In this document: piece by piece, positions 1 to 64,000 of the stretch
Layout of the letters: each line of letters starts with the position of its first letter
Position numbering within the stretch: the stretch's first letter is position 1
Source of the DNA: Fistulifera solaris
Lineage: Eukaryota
Assembly (NCBI GenBank): GCA_030295235.1
Contig: AP026137.1
Coordinates: 248,001-312,000, forward strand
DNA length: 64,000 nt
Reading direction: 5' to 3'
Notes under the pieces: model-generated
Seen by the model: the letters and a program-made list of their open reading frames with translations, nothing else
Told to the model about the DNA's origin: nothing
Databases searched by the model: none
Position numbers and translations under genes: made by a program

Positions 1-3000
1 TAACTTCCCGGTGCTCCTGGTGGCCCCGGTCGTCCTGGGGGACCAGGCATTGGGCCCGGTGGACCAGCAGCAGGTAAACGAGCTCCAGCAGACGCACCAG
101 GGTTGTGAACAAAGTCCATGAACTCTAAATAACTGTGGGTACCTCCTTGGAACGATGCACGGTCTTCGACCATAAACCAAAAGAATCGCCCTTCCCAGAA
201 AGCGTCACCCTCTTTTACGATATTTATTTTTGCACTGACGGTGTAGGGATCGGCAACATCATCACGTAATGCGTGCACGATGGCACCGAATCGAGTTGCG
301 AACGAGTCACCACTCGTCAACACCTTGATCTGATAAAAAGATAAAAAACAATCAAATTAAGTCTCTAAGGTTGAAAAAGAAAACAAAACAACGGAAGTCT
401 TGCTTACCTGCTGAGGATCAACATCGTCTAGTGAGTGGACGCCGAACAAGGATCCGATCACATTCATATCGGCCGTCCGTCCAACCCAGAGATACATTTC
501 AACGCCGTTGTCAAGCAAAAAGACGCCATCGCTGGTCAACCTTTCTACGCTAAGATTGGCTACAGGGGGTAGCAGAATTCGGTTGCGTCCCGCCGTTGTG
601 TCCTCGTCGCTTTCGTTCACCGAGTCTTCGCTAGGAAGACCCGCCGACTCGCCCATATTGTGAATCTCAAACATACGAGGATACACATAGTGTTTCGAGT
701 CTTCGACATACATAGTGTTCAACAAATGATGCGCCTGAATTCTCTCATCTGGATGCACATCAGTTCCACCACGAAACGCAACATTCTTCATCATTGCAAG
801 AGTGTAAAGGGGGAGCAATTGCAAATTATCCGGAATGGATTTGTCCTCTCCTGCTCCTCCAACGCTTTGATCCGCCGGAGGCACAGCGTAACCAGAAACC
901 ATGCGCTTATCCCCTCCCTTGGCAGAACGAATCACTTCCACGCAGACTTGTTGCATTCGCATGCGTGCTTGGTCCAGGCCTGTCTTCAGCGAGAAATCAA
1001 GGGCCTGCTTAGCCATCAGCGCCGAGCAAGCATCGCAATCAATAGAAGCAATAACATCGGAGGTCGACGAAGTGACGGGAAGGGCTTGAGTCATCACGCG
1101 AATTCGACGTTCACCCACAGAACTCGTGTACAAAAGCGCCGCTTGCACTGTGACAAAGCTCTGTAGCAAATTTTGATCATCATGCGCCAAGTCGAATGCA
1201 TAAATTGAATCCGTATTACAATTGGGCAATGCCATCAGATCTTGTCCACGAATGAAGAAGTTTCCGTAGAAATTGGTAATCTTCATTCCCTTAGTACAGC
1301 GAATACGCATCACAGCCTCAAAAGCAGTTGTTTGGGTGAGGTTCTTGTTCAACTGCTCTTCAAAACGCTGACCATCACGTTCTAAATTGAACGACGGATA
1401 AGAGTGAAGGGTACCCGCGGTGTATTTGGGTAAATCGCCCAAGGATGCCAAATCCATGTATTGATACGGAAACAAGTACATGTCTACCGAAATCTGGTTC
1501 CGACTAAATTCAATGGCGGTATCTTTGTACCATGTATTTTCTGGACGAAGAACTTTCACTTCGTTGGGTGTTCCCATCAAGGCGGGCTGTTCGCGTGGTT
1601 TCAGACTACCGTCTCCCATATTGGGCAGAATGGATTGAAAGACGCACATTTTGCCGCCTATATCCTTCATCACGGTATATGCAGCCTTGAGCGCCGATCC
1701 GAGACAAGACTGCGATACGACTGGGTTGGCAGCAAACATATCGGGCAAATTATCCAAGAAGGTATCCACCACGGCACGCGATTCCCGCAAATTGACCAAT
1801 AAGTGTTCTGGCAACGGAACGAAAAGGTTCTTCAAGTCCGAAACGACCAACATCTGCGGACTCGACAGATCTGGAGCCAAGTTGTAGTAATGAACCGAGC
1901 TGTCGAATGTCACAAATGCCACCTTGGTGCGACCAAGTCCAGGTAGATCATCCAAACTCGCTTTGATTCCCTGAGCGGCAGCTGCCAACATACCACTGCG
2001 CACCGCGGTCGCACTGACATCGAGTACAAAGAAGTAGGACGGTTCCTGCGGGGGTCGCACCATGTATTCGGCCGGAGCCACGTACTCCACAATCGCCTTG
2101 GATAACTCGGGTCGTTCCAAGCGATCCCGGCGCAATCCCTGTTCATCCAAGTGACAAAAGTACGCCGAGGGACAGTCGTTGACTTGACCGCAAATGTTAC
2201 AACGCCATTTGCGACCGTGTTCGGACCAACTGACGAACGCATTAATGTACGTACGACAGCGCTTACATCGCACAATTCCGGCCGTCCTGGGCACCACGGT
2301 AGCAACTTCTTCCTCATCAGGAGCCAAGGGAGCCAAGGGTCGAAGAATGCCACCCAACGGTACTTTGCAAGCCGTCGCTTGATTGGCCGATTGCGGAAGC
2401 TTTCCGCACGCCAATCGAAAAATGCGTTCGGGAATCTGAATGCTGTAATCGACATTTTCATTGACCGGTGCGGCACCCGGCAGAGCTCCCGGCATCATTC
2501 CCGGAGCGGCGGGTCCAGCCGGTGCCTGCTGGTAAAAGTTCGAGGGAGCCGGTTGCGAAGGGGCAGCCGGAGGTGCCGACATCATCTGGGGAGCGCCAGG
2601 ACGAGGTGCGGCGGGCTGAAAAATTTGGGGTCCCGGAGGAACAACATCGCCGCGTCCTGGAGGAGCTTGGAAGTCGGCAGGCTGCGGTGGAGGTGGTGCC
2701 CCAACGGCAGGAGGAGGCTGAAAACCAGGTTAGGGTACAGCCCCACCGGGAGGCCCGAACGATCCCGGAGGGCGAAACGTGTTGCCTGGAGCAGGAGGAG
2801 CACCTCTGAATAGTCGGTCGCGAAAGTAGAAAGAGTAAGGAAGTGAGAAAGGAGTACAATAGAAAAGACACAAATTGCTTGTCTTTTAAGCGACATATCA
2901 CGACACAAACGCTTCGGCATGACTTACCCGGGTGCACCCATTTGACCCGGCGGCGGCGGGGGAGCAAACCTTGCCCTGATTGCAACGACATGTTTCCCAT

Positions 3001-3145
3001 TGCTGAATTTAATTGTGTCGTCCCCTGAGCTTGAAAGGGAGGAGGAGGAGCAGCCGTACCTCCTGCAGGGGGGAGGCGGCTGAAACCGTCCGCCAGCGGG
3101 AGGCGGAACAAAACGTTGATTTGGAGGCGGCGGGAAGTTTGACAT
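1..3145 (-). CDS. SEC24: COPII coat protein Sec24; spliced, 3' end runs off the window
   Basis: Zinc finger CKRCRTYIN...WRCNIC, trunk domain PSYFFVLDVS, AFEAVMRIRC, RRIRVMT and gelsolin-like GVFLLDNG. Pro-rich N-terminus from ATG 3145. GT-AG introns at about 2806-2927 and 330-407; indels in the Pro-rich part. Confidence 0.95.
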
Positions 3146-3647
3146 TTTTGCTTTTCAGCTTAAACCAATGATTCAAAGGAGCGCGACGAATAGCAATGAC
3201 AATTATCAGGACTATATCTTTCCTAAAAGCAATTTCAAAGAGCCAATGCAATGTTTGTTTTGTTTCTCAACGGTACGAACGCACTGCGTGTTTTTTGCGA
3301 TGTCTCTTTTTATTTTTGACGGTCGACGGTCGACCGTCCATTTTGTTTGCGTTTGGCTTTACTTTTACGCCATAGAGTAAATTACGCAGTGTACACGGAG
3401 TAGTACAAAGTCATTCTTGGTCGGCGTACAGACGCATAGTCATTCAGCACACGATTACCGCTACGATATAATGACAGTCTGAAAGGGAAGCGAAAACTCT
3501 AGGATCAGCTTGATATTACACTTGAGGTTTAGGTCGACCGCTAACATGTTGCAACTCTTCTCTGTCCACAAAGCAAATAAAAACAGCATAAAAATCTACA
3601 AAGAAACACTTCCTACGAAAAAAGGGAAATCAATTATCTCGAGCATT

Positions 3648-4929
3648 CTATTCTAACGTTATGATAAATGGTATAAACGACATAAAACAAACTCCACATC
3701 CCAACAAAGCAGAAATGGATGCATTCGAACGACGATTCACAAGAGCCGACTCAACTACCATTTTCGACTTCTTCACCCGGAAACGCTTCTCCCGCACATG
3801 AAAGGCATACACTTGTTCGTGAACGATACACATCAGCGCATGTACTTATCAAACGAATAGTACCCGGGAACAACGGTGTCACGAGAAACATGTGGAAGAT
3901 CGTCGTCCACGTAAGAACGGAAATGTGCTGGATGGACCAACTCTCCAAGATGATTTCGGGAAGAACATATTTTCTTCCAAGGTATTTTCAACACGACGAA
4001 AGCTGCGATCGAATCTGCGTTCGCTGGCCGGCCTCCTTCTGCAACTCCAATGACTTCGTCATAGTACAGGCATTGCTTCTCTCCATCCGTCAACGAATGA
4101 TGACTGGGAATCTCGATGACAATAGACACAAGGACTGGCTTAAAGCTAAAACGAGAACGACGATCACTCGCGAATGGATGACGACGCCAGTGTCAGCGAT
4201 GTAGACGACGACGATGATGATGATTCTGAAGTGTCACAAAGAAAAGCACTGGTCAACACTGCCGAAGCTGGAATCTCCGTCCCCCGTTCACATGCACCCA
4301 CGACAACATCTCGTCAGACAACGTGTAGATATCGCCGTCAGCAGACGAAACAACGCGACGGATCACTTGAAACGAATGCATCAACAGCATCGCTTTTGAA
4401 GTCAGCTGGGAATGAAGGAAACACAGACTGCAAACCATGAATACTCGTCGTTCGTCGGGCGCTTGAAAGCAGGCTTCACGAACTTCTTCACCGCAGCCCC
4501 AAGTCCGCGAGCAATGCTGGAACGACGACGGGCGCTTTAGTGTCAACAAAGCATTCGAGCGCACACGCCAGCATCGCCGGGGCAAGAAGCAAGACTGCAT
4601 GAACGCACCGCAAGAGCTTCCTCCGCTGTAAGTCCTTCGCTAATCTCTGCCCACAGCAGCATTTCTTCAAGCGTTGGCATGTCCTCAATCGGCGAGAAGA
4701 CCCAAGCGCGCAACTCGTCGACACTGTCATTCTGGTCGATCATCACGTAAGATACATTGGAAACGAACGGCAAACTGTCCAGTTTTTCATCAACTTTCTT
4801 CAAATCGATGGGGACCTTGTAAGACGCAGGCGAGCTGCGGTGACGCAGATTCGCTTGCTTCCGCTTGAAAACCGACTTTACGCGACTCCGGAGGTTTCGA
4901 GAAGATGTTAACAAGCTTCTGATTTGCAT
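3648..4929 (-). CDS. Uncharacterised RVxF/HLGELxHPAxF family protein, subfamily A copy 1 (frameshifted in assembly)
   Basis: Starts MQIRSLL at 4929; RSRFSFKPVLVSIVIEIP...EKQCLYYD...RNHLGELVHPAHFRSY across frames. Close nucleotide paralog at 15100-16344. The 3' end is approximate. Confidence 0.7.
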
Positions 4930-5336
4930 TTGATGTCAATTGATTGATACAATAGGCAATAGTAAGTGTAAAGGCAACAAAACGGGTTTTTGTGAATTTT
5001 TTGCTGCTGCGGCGGCGCTGCTGCTGACGGACGACGTATAGACCGTTCTGAAAGAGTACCGCATTGCATGATTTCATATTTTCTTCATACATCGGAAATA
5101 CCTCAATGACTCTTAGCGGTACTTGTCGATCGTAGCTGGTAGTAGTCTAGACTAAAAGGTATAATAGTCTCTAAACTTGCAAACTTTAATAAAATGCTAG
5201 ACAAGTATTCAATATTTTTATAGTAAATAAACTACACTAAGGCAATTGTTGACGCAAAACGACTTTAAAACTCTTTTATTTTTTTAAGTTGGCAGTTGAT
5301 CATGATGAAACGAGACGAACGAAAGCAAAACGCATT

Positions 5337-6273
5337 TCAAAGCGAGAAGAACCATAACTCAACACAAACGATGCGAATGCGCACTAAATACCTTCGGAAA
5401 CAGCCTTGGATGTGGATGTTAGAGCAAATATAAAAATGCGGCGGTTGCAACTGCATTGATCGGCAAAAACCGACCACAGAGACCCACACACAAAATTTAT
5501 GGCTGTGTGGTAGAGTGGAAGATCCCGTGCAGCTTGGCGTCATAGAAGCGCTGCCGTACTCAAGCATGTAGTACATGAAGACCCTCCACGACGAGAAGCC
5601 CGGAACAGAAGTACCAGGGCGAACTTCAGTCAACAGAGCACCAGCGAGAGTACGGTAGGAAATGAGCGGGATGGATTAACTCTCCGAGGTGATTGTGAAA
5701 GAACATATCCTCTTCAAACACATTCTCGATGCAACGGAAGCTTCCTTCAAACGCAACTTCCATTGCGCTCTTATTCGCCTCCGCCTCCAACGTCAGCTTG
5801 TCAGTATACAAACGTTGCTTCTCTTCCACCGACATTGAAAAACAACTGGAAATCTCGATGACACTGGTTACAAGCTCCGAAGCAAAGGTGACGCGACGAA
5901 CACGACGCTGAATCAAGGATGTCAGGTCACTCTCGTTCGAAAGGACCGAACTAGCAGCAATGCTAGCGGTGTCGCACTCAGCGAAGTCAATCTCGTGTAC
6001 CGACGACATCAGCCGTTCTCGCGAACGACGCATCACTTCATTCGCTTCGATAGGTGACGTTAAAGCGAGCATGATATCTTCACGTCTCTCTTCTTCCCGA
6101 GAACACAGCACCGGAGACGACAAGTGCATCATTATCATACCTCGACTCAACCGCAGGTTCATGCGACATTCGCGAACGCTTTGCTCAGGACTTTCTGCTC
6201 GCTTTTCCGGGGCAGACGAGTTCACGTGACTGTTAATGCTTAAAGCAGCATCAAATTGGGTAGAAACTTGCAT
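5337..6273 (-). CDS. Uncharacterised RVxF/HLGELxHPAxF family protein, subfamily B
   Basis: MQVSTQ start at 6273; RRVRRVTFASELVTSVIEI...EEKQRLYTD...ENVFEEDMFFHNHLGELIHPAHFLPY. The shifted-frame continuation VPGFSSWRVFMYYM matches the VPGYYSF / ITGYCS block of the other copies. Confidence 0.75.
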
Positions 6274-6347
6274 TGTTTTGGTTGGATAGACGATAATATC
6301 GATTCTAGTTTGCAAAGGGGGTGTTTTTGTGTTTTTTGCTATGCTGC

Positions 6348-6814
6348 TGTTGAAATCTCTACCGCGGTATCAGGGACTCCACACACCCCAGACGAAAGAC
6401 TATTGAAACACAACTTTGCTCCAAACACTCGTTTACAGAATTATGACGATTTCCTACGATTACTTTTGCTCTCCTCTTTTCCACTGGTTTACGATCTGAT
6501 CTTGACTTGATCGTGCCAAGTCCATTTCTCCGATAACAACTTTAAAATAAAAACAGATAATTCTCCCGAGCCACCAGATTCTTCATTTCGCATTCCTTAG
6601 CAACAACCATCGTCCATAATTGCACATTAGATTCTTCCGTGATCCCAAATCCCCAAACATATAGTTCAAACACTTCCGAAAACTCCGTTTACGAATAGAG
6701 TCACTCCCAATAAACTAAACGGTCATTTCGAACCATTCCGACATTCGCTGACGTGTCCACTCATGACTGACAATCTTTCAGTCCGACACTCAACCTTGAT
6801 CACTCTCTTTGACA
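6348..6814 (-). repeat. 3' LTR of Copia element (467 bp)
   Basis: Direct repeat of 11192-11677; starts TGTTGAAA and ends TTTGACA on the + strand. Confidence 0.95.
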
Positions 6815-9800
6815 TCCTCCCTGTCGGCTGCTAAGATTAGCTGCGTCATGAGTCCCTCTCTAACAACCGGCACCAACAGATCATGGATTTTCTCTGTCAC
6901 ATTCTTGGTCTCCAGATCTGCAATGTTCCTTTCCGATCGAGTAAACTTCACAACCAGCCTAGCTTCTTCTTCCTCCGTTGCAGCCATCATTTCTCTGATA
7001 AAATGCATCCGGATATCGATGTGTTTCGTCCTATTCCCCACAACTTGGTTCTCCATCAAGAAGATTGCGCCCGTATTATCTTCAAACAACGTAGCCGGTC
7101 GAATCTTCACCTTCGGAAACAACTCTTCGAATAGCATCTGCAAAAACTTGATGTCCGTCGCACACGTAGATGCCGCGTAATATTCCGCCTCCGACTTCGA
7201 CAATGTCACCGCCGGTTGCAACTTGCTTGAAAAGCCACACAAACAACCTCCAATGGTAACAAAGTAACCAGTAACACTTTTCCGCGTCTCCTTGTTCGTA
7301 GCAAAGTTCGAATCCACCCATGCGTAAACCTTCAAATCAACAGGCTCGCGCAACTTCAAATCAACGTCCGTACTCTCGAGATAGCCAACCAATCTCTTCA
7401 TCGCTCTCCAATGTTCTTCACCTGGCGAATCCATAAACATTGCAAGTTCCCTAACCGCATTTCCACATTCCGGAGCTACTTTCCGCACCAGCCACATGAG
7501 ACGCCCGAAACTTCCGATACTGATCCTTGTTCACTGGTTCGCCTTCGTGCTTCACAAGCGATTCCCCTGGATATCCCGGTGTCTTCTCCGCTTTCAACGG
7601 TCCAATCAGCTCCTTCCAATCTTTCACTATCTCATCCTTGTACTCATCCATTCGCACTTCGTAAAACTCTGCTGCTTCATCTGACTTTCTCTCGCACCAA
7701 ACTCCCAAGTGTTTCTGAATAGGGCCCAACTCCGTAATGTTGAAGCGCTTCTTGATCTCTTTCTTGAACCAATTGATTTCCTCTTGGGGACCGGCAAGGA
7801 TACAATCATCGACATACACAACGATGATCAAAACTGTCTCGCCGTTCACCACTTTAAACCAAACACACGGATCCGCAGCGCTCTGAATAAGCCCCAGCTT
7901 CCTCAACTCGGCACAGTAGAGCATGAAGTACTCTCTTGGACTCTGAACCAAACCGTACATGGCTCTCTCCAATAGAATGATGTAGTCAATCAATTCCTCA
8001 TACGTGATGTACCCAAACTCATATAGCCCAAAGGGCCATTCAAGATACACCTCCTCTCTCAACTTCGGCTTCCAGAAACGCGGCCTCAACGTCAATAACT
8101 TCCGTCACCCACATCTTCTTCCACATGTATAACACAACTGCCAATACCATTCGAACCGACATATCCAATGCAACAGGTGAATGCGAAAGAGTAAAGTCCA
8201 CACCAGGGATTTGAACAAACCCCCGCTGCAAGACAAGTCCGGAAGCTTTGAAACGAATTCCTGTCGCCTCTTTCTTCTTCTTGAAAATCCACTTCGGTAG
8301 TGACAGGCTTTCGTCCTCTCTCCTTCATCTGCTTTCTAGGAACCATCTTCCAAGCATCTCTCTTGATGAAGTTCTCAATCTCCTTCTTCATTGCCTCTTT
8401 CCACTTGTCTGCATCCCGGACCAACCAAAGCTTCCTTGTAAGTTTTCGGTGCACCAGGATCCGACACCAACTCCGTATTCAAAACATAATGAAAATAACC
8501 TTCCGACACATCAATGGCATTGACCTCTCCTCCTTTGGCGTTCATTGTTGGGTTGTATGAAGTGTTCAGCCTTGCCATCTCTCTATTCAGTCTTTTCACT
8601 GTCAATTGCGTCTCTTTCGGCTGATTCGGTGCTGGAGTATTGTCCGCCGTAGCCTCAGGTACCAGAGCTTCCGTAGGACCTTCCACAGCCTCTTCGACAA
8701 CTTCCTCTGCCGCTTTCTCTTCGACAACTTTCCTCCCTGCTCCAGCATCGACATCTGCGAGCAACACCGGCCGAATTGTGACTTCCTCCCCAATTTGATC
8801 ATCCTTTAGGTCGACTTCCATTCCAGTTGCAAACATCCTCAACTCTAATGCAACCGAAGCACTCGAACCATGCCAATCTGCCCAAGTGACGTCACGCGAG
8901 AGAATGACAATATTTTCCTCCGGCTTGTAAACTCGACACGTATCGCCTGAATGCGAATCCGCGTATCCAACCATCACACATTTCACTGCCTTCTTCTCCA
9001 TCTTTCGCTGTTTGTTGCGTGAAAGTCACGTATCCAATCCGCCCCCACTGAACCAAGTGTTGCAATATCTTAGGATGCTCGCCGTACCACGCATAATCCG
9101 GGCTCGATTCCACATTCCGATTAGGGACAGCGTTATCCAACTTTGTTGCCGTGTGAACAGCCTCCGGCCACAACTTTCCTTGATGCTCATCCGGCAACTT
9201 CGCCAACATCATCGCAAGGGCCTTATCGCCGAATTGTCGTGAACTTTCTCTCAACAACACCGTTCATCTGCGGAGTATGTGGGGCAGTAAACTCCATAGC
9301 TATGCCCCTCGACTCACATATCTCCTGAATCTTTCCGTTCTCGCCTGCATTATCACACCGAATGTATTTCACGTTTACGCTCGGATCTCCCTTCAAGCGA
9401 TCAAGAAACAACGTCATGATATTCCCAATCATCGACTTCTTCAGTAACAAAGAAACTCCAAGCCTTGCGCGTGTAGTCATCCACCAATAAGATCCAGTAG
9501 CAACTCTGTCCCAACGATTTCTTGTAGGGCCCGCTGATGTCCACATAGAATCGTTCTCCTTTCGCGACTTTGGTCGCCGTTGACTTGCACACCGACTTCG
9601 CCGCTTTGCATACGCTGCACGCCTCGCATGTCTCCTTAGTTCCAGTCAACTCAATTCCTAACTGTTTCATGAGGCTCTTCAACGAACGTCGCTTGCATGT
9701 CCGTACATCTCGTGCGCCAGCGTTTATGTCCATCTTCACTTTCGTCTCGACAGCATGGACATTGGACTTCACAACACTGCCCTTCAGATAGTACAACCCA

Positions 9801-11133
9801 TAATGTGACTGAGGCACCGTCAACACACTCTTTCCCGAAGGGTCAGTAATCTTCATCGCACAACTGGTCATCTCAATCTTGCACCCTTGCTTCACTAGAG
9901 CCCCTGTACTTATGATATTCTTCAGCGAACGTCGGCACCACCTTGACTTCACTCAACTTCATAGTACCACCCACAGTAGCGAGCTCGAGTATACCCTTCT
10001 TGTGTACTTTGACTTCCGTTCCGTCACCAACAATCAAAGACTCCTTCGGTCGAAACAACATCGCGCAAAATTGTTTCATCAACAACAACATGGCACGTCG
10101 CTCCACTGTCGAGAAGAAACTTGTCCTTGTCTTCGACCTTCAACACTTCGACCGCACCAACTTGATGAACAACTCCACAGAACTCTTCGCCGCCTTTGCC
10201 GACCTCATAGCACATGCCCACAAACGTGTTCAACTCCTTGTTGTCCGACTTCGAATCCTTGCCATTCGACTTCTCTGGACACTCGCGACTGAAGTGGCCT
10301 TCCTTGCCACAGTTGAAGCAAACTTTCTTCTTGTCGCTCTTGCACTCCGCTGCCTTGTGTTCCCTGCTTGCCGCAGTTGCGGCACTTTCCCTGAACTTCT
10401 TCTTAAAGCCACCCTTGCCCTTCTCGACGCTTTTAATGCTAGATTTTTGTTTTCTTTTTTTTTCTTTTTTCTTTTTCTTCGCTTTTCTTCGTCGTCCTTG
10501 GGCTTGAAACAGCGCTTCCACTTGTTCCTGATTTCCTTCTCGAGGTCTTCAATCGAGGTCTCGTTGATCTTCCCGCTCAACTTGGTAATCACATCCGAAT
10601 ATTCTTCAGGAAGGTTGGCCAAGTAGTGGGCCTTCAACACGAAACTTGGCTTAACGTACTGCGATCCGATCGTCTTCAACTGATTCTGCAACCGATCGCA
10701 CTCCAAGAAGAACTTGTCGGGGTCATCCTCCTTCGGACGCCAACTTGCACCGACCAAACTCCGCCAACACTTCTGCCAAATCTTCCTCGCTGTTCCGGGC
10801 GTACTTCACATCCAAAAGCTTGAATGCCTCTCTCGCATCACCATCCGCTCTCTTGACAAGACCCAAAGGAACTCCTTCGCAAGCAATCACCAACAAGTCG
10901 ATGATCTCGAGATTGCTTCGATATAGCTCCTTGTCCTTCGCCGCCGCCGCCTCCCATCGCAACTTCTTTCGTGAGGAATCTCGGTCTTCAAGTCATCAAA
11001 CACACTGGTCCAACCTCGCTTCGTGATCAGCGACATCGTCTTGAACTTCCAATCATCGTGACGACTTCTCGGCGACCTTGTCATCCAACGGGTAGAAGGT
11101 CAAAGCCCTCATCTTCTCTCCCTCGTCGGCCAT
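6790..11133 (-). CDS. Copia gag-pol polyprotein (many frameshifts)
   Basis: Zinc knuckle CFNCGKEGHFSREC, protease FLLDSGATCH, integrase IRCDNAGE...TAPHTPQMNGVVER, RT LIIVVYVDD, RNase H WVDSNFA...RTKHIDIR...ADLETK. The last ORF reads into the 3' LTR. Confidence 0.9.
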
Positions 11134-11191
11134 CTTGTCTTGTCTTGTCTCGTAACTCTTTTTTTTTCTCAAACGCCCACGCTTTAAAGCG

Positions 11192-11677
11192 TGTTGAAAT
11201 CTCTACCGCGGTCTGTAACTGCTCTCGGCTATCGGGGACTCCACACACCCCAGACGAAAGACTATTGAAACACAACTTTGCTCCAAACACTCGTTTACAG
11301 AATTATGACGATTTCCTACGATTACTTTTGCTCTCCTCTTTTCCACTGGTTTACGATCTGATCTTGACTTGATCGTGCCAAGTCCATTTCTCCGATAACA
11401 ACTTTAAAATAAAAACAGATAATTCTCCCGAGCCACCAGATTCTTCATTTCGCATTCCTTAGCAACAACCATCGTCCATAATTGCACATTAGATTCTTCC
11501 GTGATCCCAAATCCCCAAACATATAGTTCGAAACACTTCCGAAAACTCTGTTTACGAATAGAGTCACTCCCAATAAACTAAACGGTCATTTCGAACCATT
11601 CCGACATTCGCTGACGTGTCCACTCATGACTGACAATCTTTCAGTCCGACACTCAACCTTGATCACTCTCTTTGACA
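11192..11677 (-). repeat. 5' LTR of Copia element (486 bp)
   Basis: Direct repeat of 6348-6814 with an extra 18 nt (TCTGTAACTGCTCTCGGC) and a few substitutions. Confidence 0.95.
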
Positions 11678-12508
11678 TGCTGCGGCGCTGCTGCTGTTGA
11701 CGAGCGGGGACAGAGCTGTTTGGTGGTAAGACATCGTTCTCTATGTAGTTGAAACCGGTCCGATTCATACTTGCAATAATAAGAGGCAGTTATTGATGCG
11801 ATGCGATGAAGAGCTACGATGATGCGATGATGGAGGATGAATGAATGAGAATAATAGGCGTTCAGAAAGGTTACCAGGTAATCCTCATATTCATTCTGCA
11901 ATTAAAGAAAAATGGCTTAGAGATTTGAGCAACCGATAATTTGTGGGGGATGCGGTGTAAGTACTCTGCTGCCCTACGAATTTTGCTCTTCGTCTGAAGC
12001 GACGAACTAGCCGTCCCGCAACGGTCTTCGGTCCAGCGTCCCCAAATTCGGTGGGCGATTAGCAGTCTGAGCTGGCAAATGCACGTAAAGGATACAATAC
12101 GGGAATTTTCATTTAGCCTGTGTTTAAGACGCCACAATACCTCAATAAGTGAATGATGTCAGAAGAAAGAGGAGACAGGACCCTTGACAGGACCTTGTTC
12201 ATGTTTAAGAAAGCGAAACCACAGCAAACGAGGGCAGGCCAGTTTGTAGATAAAGTGCTACAAGATCGAAGCATTATTGATAAGATCAGACAACATCATA
12301 CTGGTCTTCCCGTTTTGCAGGCTAGTGAGATTCTACTTTCTGCTGTAGTATCTACCTCCTTGCAACCAGTTTCACGGGCTGATCCCGACAAATCATCGAA
12401 GCTCAAAAAGGAATGAAGCAGACTACTGAAGGGCTAAAACGCTTCATCTTCACACTTTCAAACAAAAGTCGTTGCTACAGATTAAATGCTGGCGATGTGC
12501 GATAATAG

Positions 12509-14716
12509 TTACAAAGATTCGAAGATCCTCAAAGCCTTTTCCATTTCCTCAAACTCTTCTCAAAGCAGCGATGTACTTTGTTCTCGTGATCTTCCTGATC
12601 CTGTGTGCACTCAATCAATTCCTCCTCGCTTACGCTCCAAAAGGATTCCTGGATGGCAGGAATCAGTGAGCGCAGAACTTCCCCAACAAATCATGGGCGA
12701 CCGATCGAGAACTCGAAGCGTGGCAATCTTGCCATAGCTTTCTAGAATAATTTCCATCTCTTCTGCGGTATGATCTTCTATCGTTTTGTGCTTTTGGCGT
12801 TCGAACACGTCGTCCATGATGGCCTGAATGGCTTGTGTGTCGTGACACTCCACCTTCTTGGTCCAGTCGAAAGGCAATCTCCAATTCGCGTCGTAGACTC
12901 CGATGGCTTCGGCAATGTTTTCCAGCAGCAACAAATCTAGTGTGTAAGGCTGTTTCTCTGCAGCGAGATGCATATCGACTTGCTCTCGTGCATGATCCAT
13001 TAATGACCGCACTACGGTAGCGACAGTGTCTCTCCAATAGCGACTGCAGCAGAGGGTATCGTTCGTCCAAGGTACTTTGAATGGATTCACTAACCGCTTT
13101 TCGAGCAACATCCTCCGTTATTTGTAGTAACTTGTCGCACGGTGGTCGCCAATCGGCTTCGACAAAATCTGCCACGACAGCTTTGAATATATCAACGTTA
13201 AGGAAACAAGCCAACTCATCGGTACGGGTCGCTGCAATTTTCTCTTTGAGCCATGAAGGGTCCGTGCGTACACAATGGAAGGGAATTTTCTTCAACGAAT
13301 CACAAACACCGCCTTCGCGGGCAATATATACTTTCAATCCTTCCAACCAAACGTCGTCCACCTCCACTTTGTGATCCTGAATGGGAATGCCAACCCGATC
13401 AAACAACGCTTCCGGCGAAGAATGATCTTCATGAATAAAATCTACACAACAGAAATGCTTGTCTATGTGCACCACTCCACCGGGCACTACCCCTCTTGGT
13501 GTCGTCACCAATACATGTGCTCCTTCTACAACCGATCGCGACCGTATACAAGGAACCTTGTCGAATCGAATCGGCGATTCGTGCAGGCTTGATGCAGACG
13601 CTCCCGCCGAATACGAAGACCTTCCTTGAATCGAAGCTTGCAGCTTGGCCACAAGACTTTGTGATTGTTCCTGGAAATAACGACGACGATCTTGTATAGG
13701 CCGATACTGCTCCATGACCCGGGATGCCTCTACCCGCTTACGGCGAATTTCTTGAACAATGCTTGGCAACGTCTTTCGCCACAAATCTAGCTGCATACGA
13801 CTTAGTTTCTCTCGCAAATGGATAGTACCCAAGCACGTTGTATCGGTGATGGATTTCCAAGGTTCTTGCTGTTGGAAGAAACGTTCTTCTTCTCGTAACG
13901 CTTGCTCAATTGATTGATCCAACGCTGCCTGCCCTCTCCCCTTGATTAAGTGAAACCCCTTCAGTGGCAAGGGATGTTGACCTTTAACAAATTGACGACC
14001 GCTGATTCGGCTCCTGGATCAATTAAATCGGGTTTCGTCAGCACGGGTATAGTGATAAAGTCGGGATGAGGACGACGACGCCCAAACGGCCGCATTGTGA
14101 AAGTCGGACGTCGAGGGATGGACCGCTAACAAAATGCTACGCTCGTGTTGAATTGATTTCCACAATGCTTGTACTTGCTGTGGTATATCCGGATGCTCGG
14201 GACTGTTCTGTAGAAGTCCTGGTAGATCCACCAAGGTGAAGGGATGCGATACATGAGGCCCCTGAATCGATACACTCACCCACCAATCGGTACGAATGGT
14301 GGCATCGCCATTCTCTGTTACCAGCTCTTGCGTGGACGTATTTGTAAGGGAATCTCGTGCCATTGCTCCTCTGTGAGAATGACTTTGTGATGATGTTGTT
14401 CTTCTCCGATATCGGAATGTTGATTGTTATTGTGTATTCTGGAATGATGATTCCACGGAATGAGTTGAATATGCGCCTGACACACGGCATCATGTCGTAG
14501 TTGAATCAAAGTCGGTATTTTCGTCGTCAAAGTATGATCCGTGGGTAGTTCGATGCCGCTCAATTGACTCAAAACGGTGCTTTTGCCACTGCTTGTTTCT
14601 CCCATGACACAAATCCAAGGCAACTCGACCCATCGAGCAACGGAAGTGTCGGCAAATAGTTGCCCTAACGCGGCATTCGACCAAGATTGCGGTATAGCTG
14701 GCGGTACAGTCTCCAT
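12509..14716 (-). CDS. Mx-like dynamin-family GTPase (frameshifted in assembly)
   Basis: G1 ELPWICVMGETSSGKSTVL, G3 LVDLPG, G4 VLTKPDLID, GFHLIKGR, stalk LREKLSRMQ and a GED-like end YGKIATLRVLDRSPMICW...EEMEKALRIFESL* (stop at 12509-12511). Confidence 0.85.
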
Positions 14717-15099
14717 GGGATTTTGAGTGTTTATTTTGTTTTATTACTGCAAAAGAGATTCGTATACATGATAGACCTCGTGCAAGAGATTATTATCAAC
14801 GAAGCTTTCTCATCAACGTCGTCGGCGCACCCTCCTAAAACATGAAAGTATCGATGCGGCACCCGCCGCTAAGGACGCTCTTTACGTTACCGCCGCGCTA
14901 TAGTCATCAGTGTTTTATTTTGAGAAGTATAATGCTGCCTATCGACGATTTTTATCTCAATCTAAAAGATCAACTCCATAGATCCGACCTGATCAAATTT
15001 TCGATAGATCTAAACAAACCGTAGTAGCTCTTTACCCGTAAAGCAATTATACGTCAATCAAATAATCAAAACAAAAGCTTAGAAAACTACATTAATTAA

Positions 15100-16344
15100 A
15101 ATCTAAACGAAATAAAACAAACCCCACATTCCAACGAAAAGATATGGATGCATTCGAACGACGATTCACAAGAGCCGACTCAACTACCATTTTCGACTTC
15201 TTCACCCGGAAACGCTTCTCCGCACACATGAAAGGCATACACGTGTTCGTACCAATACACATCAGCGCATGTACTTATCAAACGAAGAGTATCCGGGAAC
15301 GATGGTGTCATGAGAAACATGTGGAAGGTCGTCGTCCACGTAAGAACGGAAATGTGCTGGATGGACCAACTCTCCAAGATGATTTCGGAAGAACATATTT
15401 TCTTCCAAGGTATTTTCGACCACGACGAAAGCTGCGATCGAATCTGCGTTCCGCGCGGTTTCGCTCTCCTTCTGCAATTCCAATGATTTCGTCATAGTAC
15501 AGGCATTGCTTCTCTCCATCCGTCAACGAATGATGACTGGGAATCTCGATGACAAAAGACACAATTTCTGGCTAAAAGTTGACACGAGCGGCAGCCCTCG
15601 CAACGGATGACGACGATAAAGAAGACGACGGCGACAACGACAAACATGCTGTAGTGTCACAAAAAAGAGCACTGGGCGACACTGCCGAAGCAGGAAGCTC
15701 GGTCCCCCCGTTCGCAAGCACCCACGACAACATCTCGTCGGGCAACGTGTTGGCATCTTCGTCAGCAAGCGAAACAGCGCACGGATCACATGAAACGTAT
15801 GCATCAATATCTTCTTTGAAGTTAGATGACAATGAACGGAGCACAAAATGCGAACGCTCAATGCTCGCCGCCGTCGGCACTTGAAAACAGGCTTCACGAA
15901 CTTCTTCACCGCAGACCCAAGTCCGCGAGCAATGCTGGAACGACGACGACACTTTAGTGTCGGCAAAGCATTCGAGCGCACAGCGCATCGCCGGGGCGAG
16001 AAGCAAGACTGCATGAACGCACCGCAAGAGCTTCCCCGGGTGTAAGTCCTTCGCTGATCTCTGCCCACAGCAGCATTTCTTCAAGCGTTGGCATGTCCTC
16101 AATCGGCGAGAAGACCCAAGCACGCAACTCGTCAACACTGTCATTCTGATCAATTTCCACGTAAGCCACATCGGAAACGAACAGCAAATTGTCCACTTTT
16201 TTATCTACTTTCTTCAGAGTCGATGGGGACCTTGTAAGACGCAGGCGAGCTGCGGTGACGCAGATTAGCTCGCTTCCGCTTGAAAACCGACTTCCCGCGA
16301 CTCCGGAGGTTTCGAGAAGATGTTAACAAGCTTCTGATTTGCAT
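15100..16344 (-). CDS. Uncharacterised RVxF/HLGELxHPAxF family protein, subfamily A copy 2
   Basis: Paralog of 3648-4929 including upstream sequence; ARVNF followed by an in-frame TAG, then PEIVSFVIEIP; ENTLEENMFFRNHLGELVHPAHFRSY. The 3' end is approximate. Confidence 0.7.
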
Positions 16345-16991
16345 TTGATGTCAATTGATTGATACAATAGGCAAAAGTAAGTGTAAAGGCAACAAAAACG
16401 GGTTTTTGTGAATTTTTTGCTGCTGCAGCGGCGCTGCTGCTGCCGGACGACGTAGAGACTGATCTAAAAGAGTACCGCATTGCATCATTTCATATTTTAA
16501 TGCAAGCAAGACACTACCGCAAACACTCGTAGCGGTACTTGTCTATTCAACGCATTGAAAAGTGCTAAAGCTAAAGAGACTAGAGAAACGTAACGAAACA
16601 TCGTACTATAAAACCCAATGCTAGACAAGTAATCATTGAGTCAAACTATACTAGGCAATCGCTGGAAACAACAACTTTGATACTAATTTTTTTAAAAATT
16701 AGCATTCGACAATACTGTTACCAGTACGAGTATCATTTCACATTTTTGAGCTAGTTAGACAACACCGCGACTCTAAGCGGTACGTGTCCATGATTTAACG
16801 CATAGAGAGACTAATAACCCAATGCTAAAGACAAGCTTCAATAAAATAGACTTTTATTAGGCAATTGTTTATACGAATAACGACTTTTGACAACATAAAC
16901 ACAAACGACTACATTCTCAGAATTCTCCCGACGAAAAAACACTTTGCGCAATACAAAAGGACAAACGAACCCAGGCAACTCGAATTCACAT

Positions 16992-18208
16992 TTAACGGAT
17001 GATGAAACGAGATCCAAACGATGGAGAAACGCAAATACCACTAGCACCGTGGTGAGATCGATTTGGAGACGCATCAACTTTCCAGATACACAACATCTCA
17101 TCCGAACCCATGGAAGCGAGCTTGCAACCATCGGGGCTCATATCCATTGTCAAGATGCGGCCTTTGTGCAAAGACAAACTCTGAATCGGCTCCATCTTTG
17201 GGTAACTCCACGCAATGACCACATTGCTTGGACTAGAGGTCGAAAAGCCATGGCTGGAATACAACTCCTGATGATGACGCCCCCCAAATCAACGAAGAAA
17301 CTTGACTGTTGGTAGAAACGCTCTTCAACATATTCCCGGAAATTGCACTCCACAGCTTGATGCAGCCATCGGCAGTTCCGCCGCCAGTCGCGAGCATATC
17401 GCCGATAAGGACACCACGCCAGTCCCTTGACAGCCGCCGTGCGATTCCAGTACAAGTCGAGGTCCGGCATTGTTGATCATGGAAGGATCCCAAAGATGAA
17501 CTGCGTTATCATTTCGACCTCTTGCAAGGCACGTTCCTTCTGCATTCCAGGCCAGGTTGCAGACTGACAACACACCTGACGATGACGCTGATCCAGACAC
17601 GGTCATCCCTGTGACAGACCGAGAACGCAAGTCGAGATTCGCGAATCTCACTGTTCAGCGCATCCAGCCGTCAACCAATTTCGCTGAATCGTTCCAGCAA
17701 AGTGCGCGCACTGGGCTTCTTGCCGAGGTCAAGGAGGTGCAAACAACTTCTTTGTTGCTGATGGTGTCGTACACGCGAACAAAGCCTGAACTCGTTCCTA
17801 CTGCCAGCAGGTGCGTCATACCGTCCATTGTGCACCACTTGACAGATCGAACGTAATTCGAGGTCTCGTTTTCGTCAAGGGGTGTAATACCAGCGCCCCC
17901 AATCTCATGAACGGCACGAGTAGACTCGTTCATGACGCATACAGATGATCCCAGAGCCACAGCCAGCAAATTGTCTTTACTCCAGCTGAGTGGATGCGTA
18001 TAGTAATCATTTACAATACCCGGTACATCGAGAATGACTTCAGGACGGGATTTGAGGACACGAGCAGCGTTTACAATGACCTTTTCAGCCGTCAAGGTCG
18101 GGAAGGACGCAAGAAGTCCATCAGCGAAGGGTCCGCGTAGCAACGATAGGACGACGATTACTTGTCGTGGAAGGAGAAACAGAGCCGTACTTTAAAAGAG
18201 ACTTCAAT
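16992..18208 (-). pseudogene. CDC20: Cdc20/Fizzy APC/C coactivator copy 1, 5'-deleted and disrupted by a Copia element
   Basis: ILDVPGIVNDYYTHPLSWSKDNLLAVALG, AVKGLAWCP, LATGGGTADGCIKLW and C-terminal IR tail (FGSRFIIR*). The N-terminal C-box region is absent; its promoter and a split ATG lie at 21874 onward. Confidence 0.9.
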
Positions 18209-21200
18209 CCTTGGTACCACCAAAACCAGAGTAAAGACGTCCTCTCGTTGGAAACAGAGAAGTGATCCATTGAAACCTTCTGGCCCGGAATTAAAATATC
18301 CTTCGAGAGAACTTTGGATTGGCGATCGACGGTCAATTTCGCTCCAGTCGACTTGGCGCTTTCCTTTTCCATACATGCAAGCAGCGCTTGGGAATCGTAC
18401 AACGCGCCGCCCTGGACTTCAGCAGACTTTCCGAGAGCGCCGGTTTTGAGCAAGGCTTGAATGCTTTTCATGCTTCGGTGAACAAATCGGAAATGCAAGC
18501 GAAGAAGAAACTTCTGTGCGTCACTCAAGTTTTGATTCTCAGCTGTGGTAACACAGTTTTGAATCTTCGCAGCATTGAGAGCAACAGATTGTTTTCGGAA
18601 CATCTCCAGAGTCGGCAAATTGTTTTCAGGAGAGTATGCAATATCAAGAAAGTGGCCGTCCAACAAGTTGACATGAATGAGGCTCGAGTCGCCGGAAAAA
18701 CGCGGTTCGTCGTTTCGCGCCTTCACCAATTGACAATAAGACTGTGGGCTGAAGAGTCGAACATTCGCATTGGGCACATGTAATCCGGGAATCCGAAAAG
18801 TAAAGCCCTTGCCGTTGGACAGAGTAGCAGTCCATTCAAGAGTACCTCGCCCGCAATCGAAGAACCTGCAGCAAAGCCAGACAAAACTGTATCTCCAGTA
18901 GTAGGAGTGTAGGATGTGAAGTCATCACGGTCAAAAGTAACAGCAACTGTGGCTCCAGTGTCCCAAATAACCGGAAACAGATTCGCCATGGTCGGCTTTC
19001 CAGCGACATGGACTTGATGCAAAGCAGGGAGGGCATAAATAGACGGGGGCAGCTTCAGCGTACGGTGCAAAGTATGCTTTAGAATTGACTACACTATTAT
19101 CTCCCTCTCGAAGCAACACCGTCTCAGTAGCTCCCTCTGGAATAGAATGTCCAGTGGGATAGCAAAACAACGGCGTCATCGAGTAGGTGCCATGGCGTGG
19201 GATGGTCGTGCGGCGGACACGGCATATCAAACGACTTCGGTATTCAAATGACCGTTCGATCTATCATATCCGGAAGCTCCAATGCCCAACGCGGAATCAC
19301 TTGAAGTCGTCCTCAACGTTTTCTCCTCGCCGCAGGCTCAACAAAACGATTTTGCTTTCAACGCCGAAAAACACCACCCTCACCATGCTGACAAGTCGAA
19401 GCTTTGGATGATGAAGAAGGATCAGGAGGTCGGCGCAAACGTCGGCTACAATCACTTGGATGAAATCGGTGACAGCCATGCCAGGGCGGGCACCAAGTTA
19501 ACTCCATAGACAACACCAGGGGCTCCGAAGCGTCACTCGCCACATGCTCGTCATGATCGGAAGAAAGCACCATGAAACGACACGGGAGAGAGATGAGACG
19601 CTCGGGCAAAGGTTTGAATCGCGTCGAAGACCAAGAGAGCGACGATGAGCGGCACTTTGGGCACGCAACCACTTCGAAATGGTCGCAGCAACACGGAAAT
19701 GACGCCACCAAGAAAAGCACTCAACAATCAACCAGTAAAGAATAAAATGCTTCGGCGAGAGCTCCAACAACAAACGACCGATAAAGATGAATAAAAGGCT
19801 CAGGAAGGGACCTCGATCGAAAGGTTCACCTTCCCTGCCGATTTCCTATTCGAATCGCTGTCGGAACCCCAACAGAACTGCAAGGGTGCCGTCCAAGCTT
19901 GGGCAACATTAGCGGCAGGAGCGGCGGGCTTGGCATCAGCGGGCTTCTCTTCCTTGCTCTTGTGCTCGCCGGTTCCATGGGTCTGGTTCCAGCGCTTGCA
20001 TTTGGCGCAATAATAGAAAGTCTTGCCGTACTTGGTCATGGTGGTGGGCTCTCCATCCTTCGAGCGATGCGAGTCCAACGAGTTTCGGTCAAACCGCCGC
20101 CTTTCTTTTCGCCATCACCACCGCCAGTCTTCGTAGCAGCCTTGTCTTTGTTCGCCTTCTTGTCCTTGGTCTTCGAGGGAGGCAGTTTTAGTGCCATTCG
20201 ACTCGAATTTCGACTTGAGGGTCTTGAACTCGGCTTTGAGACTCTTGATCGCCGCAGCATTAGCACTAACTTCAGTAGTAGTTCCTTTAGCCGGTCCCCA
20301 ATCTTCCTTTAGGTTGCTGTAGACATCCTTTGCTTCATGGAGAATGCGGCGATAGTTGGTGTAGCCGCTCATCCTTTCAGCAACTTCCTTCGACTTTCCG
20401 GCAGAGAGACGCACAAAGTCGGAGAGGGATGCGAAGCCGTGTGCCAGTGAACACGGAATCCTTCGACCGAGCAAGTGCACAGCTGCTGCTGCAAAATGAC
20501 CAAGTGATCGCGAGGGAGCTGATCATTGGCCTCCAACTCTTGCAAAGTCTCCATCTGCGCATTCGCCCCAGGCAGCAACATTTTCTCCGGGAGTTTCGAC
20601 CAACTTGCGCTTGCGAACACCTCTTCGAGTTCGGAGACACGGCGAAAGGCGTTTGGAAGAACTTCTTCGGTGATTTTCATCCAAACCAAAGGTCCAAGGC
20701 GCGCATGAGCAGAGCTCAAAGAAGTTCGAATCGTGCGCTGGAAGGAGCTCCAACGAGTTAAACAGAAAAGCAGCCGAATCGCTAAGCGAATCGATCATAT
20801 ACTGATCAAACACACCGGACTTGATCATGTCTTCGAGGTGCTTCGCGACTTCATCGAAGGTGAACTTGCCGTGGTAGACGAAGAGATCAATCACTCGACT
20901 GAGATCAGCAGGATCGTTCATGAAGAACGGCGTATCGAGACCATGCGTAATGCAATGGTTGAACGCTGAATCAGCGAGCTCAACAAGGCGATAGTCATTC
21001 GCAGTAGGACTGAACTTGGGGTCGAGACCGGAGATGCGATCCTTGAAACTTTTCTCGGCGATACGGATTCGGATCTCGAAAGCAGTAGGGCGTCGCAGGC
21101 ACAAGGTTAACACTGCGAGTAAAGCTTGCATCCGGAGCACCACCAATGGCTGGGATAGAACATTGAACAAGGCCGAACTTCGGCACGAGAACGGGCTCGG

Positions 21201-21873
21201 AAAAAGTGGCCTGAACATTCGTTTCGACTTTTGCGCTCGGTGAAAACGCGAGTGTAGAACCAGTTAGAACCGGAGGAGGTTTCCTGTCATCAGCTTCGGT
21301 TTCGGGAAGACATATCGCCGAATAACGAAGGACGACAAAAAGGGAGTAAGTAGGGCACGTGTATCAAACAACTGCAAAAGACTGTACCAGATAGTGTAAA
21401 TCTGGGCTCGTAACCTCTCACGTATCGACGGACAGAAATTGGAAGTATTTTCTGTCAACCAAGTCGGTACGTTTAGCAACAACAGAAGAGGAAGTATCTG
21501 GTAGAGCTAAGACGATAAACAGCCAAAGTTTTTCCAAACAACAATATTATAAAGCCTTTACAAATCCGACAAATGATCAAGGTGGAACTTCACTGGGTGA
21601 TGGTTCCGCCGAGAATGTCACTTGTTATCGGACTAGGTCTTATTTTATCTTGAAATTCCGAGCTCACGTATGTGGCTCCAACATTCTTGTATCGCGTTGC
21701 TTGCAAACTTTTCACGCCTTCACGATCAATCCAAATCGTACAAAGACCCTTGGGCCTCTCCCATGAGGTTCCGTCCGAAGGGTTCCGATTTGGTGATCGG
21801 AGTTCGCATTAGGTCGTGAGGCTAGATTGGCTGAGTCCCTAGTAGTCTGCCCGCTATCCGCATATCCGTGACA
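18209..21873 (-). mobile_element. 3'-truncated Copia retrotransposon of diatom (CoDi-like) type: 5' LTR, gag, protease and start of integrase
   Basis: LTR-like segment bounded by TGTCA/TGACA (21285-21873); gag knuckle YYCAKCKRWNQTHGTGEH, protease VIWDTGAT, pre-integrase LLRLHFRFVH and integrase start PGQKVSMDHF. No RT, RNase H or second LTR. Confidence 0.88.
21285..21873 (-). repeat. Putative 5' LTR (589 bp) of the truncated Copia
   Basis: Right edge fixed by resumption of Cdc20 promoter homology at 21874; left edge inferred only from the inverted TGTCA terminus, as there is no partner LTR. Confidence 0.6.
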
Positions 21874-22030
21874 ATGGTGTGTTTTTTTGGTTCAAAGCAA
21901 AAATTATGCGGATGAAGGCTTGCTGCGGTACAAATTTATACGCCAGAGATCCGCTTACGTAGCCAAACGTACCAAGCTCCACGTAGGTTCTACATATAGA
22001 ATACAGACTGTATTATATCGTACCGGAACC
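21874..22030 (-). promoter_or_regulatory. Orphaned Cdc20 copy 1 upstream region
   Basis: Matches the sequence directly upstream of the ATG in Cdc20 copies 2-4 (ATGGTGTG...TTTTGGTTCAAAGCAAAAATT...ATGCGGAT...GGCTTGCTGCGGTAC on +). Confidence 0.8.
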
Positions 22031-22670
22031 GTACGGCACTTGTATAATTTCGTTGCTCTCACGAAGGATCCGCATTCAGATCAATTTAAAGCGCATTTGA
22101 AGTCTTCAGGTCTTCTTTTGTCGTATAAATGAAGCAACAAATCATTTTGGGTTGAATTTTGGTGTTTTCTGGGTGGTTGCGACGCTTGTTTCACTGTACT
22201 TGGTGTCACCGCTAGTAGCTTCGCATCATCATCGACCTACGCGATTCTTATGATGCTTCGCTGTGGAGTTGCCACACCTGAGGTCTAGCTACTAAATTGT
22301 TGACTGTTTGAATAAAGAATACGTGTGGAAGTCGAAGGTAACGGCTTTCTTGCTAAGCTAATAGATGTGTGTATTAGGAGGAGACGACGAAAATTTCACT
22401 CGTCAATAAAAACTACAAACTGATCAAGTAAAATTTCACGAAAAACAAATCTAGCTCTCTTAATTTTGTTAGTACGACGAGAATGAGATGGATGCAAGGC
22501 AATTTCATTTGATTTTATCAACAAAGCATTTTGATTGTGCTTATCAACGATAAGCGAACGAAAACGCAATACAAGAAGCAACAAAAGAACAGTCAAACAG
22601 TACAAACGATTCGCCACTGGGTGTCTTCGCCGCAGCAGTCTTGGATATGGATGTGAAAGTGGATGATTAA

Positions 22671-22758
22671 GAGCTAATGCGAAACTGCAACGATTGCAAT
22701 CGCATTGCCCTGCTGAGCTAATGCGAAACTGCAACGATTGCAATCGCATTGCCCTGCT
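22671..22758. repeat. Perfect 44-bp tandem duplication containing the palindrome CGATTGCAATCG
   Basis: GAGCTAATGCGAAACTGCAACGATTGCAATCGCATTGCCCTGCT twice; a single diverged copy at the paralogous site near 31495-31540. Confidence 0.9.
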
Positions 22759-22779
22759 GAACAAACACCAAAGACCGCA

Positions 22780-23682
22780 CGCCCAATAGGGTGTGCGAGC
22801 TGTGAAAGTGAAAGTAGTCGATTCGAACATTCGCCACTCTTACGACTTGGCTGCACGACGACGGAGACGCTTCGCTTCCACAGCTTCGATGGCTTTCTCC
22901 GCCATCTCGGGGGTGAAAACGGCGCTCGCGATAGCGCTGTGGTAGAAAGTGGTGTACTTTTCCAAATAAGCCAAGTAGTCCTTGCAGCGAGCAGCCAGTT
23001 ATTGGAGTGTCAACGGAAGATGTCGAAGAACACAGTACACGTAAGGTTGCAACTGTGCTGGATGAGCCAACTCTCCAAGATGAGTGCGAAAGAATTCATC
23101 TTCTTCCACCACATTATCCAGACAGAAACGACTGCACTCAAACTCACTTTCAACAAACCGCTTATCACCCTCCAGGTTCAATGTCCGTACGTCGCAATAC
23201 ATGCGGTCCTACTTCTCCTTTGTCAATGAGTAACGATTGGGGATCTCCTTAACGCCCGTCACAATCTGTGGCACAAAGCTGACACTGCGAGCAGGAGAAG
23301 AAGAAAAGGCTTCGTCGATTTTTCGTCAAAGCCCTCCGCAACATTCGACAAAGGCAGGACGGAAACCAGCGGTGCTTCCGGTTGCACAGCATTTCGATGT
23401 TAAACACGCAGTATCGACATCGGCATCTTGCTCGACGGGGAGTGCTTCATTCGTCTCCTCAATCAATGATGTAGGATACTCAGAAAGGTCACCAGGTTGC
23501 ACTAGGGGTGCGAAGGCATCGCCAGATTCAACTAGAAGACCTCGATCTTGACACAGGACTACAGGCGGCTGGTCTGCCGCCAAACAAGATTTCTCGGGGC
23601 TTTTTGTTCGCTGCCGCTTGCACGACGAATCTTCATGGCTTTGGGTACTCAGAGGAGAGACAGAATGCTCTGAAACTTGCAT
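22780..23682 (-). CDS. Uncharacterised SILK/RVxF/HLGELxHPAxF family protein, subfamily C copy 1
   Basis: MQVSEH...CKRQRTKSPE, PMSILRV, ARSVSFVPQIVTGVKEIP and REFE-like ESEFECSRFCLDNVVEEDEFFRTHLGELAHPAQL. Frameshifted; the 3' end is approximate. Confidence 0.72.
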
Positions 23683-25219
23683 TTTGTTTGTTTTTAGATG
23701 AGAATAAAGATTATAATCAGCAATAACGGTGTTTAGTATGAACGTCATGAAATGTTTTTGCTGCCGCTGCTGACGGACGACGAATGCCGGCGACGAAAGA
23801 CATCATTGGGTACCATTATGACCTAATCTATTTCTTTCTTTTATAACCATGACCATAGTGGGGAAGTCCTCTTCGGTTGACGCCTTAGTTTTTCTTTTAT
23901 TATAGACTATAGTTCAAAGCTAAAAGCTGACAATGAAGCCTTAATTTCATTTTTACTACAACCAACTTTGTCTAAGTATCTGTTTTTAAGTTTGGCGCTA
24001 GTATCTCGATTGTCGATAGATGATATTGTACACGGAGTACCTTACAGTCGATCGGATCGACCTGTTGATGAATGGTAAGCTATTCTTTCGTTCCAACGTA
24101 TACATCGAGATATCGATATAGCTTCTCTGTGATTTTCAGTGCTTAGTCATGGCTAAGGACAATTATAAAATACAGCTGGGCGCTGCTGGAATTGTGTGGG
24201 CATTCGATACTTTTGTTGTAACAGGTTCATTAACAAGTTATACAGTCTCACACAAGATTGTGCGTAATGTTTATTTTTTACATAAGGTTTTGTTGTTTTG
24301 TAGTTCCCATTGATGTAAAGATTCGTGATTGCAGTCGTTTCTCTATAATTCTCTTACGAAGCCAGTTCGACGGTTTTCCCTGCCGCTTGGCCCCACTATT
24401 GTTGGTAAAAGGGTTTTAGCATCGACAACAACGGATGAATATCATCATCTTTTTGTAAATCATTTACCTTTTCTAGTTTCTCTAGCATCATTTCGGGCGT
24501 CACAGACTCGTCCGCTTGTACAATGACAGTCTTGTTTGCGACGTCGGTGTCAATCTCCGAGACCCCTGAAATTCAAACATCAAGACTGTAAATCGGTATG
24601 CATGTATAACGCAATCGATCAACGCACCGTCGCAACGCACCTTCCAATTTACTCAAAATCCGCTTGACGGCAGCCGCACAACCCTCACTGTACGAGCGTC
24701 GGTGAGGGTAAAGCGACGAACAAGAAACAGCCCCTCACAGAAAAGACGTACCAAGTCATTCCTACATTAAATCGCGTCTCAACCATCTTGTTTGTGGATA
24801 ACGTGCAGAAAGGATGCAGTATCGTTTGAGCGAATGAACAATGACAAGATATTGTAGACTATACGGAGTATTGTTTATTCACTTCAATAAGCGGAGCGCG
24901 CAACAAAACACGGTTCAATAAATATATCGTACCGGTACCTATTCCTGTTATCACCAGTACTCTTGCGACAAATACTGTATTTCCTTTCTTTCAACGGTCG
25001 CAAAGAAAAACGACCATGACGATGTTTCATTGACGATGTAGCAGCCGCGCTATTGATCTTCATTTCCATTTTGCTTTCGCCTATCGCTTGTCATTTCTCT
25101 ACATTTCTGAATCTTTCAGTAGTAAAACGAGAAAAGCGATCGACGGTTCTTAAAACGAAACACAGGCATCGAAGCATTTTTGTAAACGACTTCCTAATTT
25201 CTGTCATTTTGACTCTACT

Positions 25220-26866
25220 ATGAATTTAGACGAACATCTCATCATGCATCACCACGAACGAATACAACAACCGAGTCACAGCAATCATCAACAACGCCTG
25301 GCCATGCTATCGAACTTCAGCACATCGTACAATGTCGTCAATATTGCTTTAGTGTTGCCCATCCTTCGCATCTTATTTCCGACCGAACGCATTCAACAAG
25401 ACGAATCGTTCTTGGCGTCTTCATTACTGGTAGGAATGATGCTGGGACAAGTTTTAGGTGGCATTATGGGCGACGCCATGGGTCGATTAAGGGCGTTGCG
25501 CGTGGTCATGATTCTGCAAATGGTAGCGAGTTTCGCGAGTGCCACCTGGACGTCGAGTTGGAGTAGTTTGGCGGTCTGGCGATTTTTGCTGGGAGTCGGT
25601 GCCGGTGGTGTGTATCCTTTGGCGGCCGTATTAAGTGCCGAACAGGCCAGCAGTAGTAGTAGTAGTAGCAACAACAAAGACGACGATCTGCACCGCGTAG
25701 TTTTGACATTCGCGACACAGGGTGTGGGGTTCTGGATGGCTCCGGCCGTGGGGTATCTGCTGTTGTTGACGTGCTCGAATTTGCAAATAGTGTGGCGCCT
25801 ATTGTTAGGATTGGGAGCTTTACCGGGAATTGTTTTGTTTTATTTGCAATGGAAAGTACACAAAGCCACAACATCTTGGGAAGCATCCTATCCCCCGGAA
25901 AATGAAGAAACTCCACATCTTTGGCAAGGAGGTACCCCACAGACAGCCACGACGACGACCGAACCAAGTAGCAATACTGCAAATTCAACTACGGAAAATG
26001 ACAGTGACGGAGAAGAAACGACTGTACTGGACTCCACCGCAGAACCGGATGGGTTGTTTGATGATCGCGTTCACGAACAGCAATCCTGGTGGGAGTCGGT
26101 TCGCAACGAACCACAGCTCGTTCAGAAGTTACTAGGAACAGCTGCTACGTGGTTTCTGTTTGATGTGCTGTTTTACGGGAATGCATTGTTTCAACCCATT
26201 GTTCTGGAAGCGGCATTTGGCAATGCAGAAACGAACACACTGGCGTCGCTGCAACTCATGGCACGCAATTCACTTATTTTAGCCTCAATTGCATTGCCAG
26301 GGTACGGAGTCGCTGCTTTCCTCATGGGACGTAGTGATATTGCGTTCTTGCCATCCCAGACACCTCGATACGTGATGTTGCAAGGTTTTGCGTGCATGGC
26401 CGTGCTTTACGGGGTTATTGGAGTGTTTTGGAATGCACTGAAACGGATACATCCATCTGTACTATTGCTCTTATACGGATCGACGTTCTTTTTCTCGAAC
26501 TACGGTCCCAATACATCGACTTTTGTCTTGCCCAGTATGGTGTATTCCGAATCATGTCGGTCGTCGTTAAATGGCGTTAGTGCCGCAGCGGGAAAGTTTG
26601 GCGCCTTTACCGGTGCATCCTTGTTTGCACCGGCCGCATATCAATGGGGACATGCCGCCGTGATGCTCATTTGTGCCGTGGTAGCTGTCTTGTCTTTCTT
26701 CTTGACGCAAGCATGTGTGCCATCCGATTATCACGCTATTACTATGGTTCAAGAAGACGACGCGGATGATGAGATGAGAGTATTGGACGTCCCGTTAGCC
26801 AGAAATCAAGAGGACGAGGAACAAACGACTCCAGCAGATGGAGGTGTCGAAGTACAAGAGCTGTAG
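25220..26866 (+). CDS. MFS inorganic phosphate transporter (PHT1/PHO84-like)
   Basis: Intact 548-aa ORF with WRFLLGVGAGGVYPL, ATWFLFDVLFYG, FFSNYGPNTSTFVLP and NGVSAAAGKFGA. Confidence 0.9.
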   Translation: MNLDEHLIMHHHERIQQPSHSNHQQRLAMLSNFSTSYNVVNIALVLPILRILFPTERIQQDESFLASSLLVGMMLGQVLGGIMGDAMGRLRALRVVMILQMVASFASATWTSSWSSLAVWRFLLGVGAGGVYPLAAVLSAEQASSSSSSSNNKDDDLHRVVLTFATQGVGFWMAPAVGYLLLLTCSNLQIVWRLLLGLGALPGIVLFYLQWKVHKATTSWEASYPPENEETPHLWQGGTPQTATTTTEPSSNTANSTTENDSDGEETTVLDSTAEPDGLFDDRVHEQQSWWESVRNEPQLVQKLLGTAATWFLFDVLFYGNALFQPIVLEAAFGNAETNTLASLQLMARNSLILASIALPGYGVAAFLMGRSDIAFLPSQTPRYVMLQGFACMAVLYGVIGVFWNALKRIHPSVLLLLYGSTFFFSNYGPNTSTFVLPSMVYSESCRSSLNGVSAAAGKFGAFTGASLFAPAAYQWGHAAVMLICAVVAVLSFFLTQACVPSDYHAITMVQEDDADDEMRVLDVPLARNQEDEEQTTPADGGVEVQEL

Positions 26867-27413
26867 CCCACTACGTCAAGTAAAAATAATCAGTCGGAAA
26901 AGCTTTTGTCGAAAACGGATAAGCTGGCAATGAAGTGACACAAGATCCGGTGTGTTATCATCCAAACATAGTCGATCGGTCAAGCCTCTTGGTCCGCAAG
27001 TCCTCAACGCTAGACGAGCATGCAGCTCCCATTTATTCGACATTCGGAATATTTGAAGCTCTTCCGTACCAGGTACCGGTATAGTCTACCCTTGTGAGAC
27101 GAAAGACAAAGCCAATAGTAAAGACGGATGCCTCGTAAGGTTGAAATTGAATGATTATACCAGCTCCGGTTGCTAAATTTGTCAGATCACAGGCGAATCA
27201 TCTTCGTCTAATTGACAAGACGGTGTTGCTGTATGTCTTATCTTAATCTAGTCTACCCTGTATTGAATACACCATAAAAAGTTCAAACCACAACAATGAT
27301 TAATACAATTTAGACTATTATTTTGGATGACCACTGGGTGCGAGTTTGGATGACTAACAAACGAGTAATACGAAAAAACCTCGACGCAATCGTGAAGAAC
27401 GATAGCACTTCTC

Positions 27414-29016
27414 TCAGCGGATGGTGAAACGGGAACCGAACGAGGGGGGAAACCGCGACGGCTGTACGGCGTCGAGTTGGAGCGGCATCAACTTTCCAAA
27501 GGCACAAATTCTCGTCTGCACCTATAGATACCAACTGGTTGCCATCGGGCTCAAATCCATTGACAAGATGCGATCTTGATGATACGAAAGTGTCTGAATA
27601 CGTTCCATTTTCGGGTAGCTCCAGGCCACGACTTCATTGTCCGTGAAGCCGTGGCCGGAAAAGAGCTCCTGGTGGTGTTGGCCCCAGATCAGTGAAGAAA
27701 CTTGATTTCCAGTACAAACGCTGTTCATCATACGTCCTGAGCATGTATTCCACAGCTTTATGCACCGATCTGCAGTGCCACCGCCACTGGCAAGCACGTC
27801 ACGCCGATAAGGACACCATGCCAGTCCCTTGACAGCCGCCGTGTGTGATTCCAATATACGACGGGGACCGCCGCCTACTTGGAGGCTTTTCATCATAGAA
27901 GAATCCATCACTTCGTCCACTCGCGAGACACGTGCCTTCAGGATTCCATGCAATGTTGCAAACCGAAGCCGACGATGAAGATGACGGTGATCCGCGCCGA
28001 GTCATTCCTGTCATCGAACGGCTACGCCAATCAAGACTAACAAGCTTTCCCGTATCGTAGCCAACTGTCAACCATTGTAAGGCATCATTCCAGCAAAGCG
28101 CGTGAACAGTACCTCCTCCAACATTGAGAGACGTGTGCACTTCTTTCTTGCACGTGGCGTCGTACAATCGAACTCCTGAGTCGGTTCCTACCGCTAGGTA
28201 GTGCGTCAACCCTTCAACTGTGCACCACTTCACTGCCCGAACGTGGCTCGAAGTTTCATTTCGATTGCGAGACACCTTCTTCAAGTCGACTAGCTCGTGC
28301 ACTGCATCTGTAGCCATGTTCATGATGAACACGACCGACCCAAGCCCTACTGCGAGGACATTGTCCTTACTCCAACTGAGCGGATGAGAGTAAAAGTTAC
28401 TCGCAATATCCGGTACATCAAGAACTGCTTCAGGACGGGAATGGATAACACGAACGGCGGTTGCATTGATCTTTTCAGCCGTCAAGATCGGGGAAGAACG
28501 CAAGAAGTCCATCGCGAAAGGGTCCGCAGCAACGATAGGACGACAATTGCCCCTCATGGAAGGAGAAACAGAGCCGTACTTCAAAAGAGACTTCAATTGA
28601 AGCTCATCATCGAGATCGCTCGTCGACACATTGCACAACGTGCTCAGCAAGTGTTTCTCGTAAACGAGTTTCGTCGAACGAGCTGCGGACGGAGGACCGG
28701 CGCAAGCAACACTGGACGATTCACACGACTTAGACGCAGAATTCAGCTTTCGACGACACAAATCCATATTCATGCGACGACGAGACGGAATGAAACGATC
28801 CAGATCGTCACGAGGAGCAGTTTGCGGCGTAAACAAACGACGATGATGATGAGCAGTCGAACGCATGCGAGGGACTGGAGTTTTAATCATCTGCGGAGTG
28901 CGATACGCGACAGTCAGCGCCGCTCCGCGGTTTCCAGGACGATTAGGAGTTGATAGATGAGTATGCGAAAGCATATCAGAGGAAAGCACGTTGTTTTGAG
29001 AGCAAGAATACACCAT
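27414..29016 (-). CDS. CDC20: Cdc20/Fizzy APC/C coactivator copy 2
   Basis: C-box DRFIPSR, WD40 repeats (VLDVPDI, HTAAVKGLAWCP, LASGGGTADRCIKLWN) and IR tail GSRFTIR* (TGA at 27414-27416). A small deletion near 27905 shifts the frame. Confidence 0.9.
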
Positions 29017-29276
29017 GGTGTGATTTTTGGTTCAAAGCAAAAATTAAATTATGCGGATAAAAAGGCTTGCTGCGGTACATAATTGTACGTGAGAGATACG
29101 CTCATGTAGCGAATCGTACCACGCAAGGCGTAGAAATGTTTATACAATACACAATGTATAAACAAAATCTGTACTGTACGACCAACTGTATTATTTTTTT
29201 CATTGCTATATCGCAAAATATCAACCTTTAGACCAATTTCGCATTTGAAGTCTTCAGGTTCTCTTTTTAGTGTAAA

Positions 29277-29761
29277 CTAGCCGCCTTCGGCGTCTAGCCC
29301 CTGCAGGGCTTTTTTCGTTCTCGCCCTTCCCGCAAGCGGGGGCTCGATCCCCGGGGATAGCGTCACACCCGTGATTCGGACACCCGGGACCAGCGTTACG
29401 TTACGTGACACACACACACGGACACAGCGCCTATCAAAAAGTGCACAAACGCAAAACGAAACGAAAGCGGAAAAAGCACAAACGCAAAACGGAAGTAAAA
29501 AGAGCACCAACGCAAAACGGAAGACTCAGAAACGTCGCATTCGAAATTCGAAAACCAAGGAAACGTCACTCTAGAACAACCAATGAGAACAAAGAAAAGA
29601 ACATAAAGAACAAAAGAAATGTGGAATGAGAACAAAGCAAAGAACACAAAGAACAAAAGGAACGTCAAACCCGTGATTCAGACACCCGGGACCAGCGTTA
29701 CGTTACGTGACACACACACGGACACAGCGCGCTATTATAAATAGATAGATAAATAGATAGA
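29277..29761 (-). mobile_element. Non-autonomous Helitron (485 bp)
   Basis: On the minus strand: 5' TC start, 3' CTAG end preceded by the hairpin CGCC-GAA-GGCG, inserted between host A and T with no TSD. Empty site at the paralogous position about 22120-22140. Confidence 0.85.
29367..29730. repeat. About 62-bp direct repeat inside the Helitron (29367-29430 and 29669-29730)
   Basis: ACCCGTGATTC(G/A)GACACCCGGGACCAGCGTTACGTTACGTG(AC)nGGACACAGCGC twice, separated by A-rich low-complexity sequence. Confidence 0.9.
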
Positions 29762-29831
29762 TGAAGCAACAACTAACTCTTAGGTTGAATTTTGGTGTTT
29801 TTCTAGGTATTGAGAAGCTTGATTCACCGTA

Positions 29832-31021
29832 CACGGCGATTCAAACAGGGGGTTTTCGGAGATAAGGTTATCTGATAATATGACGCATTACACACGACTA
29901 AAGCTTCGTGACTTATCTAGCGAAATGACCATTGAACTCTATAACAGCTAAATCCAAACAATATACATGATCAACATGCAAATTATCTACAATAGTTAAT
30001 AGATGACATCCGGTTTTCGTCTTGATCCGACCGAAATCGTTAGTAAAGATGGTATTTAGTGCTGCTCAAGCTCGCCACAAAATCTATTTGCTATATTTCA
30101 AGAAAGCCACAGTGGAGTGAAGGTATTTGTTTGCAAATACCGTGGCATCTCAATCGTCCCTTGCAAAGTATTTGCTGGTGACTTGTTTCACGATACATTT
30201 CACCAGCTCGATGCCTTCTGAAATGAAAAGTCACTTTTGACTGTGATGGAGTGTTAGGATAGAAATGAAGCACTACGTTAAAGAAAACCATTTTTTCACC
30301 AAAATATCATTATTTCTTATCCGTCTTGAGTATATTTGTGTCTTTGATTTAGCCATCATTGAGAAACGCGTATACAAAGGGGATTAGATTGGGTCTTTGA
30401 CATCGGCGTGGGTCTTCTGGAGACATCTCAAATTTTTTCTCGAAACAGAGTCAACTCATTTGGGCTGAGTTTACGGTCATGGTTGATTGTTATTCATACA
30501 ATAGTAACCTCTGATTTTCTCATTTGGCGGTTAAAAGGCGCATCTTACGCAATCTTTGATGGGAGAAAAAATGGGTTGAGAAAATTGTCACTGCCATTTA
30601 TGCAGAAAAGGTGCTATATTACCATCAGTGGCTCTATACGATATCCCCAGAGTGGCTCAATAAATGTGTTGGATATATGACATCACTCTACATTGACACT
30701 GATTCTTAAAACAATTCACAGGATGAAATGTTGCGACGATGTTGCGACGATGTTGCCAGCTTTTTGTGCTTCTGAAGCCAAACAGCTGGGTTTGCTTGGC
30801 CAATCCTACACCCAGAAGCCATTTGAAGCCCCGCTCGCCCGACCAGATCGTACTGGAGGCAATGAAGAAATAGTGTCCAATCTTTTTTTTTCAAAAGCAT
30901 TCACAAGATGAGTTAAGTAATATGTTTCCTGATCTTGCGGTCATGGTGACAATTTCGTTGAGTTGACAACATGCGGTCTGTCTTCCATCCGTCGACGTTA
31001 TCTCCGTTTTGAATCGCCGTG
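29832..31021. mobile_element. Non-autonomous TIR DNA transposon (1190 bp), CAC...GTG termini, 4-bp TSD
   Basis: TIR CACGGCGATTCAAA / TTTGAATCGCCGTG, CGTA duplicated on both flanks, absent from the paralogous site near 22195-22205. No intact transposase ORF. Confidence 0.85.
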
Positions 31022-31543
31022 CGTAATAGTCGTTGTCAAACGCTAGCAGCATCGCATCATCATCGACCGACGCGATTGATAAGATGCTTCGCCGTGTGGA
31101 GTCGCCACGACTCATCCTGAGCTCTAGCTAGAAATTAATACGTATGGAAGCCGAAGGGAGCGCCTTATTCCTGCCAGCTGTCGTTTTCTTTACCCCATCT
31201 CGCTTTATCTGCTTAACTAATTATAAACTATTGACTTCAAACTGATCAAGTAAAATGTTTACGAAAAACGAATTTAACACTCTTAAATTTTATTAGTATA
31301 GCGAGAATGAGATGGATGCATCGCAGCTCCATTCAATTATATTCATTCAGCAAAGCATTTTTCTTGGTACTTACGAACGAAGCGGACGAAAAGAAACGCA
31401 AATTAAAGGACAAAAGATCAATCAAACAAAACAAACGATTATCACTGGGTGATGTGTTTGTCGCAACAGTCTTGGATGTGGATGTGGATGTTTAAGAGCT
31501 AATGCTAAATTGCAGCGATTGCAATTCGCGACGACCGGCTGAA

Positions 31544-32477
31544 TCAAACACCAAAGATCCCGCACGCAAAGTAGAGTGTGAGCAGTAAAAGTGGAAGACG
31601 ACCGGTTCGAACACGCGCGACTCTTACGACTTTGCAGCACGAGCGAAGACGACGGCGGAGACGCTTCGCTTGCACAACTTGGATGGCTTTCGCGGCCCTG
31701 TCGGGTGAAAACGGCCCTCTGCAATAGCACTGTGCCAATCAGCCGTGTACTTTTTCATACAAGCCAGGTATTCCTCGCGTGAGCAATAACCGGTTATGGG
31801 AGTGTCAACGGGAAGATGTCCGAAAACATTGAACATGTAAGCGCGCGAATTGTGCAGGATGGGTCAGTTCTCCAAGATGTGTGCGAAAGAACTCATGTTC
31901 TTCCACCACATTATCCAGGCAGAACCGACTGCATTCAAACTCACGTTCCACCAACCTCTTATCACCCTCCAGGTTCAATGTCCGCACGTCGCAGTACATG
32001 CTGTCCTTCTCCTCCGTCGTCAATGAGAAACGATTGGGAATCTCCTTCACGCCCGTCACAATCTGCGGTGCGAAGCTGACACCTCTGAGAAGGAGAACAA
32101 GACAGGCTCGTCCATTTTTCGTCAGAGCCCTCCGCAACAATCGAGAAAGGCAGGACGGAAACCAGCGGTGCTTCCGGGCGCACAGCATGACGATGCTTCA
32201 TACGCAGGATCGACATCGGCTTCTTGCTCGACGGGCGTACTTCATTCGTCTCCTCACTCAATAACGGAGGGCACTCAGAGAGGTCACCAGGTTGCACTTG
32301 GGTCGCGAAGGAATCGCCAGAACCCACCAAAAGATCTCGATCTTGACTCGGGGCAACGGGCGGCTGATCTGCCGCCGAACACAATTTCTCGGGGCTTTTC
32401 GTTCGCTGCCGCTTGCACGACGAATAATCATTACTCTGGGGACTCAGAGAAGAGATAGAACGCTTTGAAACGCGCAT
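31544..32477 (-). CDS. Uncharacterised SILK/RVxF/HLGELxHPAxF family protein, subfamily C copy 2
   Basis: MRVSKRS...CKRQRTKSPE, KKPMSILRMKHR, RGVSFAPQIVTGVKEIP and EREFECSRFCLDNVVEEHEFFRTHLGELTHPAQF. The 3' end is approximate. Confidence 0.75.
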
Positions 32478-32806
32478 TTTGTTTGTTTTTAGATGAGAAT
32501 AAAGATTATAATCAGCAATAACGGTGTTTTGTGTCGATATTTGTTGTTGCTGCTGCTGCCGCTGCTGACGGACCGGGGACAGACATTCTTGTTTGTACGT
32601 CGTAGCGGCTCTAATCCAATATCACACATGATACCGATACGATTTCTGAATACCTGATTGACGATTGAACGCTGAACATCCCGTCGATCGTCCGCAGCTG
32701 CGCGATGATAAAAAATGAACATCATCAACCGCAAAATCTTTCTTTCACTTATCTCCTACAAGAAAAGTGGACCTCTTCGTTCGTTTGCTCCCTACATGTT
32801 GAACAA

Positions 32807-33470
32807 ATGAAAGTGTTCTGTTGGTTTGTTTTACTGGGCGCATGGCAGCGCCTTGTCGTCTCAGATGGCTTTATTCTTCCTCCACGCTCACACAATAACA
32901 ACGGAGGTGGTAACAATAACGGCAATTGTCCTCGAGTCTCTAATGCAGGAGAAGCGATGACGCAAATTTACCTTCTGCTTACTCAGTTGGATGAGCTACG
33001 AAGAGGTAACCGATGAGAAAATCGTTCTGAGTGTCGAAAACGGCGCGGCACGGACGTCTTTGCATCCATCATCGCCATCTACGGAACGCCTCATCGCCAG
33101 CACAAGTCGTACAACAACAACAAGCAAACCATACTCATTGGTGTCTGCAGCTCAACACTGGAATAATGTTTTCACACCCACCAAATCGACTTTTGCGAAA
33201 CCATTCCAAAATGTCAATCAAGCGATACGTTGCAAATTTCGCAACCCACGACAAAAAGCTCAAGACGAAATGACGCAAACCATACACACGATACCGGTCA
33301 AGCAGGTCGTGAAAACACCCGATAGTACCGTCTTACCTAGTACGGCAGTCCACATTCCCGCTAGACGATCGCGATTATTGGGGCAACCCTTGGGCATCGA
33401 TCGCGTCCAAGAGTTTGCTCGTTCCATTCAACGTCGGTGCGCGCGACAGGGCTCGTTATTTCTGCAGAGG
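32807..33470 (+). pseudogene. 5' fragment of a secreted or plastid-targeted protein, possibly Omp85/POTRA-like
   Basis: Signal-peptide-like MKVFCWFVLLGAWQRLVVSDGF; later LLGQPLGIDRVQEFARSIQRRCARQG resembles a POTRA helix. No barrel-coding continuation follows. Confidence 0.35.
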
Positions 33471-34188
33471 TAACAGGGATAATCGATACCGAATCTCTTA
33501 AGCGTCCCTTGTCCTCGCGCTAAAATAGATATGTTGCAACGAAAAGTTCTCAAGGGCAGATGAGGCCAGATGAGCAGCATATAAGTCGTTTCAGCCCGTC
33601 GCACAACCGGCGAAAACACCCGCAGCTGCCATTCTCATCAGTTCTGTTTAATAGCTAGCAAATGTGGTGCTTTTAAAGTTTGAATTGACACCTGAGCTGA
33701 TGTATTGGATGAAAGAATAATAGCAAGTGTCTTCCAGACAACATAGTAGCACTTGACGGCGTGAATCGCCAGAAAAACCAAATTTCTGCCAGAATTATAA
33801 TCTCGATGTTGGTGATGATGGATTTCGTTGGAGAAGCAACATTCTTCCAAAAAATGGAAAAGGAGACGAGGCCCATCGCAGCAACACCTTTTCGCGAATG
33901 GAGGACGAAGGAAATGAAAGTGATTCATTTAACGCCGATGTTTTCGTTGCCGATCCAGATTGCTAGATGTATCACCCTCAGTAATGAACTTAGTATCGAG
34001 TTTAAGTTCTAGTTGAAGAATTTTAACGAAGAAACACAAATGTTAGAGTTATCAAATCGCAATAAAGCTACTGCACACAAAACATAAAGACGAGATTCAT
34101 TAGGACGAGTACCAGGTAATTGTCGGGAGAACAACAAGCCGAGCATCATACAACAGTGAATGATTTGTGCCAAGTACATCAAATGCAC

Positions 34189-35861
34189 TCAGCGGATGGC
34201 GAAACGAGAACCAAACGAAGGGGATGTAAGACGATTTGCTGCGTCTGCTGATCGAGACCGCGAAGAAGCCGGGACAGCATCGATTTTCCAAATACACAAG
34301 GAATTATCAGCACCCATCGATGCGAGCTTCGTACCGTCGGGGCTCATTCCCATGGACAATATGCGACTTTCGTGACCGCGCAAAGTTTGTATCTGATCCA
34401 TCTTGGGGTAGCTCCAGGCGACAACAGCGTTCGTTGAAAAGTTCATTCCGTCCCCAAAGCCATGACCGGAGTACAACTCCTGATGGTGCTGACCCCAAAT
34501 CAATGAGCAGACTTGACTTCCAGTAGCCACACTCTTTAGCAGATTACCCGAGCAAGCATTCCACAGCTTGATGCACCCATCTGCCGTTCCCCCACCACTG
34601 GCGAGCACATCGCGTCGATAGGGACACCAAGCCAAACCCTTTACAGCACCCGTATGCGACGCCAAAATGTGTCGTGGACTTTGACCACGGCCCGACTCCG
34701 GTCTTCGCGTCATGGATGCATCCCACAGGTGAACCATATTGTCATTTCGACCGCTGGCAGACACGACCCCTCACTATTCCACGCTAAGTTGCACACCGAT
34801 GAAGAGCCTCCTACAGAGGGTGCCATTGTCATTGTTGTCTCGACGCCACTCGCGTAAGTCATGATTCCCAATCTTCCCGTTAGTGTACCCCGCGGTCAGA
34901 TATTGCCGAGATTCATTCCAGCATATTGCACGCATCGTACTGTTTCGACAACCCATGTTGGTCCGCATAATTTCTCTGCCGCAAGTTGTGTCGAACACTC
35001 GCGAAGCCAACACTCGTCGCTACAGCAAGGTGATGTGTGCTGCCGTCCATTGTGCACCACTTCACAGAGCGGACATGGTTTGAGAGACCCCTTTGGTGGA
35101 CAGGTGTTTTGCCGGCGCCCCGCTATTTCTTGCACAGCACCGGTAGACACGTTCATGAGGTACACGGATGTACCCAGCGCCACAGCTAGAACATTATCCT
35201 TGCTCCAGCTGGTCGGATTCGTGTAATAATCATCCACAATACCACGGGCATTTAACGTCTTCGCCGGATGAGGGCTAATTGTGCGCTTGATCGCGGCGAT
35301 GTTCAACTTTTGATCCAAAGTATTGAAATCGCAGCTCGATGATCGTAGCAAGTCCATCGCGAAAGGGTCCGCAGCAACGATAGGACGACGATTACCCGTC
35401 ATTAAAGGAGAAACAGAGCCGTACTTCAAAAGAGACTTCAATTGAAGCTCATCATCGAGATCGCTCGTCGACACATTGCACAACGTGCTCAGCAAGTGTT
35501 TCTCGTAAGCGAGTTTCGTCGAACGAGCTGCGGACGGAGGACCGGCGCAAGCAACACTGGACGATTCACACGACTTAGACGCAGAATTCAGCTTTCGACG
35601 ACACAAATCCATATTCATGCGACGACGAGACGGAATGAAACGATCCAGATCGTCACGAGGAGCAGTTTGCGGCGTAAACAAACGACGATGATGATGAGCA
35701 GTCGAACGCATGCGAGGGACTGGAGTTTTAATCATCTGCGGAGTGCGATACGCGACAGTCAGCGCCGCTCCGCGGTTTCCAGGACGATTAGGAGTTGATA
35801 GATGAGTATGCGAAAGCATATCAGAGGAAAGCACGTTGTTTTGAGAGCAAGAATACACCAT
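34189..35861 (-). CDS. CDC20: Cdc20/Fizzy APC/C coactivator copy 3
   Basis: C-box DRFIPSR, TLNARGIVDDYYTNPTSWS, SGRNDNMVHLWD, HTGAVKGLAWCP and IR tail FGSRFAIR*. Frameshifts in the middle. Confidence 0.92.
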
Positions 35862-36117
35862 GGTGTGATTTTTGGTTCAATAAAGCAAAAATTAAATTAT
35901 GCGGATAATAAAGGCTTGCTGCGGTACATAATTGTACGTGAGAGATACGCTCATGTAGCGAATCGTACCACGCAAGGCGTAGAAATGTTTATACAATACA
36001 GGTTGTATTATACCGTAACGCTATACCGTAGGGCAACTACTAGCTTTATTATTGCTGCATCGTCATCTATTTATTTATTATTCTCCTTGCAATGTTTTTG
36101 CACAAATTTACATAATC

Positions 36118-36722
36118 ATGAAACAAGACGACGGTAATAGCAATTTCAAAAACAAACTCGGAAAGCTCCCACCTCCGTTATTTGGTGAAGACGACTGTGA
36201 TCGACCCGCATGTCACGACATGATGTCGCAAATGAAAAAGGCTTCGCAAGCAAGTCAAGAAAAGAAAGCGGTAGATTGCCCACCTAACAGCGGTGTTTTG
36301 GGCCGAGCTTCGTGGACTTTGCTACATACAATGGTACGAGCGAACGGCATACCTACTTCCGTTTTAAATACGACGAGCGACTTTCCTCATAGTTTATCTC
36401 TGCGCTTGATTTATTACAGGCCGCTTGGTATCCGGATCAACCAACTGCGGAAGATCAGCAGCACATGGAAAGTTTCATGAGTGCACTAGCACGGTTTTAT
36501 CCCTGTACATGGTGTGCTCGCGATTTCCAAGCCAACTTAGAAGAGAGTCCCGTCCCCACCTCGAGTCGGAAAGAATTGTGTCAATGGATGTGTGAACAAC
36601 ACAATTTGGTGAATGAGAAACTGGGGAAATCTGTCTTTGATTGTGATTTAAAGAATCTTGACAAGCGGTGGAGAAAGAATACGCAAGATCCCGAATGTAA
36701 GACAAGTGGTTTGCTTCATTGA
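36118..36722 (+). CDS. ERV1: Erv1/ALR FAD-linked sulfhydryl oxidase
   Basis: LGRASWTLLHTM|AAWYP across intron 36334-36419; YPCTWCA redox motif, LCQWMCEQHNLVNEKLGK and FDC...RW. Confidence 0.93.
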
Positions 36723-36860
36723 AGAGGTAGAACGGATGGCAATGTAAGTTCTCTACTCGATAGTTACGCTAGAGGGATATAAAACCGATTGATAAGTTAC
36801 CAGGTAGGATTAATTTACGAACTCATTACTTTCTACAAGCCAAGTTGATCCGATTTGTTG

Positions 36861-37772
36861 CTAGTGAGGAACTAAATTTCGTGGCGTTCCCCATTCAATT
36901 GGATCGTCTACTGATGTTGGCGTTTCCTTTGATTCGCTCATCCATTCCCAACGATCCCACATGAGAGCCCCTGTCACATCGTGTTTATGAATGAGTGAGA
37001 CACAAAATGAGGAATTAGATGAAATTGGCAAACAATGAATTTTCATACGCACCTGGTGTACCGGCCATGTATTCCAGACGGTCGGGACGAAACCGGAATG
37101 CTTGCACACATTCTTCCATCTCTTCCATCGAAATACGATCGTTTTCCAAATCTTGTCGCGTTTGTTGCAAAATTTGAGTCCAGTGTGCTTTAACTCCTGT
37201 TCCTTGACGCGTATCCGTGGGGTTACCAGCTTCTGCCGCCCATCGACGCGATGCCATCATGCCCGTCAACGAAAAGACCGGTAACTCTTCTTGTAAGTCA
37301 GCCAGTGGAATCGGGACGCAATTACCTTCCCCACGATATTGCTCGGCCGATTCTCCGGGTACGAAACGTCCCTGGGTATGCAACAACGAAACTGGTGTCG
37401 ATTCAAGAAGCTTTTGCGCCGTTGCGCCTCCAGCCTTAAAAATCATATCGAACCCGGCCGGTGACACTCGTAGAATATGAACGGTGCGTAAATTAGGGGC
37501 TTTATCCTCCTGACGAAGACAATAAGAGCGTTTCAGATCATTCTCCGTCACAACAGAAAACGACCACACGCTTCACTCACCATCGGCACCGCCACCGCAC
37601 ACACCCAATGAGCATCATTCAATCGATATCCTTGTTCATCACACAATTTTCTCCCGGAACATTCTTGACGGAGAATTTCCAATGGATTCGATCCGGGCGA
37701 TTTCGTCGCGACGGAGCGTCGAGAGAAGGTAGCAGAACTCGTCTTCAACAGCCCTCGTGCCACCCGTATCAT
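36861..37772 (-). CDS. Pyridoxamine 5'-phosphate oxidase-like FMN-binding split-barrel protein, spliced
   Basis: Mitochondrial-type N-terminus MIRVARGLLK; PNLRTV, QYRGEG, FRFRPDRLEY, DRWEW and W...L.P motifs; two probable introns (about 37510-37579 and 36971-37051). Confidence 0.6.
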
Positions 37773-38554
37773 CCTGTCTGCCCTTTTCGAACTTTTGCAC
37801 GACTTGCAAGAGTATTTGATTTCTTGGCTATAGTTAATTGCAGTGAGAACTGCTCTTTCTTGATTACTCAATTCTTGGTGATGTGACTTATGACGACGAT
37901 CGGTCGCGTTTTGTGACAGCTTCGCATTTTCATAGCTTTCGCGACACGCGCCAAAAAGGACGATCGCGCGCCGCGTTAAATTCGAGTCTCGTGACTGACT
38001 CGTGACTCGACAACTGGACGCGACGCGCGACGACGACGACGAGGCGACATTATTTTTTTTTTGGTCGATGCGGGGGCTGTCGCCAATTCCCGCATTGCTT
38101 TGACGTTGCTGCTCGTTCACCATAGAGCAGCTCGCGAGCATTTGGGACTCGACATGCTTTGATCAGTTCCACAAGGATGGATATGGAGAAAAAGGCAACA
38201 TCGATTAGTGCATCGAAGTGACCACAGTTATAGCTGCCTATAGCATATTCAAAAGAATTAGATTTAAGAAAAAGTTATACGCGTATGACTATAAATCAGA
38301 CAGCGGTCGTTACGTTTGCCTCCCCACATTTAGCTCGCAACAGAGCTCTTATGAAATGTCATCGGGTAGGAGGATAGTTGCTACGCATTGTGGTTTTATC
38401 GAGAATCTTGCGAAATGATGATACCCAGCACTGCGACTACTACAAAAAAGCACGGTCTTTCTAGCTGGCATTGCGGTCGTCGTTGTATAGTACTTTCCGA
38501 CGTTCTTTCTGTTTCTCAAAACAGTCAAGACGCAAAATAGCTTGCTACTCTATT

Positions 38555-39352
38555 CTACGACACCGACTCTGGTTCCACAAATAGAACAGGGCTCAGCGAT
38601 TTACATGCTAGCCAATCGGCTACAAGATTCCATATTCTTTCGTCCGACGGAATGGAATGCCCTCCCGGATAGTGCAACTGATTCGTCTTGCAGCCACGAC
38701 GTTTCAAAGCTTCTTCCACTTGCACAGCTTGCTCCGGTGGGTTGATCCGGTCTTGAGCACCGATAATCTGCAGGAACTCCAGATTCTTCGAGTCTTCGTC
38801 AAGAGAGGTAGGAGGAACTGAAGAAAACAACTGTTCGGAAAAAGGATTGGGCCAGGAGACTCCATTCAAAATAAAACGTCGCATCGACGATGACGCTAAT
38901 CGATCTTCAGCCAGCATAGCCACTAACAGGATGGCGCCTTGTGAGTGCCCGAATACGACATCGAATTCATTCTTATGTAATGTTTGTGTCACTAGTGTGG
39001 CACTTTCCTCATAGCCCGGATAAGTAGTTGCTGTAAAGGAGCGTTCTCCTGGTTTCAGTTGCCACCATGCATATCCAGAACCTTTGCTGAAAGGAGCTTG
39101 AATTGTCGTTATCTCACGATTGACGTGTCTCAGATATCCTTCTAACAATGTCTGTAAGGAGTCAGCTCGTCCTTCACTGCCATGTAACGCCAAGATACGG
39201 AGAGACGATTCCGTTTCGTCGCCATTCTTCATCGATGCTCCGAGTTGAGAAGCAGTGCCCCAAGAAGTCGCGTATATCGGCGTGTGTCGAATAAATCCAA
39301 AAGCTGCGGACCAAAAACTGCATGCGCGAAGTAGCATGAGCCCATTACGCAT
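38555..39352 (-). CDS. FSH1-family serine hydrolase
   Basis: LRILALHG, nucleophile GHSQG, GAQD and YPGGH; signal peptide ending SAAF. Confidence 0.85.
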   Translation of the reverse strand: MRNGLMLLRACSFWSAAFGFIRHTPIYATSWGTASQLGASMKNGDETESSLRILALHGSEGRADSLQTLLEGYLRHVNREITTIQAPFSKGSGYAWWQLKPGERSFTATTYPGYEESATLVTQTLHKNEFDVVFGHSQGAILLVAMLAEDRLASSSMRRFILNGVSWPNPFSEQLFSSVPPTSLDEDSKNLEFLQIIGAQDRINPPEQAVQVEEALKRRGCKTNQLHYPGGHSIPSDERIWNLVADWLACKSLSPVLFVEPESVS

Positions 39353-39599
39353 CTTCTGTTGGAAAGACGAAGCTCATCAACAGTCCATTTGTTTGACTCT
39401 CTTCATCTGCTTAGACTTATACGTACTAATAGGAAAAGTGCCTTAAAGTCGTCCCGGTATTCAAAACGTTATAGAAATTAGAGCCGCTACGACAATCAGG
39501 CACATAGTCTGCCCGCGGACCGTTAGCAGCAGCAGCAACTTTGACACAAACACCGTTATTACTGACAATAAAAGCCGTTCTCATCTAAAAACAACCAAA

Positions 39600-40680
39600 A
39601 TGCGAGTTTCAAAGCGTTCTATCTCTTCTCTGAGTCCCCAAAGTCATGAGGAGTCGTCTCACAAGCGGCAGCGAACGAAAAGCCCCGAGCGATTGTGTTC
39701 GGCGGCAGATCAGCCGCCCGTCGGCCAGAGTCAACATTTTGATCTTTTCTTTGATTCTGACGCTTCCTTAGCGAACGTGGAGCCAAAAGACGATCGTTCT
39801 TCGTATCTTCACTTATCCTCTGAGGGAATGGAGTCGATGGGAGAAGTGATGCCCATGGCCTTGTTCCAGGAGTCGTATCAGTCTGATCTCAAGTCGAAGG
39901 ACCCGCTCGACTTCAGCGCGGCCTCTGTTGAATCTGTTCGACCTGGTGATCTTTCTGAGTTTTCTCCGTCACTCATTGAGGAGTCTGTTGATGTTCAAGT
40001 GGCGCAGGAAGCCGGTGTCGATCTTGCGTATGAAACATCGAAATGCCATCAGTCCGCAAGCACACCTGGCTTCCGTCCCGCCTTTATCGAAAATCACGGA
40101 GGACTCGAGCAAGAATGACGAACCATCTTTGTGTCCCTTCTCGTAGAGGCGTCACCTTTGCACCGCAGGTTGTGGCGGGTGTGACGGAGATTCCCAATCG
40201 CTCTCACGTGGACGAAAGAAGAGAAGGAAAGCATGCATTCCGACGGACGAACATTGAAGGCGGAGGGTGATATGAGGTTCGTGGAGCGTGAGTTCGAATG
40301 CAGTCGGTTCTGTCTGGATAATGTCGTGGAAGAAGATGAGTTTTTCCGGGATCACCTTGGAGAAATGGTCCATCCAGCATATTTTCACGCTTATGTGCGA
40401 TGTTATTCCACTTCTTGCTTCCGATCCACATCCCGGGATCTTTACACGCCCCGAATTTCGAAAGGCGATGATGCATTACTCCAAGTTTTATGACGACGCC
40501 CGTTCTGCAAAAGCGCTTTCACCCCAAGGAGGCAGAAAATGCGATGCAAGTTGTGGGCGTCGGCGCCTTCGTCGCCGCCGTCGTACATCGCGATCGTAGC
40601 TGCTGTGCTTATTGTTGCGTTTGTTTCTGAAGCTTTGACAATGTTGGTAGATACGTCCAATCCATGCCGGGATATCCATT
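39600..40680 (+). CDS. Uncharacterised SILK/RVxF/HLGELxHPAxF family protein, subfamily C copy 3
   Basis: MRVSKRS...KRQRTKSPE, RKPVSILRMKHR, RRGVTFAPQVV and EEDEFFRDHLGEMVHPAYF. Near-identical to 43299-44390; the 3' end is approximate. Confidence 0.75.
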
Positions 40681-41408
40681 TGAGTGCATCGTCGTTTTTA
40701 TGTTGCTGTTTTGCCGTAATTCGTAATCATTGCCCCTTCCAATTTCTCCTTCCATTACGTTGCCAGAGCCAGTTAATTGGACGATTCTGCTTACCGATTC
40801 ACTGTTAGTGGTCTAATAAAGTATTATTAGAATATCGTTAGCGTTTTACTTCATTTCTTACTATTGCCGACAAGCCTGTTTTCGACTCAACAGTAGCATG
40901 TACCACGTAGCAGCAGCCAGGAAAGCTTACACTACAGGTATTTCTCACCATACTTTGTAGTCCTTTTCTTAAAGAATAAAGCCTAATACTTTGGTTCGCG
41001 TTTACTTGCAGTGGTAGCATGAATCTAAATGGCAAGCCAAGCAATAGTGCCGAATGTCGCTATTGAGCTATCCTTTCGTATGACACCCAAGGAAGGCGGG
41101 AACCCCATTGACAAACAATGTTTAGAAACCTAGGGCGAAGGACTATACGCTAATAGTTCTAGAAAAAGTTGCATGGACAGCAACATTCTATTTTCGAGTG
41201 ATCCCGATTTTCTAGAACACTACTCACGTAAATAATGTCATGAGTAAAATGTGCAAACAGATTTAAATGCGAAATCTTCAACTATCATTTAATTTGAAGC
41301 TGACGTGCATAAACACAAAACGACAACATTCTCAGAATTCTCCCGGCCGGAAAAGCACTTTGCGCCAATACAAAAGGACAAACGAACCCAGGCAACTCGA
41401 ATTCACAT

Positions 41409-43041
41409 TTAACGGATGACTAAACGAGATCCAAGCGATGGAGAAACGCAAATACCACTAGCACCGTGGGCGAGATCGAATTGGAGACGCATCAACTTTC
41501 CAGATACACAACATCTCATCCGAACCCATGGAAGCGAGCTTGCAACCATCGGGCTCATATCCATTGTCAAGATGCGGCCTTTGTGCGTAGACAAACTCTG
41601 AATCGGCTCCATCTTCGGGTAACTCCACGCAACGACCACGTTGCTTGGACTAGAGGTCGAAAAGCCATGGCTGGAATACAACTCCTGATGATGCCGGCCC
41701 CATATCAACGAAGAAACTTGACTATTGGTCGGCAGCTCTTCAACATATTCCGGAAATGGCACTCCACAGCTTGATGCAGCCATCGGCAGTTCCACCGCCA
41801 GTCGCTAGAGCATATCGCCGATAAGGACACCACGCCAGTCCCTTGACAGCCGCCGTGCGATTCCAGCATAAGTCGAGGTCCGGCATTGTTGGTCATGGAA
41901 CGATCCCAAAGATGAACTGTGTTGTCATTTCGACCGCTCGCGAAGGCACGTTCCTTCGGCGTTCCAGGCCAGGTTGCAGACTGACAACACACCTGACGAT
42001 GGCGCTGATCCAGGCACGGTCATCCCTGTGACAGAGCGAGAGCGCAAGTCAAGATTCACAATCTCACTGTTGGCACATCCAGCCGTCAACCAGTTCAGCG
42101 AATCGTTCCAGCAGAGTGCGCTGAACTGGGCTTCTTGCCGAGGTCAAGGAGGTGTGGACAACTTCTTTGTTACTGATCGTGTCGTACACGCCGAACAAAG
42201 CCTGAACTCGTTCCTACTGCCAGCAGGTGCGTCATCCCGTCCATTGTGCACCACTTAACAGATCGAACGTAATTCGAGGTCTCGTTTTCATCAACAGATG
42301 TGATACCGAGCCCGCAATCTCATGGACGGCACGAGTAGACTTCGTTCATGACGTACACAGACGATCCCAGAGCCACAGCAAGCAAATTGTCCTTACTCCA
42401 GCTGAGTGGATGCGTATAGTAATCATTCACAATATCCGGTGCATCAAGAACAACTTCAGGACGGGAATGGATAACACGAGCAGCGTTTACAATGACCTTT
42501 TCAGCCGTCAAGGTCGGGGAAGGACGCCAAGAAGTCCATCGCGAAAGGGTCCGCAGCAACGATAGGACGACGATTACTTGTCGTGGAAGGAGAAACAGAG
42601 CCGTACTTCAAAAGAGACTTCAATTGAAGCTCGTCATCGAGATTACTGGTCGAAACGTTGCACAGCGTGCTCAACAGGTGCTTCTCGTACGCGAGTTTCG
42701 TCGAACGAGCTGCGGAAGTAGGATCGGCGCAAGCAACACTGGACGATTCACACGACTTGGACGCAGAATTCAGCTTCCGACGACACAAATCCATATTCAT
42801 GCGACGACGAGACGGAATGAAACGATCCAAATCGTCACGAGGAGCAGTTTGCGGCGTAAACAAACGACGATGATGATGAGCAGTCGAACGCATGCGAGGG
42901 ACTGGAGTTTTAATCATCTGCGGAGTGCGAGGCGCGACAGTCATGCGCTCCGCGGTTTCCAGGATGATTAGGAGTTGATAGATGAGTATGCGAAAGCATA
43001 TCAGAGGATAGAACGTTGTTTTGAGAGCAAGAATACACCAT
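41409..43041 (-). CDS. CDC20: Cdc20/Fizzy APC/C coactivator copy 4
   Basis: ATG at 43041, C-box DRFIPSR, VLDAPDIVNDYYTHPLSWS and IR tail LGSRLVIR*. Closest to copy 1, including the 3' flank. Many indels. Confidence 0.9.
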
Positions 43042-43298
43042 GGTGTGATTTTTGGTTCAAAGCAAAAATTAAATTATGCGGATAAGGCTTGCTGCGGTAC
43101 AAAATTGTACGTGGGGATACGCTATGTAGGGATTTGTACCACGAACCACGTAGGCTTACATTATACAATACAGACTGCATTATACCGTACGGCAACTGTA
43201 TGGCCGCAGCAACGTTTGACACAATACCAGGTAAACTCAATAAAACAACGCTGTTGCTGATAATAATCTTTATTCTCATCTATAAACAAACAAACAAA

Positions 43299-44390
43299 AT
43301 GCGAGTTTCAAAACGTTCTGCCTCTTCTCTAAGTTCTAAGAATAATGAAGAGCCTTCTTGCAAGCGGCAGCGAACGAAAAGCCCCGAGCGATTGTGTTCG
43401 GCGGCAGATCAGCCGCCCGTCGGCCAGAGTCAACATTTTGATCTTTTCTTTGATTCTGACGCTTCCTTAGCGAACGTGGAGCCAAAAGACGATCGTTCTT
43501 CGTATCTTCACTTATCCTCTGAGGGAATGGAGTCGATGGGAGAAGTGATGCCCATGGCCTTGTTCCAGGAGTCGTATCAGTCTGATCTCAAGTCGAAGGA
43601 CCCGCTCGACTTCAGCGCGGCCTCTGTTGAATCTGTTCGACCTGGTGATCTTTCTGAGTTTTCTCCGTCACTCATTGAGGAGTCTGTTGATGTTCAAGTG
43701 GCGCGCAGGAAGCCGGTGTCGATCTTGCGTATGAAACATCGAAATGCCATCAGTCCGCAAGCACACCTGGCTTCCGTCCCGCCTTTATCGAAAATCACGG
43801 AGGACTCGAGCAAGAATGACGAACCATCTTTGTGTCCCTCCTCGTAGAGGCGTCACCTTTGCACCGCAGGTTGTGGCGGGTGTGACGGAGATTCCCAATC
43901 GCTCTACGTGGACGAAAGAAGAGAAGGAAAGCATGCATTCCGACGGACGAACATTGAAGGCGGAGGGTGATATGAGGTTCGTGGAGCGTGAGTTCGAATG
44001 CAGTCGGTTCTGTCTGGATAATGTCGTGGAAGAAGATGAGTTTTTCCGGGATCACCTTGGAGAAATGGTCCATCCAGCATATTTTCACGCTTATGTGTAC
44101 GATGTTATTCCACTTCTTGCTTCCGATCCACATCCCGGGATCTTTACACGCCGAATTCCGAAAGTCTATGATGCAATACTCCAAATTTTATGACAACGCC
44201 GTTCTGCAAAAGCGCTTTCACCCCAAGGAGGCTGAAAATGCGATGCAAGTTGTGGCATCGAAGTGCCTTCGTCGCCGCCGTCGTACATCGCGATCGTAGC
44301 TGCTGTGCTTATTGTTGCGTTTTGTTCTGAAGCTTTGAACATTGCTGTTATCGACATCCAATTCATGCGTGGGATCTGCACCTGAAAGTG
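43299..44390 (+). CDS. Uncharacterised SILK/RVxF/HLGELxHPAxF family protein, subfamily C copy 4
   Basis: ATG at 43299, SILR at 43719-43730, RGVTF at 43846-43860 and FFRDHLGEMVHPAYF. Divergent from Cdc20 copy 4; the 3' end is approximate. Confidence 0.75.
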
Positions 44391-44814
44391 CATCGTCGAT
44401 TTTCGTTCTCATTATTCGTCATGTTTTGTCCTTTCCGTTTCTCCATCCATTATTCCGAGCATCTCATCAGAATTACCTTTTGAGATAGAAGACGATTAAT
44501 AATATATAGCGTTCTGATTTTCGTTACAGCAATTAGTTTAAGCTGTGGTATCAATTAGTTCAAATCGTTCTTTCTTCAAGTGCGTTTTCGACCGGAGTAC
44601 ATTTTTGCAGTGTCATGTTGAAGTCATACAATCCTGTTTAAGTTCGTACTTTGCTTCATTGGGTTGGTTTGATTCCAAGAGAGGCTGCAGGATCTAAGTC
44701 CATTGGAAACGCGATGGTCTGATATCATAACTCAGTTCCGATCAATTGCATGCTAGGAGAAGTCCTGTTCAAAAGGCCGAATTCTTTGTGTGAATGACAA
44801 CAATTATGGGCTTG

Positions 44815-45318
44815 TCATGTGACATATGGTTCGACACAACTGAGATCTTCGTAAACGATTTCTTTGGTTATGACATTCTCCAACTGCACCCGATTCCATC
44901 GATGAGGATACTTTCGCTTATTGAATTGGAGGATAGCCGAGACCCGATAAAGATCATTGTCGCGATACACATAATCTTTGACTTGAATATCTCGTTCTTG
45001 CACACGCGCTTGAGAAAAGGGCGCCGCACACAGCGGCCACGGTCGGGGATGGCGATTTTTCCGTTTCGGCGGTGTGGGACGACGTTCGTCATCGACATAT
45101 TGTGGATCTTGGTGACGACTCCGACGGCGTTCGGGTAATTCACGGATCCATGCGGTAGGAATCTCTTCGTCTTGCTCGTTGCTGACCCAACGCACCCATA
45201 TTTTGCTGGGGTTGGTCGAAGTTTTGTTGAGGATCTTGCGAGCCGCATGCTCCGCTTTCGGAAAATGCACCCAAATTAAATCGCCCAATACGACATCGGA
45301 AGCCGGTTTGCCTTTCAT
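44815..45318 (-). CDS. Hypothetical protein with a possible Tudor/PWWP-like N-terminal barrel
   Basis: ORF MKGKPASDVVLGDLIWVHFP...IWVRWVS...EEIP followed by a basic linker; domain call is by eye only. Confidence 0.45.
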   Translation of the reverse strand: MKGKPASDVVLGDLIWVHFPKAEHAARKILNKTSTNPSKIWVRWVSNEQDEEIPTAWIRELPERRRSRHQDPQYVDDERRPTPPKRKNRHPRPWPLCAAPFSQARVQERDIQVKDYVYRDNDLYRVSAILQFNKRKYPHRWNRVQLENVITKEIVYEDLSCVEPYVT

Positions 45319-45743
45319 TTTTCGTGATAACTGTTCGAGTTCCTGGATAAAAGTGATAAGGAAAGCGAAGGAAAAAGGAAAAGTGTAATATGAATGCAAA
45401 TAAATAATAATGATCTGCTTCTCAATGATAAAAGGAAGCGACTCATCGCGACGACGACGAGCGGCGCATTTTTCGCGTTGAAGTTTTTTCGCTGCAAACG
45501 TGAGCCCCTTGTGACGCGCGACACGTGACTGGCTATCGTTGCCTTGTGCTTGTGCGACACGGCGCGGTACACTCTGAAGTATACCACGTAGCTCCAGCCG
45601 TCTGTGTGTGTAGAAACGCTACGGCAAGTTACGCTCGCCCTCATCTTCTCCAAAAAGTTCTGTTGTTATTTTCTTCTTTCGTTGTAGGTGTACTTGATCT
45701 TATCTTTACCTGCCTGTAATTAATTCGTTTAAATACTTTTGTT

Positions 45744-46302
45744 ATGACATCGACACGCCACACACTCGAAGGCACCTGGATTTTAGACAAAACGCGGCCG
45801 GATTGGAGCATGACACCCTATCTGCAAACGATGCAAGTCGACCCGCTCGCGATTGAAGCCCACGAGAAGGGAGATCTCGAAGCCGATACGTTTCATACCA
45901 TTCAATTTCTTCCGGAAATCGCGTTCAGCTCATCAAAAGAAGTCGCGTGAACAATGATTTAGTCGTTGATTTGGAATTGGGGATGGAACAAGTCGAACAT
46001 TTGTCACCCGGACAGCGTCCGAAGACTATGATTGCGACGGCCGATCGGGCGCGAACTTTTCTCGAAATTCAATCCACTTTGCAAACGATGGGCAACGGGA
46101 CTGCCAGTGTCCGAGACATTAAGCGATTGCACCACGAAAACGAGGCAGTTGTGTTGATACAGGAATTGACGATTACGAATGAACGCACGGGGGCATCGCA
46201 TTCCTTGCAACGAACCTTTTACCCTATTACGATACTCCGCCTCATTTAGTTGTTGAGGAAACGGAAGAAGTGAATACTTAGGAAGGTGATGTAGATGTCT
46301 GA
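45744..46302 (+). CDS. Hypothetical protein, lipocalin/FABP-like
   Basis: LEGTWILDK start motif; two overlapping ORFs joined by an apparent frameshift near 45920. Confidence 0.5.
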
Positions 46303-46413
46303 AAAAATTAGGGTCAGAAGGCTACCTGTTTTCGCGATTTCTATCACGCATGAAAGGATCGAAAAGGTCCGGCAAGACACAAGATTAAAATGAAAATCAA
46401 CAACCTAAGTAGA

Positions 46414-48158
46414 CTATAACGACGTTAACTTCAACTCCTCCAGGAAACTCGTACTGTTGTGCACTGTTGTACCGGCCAAGACGACAGGAATACCACCGTT
46501 CGGCAATTTTGCTTGTTGCTCGTTGTACTCGGCAATCTTGGTTCCTTCCTCATACGTGATGCCCCCACCACAAATAGTAACACTTGGTCCGGCACTCCGC
46601 CGGAAGAACCTGGGGCGGCAGGATACGTCCGTGATGACAACTTGCCCTTAATCAAGGCATGCAAGGTTTCCATCAAAAGCGGAACGTGTTGCGCGTATAC
46701 ATTTTCCACACCCTGTACACTCGTCATGAACGATTTGGTCATTTTTGACACCAAGTTCACGTGATCGCCTTCGCCAAACAATCCCGGTCCCCGCGATTTC
46801 ACGCCACCGTATCGTAACATCACGGGTACTAAGTTTACAAAATCAGCGGGGACACCGCCTTTGCTCATGGCCTGCTGAACCATGTGTATATTCCCCGATA
46901 CTTCGTAACGCAAGGCAAACAACAATCCGAGACGTAGTTTGTCGGCCATTTTGATCGTGCGACTCTGTAATTTTTCCAGCAGTTCACGCCAGTGTGCCGT
47001 GTGATCGTCCGTACAGGCCAGTTGCTGTTCAAATTGTGACACATCCATGAGCGAACATACTTCGACCAGACGTGCCAGTTCGCCCATAATTGCCACGTGT
47101 TTCGACACGGTGTGCGATCGCGAGCGCAACTCGGGAAATTTGTCCATAAATGCCTGCATTTCTTCAATGGTATTAAGATTCTCGACACTGTGCTGTGCCG
47201 TGTGTTTCTGGTAATCCTTCAACATGGTCTGGATGGCTTCTCCGAGTTCGCCAAAATTGCGGTGTCGATTGGTCCGAAAAAAGTCATCTTGTGTCGATGA
47301 CAATACCACTTCTTCCAAATCTTTCGAAACATTCGGTGCACCCTTAAGTAACACACGATGGTTGTTCAATCCCAACAATTCGTGTACCATGGCTTGATAC
47401 GTCCATTGACTTAATAGAGGCGTCACCGGATCATCCCGTCGATCCAATATCAAAACATGCAAACCGCCTTTACTACTACTGGGAGTGCGAAAATGAAAAA
47501 TATCATCGTTTTGAATCGCATCGTGCAAATCTTGGGCCAATTCTTCGGCACACGCCGAATGTGCCGCATAACGGATACACGTCGGTTGTTGTTTCATCGC
47601 CAAGAGCATGGATTGCAATCCTTGTAAATTGCGTTCGTACTGCAGAGCGTGTTTGGGGGCCCAACTGGTCCCGGCCGCGACCGTCATGGCCAAACTAGAA
47701 CGTGACATGTGCAAAGTCCATAAATCTTCATTGATCGGGACAAAATCGGCGTACAATTCTTGGACTTGCACAACTTTTTCGGACGTATCGTGTTGTGCTA
47801 AAGCTCGTAACAATCCGGTGGAAAGAATTCCCGAAACGAAAATATGATATTCCGCAAATCGTGATTGCTCCAGTTCTTTGCCAATGGCTTCAATACTGGA
47901 GGGAGTCGGTCGCACAAAACAGACGGCTTTCAAATGACTTCCTCCCGACGACAACGACGGCGACGTGATACTCGAGACCAAATAGACTTTCTGATTCATA
48001 ATTTCCGTTTGCGAATAAACCGAAGCCACAATTTGTGTCGTCACTTCATCCAACAGTAAGACTTTCATTCCGTGACATTTCCCATCTCCGTGAATGACTC
48101 GATCGATGTACTGTTTGATAATCTCAATCCCGTTCATAGAATGATGTTTGGGCGGCAT
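46414..48158 (-). CDS. VPS45: Sec1/Munc18-family protein Vps45
   Basis: GMKVLLLD, HLKAVCFVRPT, ILDRRDDPVTPLLSQWTYQAMVHELLG and VENVYAQHVP. A frameshift near 46565 restores GGITYEE...NSTSFLEEL. Confidence 0.95.
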
Positions 48159-48719
48159 GTTTTCGCAAATTGTGTTTTTGAATTTGATTATTGGGTAGGT
48201 TTGCGGGGTGATGTACTTGTCTGCTGGAAGAGACTCTGTTTAAAAAATAATATAGCTCACTCGAACGATTTTAAAGAGGATACGGTGCGCACTCTTTCGT
48301 TTTCGCAAACACTGCTTCTTTTTCTCGCTTATCGCTTTTTCAACGGATGAAAATCGTGTGACAAAGATTACGGATAAGAGAAAAGACGGATCTGTATTAC
48401 GCCGTCTTTAACATAAATAATGCGCCGCCATGGTCATTGCATTTTCTCGTTTTTCATTCAAGCTAGTTTTACTCGGTAGCGGGTGACGGAAGGACTAAAG
48501 GTGAGGAGTCATACGATCTGTCGTATCGCGGATGAGCAGAATTTCGGTTACCTAAACGGGTGTTGGTAAGACAATTTCAGCGACTGTGAAGTGAAGAGTG
48601 GACGGACCTCGAAAACATTTTTTTGTTGTTGCATTGAAAGCATTGGTTGTTTGTTGTTTATTTATTCTTTGATTTGGAAAGAGAAGAAGCGTTTGGGAAG
48701 CAGCAATCATTATCCTCTG

Positions 48720-50603
48720 ATGAAATCTCCCGTTCTTTTTTGTGTGCTGGGCACGCTGATCCTATTTGTGACGCTGAATGTCTACCAGACGGCTTCGTGG
48801 ATACCTTATCCTTCAGCGACTTTTACGCGAGAGTCCTTTACGGACTTTGTGTCAAAGGCCGTTGATATTCAGAATAATAAGAAAGGAGAAGTTGAGGAGG
48901 AAGAAGAAGAGGAGAAGCAATTATCTAATGACGTAGAGAAGGGACCGCCAATCGACATTGGTCGACTCAAACATCACGGTTTCGACCATCGGGTCGCCGG
49001 ACTGTCCTGTCCGGCCTATCCGGGCTTGAACGAGGCACACTATCAGCAAGTACAGAAAGAAATTACCTACTGGCGGGATATTCCGGCGGATTCACTTACG
49101 ACGAGTCCCTATCAGTGTGCCGAACAACAACAAACGAAAAAATATTTAACCTTTGAACCCGATGAAGGTGGATGGAACAATATTCGCATTGCCCTCGAAA
49201 CCGTCGTAGCAATGGCCGTCGTCATGGGACGCGTGTTAGTCTTACCACCGTCGCAAGAGTTTCCGCGCATGTCGACACATTTGGGGTATGATGATTTTTA
49301 TCATTTAGCATCGATTCAAAGTGAACTGGCGAGTCTGGAAGTGATTACCTTTCAGGATTTCTTGGAGCGAGAAGTTGTGACGGGTCATATCTTGGCCGAT
49401 CCGGTCACCGGGAAAGCAATACAACCTCCCGGAGGACGCACCGATTGGAATGGATTGTTGAAAAATTACGAATCCGCGAAACAAGGACACGGTTCGACGT
49501 TATGGAATTGGTGGCGAGGCGTAGCGACGCCATTGTTGTGGGATTATGGAGAATGCATTGCGGTTTTTCCGGAACCAACCGGGTCTCGTGAGGATTGTGC
49601 GGAAACGGGAGGATGGCGATATACGACGGAAGAAGATGAAAATCGTGTTCAACGATATTTGATGCAGATCGAGGCCGAAGATGCGGCACGGATGCAAAAA
49701 CGCCCTAACGACAAACGACCTGCGTGGGCGGTGCGTGTCGAGACGTACAACAACCGTCCGACCCCCATTGATGCACCACCCGTCCAACGCATGGGGGAAA
49801 CTTTGGCGCACCGTTCGAAACTATGTATTTACAATCATACACTACAACAAGAGCCGGTGCTACACGCCATGGGAGAACAGATTGGGACCCGATTCCTGGT
49901 CCATTTTTACGCATTCTTGTTCTTGGAGGATTGGCGACATGACGTTTGGCTGAAACGTTTTGTACGGGATCATTTGCGATACGTAGATGAGATCCAATGT
50001 GCGGCCGCCCGAGTCGTGGCCAAATTACACGAATTTGCCCACGACGACCAGAACAATCCGACGGGATCGTACGACACGATGCACGTGCGTCGAGGGGATT
50101 TCATTTCATTTTACAAACAAACGGTTCAATCCGGAGAACAATTGTACGAGGATCATGTCAAACAAGTGATCGCGGAAAATCGTACGATTTACATTGCCAC
50201 GGATGAACAGGATAAGAAATACTTTGAAACGCTAGGGAGACACAACAAGCTGTACTACTTGGATAATTTCAAGGATTTGTTAAAGGACGTGAACCCCAAC
50301 TACTTTGGCATGCTCGATCAACTGATTGCCTCGACCGGCGACGTATTCATCGGAACATTTTACAGCACTTTCTCCGGTTTCATCAACCGTCTGCGTGGTT
50401 ATCGATCACAGAAAGCGCAACTTCCGGGCTACGAACTGGGCGGAATCAAGAGCTATTACACGTTTGGCGACAAAGGTCTTAGTTACGCTCGATCGATGAT
50501 GTTAAACTACCGGAGCGTACGACAAGCCTTCTGGACGAATGAATTCCCAGTCGGTTGGAGGGATCTGGATTACGGATTACACGAGGACAGCATAAAAAGA
50601 TAG
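48720..50603 (+). CDS. GDP-fucose protein O-fucosyltransferase-like protein, copy 1
   Basis: N-terminal TM segment, YLTFEPDEGGWNNIR, MHVRRGDF, IYIATDE and DQLIAS...FIGTFYSTFSGFI. The start could be upstream. Confidence 0.85.
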   Translation: MKSPVLFCVLGTLILFVTLNVYQTASWIPYPSATFTRESFTDFVSKAVDIQNNKKGEVEEEEEEEKQLSNDVEKGPPIDIGRLKHHGFDHRVAGLSCPAYPGLNEAHYQQVQKEITYWRDIPADSLTTSPYQCAEQQQTKKYLTFEPDEGGWNNIRIALETVVAMAVVMGRVLVLPPSQEFPRMSTHLGYDDFYHLASIQSELASLEVITFQDFLEREVVTGHILADPVTGKAIQPPGGRTDWNGLLKNYESAKQGHGSTLWNWWRGVATPLLWDYGECIAVFPEPTGSREDCAETGGWRYTTEEDENRVQRYLMQIEAEDAARMQKRPNDKRPAWAVRVETYNNRPTPIDAPPVQRMGETLAHRSKLCIYNHTLQQEPVLHAMGEQIGTRFLVHFYAFLFLEDWRHDVWLKRFVRDHLRYVDEIQCAAARVVAKLHEFAHDDQNNPTGSYDTMHVRRGDFISFYKQTVQSGEQLYEDHVKQVIAENRTIYIATDEQDKKYFETLGRHNKLYYLDNFKDLLKDVNPNYFGMLDQLIASTGDVFIGTFYSTFSGFINRLRGYRSQKAQLPGYELGGIKSYYTFGDKGLSYARSMMLNYRSVRQAFWTNEFPVGWRDLDYGLHEDSIKR

Positions 50604-50977
50604 TCCACAATTTTTTTAAAGGGAAAAACTTTCGAAATGACCAACTATAGAGCCAGCTCTATTCAATCTAATCTATCGTTGGTTTATTTAATGCGGACAA
50701 TATGGACGTAGAAGTTACAGAATTACAAAGCTATAAAAACGTCCGTAGAGCCCCGACTATAACCTTAGCTGATACGTGACCAGTCGAACAGGTCATGGTG
50801 CGACGTCGAACGTCGAGGCAAGCAAAGCGTGCAAAACAAAAAGTGGACCATGGACTCGCGCATATAATAACAATGACCGGCTACTCATCCTCTATAATAT
50901 TGCATTCTTATATTTGCTGCCATTGATCGAACCTTTATTTCAAATTACTTGGCTTTACTTTAGAAAAACAGAACAGA

Positions 50978-52851
50978 ATGGAAGCAGCTGCGCCGTCAAG
51001 ACGCAAAAGCCACCGAGCATTCGTTGCCATTCTCCTTTCTGTCGTCTTTTCCGTTTCGTACAATTTCTCCAAATTTCGTTCCTGGAAGCCCTTGGAAGAA
51101 GAAAATGGTCTCCATGAATCCCTCGTCACAGAAAACAACAAACCCAAAGTGGCCGGTTTATCGTGTCCCGCATTTCCGTTGCTGGAGCCAAGTCGCTTCG
51201 AAGCCGCTCAACGAGAATTGGTGTACTGGCGAGATATTCCGGACGATTCGCAGCTCGTGAGTCCTTATACATGTTCTGCTGGTCACAACAAAACGCAAAA
51301 ATTCTTAACGTTCGAACCCGACGAAGGAGGATGGAACAATGCCCGCATGGCCGCGGAAACGGCCATTACCATGGCCATTGCCATGGGACGGGTCTTGGTG
51401 TTACCACCCACCACAACCATGTATTTGTTGTGGGAAACCTCCCAATATTCGAAAAAGACGCATTTTGGGTTCATGGACTTTTTCCCGCTCGAATTGTTGC
51501 AAGAGGAATTGGCCGGATTGGAAATTATGACCTTTCAGGAATTTTTAGAACAAGAAGTTTTGAAAGGTCATGTCTTGGCCGATCCGCACACCGGAGAACC
51601 CTTGCAACCACCGGGTGGCAAGACGAAATGGGATGGAAGTCTCAACAATTGGGAATCGGGTCGACAAGGCAATGGACAAGCGTTATGGCAATGGTGGAGA
51701 AGTGTCGCCACGCCTTTGCCGTGGAAGTATTACGAATGCACGGCCGTCTTTCCGACACCCAGTCAACAATGCGACGACCAAACGCCGTGGAATGCGGTCA
51801 CGGAAGCCGATGAACAACGGATGCGAGATTATATGAAACAGATTCTGCAACAGGAACCCGACGGCTCGCCGCAACCCCGCATCCGTTCGTATGACGGGAA
51901 TCCTACCGCGGTGGATGCCTCCCCACTCGACCGCCTTTCCGAAATGGTGGCCGATCGACGTCAACTGTGCATCTACGATCGAACCTTGCAAGAAGCACCC
52001 GTCTTGCATGCCATGGGGCAACAATCGGAAAGTACGACGCGGTTTTTGGTCCATTTCTATGCGTTTGTGTTTCTGGAAGATTGGCGACACGATATTTGGT
52101 TGAAGCGACTGGTCCGCGATCATTTGAGGTTCGTTTCGTGTTGGTGCTGGCAGTCACTCTGGTGTTTCGATACTCGTTTGTAGCTCATTTTCAACTGTGT
52201 TCCTCTCTCCTTGTTTGCAGATACGTCGACGAAATACAGTGCGCCGCCAGTCGTATTGTGGCGGCTTTGCATGAAAAAGCATATAATGCGGAAACGAATC
52301 CGGAGGGATTGTACCATTCGATGCACGTACGACGTGGCGACTTTCAACGGGCCTACGTGCAAGTTGTCATTCCCGGTGAAGTGTTGTACGAGGAACATGT
52401 GAAAGATGTGTTTGAAGAAAGGAGCACCATTTACATTGCGACAGATGAGAAAGATGCTGCCTACTTTGCTCCGTTGGCACAACACTACAATCTATTCTTC
52501 ATGAGAGATTTTATGCATCTTTTGGAAGATGTGAACCCGAATTATTTTGGAATGATCGATCAGGTTGTAGCATCCACCGGGCAAATTTTCATCGGGACGT
52601 TTCTAAGTACCTTCAGTGGATACATCAACCGATTGCGCGGATATCGTACACGGAAAAGCAATCCAAAGGAAATTACAACAGGCAACTTGAAAAGTTTTTA
52701 TTATTACGGTATACCAGACTATGCCGACAAGAAGAAACTCATGCAAAGGTATCACAGCGTAGAACAAGCATTTTGGACACACGAATTCCCCGTCGGCTGG
52801 CGTGATCTAGATCATGGCGTGACAAATGCATTGGATAGGCGACGGATATAG
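50978..52851 (+). CDS. GDP-fucose protein O-fucosyltransferase-like protein, copy 2
   Basis: Same motifs as copy 1; intron 52129-52220 within DHLR|YVDE. Confidence 0.85.
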
Positions 52852-52927
52852 ACTCGCTGTTCTAGCATGAACTGTTGTTAAATAAGTAATGTTAGCTTTA
52901 TTAATACAAATCTTGAAGATCGGTCGT

Positions 52928-54932
52928 TTACGTTAGACCGTAAGCCATCGCGGCAGCTCGAACAGTTGCCGATGCCACCAGCAGATTCGGATCATTCAGC
53001 CACCCTATTGGTTGAAGTGCATTCCAAACTTCCGCAAACATTTCGGTCGGTGATGCCGAAAAGCGAGGTTGCTCAAATGGTTTGATTGCCGAAAGGAGCA
53101 ACAGAAATTTGTTCCCTATGAAATCAAGAATAAATTCTCCAAACAAGTGATCGACTTGCAAAAGTGGAGCCCATAGCGTCAAAACATTTGTCAGTATTGT
53201 CTTGGTTCTGTGAAGCTGCCCAATCGTAGCGTACTGCATAGCCATATTTTCTGCGCCCGCGTCCATTTGACTCTTCGAAGCATGTTGTTCCTGAGCATTG
53301 GAAGAAGGGATCGGAATAGCGATTCGAGCCAAGAACATCCGAATATAGTCGACAAAGGACGTCTTCAGTGCGGCTCCCACTGCACTTTGGGGGTGATAAA
53401 AAGGGCTCTACGTGTCGAAGAAATGCACTCATAACTTTCACATCTTTCGTCGAGCAGATGTTAAAGCCTTCTTTGGAGAGTAAACTTTGAACTGCTGGAA
53501 GGACACTCTTATCCAGCAAGCGCTCAATAGCCACCTCGTCTAAAAGTCCTAAAGACTGCGCGGATCGGATCACAGTTGTCCATTTTGCTTCATTATATCC
53601 CTCGGATTCATTCCAAGGATCATTTAATTCACAAAGCTCAGCACGTACTAGAACGCTGGCAAGGTCAGCTAGGCTCAGACCAGCATAACACTGCTTGTAT
53701 TCGGCTGCATAATCCTGTTTCCAAACGGCGAAGTCATCCACCAGCCATTGCAACTTTGTAAAGCGTTCATCCAAACTTTCCAAAGCCACCGAAAGCGCTT
53801 CTTGTAGTGCTGAATGTCTTTCCCGAAGTTCTTCTTGTTCATTGTCACTCAGAAGAGCAGCGAAATCGTCCCCTCGTGGAATTTGTTGACGCTGTTCCGC
53901 TATTATTTGCAAATGCTTCATTCGTTTTTCTCGTTGCAGCGATTGTTGCGATTGAACATTGCGTCCAAATTCATCCACATGAGGCAAGTCCGCAAGCGGC
54001 TCTGTGTCGACCGGTTGACGCCCCAAGACTTTCATTAAACGACCCTGTTTCTTCAAGTAATAGGTCATGTCATCTTCCAAATCATGCCATCGTTCGAGTG
54101 CCGCCACATCCGCCTGCAATTGATACAACGCATCCTGGATCGGCAATACTTTGGTTTGCAATTCCCGCAATGCCCCAATCCACAAGGCCAGTTTCTGACG
54201 CAATTGTTGAAAGTATTCAAAGGCGGCCCCGGAACGTTCGAGTTCCTCTCGGGAACGACGCAAATCTTCTTCTAGTAGTTGAACTTGCTGTTCCCGCCGT
54301 TCCCGGGTTTGACGGACATCCTCTTGTTGTGCACGAATTTGCGAAATGGCATTCGAAATATTGTCTTGTAAATGTTGGAGTGACACGCTGGAAGGTGACA
54401 CGACGGTGGGTGGTGGTGGTGGCACGGAAATCCCCGCGCGCCGTGCAATTTCCTTCTCCCAATCTTGCACATCAGCACTGTCCATATTGAAGTCGCCGTC
54501 GACTTCCACATCATTAGTGTTCTCATGATTTTCCAAGAAGAAGGCTTCTTCGCCGGTCAAGATGCGAGTGTTGGATGATTCGTTGGGCTCTTGGAGTGAG
54601 ATAAACTCCTCCTCCTCCTCCTCCTCCTCCTCTTTCGTTGATTGTGGTGCCGTTGTCTCCTCCTCGGGTCGTTGGTATATAGTTTGTTCCGCTTTTAATT
54701 GAGCCATGGCATCCTTACTGTATAGAGACGACGTTTGTGCTGGAAGGGCAAGCGACTCCTCGACTGCCGGTTCATCGTCTTCCTCCACACGAACGTCCCG
54801 TACCACCGTTCGTCTCTTTTTCAGTTTTCGATCCATTTTATGAAGAACTACAGTCTCCTCTTCTTCCTCGTCATCGTCCAGAGGACGAGAAAGACGATTT
54901 TGTATCTTGGGTTTGATGGGTTTCCGGAACAT
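52928..54932 (-). CDS. GCFC/PAXBP1 (Ntr2-like) spliceosome disassembly factor
   Basis: YSKDAMAQLK, DWEKE, coiled coil, DEFGRN and FAVWKQDYAAEYKQCYAGLSL; frameshift near 53390. Confidence 0.75.
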
Positions 54933-55438
54933 GATGAATTATTGTATGTATGAGAATTATTGTTTGTGTTTGTCAAAACAATAAAACTGGGATGGTTGTG
55001 ATGAATCTTCTTTGTTTATGAATGTGGGGTGTCTTCCTTCATTATTCTTTCACAAAAAATGGGACGAAGGATATGAATGGAATGCGAAGTCTTGGGTGGC
55101 AGCAGTTCTCATTCATCAACAACAATAACATCATCATGCATCTCATTCATTTTATTTGCGCCGCGCGCGACGGACTGTTCGTGCCGCAGAGGAGTCACGC
55201 CATGAATGGCAATCACGAATGAAACAAAATTGTCCGTCCGTCCATCCATCCGTGCCGCTCATTCACGAATGAAAACGTTCCGGGACTCCTTTCATTCCAT
55301 GCTCTTCGCTGACTTTCTTTCCGTATGAGCCACGCAACGAACCATGGTGATATACATTGTTGATTTTATTGCAATCGTATTTCTTCCGGTTACATAAATA
55401 ATTCATTGTTTTTTATTTCATTAGTTGAAGTTGCAAAC

Positions 55439-58084
<2,646 letters not shown>

Positions 58085-58219
58085 ATACTAGGCTCTTTGA
58101 AAACAAGATGTGCGACCTGCATCTTCTCATAGTTGTCATTAGACCTGAAATTCTAATAAAAACTGATTGATGATTATACTTGACTCTTTACAAATCATAC
58201 ATAAAATTCTATCGGCCAG

Positions 58220-60439
58220 CTAGTTGCCAATGAACTTCAATTCATACAAAGGACTCGGGCAAGGCCGGCCGTTCTGGCCAGCCACCATAGCTAATCGGAG
58301 ATCAATAGCATCCAAGGCACCTGGCCACACTTCCCTCCATGCATTTCTCATTTCTCGGCTCAAATCAGGATGATTCTGTTCAAAGTCAACTGGGCTTGCG
58401 GCAAAGCAAACGATGACCGTGTTGACAGAACTACTAATGACACCAAAAAGAACACTAGTCAGAACTAGCCCGATTATGCAACCTTCCACAAACGACACGA
58501 GCCCTGGCTCCTCCAAAGACGTCACATGCAATCGATCCAATTGGGAGATTAAATGTGCGAAGCATCCCGTTACACCACCGATCACAATGCTGACGATGAG
58601 AAGAATGTTGGGCACGAGATCATCCGATACAATGACTGTCCAACCCCGCTTATCAAATAGCACGGATGCGTTGTAGCTCGCATCCAAGAATCCATATCCG
58701 TAGAGTCCAACGTATGTAAAACCCCACGAACTAAAGTTTGAAGCAATCTCATCAATGCAGGATGTCAACAGCGATCGAAAGCAATGCAAACATTCGTGGA
58801 GGAACAGGAGGGAGTCATCCGCAGCAGACGGTCGGATAAACCCAGAAAGTTGGCGTAAGACACGCACTGGGCCAACAAATAAGCTTCCAAAGCAAATTGA
58901 GCCCATGTGGTAGAAAAAGGTCTTGAAGCAAGATTGTCGAACATGGTGAGGATTTGTCGGGTCGTACCACCATCCTCCAATAACTGCTGCCGTTGCGGTT
59001 TGCACCGAATTCTGCAATGGTTGTTATTAGTGTACGTCAGTTGAAAAAACATGTTGAAAATACATGAACTTACCAGCAACACTTGAAAGGTCCAATAGTA
59101 TGAAATACCCAATAGCGCATAAACGATAAAGTGGGCCTTCGAAGGGATGGCGATTTTGCCTTCTTTCAAAGCGTCGTATACGCCAAAGACCACAATCGAA
59201 TAATAAACCGAATACACCAGAGCCAGTCCCTGAAAACAAAAGGCGACCACGATCGTTCCAGGATACGCATGGACTCCCCGCAATGCAGCGATCAAGTTGG
59301 CCGAGGCAAATGGAATCCGATCCCAAACGATAAAGGTGTAGGCGACCGTGAGCGCCAAAACGATCACACCCGTCACCGGTACCGCTGTTTTGGGACTGAC
59401 GTAGATCCCTACGGTCCCCCACAGAAAGCTGAGCCCCAACACCGTGACGAGTGCGATTTGCACAAAGAAGCGGGCAAACAGCGTCATCACACCCAACATC
59501 AAAGAGGACAAAGCCACGGTAAATGGTCCACAGAGCATCGCAATGAACACCAAGTTTTGGTAATAAATCGTGACGGTATCTCCCTCGGACAGACTGCTGT
59601 CAATCGGTTCGTGTTGTTGGACCGTGGTGGTGTTACCAAACAGGTTGGTCGGCGTCAGTGCGGCATGCCGTGCCGCTCGCAGCGTCTCCTTGCCGTACAG
59701 CGAGCCGACGTGGAATACCATCAACAAATGAAAGACAAACAGCAGTAAAAGAACCCATCCCGACAGGCGGACGGTTGCGGTATTCCCTTGACATCTTCCA
59801 CCCATAATTGCGCCGTATGTTCTCGCAACAGGCGTTTCCGTTCCGATTCGGGATGCTGCTTCTTGGTGGCCAAAAGACGGCCTCTCCCTTGTCCTGCGAC
59901 AATTGTGGTGACAGTCGCCACGATTTGCGGGTTTCCATATTCGGAGAGACGGAAGAGCGGCGTCGCTCTCCACGGAGTCCGCCCGCCAGTGTCAAGAAAT
60001 CATGGCGCGGCGAAAATCCGGGTTGTTTCGTGGCCTGATCGAACGAACCTCGTCGTTCCGAATCTCCTCGTTCCGACGACCAACACGCCCCGTATTCTCC
60101 CGACGACAACGTCCGACGATGTTGATTGTTGTTTGGGTGCAGCAATTGTCGCTCGGAAGTATACTGGCGTTGCAACGTTAGGAGCGGATTTTCCGCCGGA
60201 CGAGGCGGTGCCGGAGGACGGGCATAATGCCCACCGGACCACGAATGTGTGCGATGATGATGGGTCAGAGGTTTCTGTTGCGGAGGAAAGTAACTCGGTT
60301 TCGGAGCCGACGCCGCATGAACCTCAGTTTGACTGGAAACGACGCGGGGTATATCATCACTGTTGGTTCTGGATCTTGACGACTTGCGTCTCTCTTGCGT
60401 CCGTGGAATCGAAATGGGTTGTGTATTGTTAATCGTCAT
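58220..60439 (-). CDS. Choline transporter-like (CTL/SLC44/PNS1) membrane protein
   Basis: WDRIPFAS, GSICFGSL, FTYVGLYGYGF and SSVNTVIVCFA; intron about 59012-59071; frameshifts in the disordered N-terminus. Confidence 0.85.
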
Positions 60440-61506
60440 GAATTTCTGAGACCGTCAAGAAAAGATCCGTGATGATTACTTTCGAACAATAATGTAGGTG
60501 TGCGTGTTGATTGCAAACAACAAGATCTTTTGACGGTGTCCCAAATTGGGAAGATTCGATTGCTAAATGAATGAATAACTAACTAAAGTCTCCTCGTCGT
60601 CAGCACTTCCTTATGAATGCTGACCTCTCTATTCAATAATGGAACTGTCGTGTGCAAAAGGAACAATTGTTATAAACAAGAACAGATGGAATACATCACG
60701 GAACGAAAGTGTCACGATGAAAACGTTTTGATTTTTTTCGATATTTGATGTTTCTTTCTTTCTCAACGCTCGTCGTGTCGAACTCAAATGCTTCTGCGAC
60801 AAGATCATCGAATTCGAAGGACGAGGTTTTGTCATTGGGTTGGCCCGGCGTGCGGACAATCATTAGGAAGCCAAAACGGGACATCCATACAGTAGAGTAC
60901 CGACGACTTTGGTTTGAATGGAGTGAAAATTCGGGTGGCCTTTGCCCAGCGGTTATGTGATGCCACGAACGGATTTTACTTCCGTTGATAAACCGTAAAG
61001 AGTACGACCAAGACTTACTGCTCATTAGATGTAAAACGTGAGCCGAATTTTTGGTCCGCCGGTCCGATTGGCTATACGATCATTGTGTAAGCAGGAAACG
61101 AGAAGCTCCTATGTAATGGTATTTGAATGTTCGTTCGGTCACGCCAGTATTCTGGCCACTCGTCTCCGCCCTTTTTGTTGGCCACGATGCCTCGACGACA
61201 CAACGTGCACCTCACCCAACTTTTGGCCGTTCGTTATTATTTCGAATAATAATCAACCAAAGACCACCTTCGTTCGTATCTTTTGCGTTTCTCTGTGACA
61301 AGAGAGGCTTTTCCTTGAGCGTGCATCAAGAATACCGCAGAAGCAATTTCCCACTGGAGTAACTCTTCCCTTCCTCCTCCAAAACAGCGACGGAATTCAC
61401 CCAACATTGAATGCTCATCTGACTCTAGTCTTTTACAGAGAGTTTTATTTCACATCAATACACGCCAATTCGCTACTATTTCAATTCCTCAATATCCCGT
61501 CGAATC

Positions 61507-62373
61507 ATGAACGATTCATCATCCAATCAAAAAAGTCCTTTGCCCGGAAATCCGCTCACGGCCGCTCGGGAACGATTTCAAACGTCCGCTCGGGAACTGG
61601 TGCGGACCCTCGAAGACGGGAGGCTGCGAGAAGGTGCGGCTTCCATGGAACAGGCCTTTCGTGTCTTGTTCCGGTCGTGTACAGGAGAAGGCACCACACA
61701 GGAAGAACCGGCGGACCTGCAATTTCAAACCATTACGCCGACCACTGTTATTTCTCAAAAGAAGAATAATATTGTGACTCCCCCCACTGCATCGACAGAT
61801 CCATCTCCACGCGGCACTTCGAGACGCACGAGTCGTAGTAATAGCAGTCCCTCCCATCATCGAGGCGAAGACATTTATGCGCAATTGTTTCAGGATGAAC
61901 AACGCACACCGGAACCTCGATTACTCTCGAAACCCTTTCCCCACTCCACACCCCGACGTTCGAGTTCGGCACCTTCCCAAGAATTGCACGTTCCCGCCAG
62001 TTTGACGTTCGATGATGCCATTTCCGCCATTTCCGCGCATACCCTCGAAGCCATGGTCGATCATCCGTGGCAACAACAGCCGTTGGTGCGCGTACGGAGT
62101 TCGGGCAATGATAGTAAATTCTCCAAGGGAAACAACAGTCGTCAAAGTAAAACGACACACACCACCGCGTCGACGGGTTCCAGCTTTGAGGTATGGCAGG
62201 CCCACGAACAGAAATTTTGGGATGATATGGTCCATCAAGATCGGCATCCTCATGATACTACAGTCTTGGACGATAGTTCTTTTGGAAGACCCATCATTGT
62301 CCGAGAAGATATCAGTTATCTTCTCCCGGGGACCGAAGAAGATTACCTTCACGCCGATATGGGTGAAATCTAA
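61507..62373 (+). CDS. Hypothetical Ser/Thr-rich protein
   Basis: Intact 288-aa ORF with a SLTFDDAISAISAHTLEAM block; no recognisable domain. Confidence 0.6.
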   Translation: MNDSSSNQKSPLPGNPLTAARERFQTSARELVRTLEDGRLREGAASMEQAFRVLFRSCTGEGTTQEEPADLQFQTITPTTVISQKKNNIVTPPTASTDPSPRGTSRRTSRSNSSPSHHRGEDIYAQLFQDEQRTPEPRLLSKPFPHSTPRRSSSAPSQELHVPASLTFDDAISAISAHTLEAMVDHPWQQQPLVRVRSSGNDSKFSKGNNSRQSKTTHTTASTGSSFEVWQAHEQKFWDDMVHQDRHPHDTTVLDDSSFGRPIIVREDISYLLPGTEEDYLHADMGEI

Positions 62374-62689
62374 GTACGAGAGCGTATCTGGTTTCCACAA
62401 AATGCAGCAGTAACTGTGATTAAGCTTACCAAACGTCTTGTATTCATTGCTTTTCGTAGAGCTAACAGTCCTGCAATGGAATCGTTTGGCGAGAAGGAAC
62501 CTCACAATACATAGGCACTACACCAAAATACCGAAATCATGCGTTGCAAGAAAGATATATACGTTATTCACGATGATTACTATTAGAATGGTGCTTGTCT
62601 TTTTTAGGACAAAACGCTGGACTGATGAACCGATGATACAATGACTACTTTGGACAAGGGACACTTCGAAACCTATCACTTGAAGTGTG

Positions 62690-63921
62690 TCATAGATGAG
62701 AGCTGCGGTGCGTGTGGATCCCCTGCACAATCTCTTCCACCGAACGTCCGCGGAAGGCGATATCATGAATGGTACTCATGAGGGGAAACTGCTGCAATAG
62801 ACTGCGCGATTCGAGCAGCGCATAGACTTCTTTCGCGGTCGGTGTTCCTTGCAGTTTCTGACCATTCAACAGGTTGCGTTCAATCATCTCCCACGACCTT
62901 TCACATTCGCTGCAAGAAGACGACCTGATAATATCATCATTACCATCTTTAGGACTGGCGGCTGGGGAGGCCTGCAAACGCTCTTTGCAAAAGCTTCCGC
63001 GCATTTTCGATTGCGCCCACCGTAGCACGTCGTAATCAAATCAGCCATGCCACAACTTTCGGTAAAGGTCCGATCTTGTACGCCATCAAAGAACATGTGA
63101 CAAAATTGTGCCATTTCCCGCAGACCGACCCGCAACAAGGCCGCCTTGGTATTACTCCCCAATCCGACCCCATCGACAAAGCCGGCCCCCAAGGCAATGA
63201 CATTTTTGAGTGCGCCACACACTTCGGCGCCCGCCACATCGGGAACATGGTTCACGCGGAAGGTGGGCGTATCAAACACCAAACGCGTCAATTCATCGGC
63301 CGGTGGACCAAAGTCGGACGCCAAGGTGGATTCACACATTTGTCCCAACGCCACTTCGTTGGCCACGTTGGCCCCCATGAGGACGCCGCACGAGAAATGG
63401 GGACCCATGGCGTCCGCAATCGACTGGGAAATGAGGACGGGTAATTTGGTTTGGGCATCAAAGTCTATATATAATGAAGATATATAATAAAGAAGGATGA
63501 GCATTCGAATGTAGTTGTGACTCTAATAACACAACACACACTCGAAAAACGTACCAAGACCTTTGATGAGACTGACGCCCCGACAATTGGGATGCGCCGC
63601 TTGCCGAATCGTCGGAAGCAATCGCGGCAAAAACTGATGTGGCAACACAAAGATCAAAAGAGTCGCACCCTGACAGGCGTCTTCCAAGGAGGGCACGGCG
63701 ACGACGTTGGTCGGCAAATGAATGCCGGGCAAGTATTTGATGTTTTCGTGATGTGTGTTGATATAATCGGTGAGTTTGACTTTGTTACCGAGCTGGTCTT
63801 CGATGATTTCTTCAAAGACCCACATGTTGACATCGTCTTCATAAAACGCAAGACGTTGACAGTTTCTTCCGACAATGTTGGCAATGGCGGATCCCCAATT
63901 GCCACTTCCAATGATGCAGAC
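62690..63921 (-). CDS. GPD1: NAD+-dependent glycerol-3-phosphate dehydrogenase; first exon beyond the window end
   Basis: [35 protein letters not shown] and [13 protein letters not shown]; intron about 63464-63552; frameshift near 62985. Confidence 0.95.
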
Positions 63922-64000
63922 CTATTCGAGAAAGTAGGAGCAAACGCAGCATTGAGTGATTGTAAGACGAGAAAGACTTAACAATGACAACCGTACGTAC

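Follow-up and report, generated by a model that had tools for sequence, protein, structure and literature searches.

A real and old array of Cdc20/Fizzy genes interleaved with genes of an RVxF-motif protein family in Fistulifera solaris

We analysed a stretch of 64,000 nucleotides of Fistulifera solaris DNA (contig AP026137.1, positions 248,001 to 312,000; hereafter the window), in which four Cdc20/Fizzy genes (c1 to c4) alternate with seven copies (A to G) of a second protein family (Table 1). Pfam searches, tblastn and frame-tolerant alignment confirmed all eleven genes where a preliminary description of this DNA had placed them, the coordinates given there being the low ends of the genes for all eleven copies. 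Unrelated genes also lie within the array: an MFS transporter, a dynamin, an FSH1 hydrolase and an LTR element. The last of these is a Copia-type retrotransposon with direct repeats of 452 bp (6368-6818 and 11230-11681) that are 99.1% identical, and is treated here as context, outside the two families.

Table 1. Features of the array, in window coordinates; P-numbers denote database proteins, and breaks and stops are frame breaks and in-frame stop codons.
Feature	Position	Strand	Description
Family copy A	3767..4929	-	Long-N-terminus subtype like P0031/P0032; RFSF replaces RVxF; 166/340 identical to P0031, 7 breaks, 0 stops (9 breaks against P0032)
Family copy B	5502..6273	-	RRVTF; 251/256 identical to P0028 (FisN_10Hu324), 4 breaks, 0 stops
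Copia-type LTR retrotransposon adjoining copy B	6368..11681	-	RVT_2, SH3_retrovirus, zf-CCHC (Pfam)
Family copy C	15196..16344	-	Paralog of A, 88% DNA identity over 1467 bp; 5 breaks, TAG at 15574
Cdc20 c1	16992..18207	-	WD40 propeller and IR tail; some 140 residues, with the C-box, missing at the N-terminus; 372/373 identical to intact 376-aa ORF P0019, 7 breaks, 0 stops
Unrelated 3.7-kb insert between c1 and its former upstream region	18208..21870	.	Cdc20 upstream block resumes at 21871
Orphan Cdc20 upstream block	21871..22129	.	Aligns with upstream regions of c2, c3 and c4
Family copy D	22843..23682	-	200/278 identical to P0005 (FisN_10Hu318), 4 breaks, 2 stops (TAA at 23402, TAG at 23211)
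Cdc20 c2	27414..29016	-	Full length, C-box and IR tail; closest relative P0008 (360/496 identical), 3 breaks, 0 stops
Family copy E	31629..32477	-	SILRMK and RGVSF; 247/282 identical to P0005, 4 breaks, 0 stops
Cdc20 c3	34189..35861	-	Full length; 491/554 identical to P0009, 4 breaks, 0 stops
Family copy F	39600..40594	+	327/330 identical to intact 334-aa P0003, 6 breaks, 0 stops
Cdc20 c4	41409..43041	-	Full length; 511/525 identical to P0117 (FisN_10Hu306, 530 aa), 11 breaks, 0 stops
Spacer between c4 and G	43042..43298	.	257 bp; divergent start codons at 43041 (-) and 43299 (+)
Family copy G	43299..44294	+	320/332 identical to P0003, 2 breaks

The CDC20/Fizzy WD40 profile PF24807 matched five of the seven ORF pieces belonging to the Cdc20 copies (E 7e-12 to 5e-55), and the remaining two, which gave no match to it, are N-terminal parts; with the frames split, no single piece reached the whole-protein cut-off of 200 bits. 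All four copies were covered when a full-length relative was used as the tblastn query. Searched against the PDB, the full-length relative P0009 matched human CDC20 best (E = 8e-65, residues 190-536, 222.7 bits) and FZR1 second (E = 3e-59, 204.5 bits), so that CDC20 is favoured only slightly. The C-box, whose consensus is DRFIPxR, reads DRFIPSR in c2, c3 and c4 and is absent from c1, and a C-terminal IR closes all four copies (FIIR, FTIR, FAIR and LVIR). A Mad2-interacting motif or a KEN box distinguishes Cdc20 from Cdh1, and a KSLLKYGSVSP stretch, judged by eye, could be such a motif. These genes share the WD40_CDC20-Fz propeller, the C-box (c2 to c4) and the IR tail with Cdc20/Fizzy APC/C co-activators. 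Unlike known Cdc20/Fizzy systems, they form four tandem paralogs within 27 kb, with homogenised 5' ends, diverged propellers and one copy that has no C-box, and they belong to a divergent clade on a long stem: a tree built without labelled Cdc20 or Cdh1 references gave a supported clade of 17 rows in three sub-lineages, and a stem of 0.85 substitutions per site separates this clade from the nearest other Cdc20-like sequences. Multi-copy sets of CDC20 occur in plants, and extra meiotic Cdc20 paralogs in yeasts and flies.

Two of the Cdc20 copies depart from the others. Upstream of c1, neither tblastn nor frame-tolerant alignment found homology to the missing N-terminus, and 3.7 kb of other DNA now lies between the gene and its upstream block, so that one or more of the Cdc20 genes may no longer function. 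Roughly 150 bases of this upstream block are nearly invariant across the four copies. The ORFs of the intervening insert had no Pfam match; one of them carries, by eye, a DTGA-like motif. For c2, no intact and nearly identical database protein was found, and at 27906 a conserved N-x-x-H-L-W stretch is absent.

The second family had been described as unknown, and as an orphan it no longer stands: the window copies are part of a wide and apparently diatom family, with 90 representative clusters matched at E <= 1e-3, most of which sit on short contigs. FisN_10Hu318, FisN_10Hu324 and FisN_10Lu313 belong to it and are annotated only as hypothetical proteins; such Fistulifera solaris entries carry no recorded family model or function. 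No Pfam family, PF10488 included, matched 13 window ORFs at E <= 0.01 or 14 database members at E <= 1, the four longest scanned family matches (P0054, P0071, P0080 and P0113) showed no domain at Pfam's cut-offs, and a profile of 26 members matched no PDB sequence. The proteins have a basic KRQRTKSPxR stretch, which is NLS-like and contains a CDK consensus site, as well as an extended disordered region and, at the C-terminus, a helical domain predicted with confidence; that module opens with a conserved RRVxF. In the AF2 model of one family protein, residues 1-130 have pLDDT <52 and residues 190-283 pLDDT >87, and the motif region is modelled at low to middling confidence, without secondary structure. 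P0043, a member found in a different sample, has a Cdc20-type peptide at its very N-terminus (12/19 identical, E = 0.004).

The preliminary description had called these proteins carriers of PP1-docking motifs. We scored RVxF-type motifs as [RK]x0-1[VI]{P}[FW] and SILK-type motifs as [GS]IL[RK]. With frame-tolerant alignment, the RVxF type is present in six of the seven window copies, the exception being A; in 52 of the 90 family representatives, many of the others being fragments, it precedes HPA at a constant spacing, and its V-x-F is invariant or nearly so among 26 aligned proteins. Short motifs of the RVxF type often arise by chance, so that one alone is no proof that a protein is a PP1 subunit. 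The SILK type is restricted to four of the seven copies (D, E, F and G) and their close relatives P0005, P0027 and P0029, and is absent from A, B, C and most of the wider family.

KNL1 and inhibitor-2 are among the PP1-interacting proteins that carry both SILK and RVxF motifs. The family resembles them in that about 45 residues separate [GS]IL[RK] from a more C-terminal [RK]x[VI]x[FW] in copies D, E, F and G, the V-x-F core is conserved, and the AF2 model assigns no secondary structure to the motif region. It differs in that its RVxF-type motif is not an isolated linear one but stands fixed at the head of a conserved module of about 90-150 residues, and in that only one subfamily has the SILK-type motif. 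The layout, with alternating hydrophobic residues after [RK]V[RH]F, is one that we take to resemble the PP1c-binding region of PPP1R15/GADD34. In a protein atlas, the nearest named cluster bears PF10488 in 41% of its members (score 0.83), which serves as a lead only; given no HMM match and no PDB match, we did not assign the family to the PPP1R15/GADD34 type.

Self-BLASTN showed that the copies are segmental duplicates with 66-98% identity, which rules out chance likeness and bears out the proposed physical linkage and co-amplification of the two families. The interleaving is thus one adjacency that was copied, not seven independent associations. Divergence among the copies is uneven: c2 and c3 are 98% identical over 655 bp that take in the upstream block together with the 5' end of the coding region, whereas their WD40 dS is about 2.4. 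Across the window Cdc20 copies, WD40 dS runs from 0.2 to above 2 and exceeds 1 in five of the six pairs, with dN/dS of 0.15-0.28. The family core gave dN/dS of 0.13-0.53 in 19 older pairs; the young pairs show no clear constraint (A-C, 0.67; F-G, 0.74 overall and 1.08 in the core, on very few changes). Fistulifera solaris is described as an allodiploid with two subgenomes (10.1101/2021.11.10.468027), and both families bear its chromosome-10 gene names in the H and L series, that is, in both subgenomes. A longest contig of 32,924 bp is given for each of FisN_10Hu318 (family), 10Hu319 (Cdc20-like) and 10Hu324 (family), and one of 245,677 bp for each of 10Lu313 (family) and 10Lu329/10Lu336 (Cdc20-like); the same pairing recurs among named genes of this species. 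Together, old constrained paralogs and chromosome-10 names in both subgenomes argue against the rapid turnover that had been proposed for the cluster. The array is real and old.

Since the interleaving traces to one copied ancestral adjacency, it is weak statistical evidence for a functional coupling of the two families. That every pairing stems from duplicated DNA blocks is in keeping with a reading in which the genes are functional and the families are neighbours by accidental ancestral adjacency, without shared function; the size of the family, the domain-free state of its longest scanned matches and the unrelated genes within the array point the same way. It is countered by the purifying selection that keeps both families side by side, by their naming on chromosome 10 in both subgenomes, by the divergent arrangement of c4 and G over a common spacer, which is a candidate shared promoter, and by the Cdc20-type peptide of P0043. 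We give such accidental neighbourhood slightly less than an even chance.

No copy in the window is a single open frame; each has 2-12 breaks, and we asked what these breaks are. Were they genuine, the locus would be a decaying array of dead duplicates, and several features suit that idea: the nonsense codons in C and D, the truncation of c1, the conserved WD motif missing from c2, and the retrotransposon and unrelated insert inside the array. However, frame-tolerant alignments of the four Cdc20 copies to their best references contained no in-frame stop in about 2,000 codons, which, with the low dN/dS, is at odds with decay. Copies c1, c4, B and F have near-identical intact counterparts among database proteins, and nearly all that sets these apart from the window copies is slips of one or two bases. 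In short-read contigs from two studies (X1 and X2), six of the 12 indel differences listed, out of 43 in all, coincide with frame breaks of c3, c4 and G, so that at most a minority of the breaks in c2, c3 and E is confirmed one by one. Near 34757 in c3, contigs of both X1 and X2 insert one letter; in c4 the sites are near 41555, 42340 and 42527; and at both breaks of G, X2 contigs insert two letters (+GG behind 43807 and +CG behind 44148). The essential CDC48 gene, which is nearly identical to plant CDC48A over the 224 residues aligned, is broken likewise, at T4-for-T5 and A6-for-A5 runs. Among 30 break sites, 23 lie at most two bases from a CG, compared to a background of 35% (p = 5e-6), and only one is near a homopolymer of at least four.

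These data indicate that most of the frame breaks are consensus indel errors concentrated at CpG rather than mutations. The core module of copy A emerged only once two compensating shifts had been applied. Real lesions are confined to the lost N-terminus of c1, the nonsense codons of C and D, and perhaps the lost WD motif of c2. Copies C (TAG within the RVNF motif region) and D (TAA within SILRV*) are probably pseudogenes, and c1 resembles one in part, by its truncation; most copies do not show the marks of dead duplicates, and a decaying array as a whole is very unlikely. Still less probable is an assembly artefact, with allelic or homoeologous haplotypes strung together and a false copy number and tandem order: the species is allodiploid, the window consensus is error-rich and no short-read contig compared reaches across two copies, but the WD40 dS values lie far beyond allelic difference, the short-read contigs fit separate copies (at least 99% alike in 125 of 153 and 150 of 180 records), named genes of both families are listed on same-sized longest contigs, and unique genes lie between the copies.

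We therefore favour, with a probability of roughly 0.7, a real, old and selectively maintained array derived from one ancestral pair of a Cdc20 gene and a small-protein gene, its frame breaks being mostly errors. In the history we propose, a Cdc20/Fizzy-type APC/C co-activator and a neighbouring small protein of the diatom family would have been segmentally duplicated together, repeatedly, with inversion, insertion and 5' gene conversion acting later. The preliminary interpretation is thus partly supported. It knew of no account of the pairing, and we likewise found no published description of an array of Cdc20 and RVxF-family genes.

As to function, the Cdc20 paralogs would retain a homogenised N-terminal segment for APC/C binding and regulation (C-box and TP sites), and this shared segment, together with the diverged substrate-binding propellers, suggests that they are probably alternative APC/C co-activators. 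From their motifs and predicted architecture, the family proteins are putative nuclear, CDK-regulated adaptors. That they dock PP1 is plausible, though by our guess somewhat doubtful; a functional coupling of the two families is likewise plausible but, again as a guess, rather less likely. PP1 is described as dephosphorylating CDC20 in animals (PMC7851957), and if such a coupling did operate in Fistulifera solaris, PP1 would, for example, remove CDK phosphates from the paralogous Cdc20s.

Comparing the 225 stop-to-stop ORFs of all six frames all-against-all by BLASTP revealed two repeated protein sets at 3.6-44.4 kb, both of which sit on segmental duplicates that share 66-98% identity in a self-BLASTN of the window. 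Pfam assigned PF24807, the CDC20/Fizzy WD40 domain, to five of the seven pieces of the first set; none of the 13 ORF pieces of the second set, flanks included, had a Pfam match. With full-length relatives as tblastn queries, we fixed the coordinates of four Cdc20 genes (c1-c4) and seven genes of a small RVxF-motif family (A-G). The four Cdc20 and seven family genes of the preliminary description are therefore borne out by BLASTP, Pfam and tblastn, its numbers being the low coordinates of the genes, and the window contains a duplicated pair of gene families. Copies c4 and G are divergent and separated by a 257-bp spacer. The Cdc20 copies have a conserved upstream block, in which by-eye inspection recognized no known promoter motif. 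Among the neighboring elements, a Copia-type LTR retrotransposon lies beside family copy B, and its 452-bp LTRs are 99.1% identical, indicating a recent insertion. Just upstream of c2 is a high-copy element, over which contig depth reached about 300, compared with 10-50 around it, in both DNA sequencing runs; it shows loose ends at 29306-29342 and contains a direct repeat (29361-29440 vs 29663-29741). Farther along are two tandem GDP-fucose protein O-fucosyltransferase (O-FucT) paralogs with 54-59% protein identity.

Gene copies, duplicated blocks and neighboring features of the array (copies placed by tblastn, identities to reference proteins and shifts from frame-tolerant alignment, block identities from self-BLASTN)
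Feature	Coordinates	Strand	Reference protein	Identity	Shifts	Contig indels at frame breaks
Cdc20 c1	16992-18207	minus	P0019 (intact 376-aa ORF)	372/373	7	
Cdc20 c2	27414-29016	minus			3	
Cdc20 c3	34189-35861	minus			4	34758
Cdc20 c4	41409-43041	minus	P0117 (FisN_10Hu306, 530 aa)	511/525	11	41550, 42341, 42527
Family copy A	3767-4929	minus				
Family copy B	5502-6273	minus	P0028 (FisN_10Hu324)	251/256	4	
Family copy C	15196-16344	minus				
Family copy D	22843-23682	minus				
Family copy E	31629-32477	minus				
Family copy F	39600-40594	plus	P0003 (334 aa)	327/330	6	
Family copy G	43299-44294	plus	P0003	320/332	2	43807, 44148
Duplicate block	3674-5130 vs 15104-16546			88%		
Duplicate block	16894-18208 vs 41308-42624			92%		
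Duplicate block	22210-23778 vs 31041-32573			76%		
Duplicate block	28505-29159 vs 35350-36008			98%		
Duplicate block	39548-40699 vs 43243-44403			94%		
Upstream block of c1	21871-22129					
Copia-type LTR retrotransposon	6368-11681					
Dynamin	12666-14740					
High-copy element	29070-29736					
O-FucT, first	48570-50600					
O-FucT, second	50927-52848					
CDC48	55528-58081					
Choline-transporter-like gene	58223-59991					

None of the copies is a single open frame in the window sequence. We wrote a protein-to-DNA aligner that permits shifts of 1 or 2 bases, and with it the differences between the copies and near-identical database proteins proved to be almost all shifts; c1-c4 contained no in-frame stops against their best references. 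Contigs from two DNA-type runs of two studies (X1 and X2) were mapped on 24401-44400, where 125 of 153 and 150 of 180 contig records, respectively, fit at 99% or better. Frame-break sites account for six of the 12 indel differences listed (12 of 43, with most c2, c3, and E breaks falling outside the list). CDC48, which lies outside the cluster and is near-identical to plant CDC48A across 224 residues aligned within one piece, is likewise broken and split over four frames: the frame changes at two homopolymers, a T4 where T5 would read through and an A6 where A5 would, and one further break lies in a GCGCG context. Dynamin, the choline-transporter-like gene, and the second O-FucT gene are also frame-split; frame breaks are absent from long neighbors, among them Sec24, Sec1, and the MFS gene. 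We defined 30 break sites against near-identical references only (5500-6300, 16990-18210, and 39600-44300), and 23 of these lay within 2 bases of a CG, compared with 35% of all positions across the same genes (binomial p = 5e-6). Homopolymer slippage was rejected as the main error type for the cluster, as only one of the 30 sites was at a homopolymer of at least 4, unlike CDC48, where two breaks do fall at homopolymer runs. Given the near-identical references, the contig indels, the broken CDC48, and the CpG clustering, we conclude that the window represents an error-rich consensus, with artefacts behind most of its frame breaks. The CpG-clustered breaks resemble consensus error linked to base modification and may mark gene-specific cytosine methylation. 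Three public F. solaris Cdc20-like models (P0007, P0011, and P0013) look truncated or chimeric, with P0013 fusing parts of two propellers, and the annotation of the cluster elsewhere may also carry sequence or model errors. In practical terms, an error-rich consensus can disguise live genes as pseudogenes, and gene models built from it turn out truncated or chimeric.

Real damage was also present. Copy c1 lacks about 140 N-terminal residues, including the C-box, and its conserved upstream block lies 3.7 kb off, beyond an unrelated insert. Copy C carries a TAG at 15574, and copy D a TAA at 23402 and a TAG at 23211. The conserved N-x-x-H-L-W stretch is missing from c2 at 27906, which may reflect either real loss or garbled consensus.

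Nei-Gojobori dN/dS on frame-tolerant codon alignments was 0.15-0.28 in all six Cdc20 pairs and 0.13-0.53 for the family core in 19 older pairs; the young family pairs were uninformative (A-C, 0.67; F-G, with few changes, 0.74 overall and 1.08 in the core). Purifying selection acts on both gene families. Synonymous divergence in the WD40 region was about 0.2 between c1 and c4 and 1.25-2.4 in the remaining five pairs. Despite their diverged propellers, c2 and c3 are 98% identical over 655 bp that run from the upstream block into the 5' end of the coding region, which points to gene conversion of a regulatory N-terminus over old propellers. Two chimeric models (P0011 and P0013) and P0006, a truncated model from the window itself, were kept out of the Cdc20 tree. 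Of its 23 rows, 17 formed one clade (support 100/100) with three sub-lineages: the first groups c2 and two ENA proteins, the second c3, the Cdc20-like P0009, and FisN_15Lu304, and the third c1, c4, 10Hu306, and 10Hu319. F. solaris genes of both families bear chromosome-10 names, which occur in an H series and an L series, and for several named genes of both families the longest contig has an identical listed length. Two F. solaris subgenomes are described in preprint 10.1101/2021.11.10.468027, and we infer that the series letters stand for these. With chromosome-10 names in both series, the array looks older than the hybrid genome, and the suggestion that the module turns over rapidly was not sustained.

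For the partner family, a word-indexed search recovered just two clusters. When 1.84 billion representatives were searched with a profile, 90 family proteins reached E ≤ 1e-3, 32 reached ≤ 1e-10, and 18 reached ≤ 1e-30; in the protein atlas, Bacillariophyta was the commonest phylum among the nearest clusters. The proteins share a module of approximately RRVxF-AP--V--V-EIPSH-S-T-EEK---Y/W ... E--FE ... EE--FF--H-GEL-HPAH, in which, across 26 aligned proteins, F, G, H, and P do not vary and V and I scarcely do. Two copies of the module occur in at least five proteins. In 52 of the 90, an RVxF-type motif precedes HPA by 55-100 residues; many of the remainder are fragments. A close subfamily has in common an N-terminal MRVS...KRQRTKSPxR stretch, which from consensus patterns we take to be NLS-like with a CDK consensus site. 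In an AlphaFold2 model built on the 26-row alignment, pLDDT was below 52 for residues 1-130, 71-76 for the motif region, which lacked secondary structure, and above 87 for residues 190-283, which form helices with a hairpin. No Pfam family scored above its cut-off on the family proteins (the best, at chance level, had E = 0.013), and a profile of 26 members had no match among PDB sequences at E ≤ 10. Searched with the AlphaFold2 model of the family protein P0005, Foldseek returned no PDB match at E ≤ 0.001 and a wide VIA-align search peaked at Z 5.9 on helical hairpins, a range rated common, so the family receives no fold assignment. Besides the motif, the sole pointer to PP1 came from the atlas, where a cluster with PF10488 in part of its members scored 0.83, rated as a lead only. 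Metagenome scans for family loci, with 348 pattern matches for the alignment query and 66 for P0001, gave no confirmed relative.

Spliced joints were found in two further runs (X3 and X4), whose cover lay at 24.4-27.1 kb, in patches within 28.4-29.7 kb, and at 35.7-39.1 kb; on the Cdc20 and family copies there were traces only (0.97 in the copy E bin and 1.47 in the bin of the c2 5' end), and absent cover says nothing on expression. Their contigs delimit four short introns of 64-82 bases at 24564-24752 and 36969-37580, which read CT..AC on the plus strand, that is GT..AG on the minus, within a gene to the left of the MFS gene and within those at 36.4-38.2 kb. Complex prediction of P0117 residues 150-530 with P0003 gave no answer, scoring 0.00 in two runs, and the result speaks neither for nor against binding.

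The Cdc20 paralogs would be alternative APC/C co-activators that share one regulatory N-terminus, and the small proteins may be nuclear adaptors with candidate PP1 docking; any coupling between them could run through the PP1-CDC20 link reported in animals (PMC7851957). The main rival, that two unrelated neighbors hitch-hiked together through the duplications, is in our judgment roughly as probable as functional coupling, if not more so. Against it stands a small hint of cross-talk elsewhere: the first 19 residues of P0043, a family protein from another sample, resemble the Cdc20-clade N-terminus (12/19 identical, E = 0.004; MMTSCLQNNVT vs MVTSCPQNNVT), which could reflect a 5'-end swap between neighboring genes of both families in another diatom. 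A fuller reading, to which we give a probability of roughly 0.1, holds that each Cdc20 paralog would have a neighboring PP1-targeting subunit of its own. The RVxF-module proteins would deliver PP1 to CDK-phosphorylated TP sites near the C-box and so time APC/C activation. The array would thereby supply alternative pairs, each of a co-activator and a phosphatase adaptor, for specialized divisions, for example in meiosis, gametogenesis, or size restoration, and the CpG-bound errors would be traces left by cytosine methylation silencing the array in vegetative cells.

In this array, a cell-cycle regulator has undergone lineage-specific amplification in company with a protein family not described before. 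The named genes have no annotation beyond hypothetical or domain-containing proteins. The papers found on F. solaris and CDC20 were, in the parts available, not about this cluster, and literature searches found nothing on CDC20 tandem duplication or on RVxF and protein phosphatase 1 in diatoms. To our knowledge, little is known of diatom cell-cycle control besides cyclins and checkpoint genes, and understanding of their sexual cycle and of the divisions that restore cell size is poor. Four maintained APC/C co-activator paralogs with diverged substrate-binding propellers point to specialized forms of APC/C activity in diatoms. The partner family, with no Pfam model, at least 90 clusters, and a conserved RVxF-type motif heading a confidently predicted domain, is for these reasons a concrete candidate set of PP1 regulators specific to diatoms; if the fuller reading of paired co-activators and PP1 adaptors is true, this wide diatom family would make up a class of PP1 regulators particular to the lineage.

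What the first reader, a model, noticed from the sequence alone, without database searches (positions are those of the whole stretch)
5626..5910. Conserved, unnamed domain shared by all seven family members
Three subfamilies with unrelated N-terminal halves keep the same roughly 100-aa block: [R]xV[TSN]F-x3-[LIV]V-x2-VxEI-x5-[LMW][ST]xxEKxx[LM]YxD ... [ED]N[VT]xEExxFF[RH]xHLGE[LM]xHPAxF ... P?G[YF]. Protein-level conservation despite strong DNA divergence between A, B and C implies purifying selection. The residues after RVxF (V..V.EI, then an aromatic) resemble the extended phi-phi docking used by PP1 regulators, which is an inference. I do not recognise the HLGELxHPAxF motif from any named family.
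Basis: partly seen in the sequence, partly recalled or inferred. Interest (0 to 1): 0.75.

Follow-up and report, generated by a model that had tools for sequence, protein, structure and literature searches.

The report
Diatom phosphatase-docking protein family
The conserved block is an unnamed module found in a large family of diatom proteins that very probably clamps onto protein phosphatase 1 and steers it, and it has been copied into long gene arrays in this species; binding is predicted, not measured.

Summary
The block is real: seven copies lie in the window and 66 matches in the genome. It is not local: its profile finds 1,384 protein clusters, named ones in pennate and centric diatoms, with no Pfam, PDB or fold match. 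The focal copy's frameshifts are assembly errors; the intact protein is F. solaris FisN_10Hu324. The core is under purifying selection (dN/dS 0.17). The core reads RVxF, two hydrophobic residues, K/R-x3-W/Y, a long helix, then an invariant E/E/G/H-P mini-domain. A complex model with diatom PP1 scored 0.92 (best control 0.21; mark reached by 51 of 78 solved and 2 of 108 mismatched pairs), using the canonical RVxF pocket and the hydrophobic groove, as Phactr1 does; likeness to solved PP1 complexes may explain the pass. Best reading: a diatom-specific PP1 cofactor module (PP1 binding about 0.77). The Cdc20 link is local: the 17-copy C25 array has no Cdc20. New variant of a known kind.

The parts
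5497..6273 (-). Focal gene (subfamily C), single exon, 257 aa when read from the intact database protein P0019 = FisN_10Hu324; frameshifted in this assembly
   Evidence: tblastn of P0019 covers 6273-5500; stop at 5499-5497; same sequence held by NCBI, JGI/IMG and Logan; contigs of two studies each show 14 gaps against the window over 4981-6390
5899..6273 (-). Mostly disordered N-terminal half, homologous but fast-evolving across the array subfamilies
   Evidence: pLDDT block means 43-53 except one helix at residues 73-91; shuffle test; dN/dS 0.38 in related pairs
5662..5898 (-). Conserved core of about 80 residues (P0019 125-203)
   Evidence: alignments A2 and A5, column counts; models with pLDDT about 90
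5884..5898 (-). RVxF motif (R125-R126-V127-T128-F129)
   Evidence: V/I/L in 135 and F in 133 of 138 rows; V127 and F129 sit on PP1 I169/D242/L243 and C291 in the model
5851..5862 (-). phi-phi segment (V137-I140)
   Evidence: V/I in 133 and I/V in 138 of 138 rows; pairs with PP1 I295-K297 in the model
5806..5820 (-). K/R-x3-W/Y site (K151, Y155), 20 and 24 residues after the RVxF Phe in the commonest form
   Evidence: K/R 130 and W/Y 137 of 138; offsets; both named in the interface
5746..5799 (-). Long helix (158-175) carrying the family's A-x-R-N-x-x-E-x-x-x-E string (R and N replaced in the array clade)
   Evidence: residues 161, 164, 165, 168, 169, 172 named in the PP1 interface
5662..5715 (-). 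EE-x-x-F ... G-x-L-x-H-P-x-H hairpin mini-domain; H200 and P201 invariant
   Evidence: residues after 187 not named in the PP1 interface
5500..5649 (-). Two-helix C-terminal extension (V-P-G-F ... Y) found only in the array clade
   Evidence: about 24 of 138 rows occupy these columns; helices 201-215 and 228-247
3741..4929 (-). Copy A1, frameshifted in the assembly
   Evidence: several indels here are contradicted by contigs of two studies; P0033 reads through the domain
15170..16344 (-). Copy A2, frameshifted and with a stop after the RVxF motif
   Evidence: not covered by laid reads
22855..23682 (-). Copy B with an in-frame stop inside the core; possibly a true pseudogene
   Evidence: database protein P0046 matches it for 63 residues and begins just after the stop
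31664..32477 (-). Copy B
39600..40503 (+). Copy B, identical to the 43.8 kb copy over 63 core codons
43299..44263 (+). Copy B
6368..11681 (-). Copia-type LTR element inserted 95 bp upstream of the focal ATG (context, not part of the domain)
   Evidence: 452-bp direct repeats 99.1% alike; RVT_2 and SH3_retrovirus matches
27417..29016 (-). Cdc20-like gene, one of four in the window (others at about 17.0-18.2 kb with its 5' part at 21.9-22.1 kb, 34.2-35.9 kb, 41.5-43.0 kb); context
   Evidence: WD40_CDC20-Fz matches; map

Best explanation
The block is a diatom-specific PP1 cofactor module at the end of an otherwise disordered protein. Shown: the conserved string RVxF, phi-phi, K/R-x3-W/Y, helix, H-P mini-domain, under purifying selection, in a family spread over diatoms. 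Predicted: the string wraps round PP1 along the path used by Phactr1, neurabin and PPP1R15, and the helix lies along the hydrophobic substrate groove. Inferred: the helix and the invariant E/E/G/H-P mini-domain reshape that groove or hold a substrate, so the holoenzyme is active and selective, while the variable N-termini (basic K-R-x-R-T..S-P stretch in many array copies) set place and timing. An older set of seven dispersed gene pairs is kept; one clade gained a two-helix tail and was amplified in tandem arrays in this lineage. PP1 binding of any kind: about 0.77; this cofactor form: 0.55.
For: RVxF at the conserved place in 106 of 136 rows of A2 and 94 of 150 rows of A5, against 23 chance motifs in 25,961 residues outside the core. 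Order and spacing fit the published string: PPP1R15B F643, Y650, I652, R658, W662 (PMC4394352) against F, +7, +9, +20, +24 here, with the same 4-residue basic-to-Trp gap. Complex model: score 0.92 in three runs, best of 3 controls 0.21, mark reached by 51 of 78 solved and 2 of 108 mismatched microbial pairs (eukaryotes: 71 of 105 and 2 of 126), contacts agree 94% or more, partner pLDDT 64-68. The named PP1 residues include I169, D242, L243, R261, C291, F293 (RVxF pocket), R74, Y78, I295-K297 (phi-phi) and S129, R132, I133, Y134, K150, D194, which Phactr1's Trp and helix touch (PMC7599070; mapping; pocket assignments of the first two sets recalled). 49 of the 51 named PP1 residues equal those of a human PP1 record. 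Nearest named Atlas clusters carry PF10488 PP1c_bdg (0.84-0.87, share 16-41%; lead only). dN/dS 0.17. The alone-folded core is extended at its N-end, as expected of a partner-wrapping chain.
Against: No binding was measured. Many PP1-RVxF complexes are solved, so the model may pass from memory; its controls held no RVxF decoy and the tool lists peptides and disordered chains as untested. The Arg-site residue is mostly Lys (103 K, 27 R of 138) and PP1 D71 is not named in the interface. In A5, 29 of 150 rows have I or L in place of the RVxF Phe. The most invariant residues (H200, P201, G196) are not named in the interface, so their role is unexplained. Whether the holoenzyme is active or inhibited was not tested. 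Atlas scores are below the 0.9 lead threshold and no Pfam profile matched.
Confidence: 0.55

Rival explanations
1. The module binds PP1 by the same string but acts as an inhibitor or sink: the helix and mini-domain block the groove, and the arrays raise dosage.
For: Same docking evidence. The interface names R96-K98, Y134 and the P270-D277 loop beside the active site. Many near-identical tandem copies suit a dosage role.
Against: The H-P mini-domain is not named in the interface, so no residue is shown plugging the metals. Phactr1, which uses the same PP1 surfaces, gives an active, selective enzyme (PMC7599070). Long retention of distinct paralogues under purifying selection fits specialised roles better (inference).
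Confidence: 0.22
2. The core is a small autonomous domain with another partner or a metal site built from its invariant Glu and His residues (E171, E175, E186, H200, H203); the RVxF likeness is incidental.
For: The invariant columns are E, H, P, not the RVxF letters. 29 of 150 rows lack the Phe. The core folds with pLDDT 89.5 alone.
Against: V/I-x-F, V, I-P and K/R-x3-W are kept together at fixed spacing in most rows; the PP1 model is confident and lands each on a known site; no metal-binding fold matched, though a miss proves little. Spatial clustering of the Glu/His residues could not be checked, as coordinates are not given.
Confidence: 0.18
3. The proteins are partners or substrates of the neighbouring Cdc20-like proteins and the block serves APC/C control.
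For: On C17 and C18 the 11 Cdc20-like copies are interleaved with subfamily B genes; an 11-mer upstream word is shared by Cdc20-like genes and by family genes on C25, C26 and C11.
Against: The C25 array has 17 copies and no Cdc20; Cdc20-like copies at C34 have no family domain in the 20 kb read; the same upstream word and leader also head five C27 loci, at least two before an unrelated gene; dispersed members sit beside unrelated genes.
Confidence: 0.05

Closest known systems
RVxF-phi-phi-R-W PP1 cofactors: Phactr1-4 (C-terminal PP1-binding domain)
   Same: Same order of elements at the C-terminus of a disordered protein: RVxF, phi-phi, basic residue, Trp, then a five-turn helix; the model uses PP1 residues that Phactr1 touches (S129, R132, I133, Y134, K150, D194).
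   Different: No sequence match to any PDB chain of this kind and no RPEL match in Pfam for the 17 A1 members or P0019. Trp lies at F+24, not F+20; the basic residue is mostly Lys; an H-P hairpin mini-domain follows that has no fold match.
PPP1R15A/B (GADD34/CReP) and viral mimics, Pfam PF10488 PP1c_bdg
   Same: phi-phi at F+7 and F+9 and a 4-residue basic-to-Trp gap; nearest named clusters by language-model features.
   Different: No PF10488 profile match in 17 of 17 A1 members at E 10 or P0019; different C-terminal part; no evidence for eIF2-alpha or actin binding.
Neurabin/spinophilin and PNUTS
   Same: [quoted passage not shown]
   Different: No PDZ or other Pfam domain common to the 138 members; no sequence match.
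Fistulifera solaris hypothetical proteins FisN_10Hu324, FisN_10Lu313, FisN_9Lu169, FisN_9Hu098
   Same: These are the family's own database entries.
   Different: They carry no annotation.
   Same: Also an unnamed, large diatom family with an RVxF-type string (unchecked note).
   Different: The 5 CSRNP_N matches in this genome lie on C27, C29, C32, C33 and C50, at none of this family's places; strict SILK occurs in only 4 of 150 rows here.

Membership tests
RVxF-phi-phi-R-W PP1 cofactors (functional class) | RVxF motif in an extended, unfolded context | tested here: met
   106 of 136 rows of A2, 94 of 150 of A5; extended in both models; docks in the RVxF pocket in the model
RVxF-phi-phi-R-W PP1 cofactors (functional class) | phi-phi strand added to PP1 beta-14, 5-9 residues after the Phe | tested here: met
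   V at +6, I at +9 conserved; pairs 137/314 and 139-140/316 in the model; prediction only
RVxF-phi-phi-R-W PP1 cofactors (functional class) | Arg motif salt-bridged to PP1 D71 | tested here: inconclusive
   Candidate positions are R/H at +12 and K/R at +20; the focal copy has C143 and K151; D71 is not named in the interface, which is no proof of absence
RVxF-phi-phi-R-W PP1 cofactors (functional class) | Trp motif on PP1 I133/Y134 | tested here: inconclusive
   W in 137 of 150 rows, Tyr in the focal copy; Y155, I133 and Y134 are all named in the interface but the pair is not among those listed
RVxF-phi-phi-R-W PP1 cofactors (functional class) | Measured PP1 binding that depends on these motifs | not testable with these tools
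   needs a binding assay
PF10488 PP1c_bdg / PPP1R15 | Profile match above the family cut-off | tested here: not met
   no match in 17 of 17 A1 members at E 10, none for P0019; the genome search found nothing but also rang nowhere in its controls
PF10488 PP1c_bdg / PPP1R15 | eIF2-alpha dephosphorylation with G-actin | not testable with these tools
   needs an assay
Phactr family | RPEL repeats and sequence likeness of the PP1-binding domain | tested here: not met
   no Pfam match for P0019; profiles A1 and A2 found 0 and 1 PDB sequence (a myosin peptide, E 0.85) at E 10
Phactr family | Fold likeness of the bound C-terminal domain | tested here: inconclusive
   best Z 3.6 and 2.9, no Foldseek match at E 0.001; models were of the free chain
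CSRNP_N (PF16019) | Profile match | tested here: not met
   5 genome matches, none at this family's places; none in the 17 A1 members

The most novel reading that the evidence does not exclude
Diatoms carry their own phylum-wide PP1 specificity module, with a small fold not yet seen, and in this lineage its array clade and the divergent Cdc20 copies are switched on together through a shared upstream element, forming a stage-specific division-exit programme (PP1 cofactors plus APC/C activators) that was amplified as a set.
Probability: 0.15. Interest if true: 0.75.

Novelty: new variant of a known kind. Interest (0 to 1): 0.55.

Why it matters
PP1 gets its specificity from cofactors, and only four families are described as using the full RVxF-phi-phi-R-W path (PMC12185105). 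Two full-text searches found no paper on such cofactors in diatoms. A family with over a thousand sequence clusters, conserved single-copy members and a confident PP1 model gives a defined domain to name and a direct test (binding, PP1-fusion phosphoproteomics, knock-out in a model diatom). If right, it is an independent solution to groove remodelling and an entry to diatom phospho-signalling. It does not overturn a principle: the working logic is known.

Tried and rejected
Pfam: nothing for P0001, 4 stray families in 17 members, no family in more than 2 of 138 members; 25 of 68 families were shown. PDB by sequence: 0 and 1 weak match. Fold searches of the full model and of the core alone in pdb, pdb_via_wide and viral: no match at E 0.001, best Z 3.6 and 2.9; a miss does not show a new fold. 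Atlas structure search: all TM by query under 0.3. Expression: no RNA holder listed; X1 covers all 30 bins including intergenic and LTR DNA and so behaves like DNA; X5 covers only the Sec24 gene; neither bears on expression. PF10488 genome search rang nowhere and is uninformative. Pseudogene-cluster reading for the focal copy rejected (both copies of one PP1 gene, L051 and L052, also show frame breaks at runs of T). 'Unrelated N-termini' rejected. A general tie to Cdc20 rejected. The 16-mer upstream pattern (8 matches, control 0) was written from the sequences it found and is no test. The foraminifer record with the domain (Nonionella stella) was set aside: this host keeps diatom plastids (recalled), so the record may be of diatom origin. 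Paper searches gave nothing on this family (listings only). Earlier-findings look-ups near the place and by sequence were blank.

Full report
Observation. The finding lies in an open frame on the - strand, 5626-6369. A six-frame motif scan finds HLGE at seven places, the RxV[TSN]F...V..V.EI string at six of them and HPAxF at six; tblastn of the focal frame links all seven copies at E 1e-7 to 1e-20. All seven are interrupted by frameshifts or stops in this assembly.

The breaks in the focal copy are assembly errors. Contigs from two studies laid on 300-6900 each show 14 gaps over 4981-6390 and only 3-4 other letters (the list of single indels was cut, so the exact site near 5650 was not displayed). 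A 257-aa protein, P0019, matches the focal frame wherever it is in register, continues through the false stop to 5497, and is held letter for letter by NCBI (FisN_10Hu324, Fistulifera solaris), JGI/IMG and Logan. As a control, both copies of one PP1 gene in this assembly (L051, L052) break frame at runs of T. Indels in copy A1 are likewise contradicted by the contigs. Some copies may be truly dead: the 23-kb copy has a stop inside the core and a database protein identical for 63 residues begins just after it; the C18 counterpart of the focal copy is 65% alike and has lost the H of H-P.

Extent in the genome. The window is G000:C17:248001-312000. The focal core gave 66 matches among 69 candidates, some being pieces of one gene, and a lower bound. 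A map of fetched regions shows 9 copies on C17, 9 on C18 and 17 on C25; C26 carries a matching array and C11/C12 one pair. Seven further pairs are dispersed: four found (C1/C2, three on C5/C6) and three more (C11/C12, C15/C16, C23/C24). These dispersed genes end soon after H-P-x-H and lack the tail.

Extent in nature. A profile of 17 cores found 1,384 cluster representatives at E 0.001, 621 at 1e-10; 150 were listed. The nearest Atlas clusters (0.93-0.94) are unnamed, 90-100% eukaryote, commonest diatoms. One foraminifer record was set aside (see Tried and rejected). In a FastTree tree of 196 cores, midpoint-rooted, the array copies and their tail-bearing relatives form a group of 35 tips with weak support, 0.67. 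No Pfam, PDB sequence or fold match was found.

Selection. Nei-Gojobori counts on 8 between-contig pairs (one partial; the C25/C26 pairs were matched by subfamily, not proven positional partners) give dN/dS 0.17 (0.11-0.25) for 619 core codons, 0.38 (0.30-0.47) for 860 N-terminal codons and 0.30 (0.18-0.48) for 264 tail codons; the core value per pair was 0.00-0.28. Among window copies, single-frame stretches gave 19 of 20 finite values at 0.08-0.62 and one at 0.93 (33 codons); cross-subfamily dS is near saturation. The N-terminal halves are not unrelated: focal against B z 9.2, against an A-like protein z 8.0, while against five dispersed-type proteins z was -0.9 to 1.1; seven of 15 other array-clade comparisons reached 0 of 200 shuffles. 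So the array genes are whole-gene paralogues with a fast N-terminus.

Anatomy. In 138 aligned proteins: V/I/L 135 and F 133 at the RVxF places; V/I 133; I/V 138 followed by P 131; R/H 129; K/R 130; W/Y 137; R 114, N 118, E 138, E/D 138; E 125; G 134; H 138, P 138, H 116. In a second set of 150 the commonest offsets from the Phe are +6, +9, +12, +20, +24, +36, +40 and +68. A full RVxF was present in 106 of 136 and 94 of 150 rows, against 23 motifs in 25,961 residues outside the core; 29 of 150 rows have I or L for the Phe. AlphaFold2 gives a disordered N-terminus, an extended RVxF/phi-phi stretch, a short helix, a long helix (158-175), a small hairpin and the H-P turn, pLDDT about 90, pTM 0.54-0.60.

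PP1. The genome has three pairs of PP1-type genes; P0216 is 99% identical to one of them and supplied the full chain. ESMFold2 on P0216 24-320 with P0019 116-250 scored 0.92 in all three runs; best of three controls 0.21; the mark was reached by 51 of 78 solved and 2 of 108 mismatched microbial pairs, and by 71 of 105 and 2 of 126 eukaryote pairs; runs agree in 94% or more of contacts; partner pLDDT 64-68; my alignments were not used. With an offset of 19 to human numbering (anchor recalled), V127 touches I169, D242, L243; F129 touches C291; residues 133-140 run along F293-K297; and the interface also names R74, Y78, S129, R132, I133, Y134, K150, D194. Phactr1's Trp and helix contact I133, R132, K150, S129, D194 and Y134 (PMC7599070: 12 passages and section 7 read). 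PPP1R15B has F643, Y650, I652, R658, W662 (PMC4394352: 8 passages read). PMC12185105 (11 passages read) names four families in this class and shows that neurabin's helix leads to a substrate-recruiting domain. I saw no supplements or figures, where the published alignments lie. Against: the model may pass from memory of solved PP1 complexes, no RVxF decoy was run, D71 and W149 are not named, and residues after 187 are not named.

How it most likely works. Shown: a conserved, selected string and its family. Predicted: docking on PP1 along the RVxF, phi-phi, Trp-site path with a helix on the hydrophobic groove. Inferred: the helix and the H-P mini-domain shape or recruit substrates, the N-terminus localises, and the array clade's tail adds a further surface. 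I put PP1 binding at about 0.77, split 0.55 cofactor and 0.22 inhibitor; another partner or metal site 0.18; a Cdc20 partner 0.05.

Cdc20. The window holds four Cdc20-like genes; C17 has 6 and C18 5, interleaved with B genes, but C25 has none, and further Cdc20-like copies on C34/C35 have no family core in the 20 kb of C34 read. The link is a locally duplicated cassette. An upstream 11-mer occurs 60 times against 41 for the reversed control; 9 of the 60 head Cdc20-like genes and about 12 lie at family genes on C11, C25 and C26 (positions compared); five more head C27 loci. This hints at a reused promoter module; it was chosen after seeing the sequences.

Membership and novelty. It works like an RVxF-phi-phi-R-W cofactor; it is not a member of Phactr, PPP1R15/PF10488 or CSRNP_N by profile. 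Searches for diatom with RVxF and protein phosphatase 1 gave 0 papers and for RVxF with diatoms 1 unrelated review (listing only); the library lacks most subscription journals. An earlier unchecked note describes another large diatom PP1-binding family; it appears distinct. Verdict: new variant of a known kind, interest 0.55.

Noticed in passing
window 16995-18208 with 21871-22129, 27417-29016, 34192-35861, 41464-43041; G000 C17 229-291 kb, C18 161-214 kb, C34 124-144 kb, C35 136-190 kb: Large expansion of divergent Cdc20-like genes (6 on C17, 5 on C18, several on C34/C35) that keep a DRFIPS box and an IR tail, besides three ordinary pairs on C3/C4 and C40/C41.
   Followed up: partly
window 6368-11681: Young Copia-type element (LTRs 99.1% alike) sits 95 bp upstream of the focal ATG, inside the CAG-rich leader shared by the family; it may alter expression.
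   Followed up: partly
window 18208-21871: A 3.6-kb stretch splits one Cdc20-like copy; it holds two unnamed frames (18121-18921, 20523-21263) with no Pfam match and no counterpart on C18.
   Followed up: no
upstream of Cdc20-like genes (C17, C18), family genes (C11, C25, C26) and L101-L104 (C27): A shared upstream 11-mer; the C27 loci also carry the Cdc20-like leader up to the ATG, at least two in front of an unrelated gene, suggesting a reused promoter module.
   Followed up: partly
G000:C18:183448-183937 (L043): Counterpart of the focal copy is only 65% alike, lies on the opposite side of its neighbours and has lost invariant residues: probably a pseudogene.
   Followed up: partly
P0014, P0015, P0023, P0057, P0090: Some relatives carry two cores in tandem.
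   Followed up: no
alignment A5: A subgroup of 29 of 150 relatives has I or L in place of the RVxF Phe; they may bind PP1 differently or not at all.
   Followed up: no
L053, L054 (C30, C31): An intronless, divergent PP1-like gene pair (70% identical to the main PP1 over the core) beside two ordinary pairs.
   Followed up: no
L051, L052 (C5, C6): Both copies of a PP1 gene show the same two frame breaks at runs of T, pointing to systematic indel error in the assembly.
   Followed up: partly
window 39548-40699 and 43243-44403: Two B copies are 93.7% alike overall and identical over 63 core codons: recent duplication or gene conversion.
   Followed up: no
window 48570-50603 and 50927-52656: Tandem pair of O-fucosyltransferase-family genes.
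   Followed up: no

What the first reader, a model, noticed from the sequence alone, without database searches (positions are those of the whole stretch)
28501..36000. Mosaic Cdc20 paralogs: homogenised promoter and N-terminus, divergent WD40 propeller
28560-29150 and 35407-35999 are almost base-identical (upstream region plus about 150 codons including the C-box), and copy 4 shares this block. Similarity drops abruptly after ADPFAMD and the WD40 domains differ greatly. This is the reverse of the usual Cdc20 pattern, where the N-terminus is variable and the propeller conserved. Inference: gene conversion keeps expression and APC/C docking uniform while the degron-binding surface diversifies.
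Basis: partly seen in the sequence, partly recalled or inferred. Interest (0 to 1): 0.7.

Follow-up and report, generated by a model that had tools for sequence, protein, structure and literature searches.

The report
Cdc20 gene array with shared fronts
A diatom chromosome carries four side-by-side copies of the cell-division regulator Cdc20 whose front ends are kept nearly identical by copying between the genes while their substrate-binding back halves are old and different, a real but familiar kind of gene-family evolution.

Summary
All four Cdc20/Fizzy copies lie on the minus strand. Copy 2 (28562-29149) and copy 3 (35407-35998) differ by 1 substitution and 4 gap columns over 587 identical bases. 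This block is 133 nt of upstream DNA plus about 152 codons with the C-box. Both edges are sharp, and copy 4 shares the block at 92%.

Synonymous divergence between copies 2 and 3 is 0.012 in the N-terminal part and about 3 in the propeller. Trees of the two parts disagree. N-termini group by subgenome (names of the closest database relatives point to Fistulifera solaris, Fso_h versus Fso_l). Propellers group into three old types shared with other genomes. I read this as recurrent gene conversion between the copies, confined to the 5' end.

- Copy 2 is a pseudogene yet carries the block.
- The propellers are under purifying selection.
- The KEN-box pocket is conserved in all types.
- Copy 3's type has lost both carboxylates that hold the D-box arginine, which is rare in the family.

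The many 1-2 nt frameshifts in copies 1 and 3, and probably copy 4, look like assembly errors. The kind is known and the case is new, so interest is moderate. Earlier notes of this scan on other DNA of this genome also called frameshifts assembly errors.

The parts
16995..18207 (-). Copy 1: Cdc20 propeller type C, with IR tail. The first ~139 codons are missing; homology to the other copies starts at the codons for LKSLLKYG (~18207), and upstream lies unrelated DNA.
   Evidence: tblastn. Frameshift-aware alignment to P0014: 372 of 373 aligned residues identical, 7 frameshifts. Block alignment.
27417..29016 (-). Copy 2: Cdc20 propeller type A, a pseudogene. At ~27906 a deletion removes six residues (NxVHLW) and shifts the frame. 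Two further shifts at 27551 and 27447 sit in C runs.
   Evidence: The exact 405-aa truncated ORF and its frameshifted tail are present in other database entries P0024, P0025 and P0001.
28562..29149 (-). Conversion block in copy 2: 133 nt upstream of the ATG plus codons 1-152, including the C-box DRFIPSR.
28504..28561 (-). Transition zone in copy 2 (35349-35406 in copy 3): 5 substitutions, ending at the codons for ADPFAMD. Beyond it the copies are alignable only as protein.
31805..32510 (-). Member of an unnamed multi-copy gene family ('gene X') lying between copies 2 and 3. It has no Pfam match.
   Evidence: Repeat families D2, D6, I1-I8; ORFs; Pfam negative; Atlas search gave no usable hit.
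34192..35861 (-). Copy 3: Cdc20 propeller type B with IR tail. D-box arginine clamp changed (LNAR for LDxP, GADNS for GxDE). Four 1-2 nt frameshifts in this assembly at 35120, 35002, 34851 and 34760.
   Evidence: (426 of 426 aligned residues identical to P0029, 4 frameshifts).
35407..35998 (-). Conversion block in copy 3.
41412..43041 (-). Copy 4: Cdc20 propeller type C (closest to copy 1; dS 0.21, dN/dS 0.25), IR tail LVIR. It shows 10 frameshifts against P0014 over the propeller and 12 against P0007 over the full length.
42589..43170 (-). Copy 4's version of the shared block, 92% identical to copies 2 and 3 (coordinates approximate).

Best explanation
The window holds a same-strand array of four Cdc20-type APC/C coactivator genes of a diatom; database names point to the Fso_h copy of chromosome 10 of Fistulifera solaris or a very close relative. 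Their WD40 propellers belong to three old paralogue types: A is copy 2, B is copy 3, C is copies 1 and 4. These types predate the split of the two Fistulifera subgenomes and are shared with other genomes. The first ~0.6 kb of each gene (core promoter/5' UTR plus the disordered N-terminal region with the C-box) is repeatedly overwritten from a neighbouring copy by non-allelic gene conversion, so that part evolves in concert within a genome. The latest event, between copies 2 and 3, is very recent (1 substitution in 588 nt). Copy 4 was last homogenised earlier (92%). I infer that the tract stops at the junction between the disordered region and the propeller because downstream sequence is too diverged, with indels in the linker, to sustain heteroduplex. 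Conserved 5' homology permits further conversion, which in turn preserves the homology. Shown here: the near-identity, its sharp edges, homogenised synonymous and non-coding sites, and tree incongruence in two lineages. Inferred: the recombination mechanism, its recurrence, and why the tract ends where it does.
For: - Block identity: 587 identical columns, 1 substitution, 4 gap columns; longest identical run 371 nt versus at most 45 in 2000 shuffles.
- Synonymous divergence: copies 2-3 N-terminal part 0.012 versus propeller 2.95; copies 2/3 versus copy 4, 0.16 versus 1.3-2.4.
- The identity covers 133 nt of non-coding upstream DNA.
- N-terminal tree (17 rows): Fistulifera clade 100/99, L rows 96/94, H rows 92/88, regardless of propeller type.
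- Propeller tree (17 rows): copy 2 groups with P0003/P0005/P0011/P0012 (100/99), copy 3 with the Fso_l gene FisN_10Lu349 and a chromosome-15 paralogue (100/100), copies 1 and 4 together (100/100).
- AU tests reject forcing propeller types onto the N-terminal data (p 6e-47 and 1e-5) and forcing the window copies together on the propeller data (p 3e-7).
- The same pattern appears in another lineage: P0003, P0010 and P0007 group in the N-terminal tree (95/96) but fall in different propeller clades, and the forced clade is rejected (p 8e-7).
- Copy 2's exact 405-aa ORF, N-terminus included, occurs in another collection (P0024).
Against: - Copy 3's full N-terminus is seen only in this assembly. The one other contig with this gene (P0029) starts inside the block and covers only its last ~21 codons.
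- The assembly carries many small indels in these genes, so local quality is poor.
- The groups for the AU tests were named after the trees were seen.
- Source organisms of the unnamed ENA, JGI and Logan proteins are unknown, so the 'second lineage' is inferred from sequence alone.
- No read-level data could be examined.
Confidence: 0.8

Rival explanations
1. Assembly artefact: the identical block arose from consensus collapse or mis-polishing between paralogues, and the real copies differ there.
For: The same genes carry 24 or more small indels that intact database versions lack, so consensus quality here is low. A nanopore-only assembly (Canu plus Nanopolish) of the closest named organism exists (bioRxiv 10.1101/2021.11.10.468027, passages read).
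Against: The block is only ~0.59 kb with unique DNA on both sides, and the copies are 6.8 kb apart, so long reads should anchor it. Copy 2's N-terminus is identical in another collection's contig (P0024). Annotated proteins of the other subgenome show the same rule, with subgenome-specific N-termini on different propeller types. The errors seen are indels, not base replacements.
Confidence: 0.07
2. A single recombination event: an unequal crossover or a short segmental copy once grafted one gene's 5' end onto another. There is no ongoing concerted evolution.
For: For the copy 2 - copy 3 pair alone, one event explains everything.
Against: There are three levels of similarity: copies 2-3 at 99%, copy 4 at 92%, and FisN_10Hu319's N-terminus more distant but still H-type. 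The L-subgenome N-termini cluster separately, and the pattern repeats in another lineage. Together these need several events over time.
Confidence: 0.1
3. Purifying selection on the N-terminal protein sequence alone keeps the copies alike, with no DNA exchange.
For: The N-terminal region is well conserved across all relatives, for example DRFIPSRRRMNM and AADPFAMD.
Against: Synonymous sites (dS 0.012) and 133 nt of upstream non-coding DNA are also identical. Subgenome-specific residues are shared across paralogue types.
Confidence: 0.02

Closest known systems
Arabidopsis thaliana CDC20 multigene family (AtCDC20.1-6; PMC9357983, passages read)
   Same: Several Cdc20 genes sit in local clusters. 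Some copies are intronless. C-box and IR/LR tails are kept. The copies are thought to differ in function.
   Different: In Arabidopsis the N-terminal regions are the poorly conserved part and the WD40 domains are highly conserved. Here it is the reverse within a genome, and the cause is DNA exchange confined to the 5' end.
Concerted evolution of tandem duplicates by partial (tract-limited) gene conversion; a general phenomenon, with textbook cases such as globin and RH genes recalled and not checked by a call
   Same: A short tract of near-identity with sharp edges inside otherwise diverged, closely linked, same-strand paralogues. Synonymous and non-coding sites are homogenised. Tract and flank trees disagree.
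   Different: The tract coincides with a functional module (promoter-proximal DNA plus the APC/C-docking disordered region). It appears maintained across two subgenomes and another lineage, next to propellers whose synonymous sites are saturated.
Human Cdc20 and yeast Cdh1 WD40 degron receptors (PDB 5g04, 4ggd, 4bh6; PMC3690534 and PMC12401543, passages read)
   Same: Pfam WD40_CDC20-Fz at full length. The KEN-receptor residues NDN, T377, Q401 and R445 are conserved in all types. The LDxP motif and Glu465 are conserved in types A and C.
   Different: Type B (copy 3 and FisN_10Lu349) has Asn for Asp177, Arg for Pro179 and Asn for Glu465. Among 124 diverse family representatives, 103 keep both carboxylates and only 1-2 lack both.

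Membership tests
CDC20/Fizzy APC/C coactivators | Full-length CDC20/Fizzy WD40 propeller (Pfam PF24807 above its gathering score) | tested here: met
   P0028 (intact homoeologue of copy 3) scores 305 bits and P0014 (intact version of copy 1) 314 bits, against a cut-off of 200, over profile positions 1-292. Copy 2's truncated ORF reaches only 112 bits over profile 1-158. PDB best hits are human Cdc20 at E 5e-64.
CDC20/Fizzy APC/C coactivators | C-box DR(F/Y)IPxR in the N-terminal region | tested here: met
   DRFIPSR is present in copies 2, 3 and 4 and in all relatives with an N-terminus. It aligns to human DRYIPHR. Copy 1 lacks this part.
CDC20/Fizzy APC/C coactivators | C-terminal IR tail | tested here: met
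   FIIR (copy 1), FTIR (copy 2), FAIR (copy 3) and LVIR (copy 4), after reading through the frameshifts.
CDC20/Fizzy APC/C coactivators | KEN-box receptor residues (human N329/N331, T377, Q401, R445) | tested here: met
   Conserved in all four copies, except that copy 2's deletion starts inside the NDN motif. The mapping goes through the HMMER alignment to 5g04_R.
CDC20/Fizzy APC/C coactivators | D-box receptor carboxylates (human Asp177, Glu465) and the LDxP motif | tested here: not met
   Not met for copy 3 (LNAR and GADNS). Met for copies 1, 2 and 4. The role of Asp177 and Glu465 is taken from PMC12401543.
Non-allelic gene conversion / concerted evolution | A near-identical tract with sharp edges inside diverged paralogues, including synonymous and non-coding sites | tested here: met
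Non-allelic gene conversion / concerted evolution | Phylogenetic incongruence between tract and flank | tested here: met
   Caveat: the groups were named after the trees were seen.
Non-allelic gene conversion / concerted evolution | Read-level proof that each copy really carries the tract | not testable with these tools
   No reads and no whole genome are held. The metagenome scan returned only three loci from more distant relatives.
Processed or decayed pseudogene | Disabling lesions reproducible in independent data | tested here: inconclusive
   Copy 2: yes, for the deletion at ~27906. Copies 1 and 3: no, because intact database proteins differ from the window only by indels (372 of 373 and 426 of 426 residues identical). 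Copy 4: there is no exact counterpart to compare.

The most novel reading that the evidence does not exclude
Diatoms of this lineage run a modular set of APC/C coactivators. Gene conversion, favoured by selection, keeps one common promoter and APC/C-docking/regulatory N-terminus on several substrate-receptor propellers. One of these (type B, copy 3) has given up the D-box arginine clamp and so reads a different degron or acts as a decoy.
Probability: 0.15. Interest if true: 0.65.

Novelty: new member of a known kind. Interest (0 to 1): 0.4.

Why it matters
The case shows cleanly that DNA exchange between neighbouring paralogues can be confined to one functional module, here the promoter plus the docking region, for a long time. 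As a result, sequence identity in part of a gene family says nothing about the age of the genes. It flags a Cdc20 paralogue with an altered D-box pocket, kept in both subgenomes of an allopolyploid diatom, as a candidate for specialised APC/C targeting in a group whose cell cycle is little studied. It also warns annotators that the frameshifts in this array are mostly technical.

Tried and rejected
- General frameshifting of the window was rejected. The CDC48 pieces are joined by a canonical 73-nt GT..AG intron, and the choline-transporter-like pieces by a ~60-nt GTAAGT..CAG intron. Sec24 (790 aa), Sec1 (602 aa), O-FucT (677 aa) and MFS (570 aa) are single open frames.
- Introns cannot explain the Cdc20 frame changes. 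The shifts are 1-2 nt with no extra DNA, and three relatives on metagenome contigs are single-frame genes.
- No whole genome is held.
- The metagenome scan for independent contigs of the same copies returned only 3 more distant loci out of 149 pattern matches.
- The DNA upstream of copy 1 was checked as a retroelement. It gave only a sub-threshold Pol_BBD hit (E 0.013, 16 bits against a cut-off of 27) and no similarity to the LTR element at 6.4-11.7 kb.
- Gene X has no Pfam family and no usable Atlas hit.
- The antisense ORF inside the block (28294-28950, + strand) has no Pfam family.
- The mapping of the Tyr279 ABBA residue is ambiguous by one column, so I did not use it.
- Literature: 'Fistulifera solaris' plus CDC20 gave 2 papers. 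CDC20 plus 'gene conversion', tandem and paralogs gave 3 papers. By title and abstract listing, none describes this array.
Full report
**What is there.** The window is eukaryotic. Searches with the translated ORFs hit human Cdc20 and Cdh1 structures. In the protein collection they hit a small family whose only named members are Fistulifera solaris proteins: FisN_10Hu310, 10Hu319, 10Lu329, 10Lu336, 10Lu349 and 15Lu304. That diatom is an allopolyploid with two subgenomes called Fso_h and Fso_l (bioRxiv 10.1101/2021.11.10.468027, passages read). I read the H and L in the gene names as those subgenomes.

Four Cdc20 copies lie on the minus strand:
- copy 1: 16995-18207
- copy 2: 27417-29016
- copy 3: 34192-35861
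- copy 4: 41412-43041

Each has a disordered N-terminal region with the C-box DRFIPSR (missing in copy 1), a WD40 propeller and an IR tail. The intact database versions pass Pfam's CDC20/Fizzy propeller model, at 305 and 314 bits against a cut-off of 200.

**The observation.** Copy 2 (28562-29149) and copy 3 (35407-35998) share 587 identical columns, 1 substitution and 4 gap columns. The block covers 133 nt upstream of the ATG and the first ~152 codons. After 5 substitutions in the next 57 nt, DNA similarity collapses behind the codons for ADPFAMD. The upstream edge is just as sharp. Copy 4 shares the block at about 92%. Copy 1 keeps only its last ~90 nt and is joined there to unrelated DNA. 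The longest identical run between copies 2 and 3 is 371 nt, whereas 2000 shuffles of the alignment columns never exceeded 45.

**What it is.** Synonymous divergence between copies 2 and 3 is 0.012 in the N-terminal part and 2.95 in the propeller. For copy 4 against copies 2 and 3 it is 0.16 against 1.3-2.4. Protein-level selection cannot produce this, nor identical non-coding DNA.

I split an alignment of 20 sequences at ADPFAMD and built two trees of 17 rows each. Left out of the N-terminal tree: copy 1, P0014 and P0015. Left out of the propeller tree: P0002, P0006 and P0008, which are truncated or chimeric gene models.
- N-terminal parts group by genome: all Fistulifera rows 100/99, L rows 96/94, H rows 92/88.
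- Propellers group by type: copy 2 with four non-Fistulifera proteins (100/99), copy 3 with FisN_10Lu349 and FisN_15Lu304 (100/100), copies 1 and 4 together (100/100).
- AU tests reject each part's grouping on the other part's data (p 6e-47, 1e-5, 3e-7). The groups were chosen after seeing the trees.
- Three unnamed proteins (P0003, P0010, P0007) repeat the pattern in another lineage.

The simplest reading is recurrent non-allelic gene conversion confined to the 5' ~0.6 kb. The copy 2 - copy 3 exchange is very recent and copy 4's last exchange is older. For scale, global homoeologue identity in F. solaris is given as 91%, close to copy 4's 92%.

**Frameshifts.** A frameshift-aware protein-to-DNA alignment of my own finds 7 shifts in copy 1, 3 in copy 2, 4 in copy 3 and 10-12 in copy 4. 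Copy 1 matches the intact database protein P0014 at 372 of 373 aligned residues. Copy 3 matches P0029 at 426 of 426. The window therefore differs from them almost only by 1-2 nt indels. That is the signature of consensus errors, not of decay.

Other genes in the window are not affected. The CDC48 and choline-transporter-like genes are interrupted only by canonical short introns, and several long genes are open. So the errors are concentrated in the array. Of 24 shift sites, 13 lie within 2 nt of a CpG, against 7 expected (p 0.009). A nanopore-only assembly of the nearest named organism has been described. I did not establish which record the window is.

Copy 2 is different. Its first lesion removes six residues (NxVHLW) and shifts the frame, and the resulting truncated protein is present letter for letter in other database entries. 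That lesion is real, so copy 2 is a pseudogene. Its other two shifts sit in C runs and may be technical.

**The adaptive reading.** Propeller dN/dS is 0.11-0.25, and the types are old, so there is no sign of ongoing diversification. A pseudogene carries the freshest tract, so conversion does not need selection.

I mapped human residue numbers through the HMMER alignment of P0028 to chain 5g04_R. On that mapping the KEN-receptor residues are conserved in all types. The D-box site is not. Asp177 and Glu465 hold the D-box arginine (PMC12401543, passage read), and yeast Cdh1 L255 and P258, in the same LDxP motif, touch the D-box (PMC3690534, passage read). Copy 3 and its Fso_l homoeologue have LNAR and GADNS at these places. 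All other family members in my alignment keep Asp and Glu, except FisN_15Lu304, which has Gln for Asp.

For a wider comparison I took the best 150 hits of a search of 1.84 billion cluster representatives, plus 8 earlier hits (153 ids), and kept the 124 that are 340-850 aa long. Of these, 103 keep both carboxylates and 1-2 lack both. The Tyr240-equivalent also differs by type: Tyr/Phe in A, His in B, Leu in C. So the propellers do differ at degron pockets, as fixed type-specific states.

**Comparison and novelty.** Tract-limited gene conversion among tandem paralogues is a well-known process. Cdc20 gene families with local clusters are known in Arabidopsis, where the N-termini vary and the propellers are conserved. 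Two full-text searches found no description of this diatom array. I file it as a new member of a known kind, with a side observation (the type B D-box pocket) that may deserve a bench test.

**Limits.**
- No reads, no genome and no DNA of the homoeologous array were available.
- Copy 3's complete N-terminus is seen only in this assembly.
- The origin of the unnamed database proteins is unknown.
- Earlier notes of this scan on other windows of the same genome also called frameshifts assembly errors. I count them as agreement, not as evidence.

Noticed in passing
window 34192-35861 (copy 3) and database proteins P0028, P0004, P0015: Type B Cdc20 paralogues have lost the D-box arginine clamp: Asp177 to Asn (Gln in P0015), Pro179 to Arg, Glu465 to Asn. 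Only 1-2 of 124 diverse family representatives lack both carboxylates. This suggests a coactivator with altered degron reading.
   Followed up: partly
window 16995-18207, 34192-35861, 41412-43041: Small indels are concentrated in the Cdc20 copies, while neighbouring single-copy genes are clean. 13 of 24 sites lie within 2 nt of a CpG (7 expected, p 0.009). Base-calling errors at methylated DNA are a possible cause, which would imply that the array is methylated.
   Followed up: partly
window 6365-11681: LTR retrotransposon with an RVT_2 and a retroviral SH3-like domain. It is flanked by ~455-nt direct repeats that differ by 3 substitutions and 2 one-base gaps, yet its coding region is split over five or more frames.
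   Followed up: partly
window 18208-19300, minus strand: Copy 1's N-terminal 139 codons are replaced in frame by an unrelated 266-aa ORF. A neighbouring ORF has a DTGA motif and a sub-threshold Pol_BBD hit (E 0.013). Database versions of this gene (P0002, P0031) have a full N-terminus, so this is either a structural difference or a misjoin.
   Followed up: partly
window 3700-5130, 15131-16546, 22911-23778, 31703-32573, 39548-40600, 43243-44300: An unnamed multi-copy gene family ('gene X') is interleaved with the Cdc20 copies in both orientations. Its product has a Ser/acidic-rich N-terminus and a conserved C-terminal domain containing VxFAPQ..IPNR. One copy starts 258 nt from copy 4's ATG on the other strand. 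It has no Pfam or Atlas match.
   Followed up: partly
window 29280-29730: Two ~60-nt direct repeats flank an A-rich stretch just upstream of the shared block of copy 2. This may be a small inserted element that sets the upstream edge of the block.
   Followed up: no
window 36019-36480, plus strand: An ORF divergent from copy 3 starts ~200 nt from its ATG, so copy 3's promoter region is very short. By recall the sequence resembles Erv1/ALR-type sulfhydryl oxidases, but Pfam gave no hit at E 0.1.
   Followed up: partly
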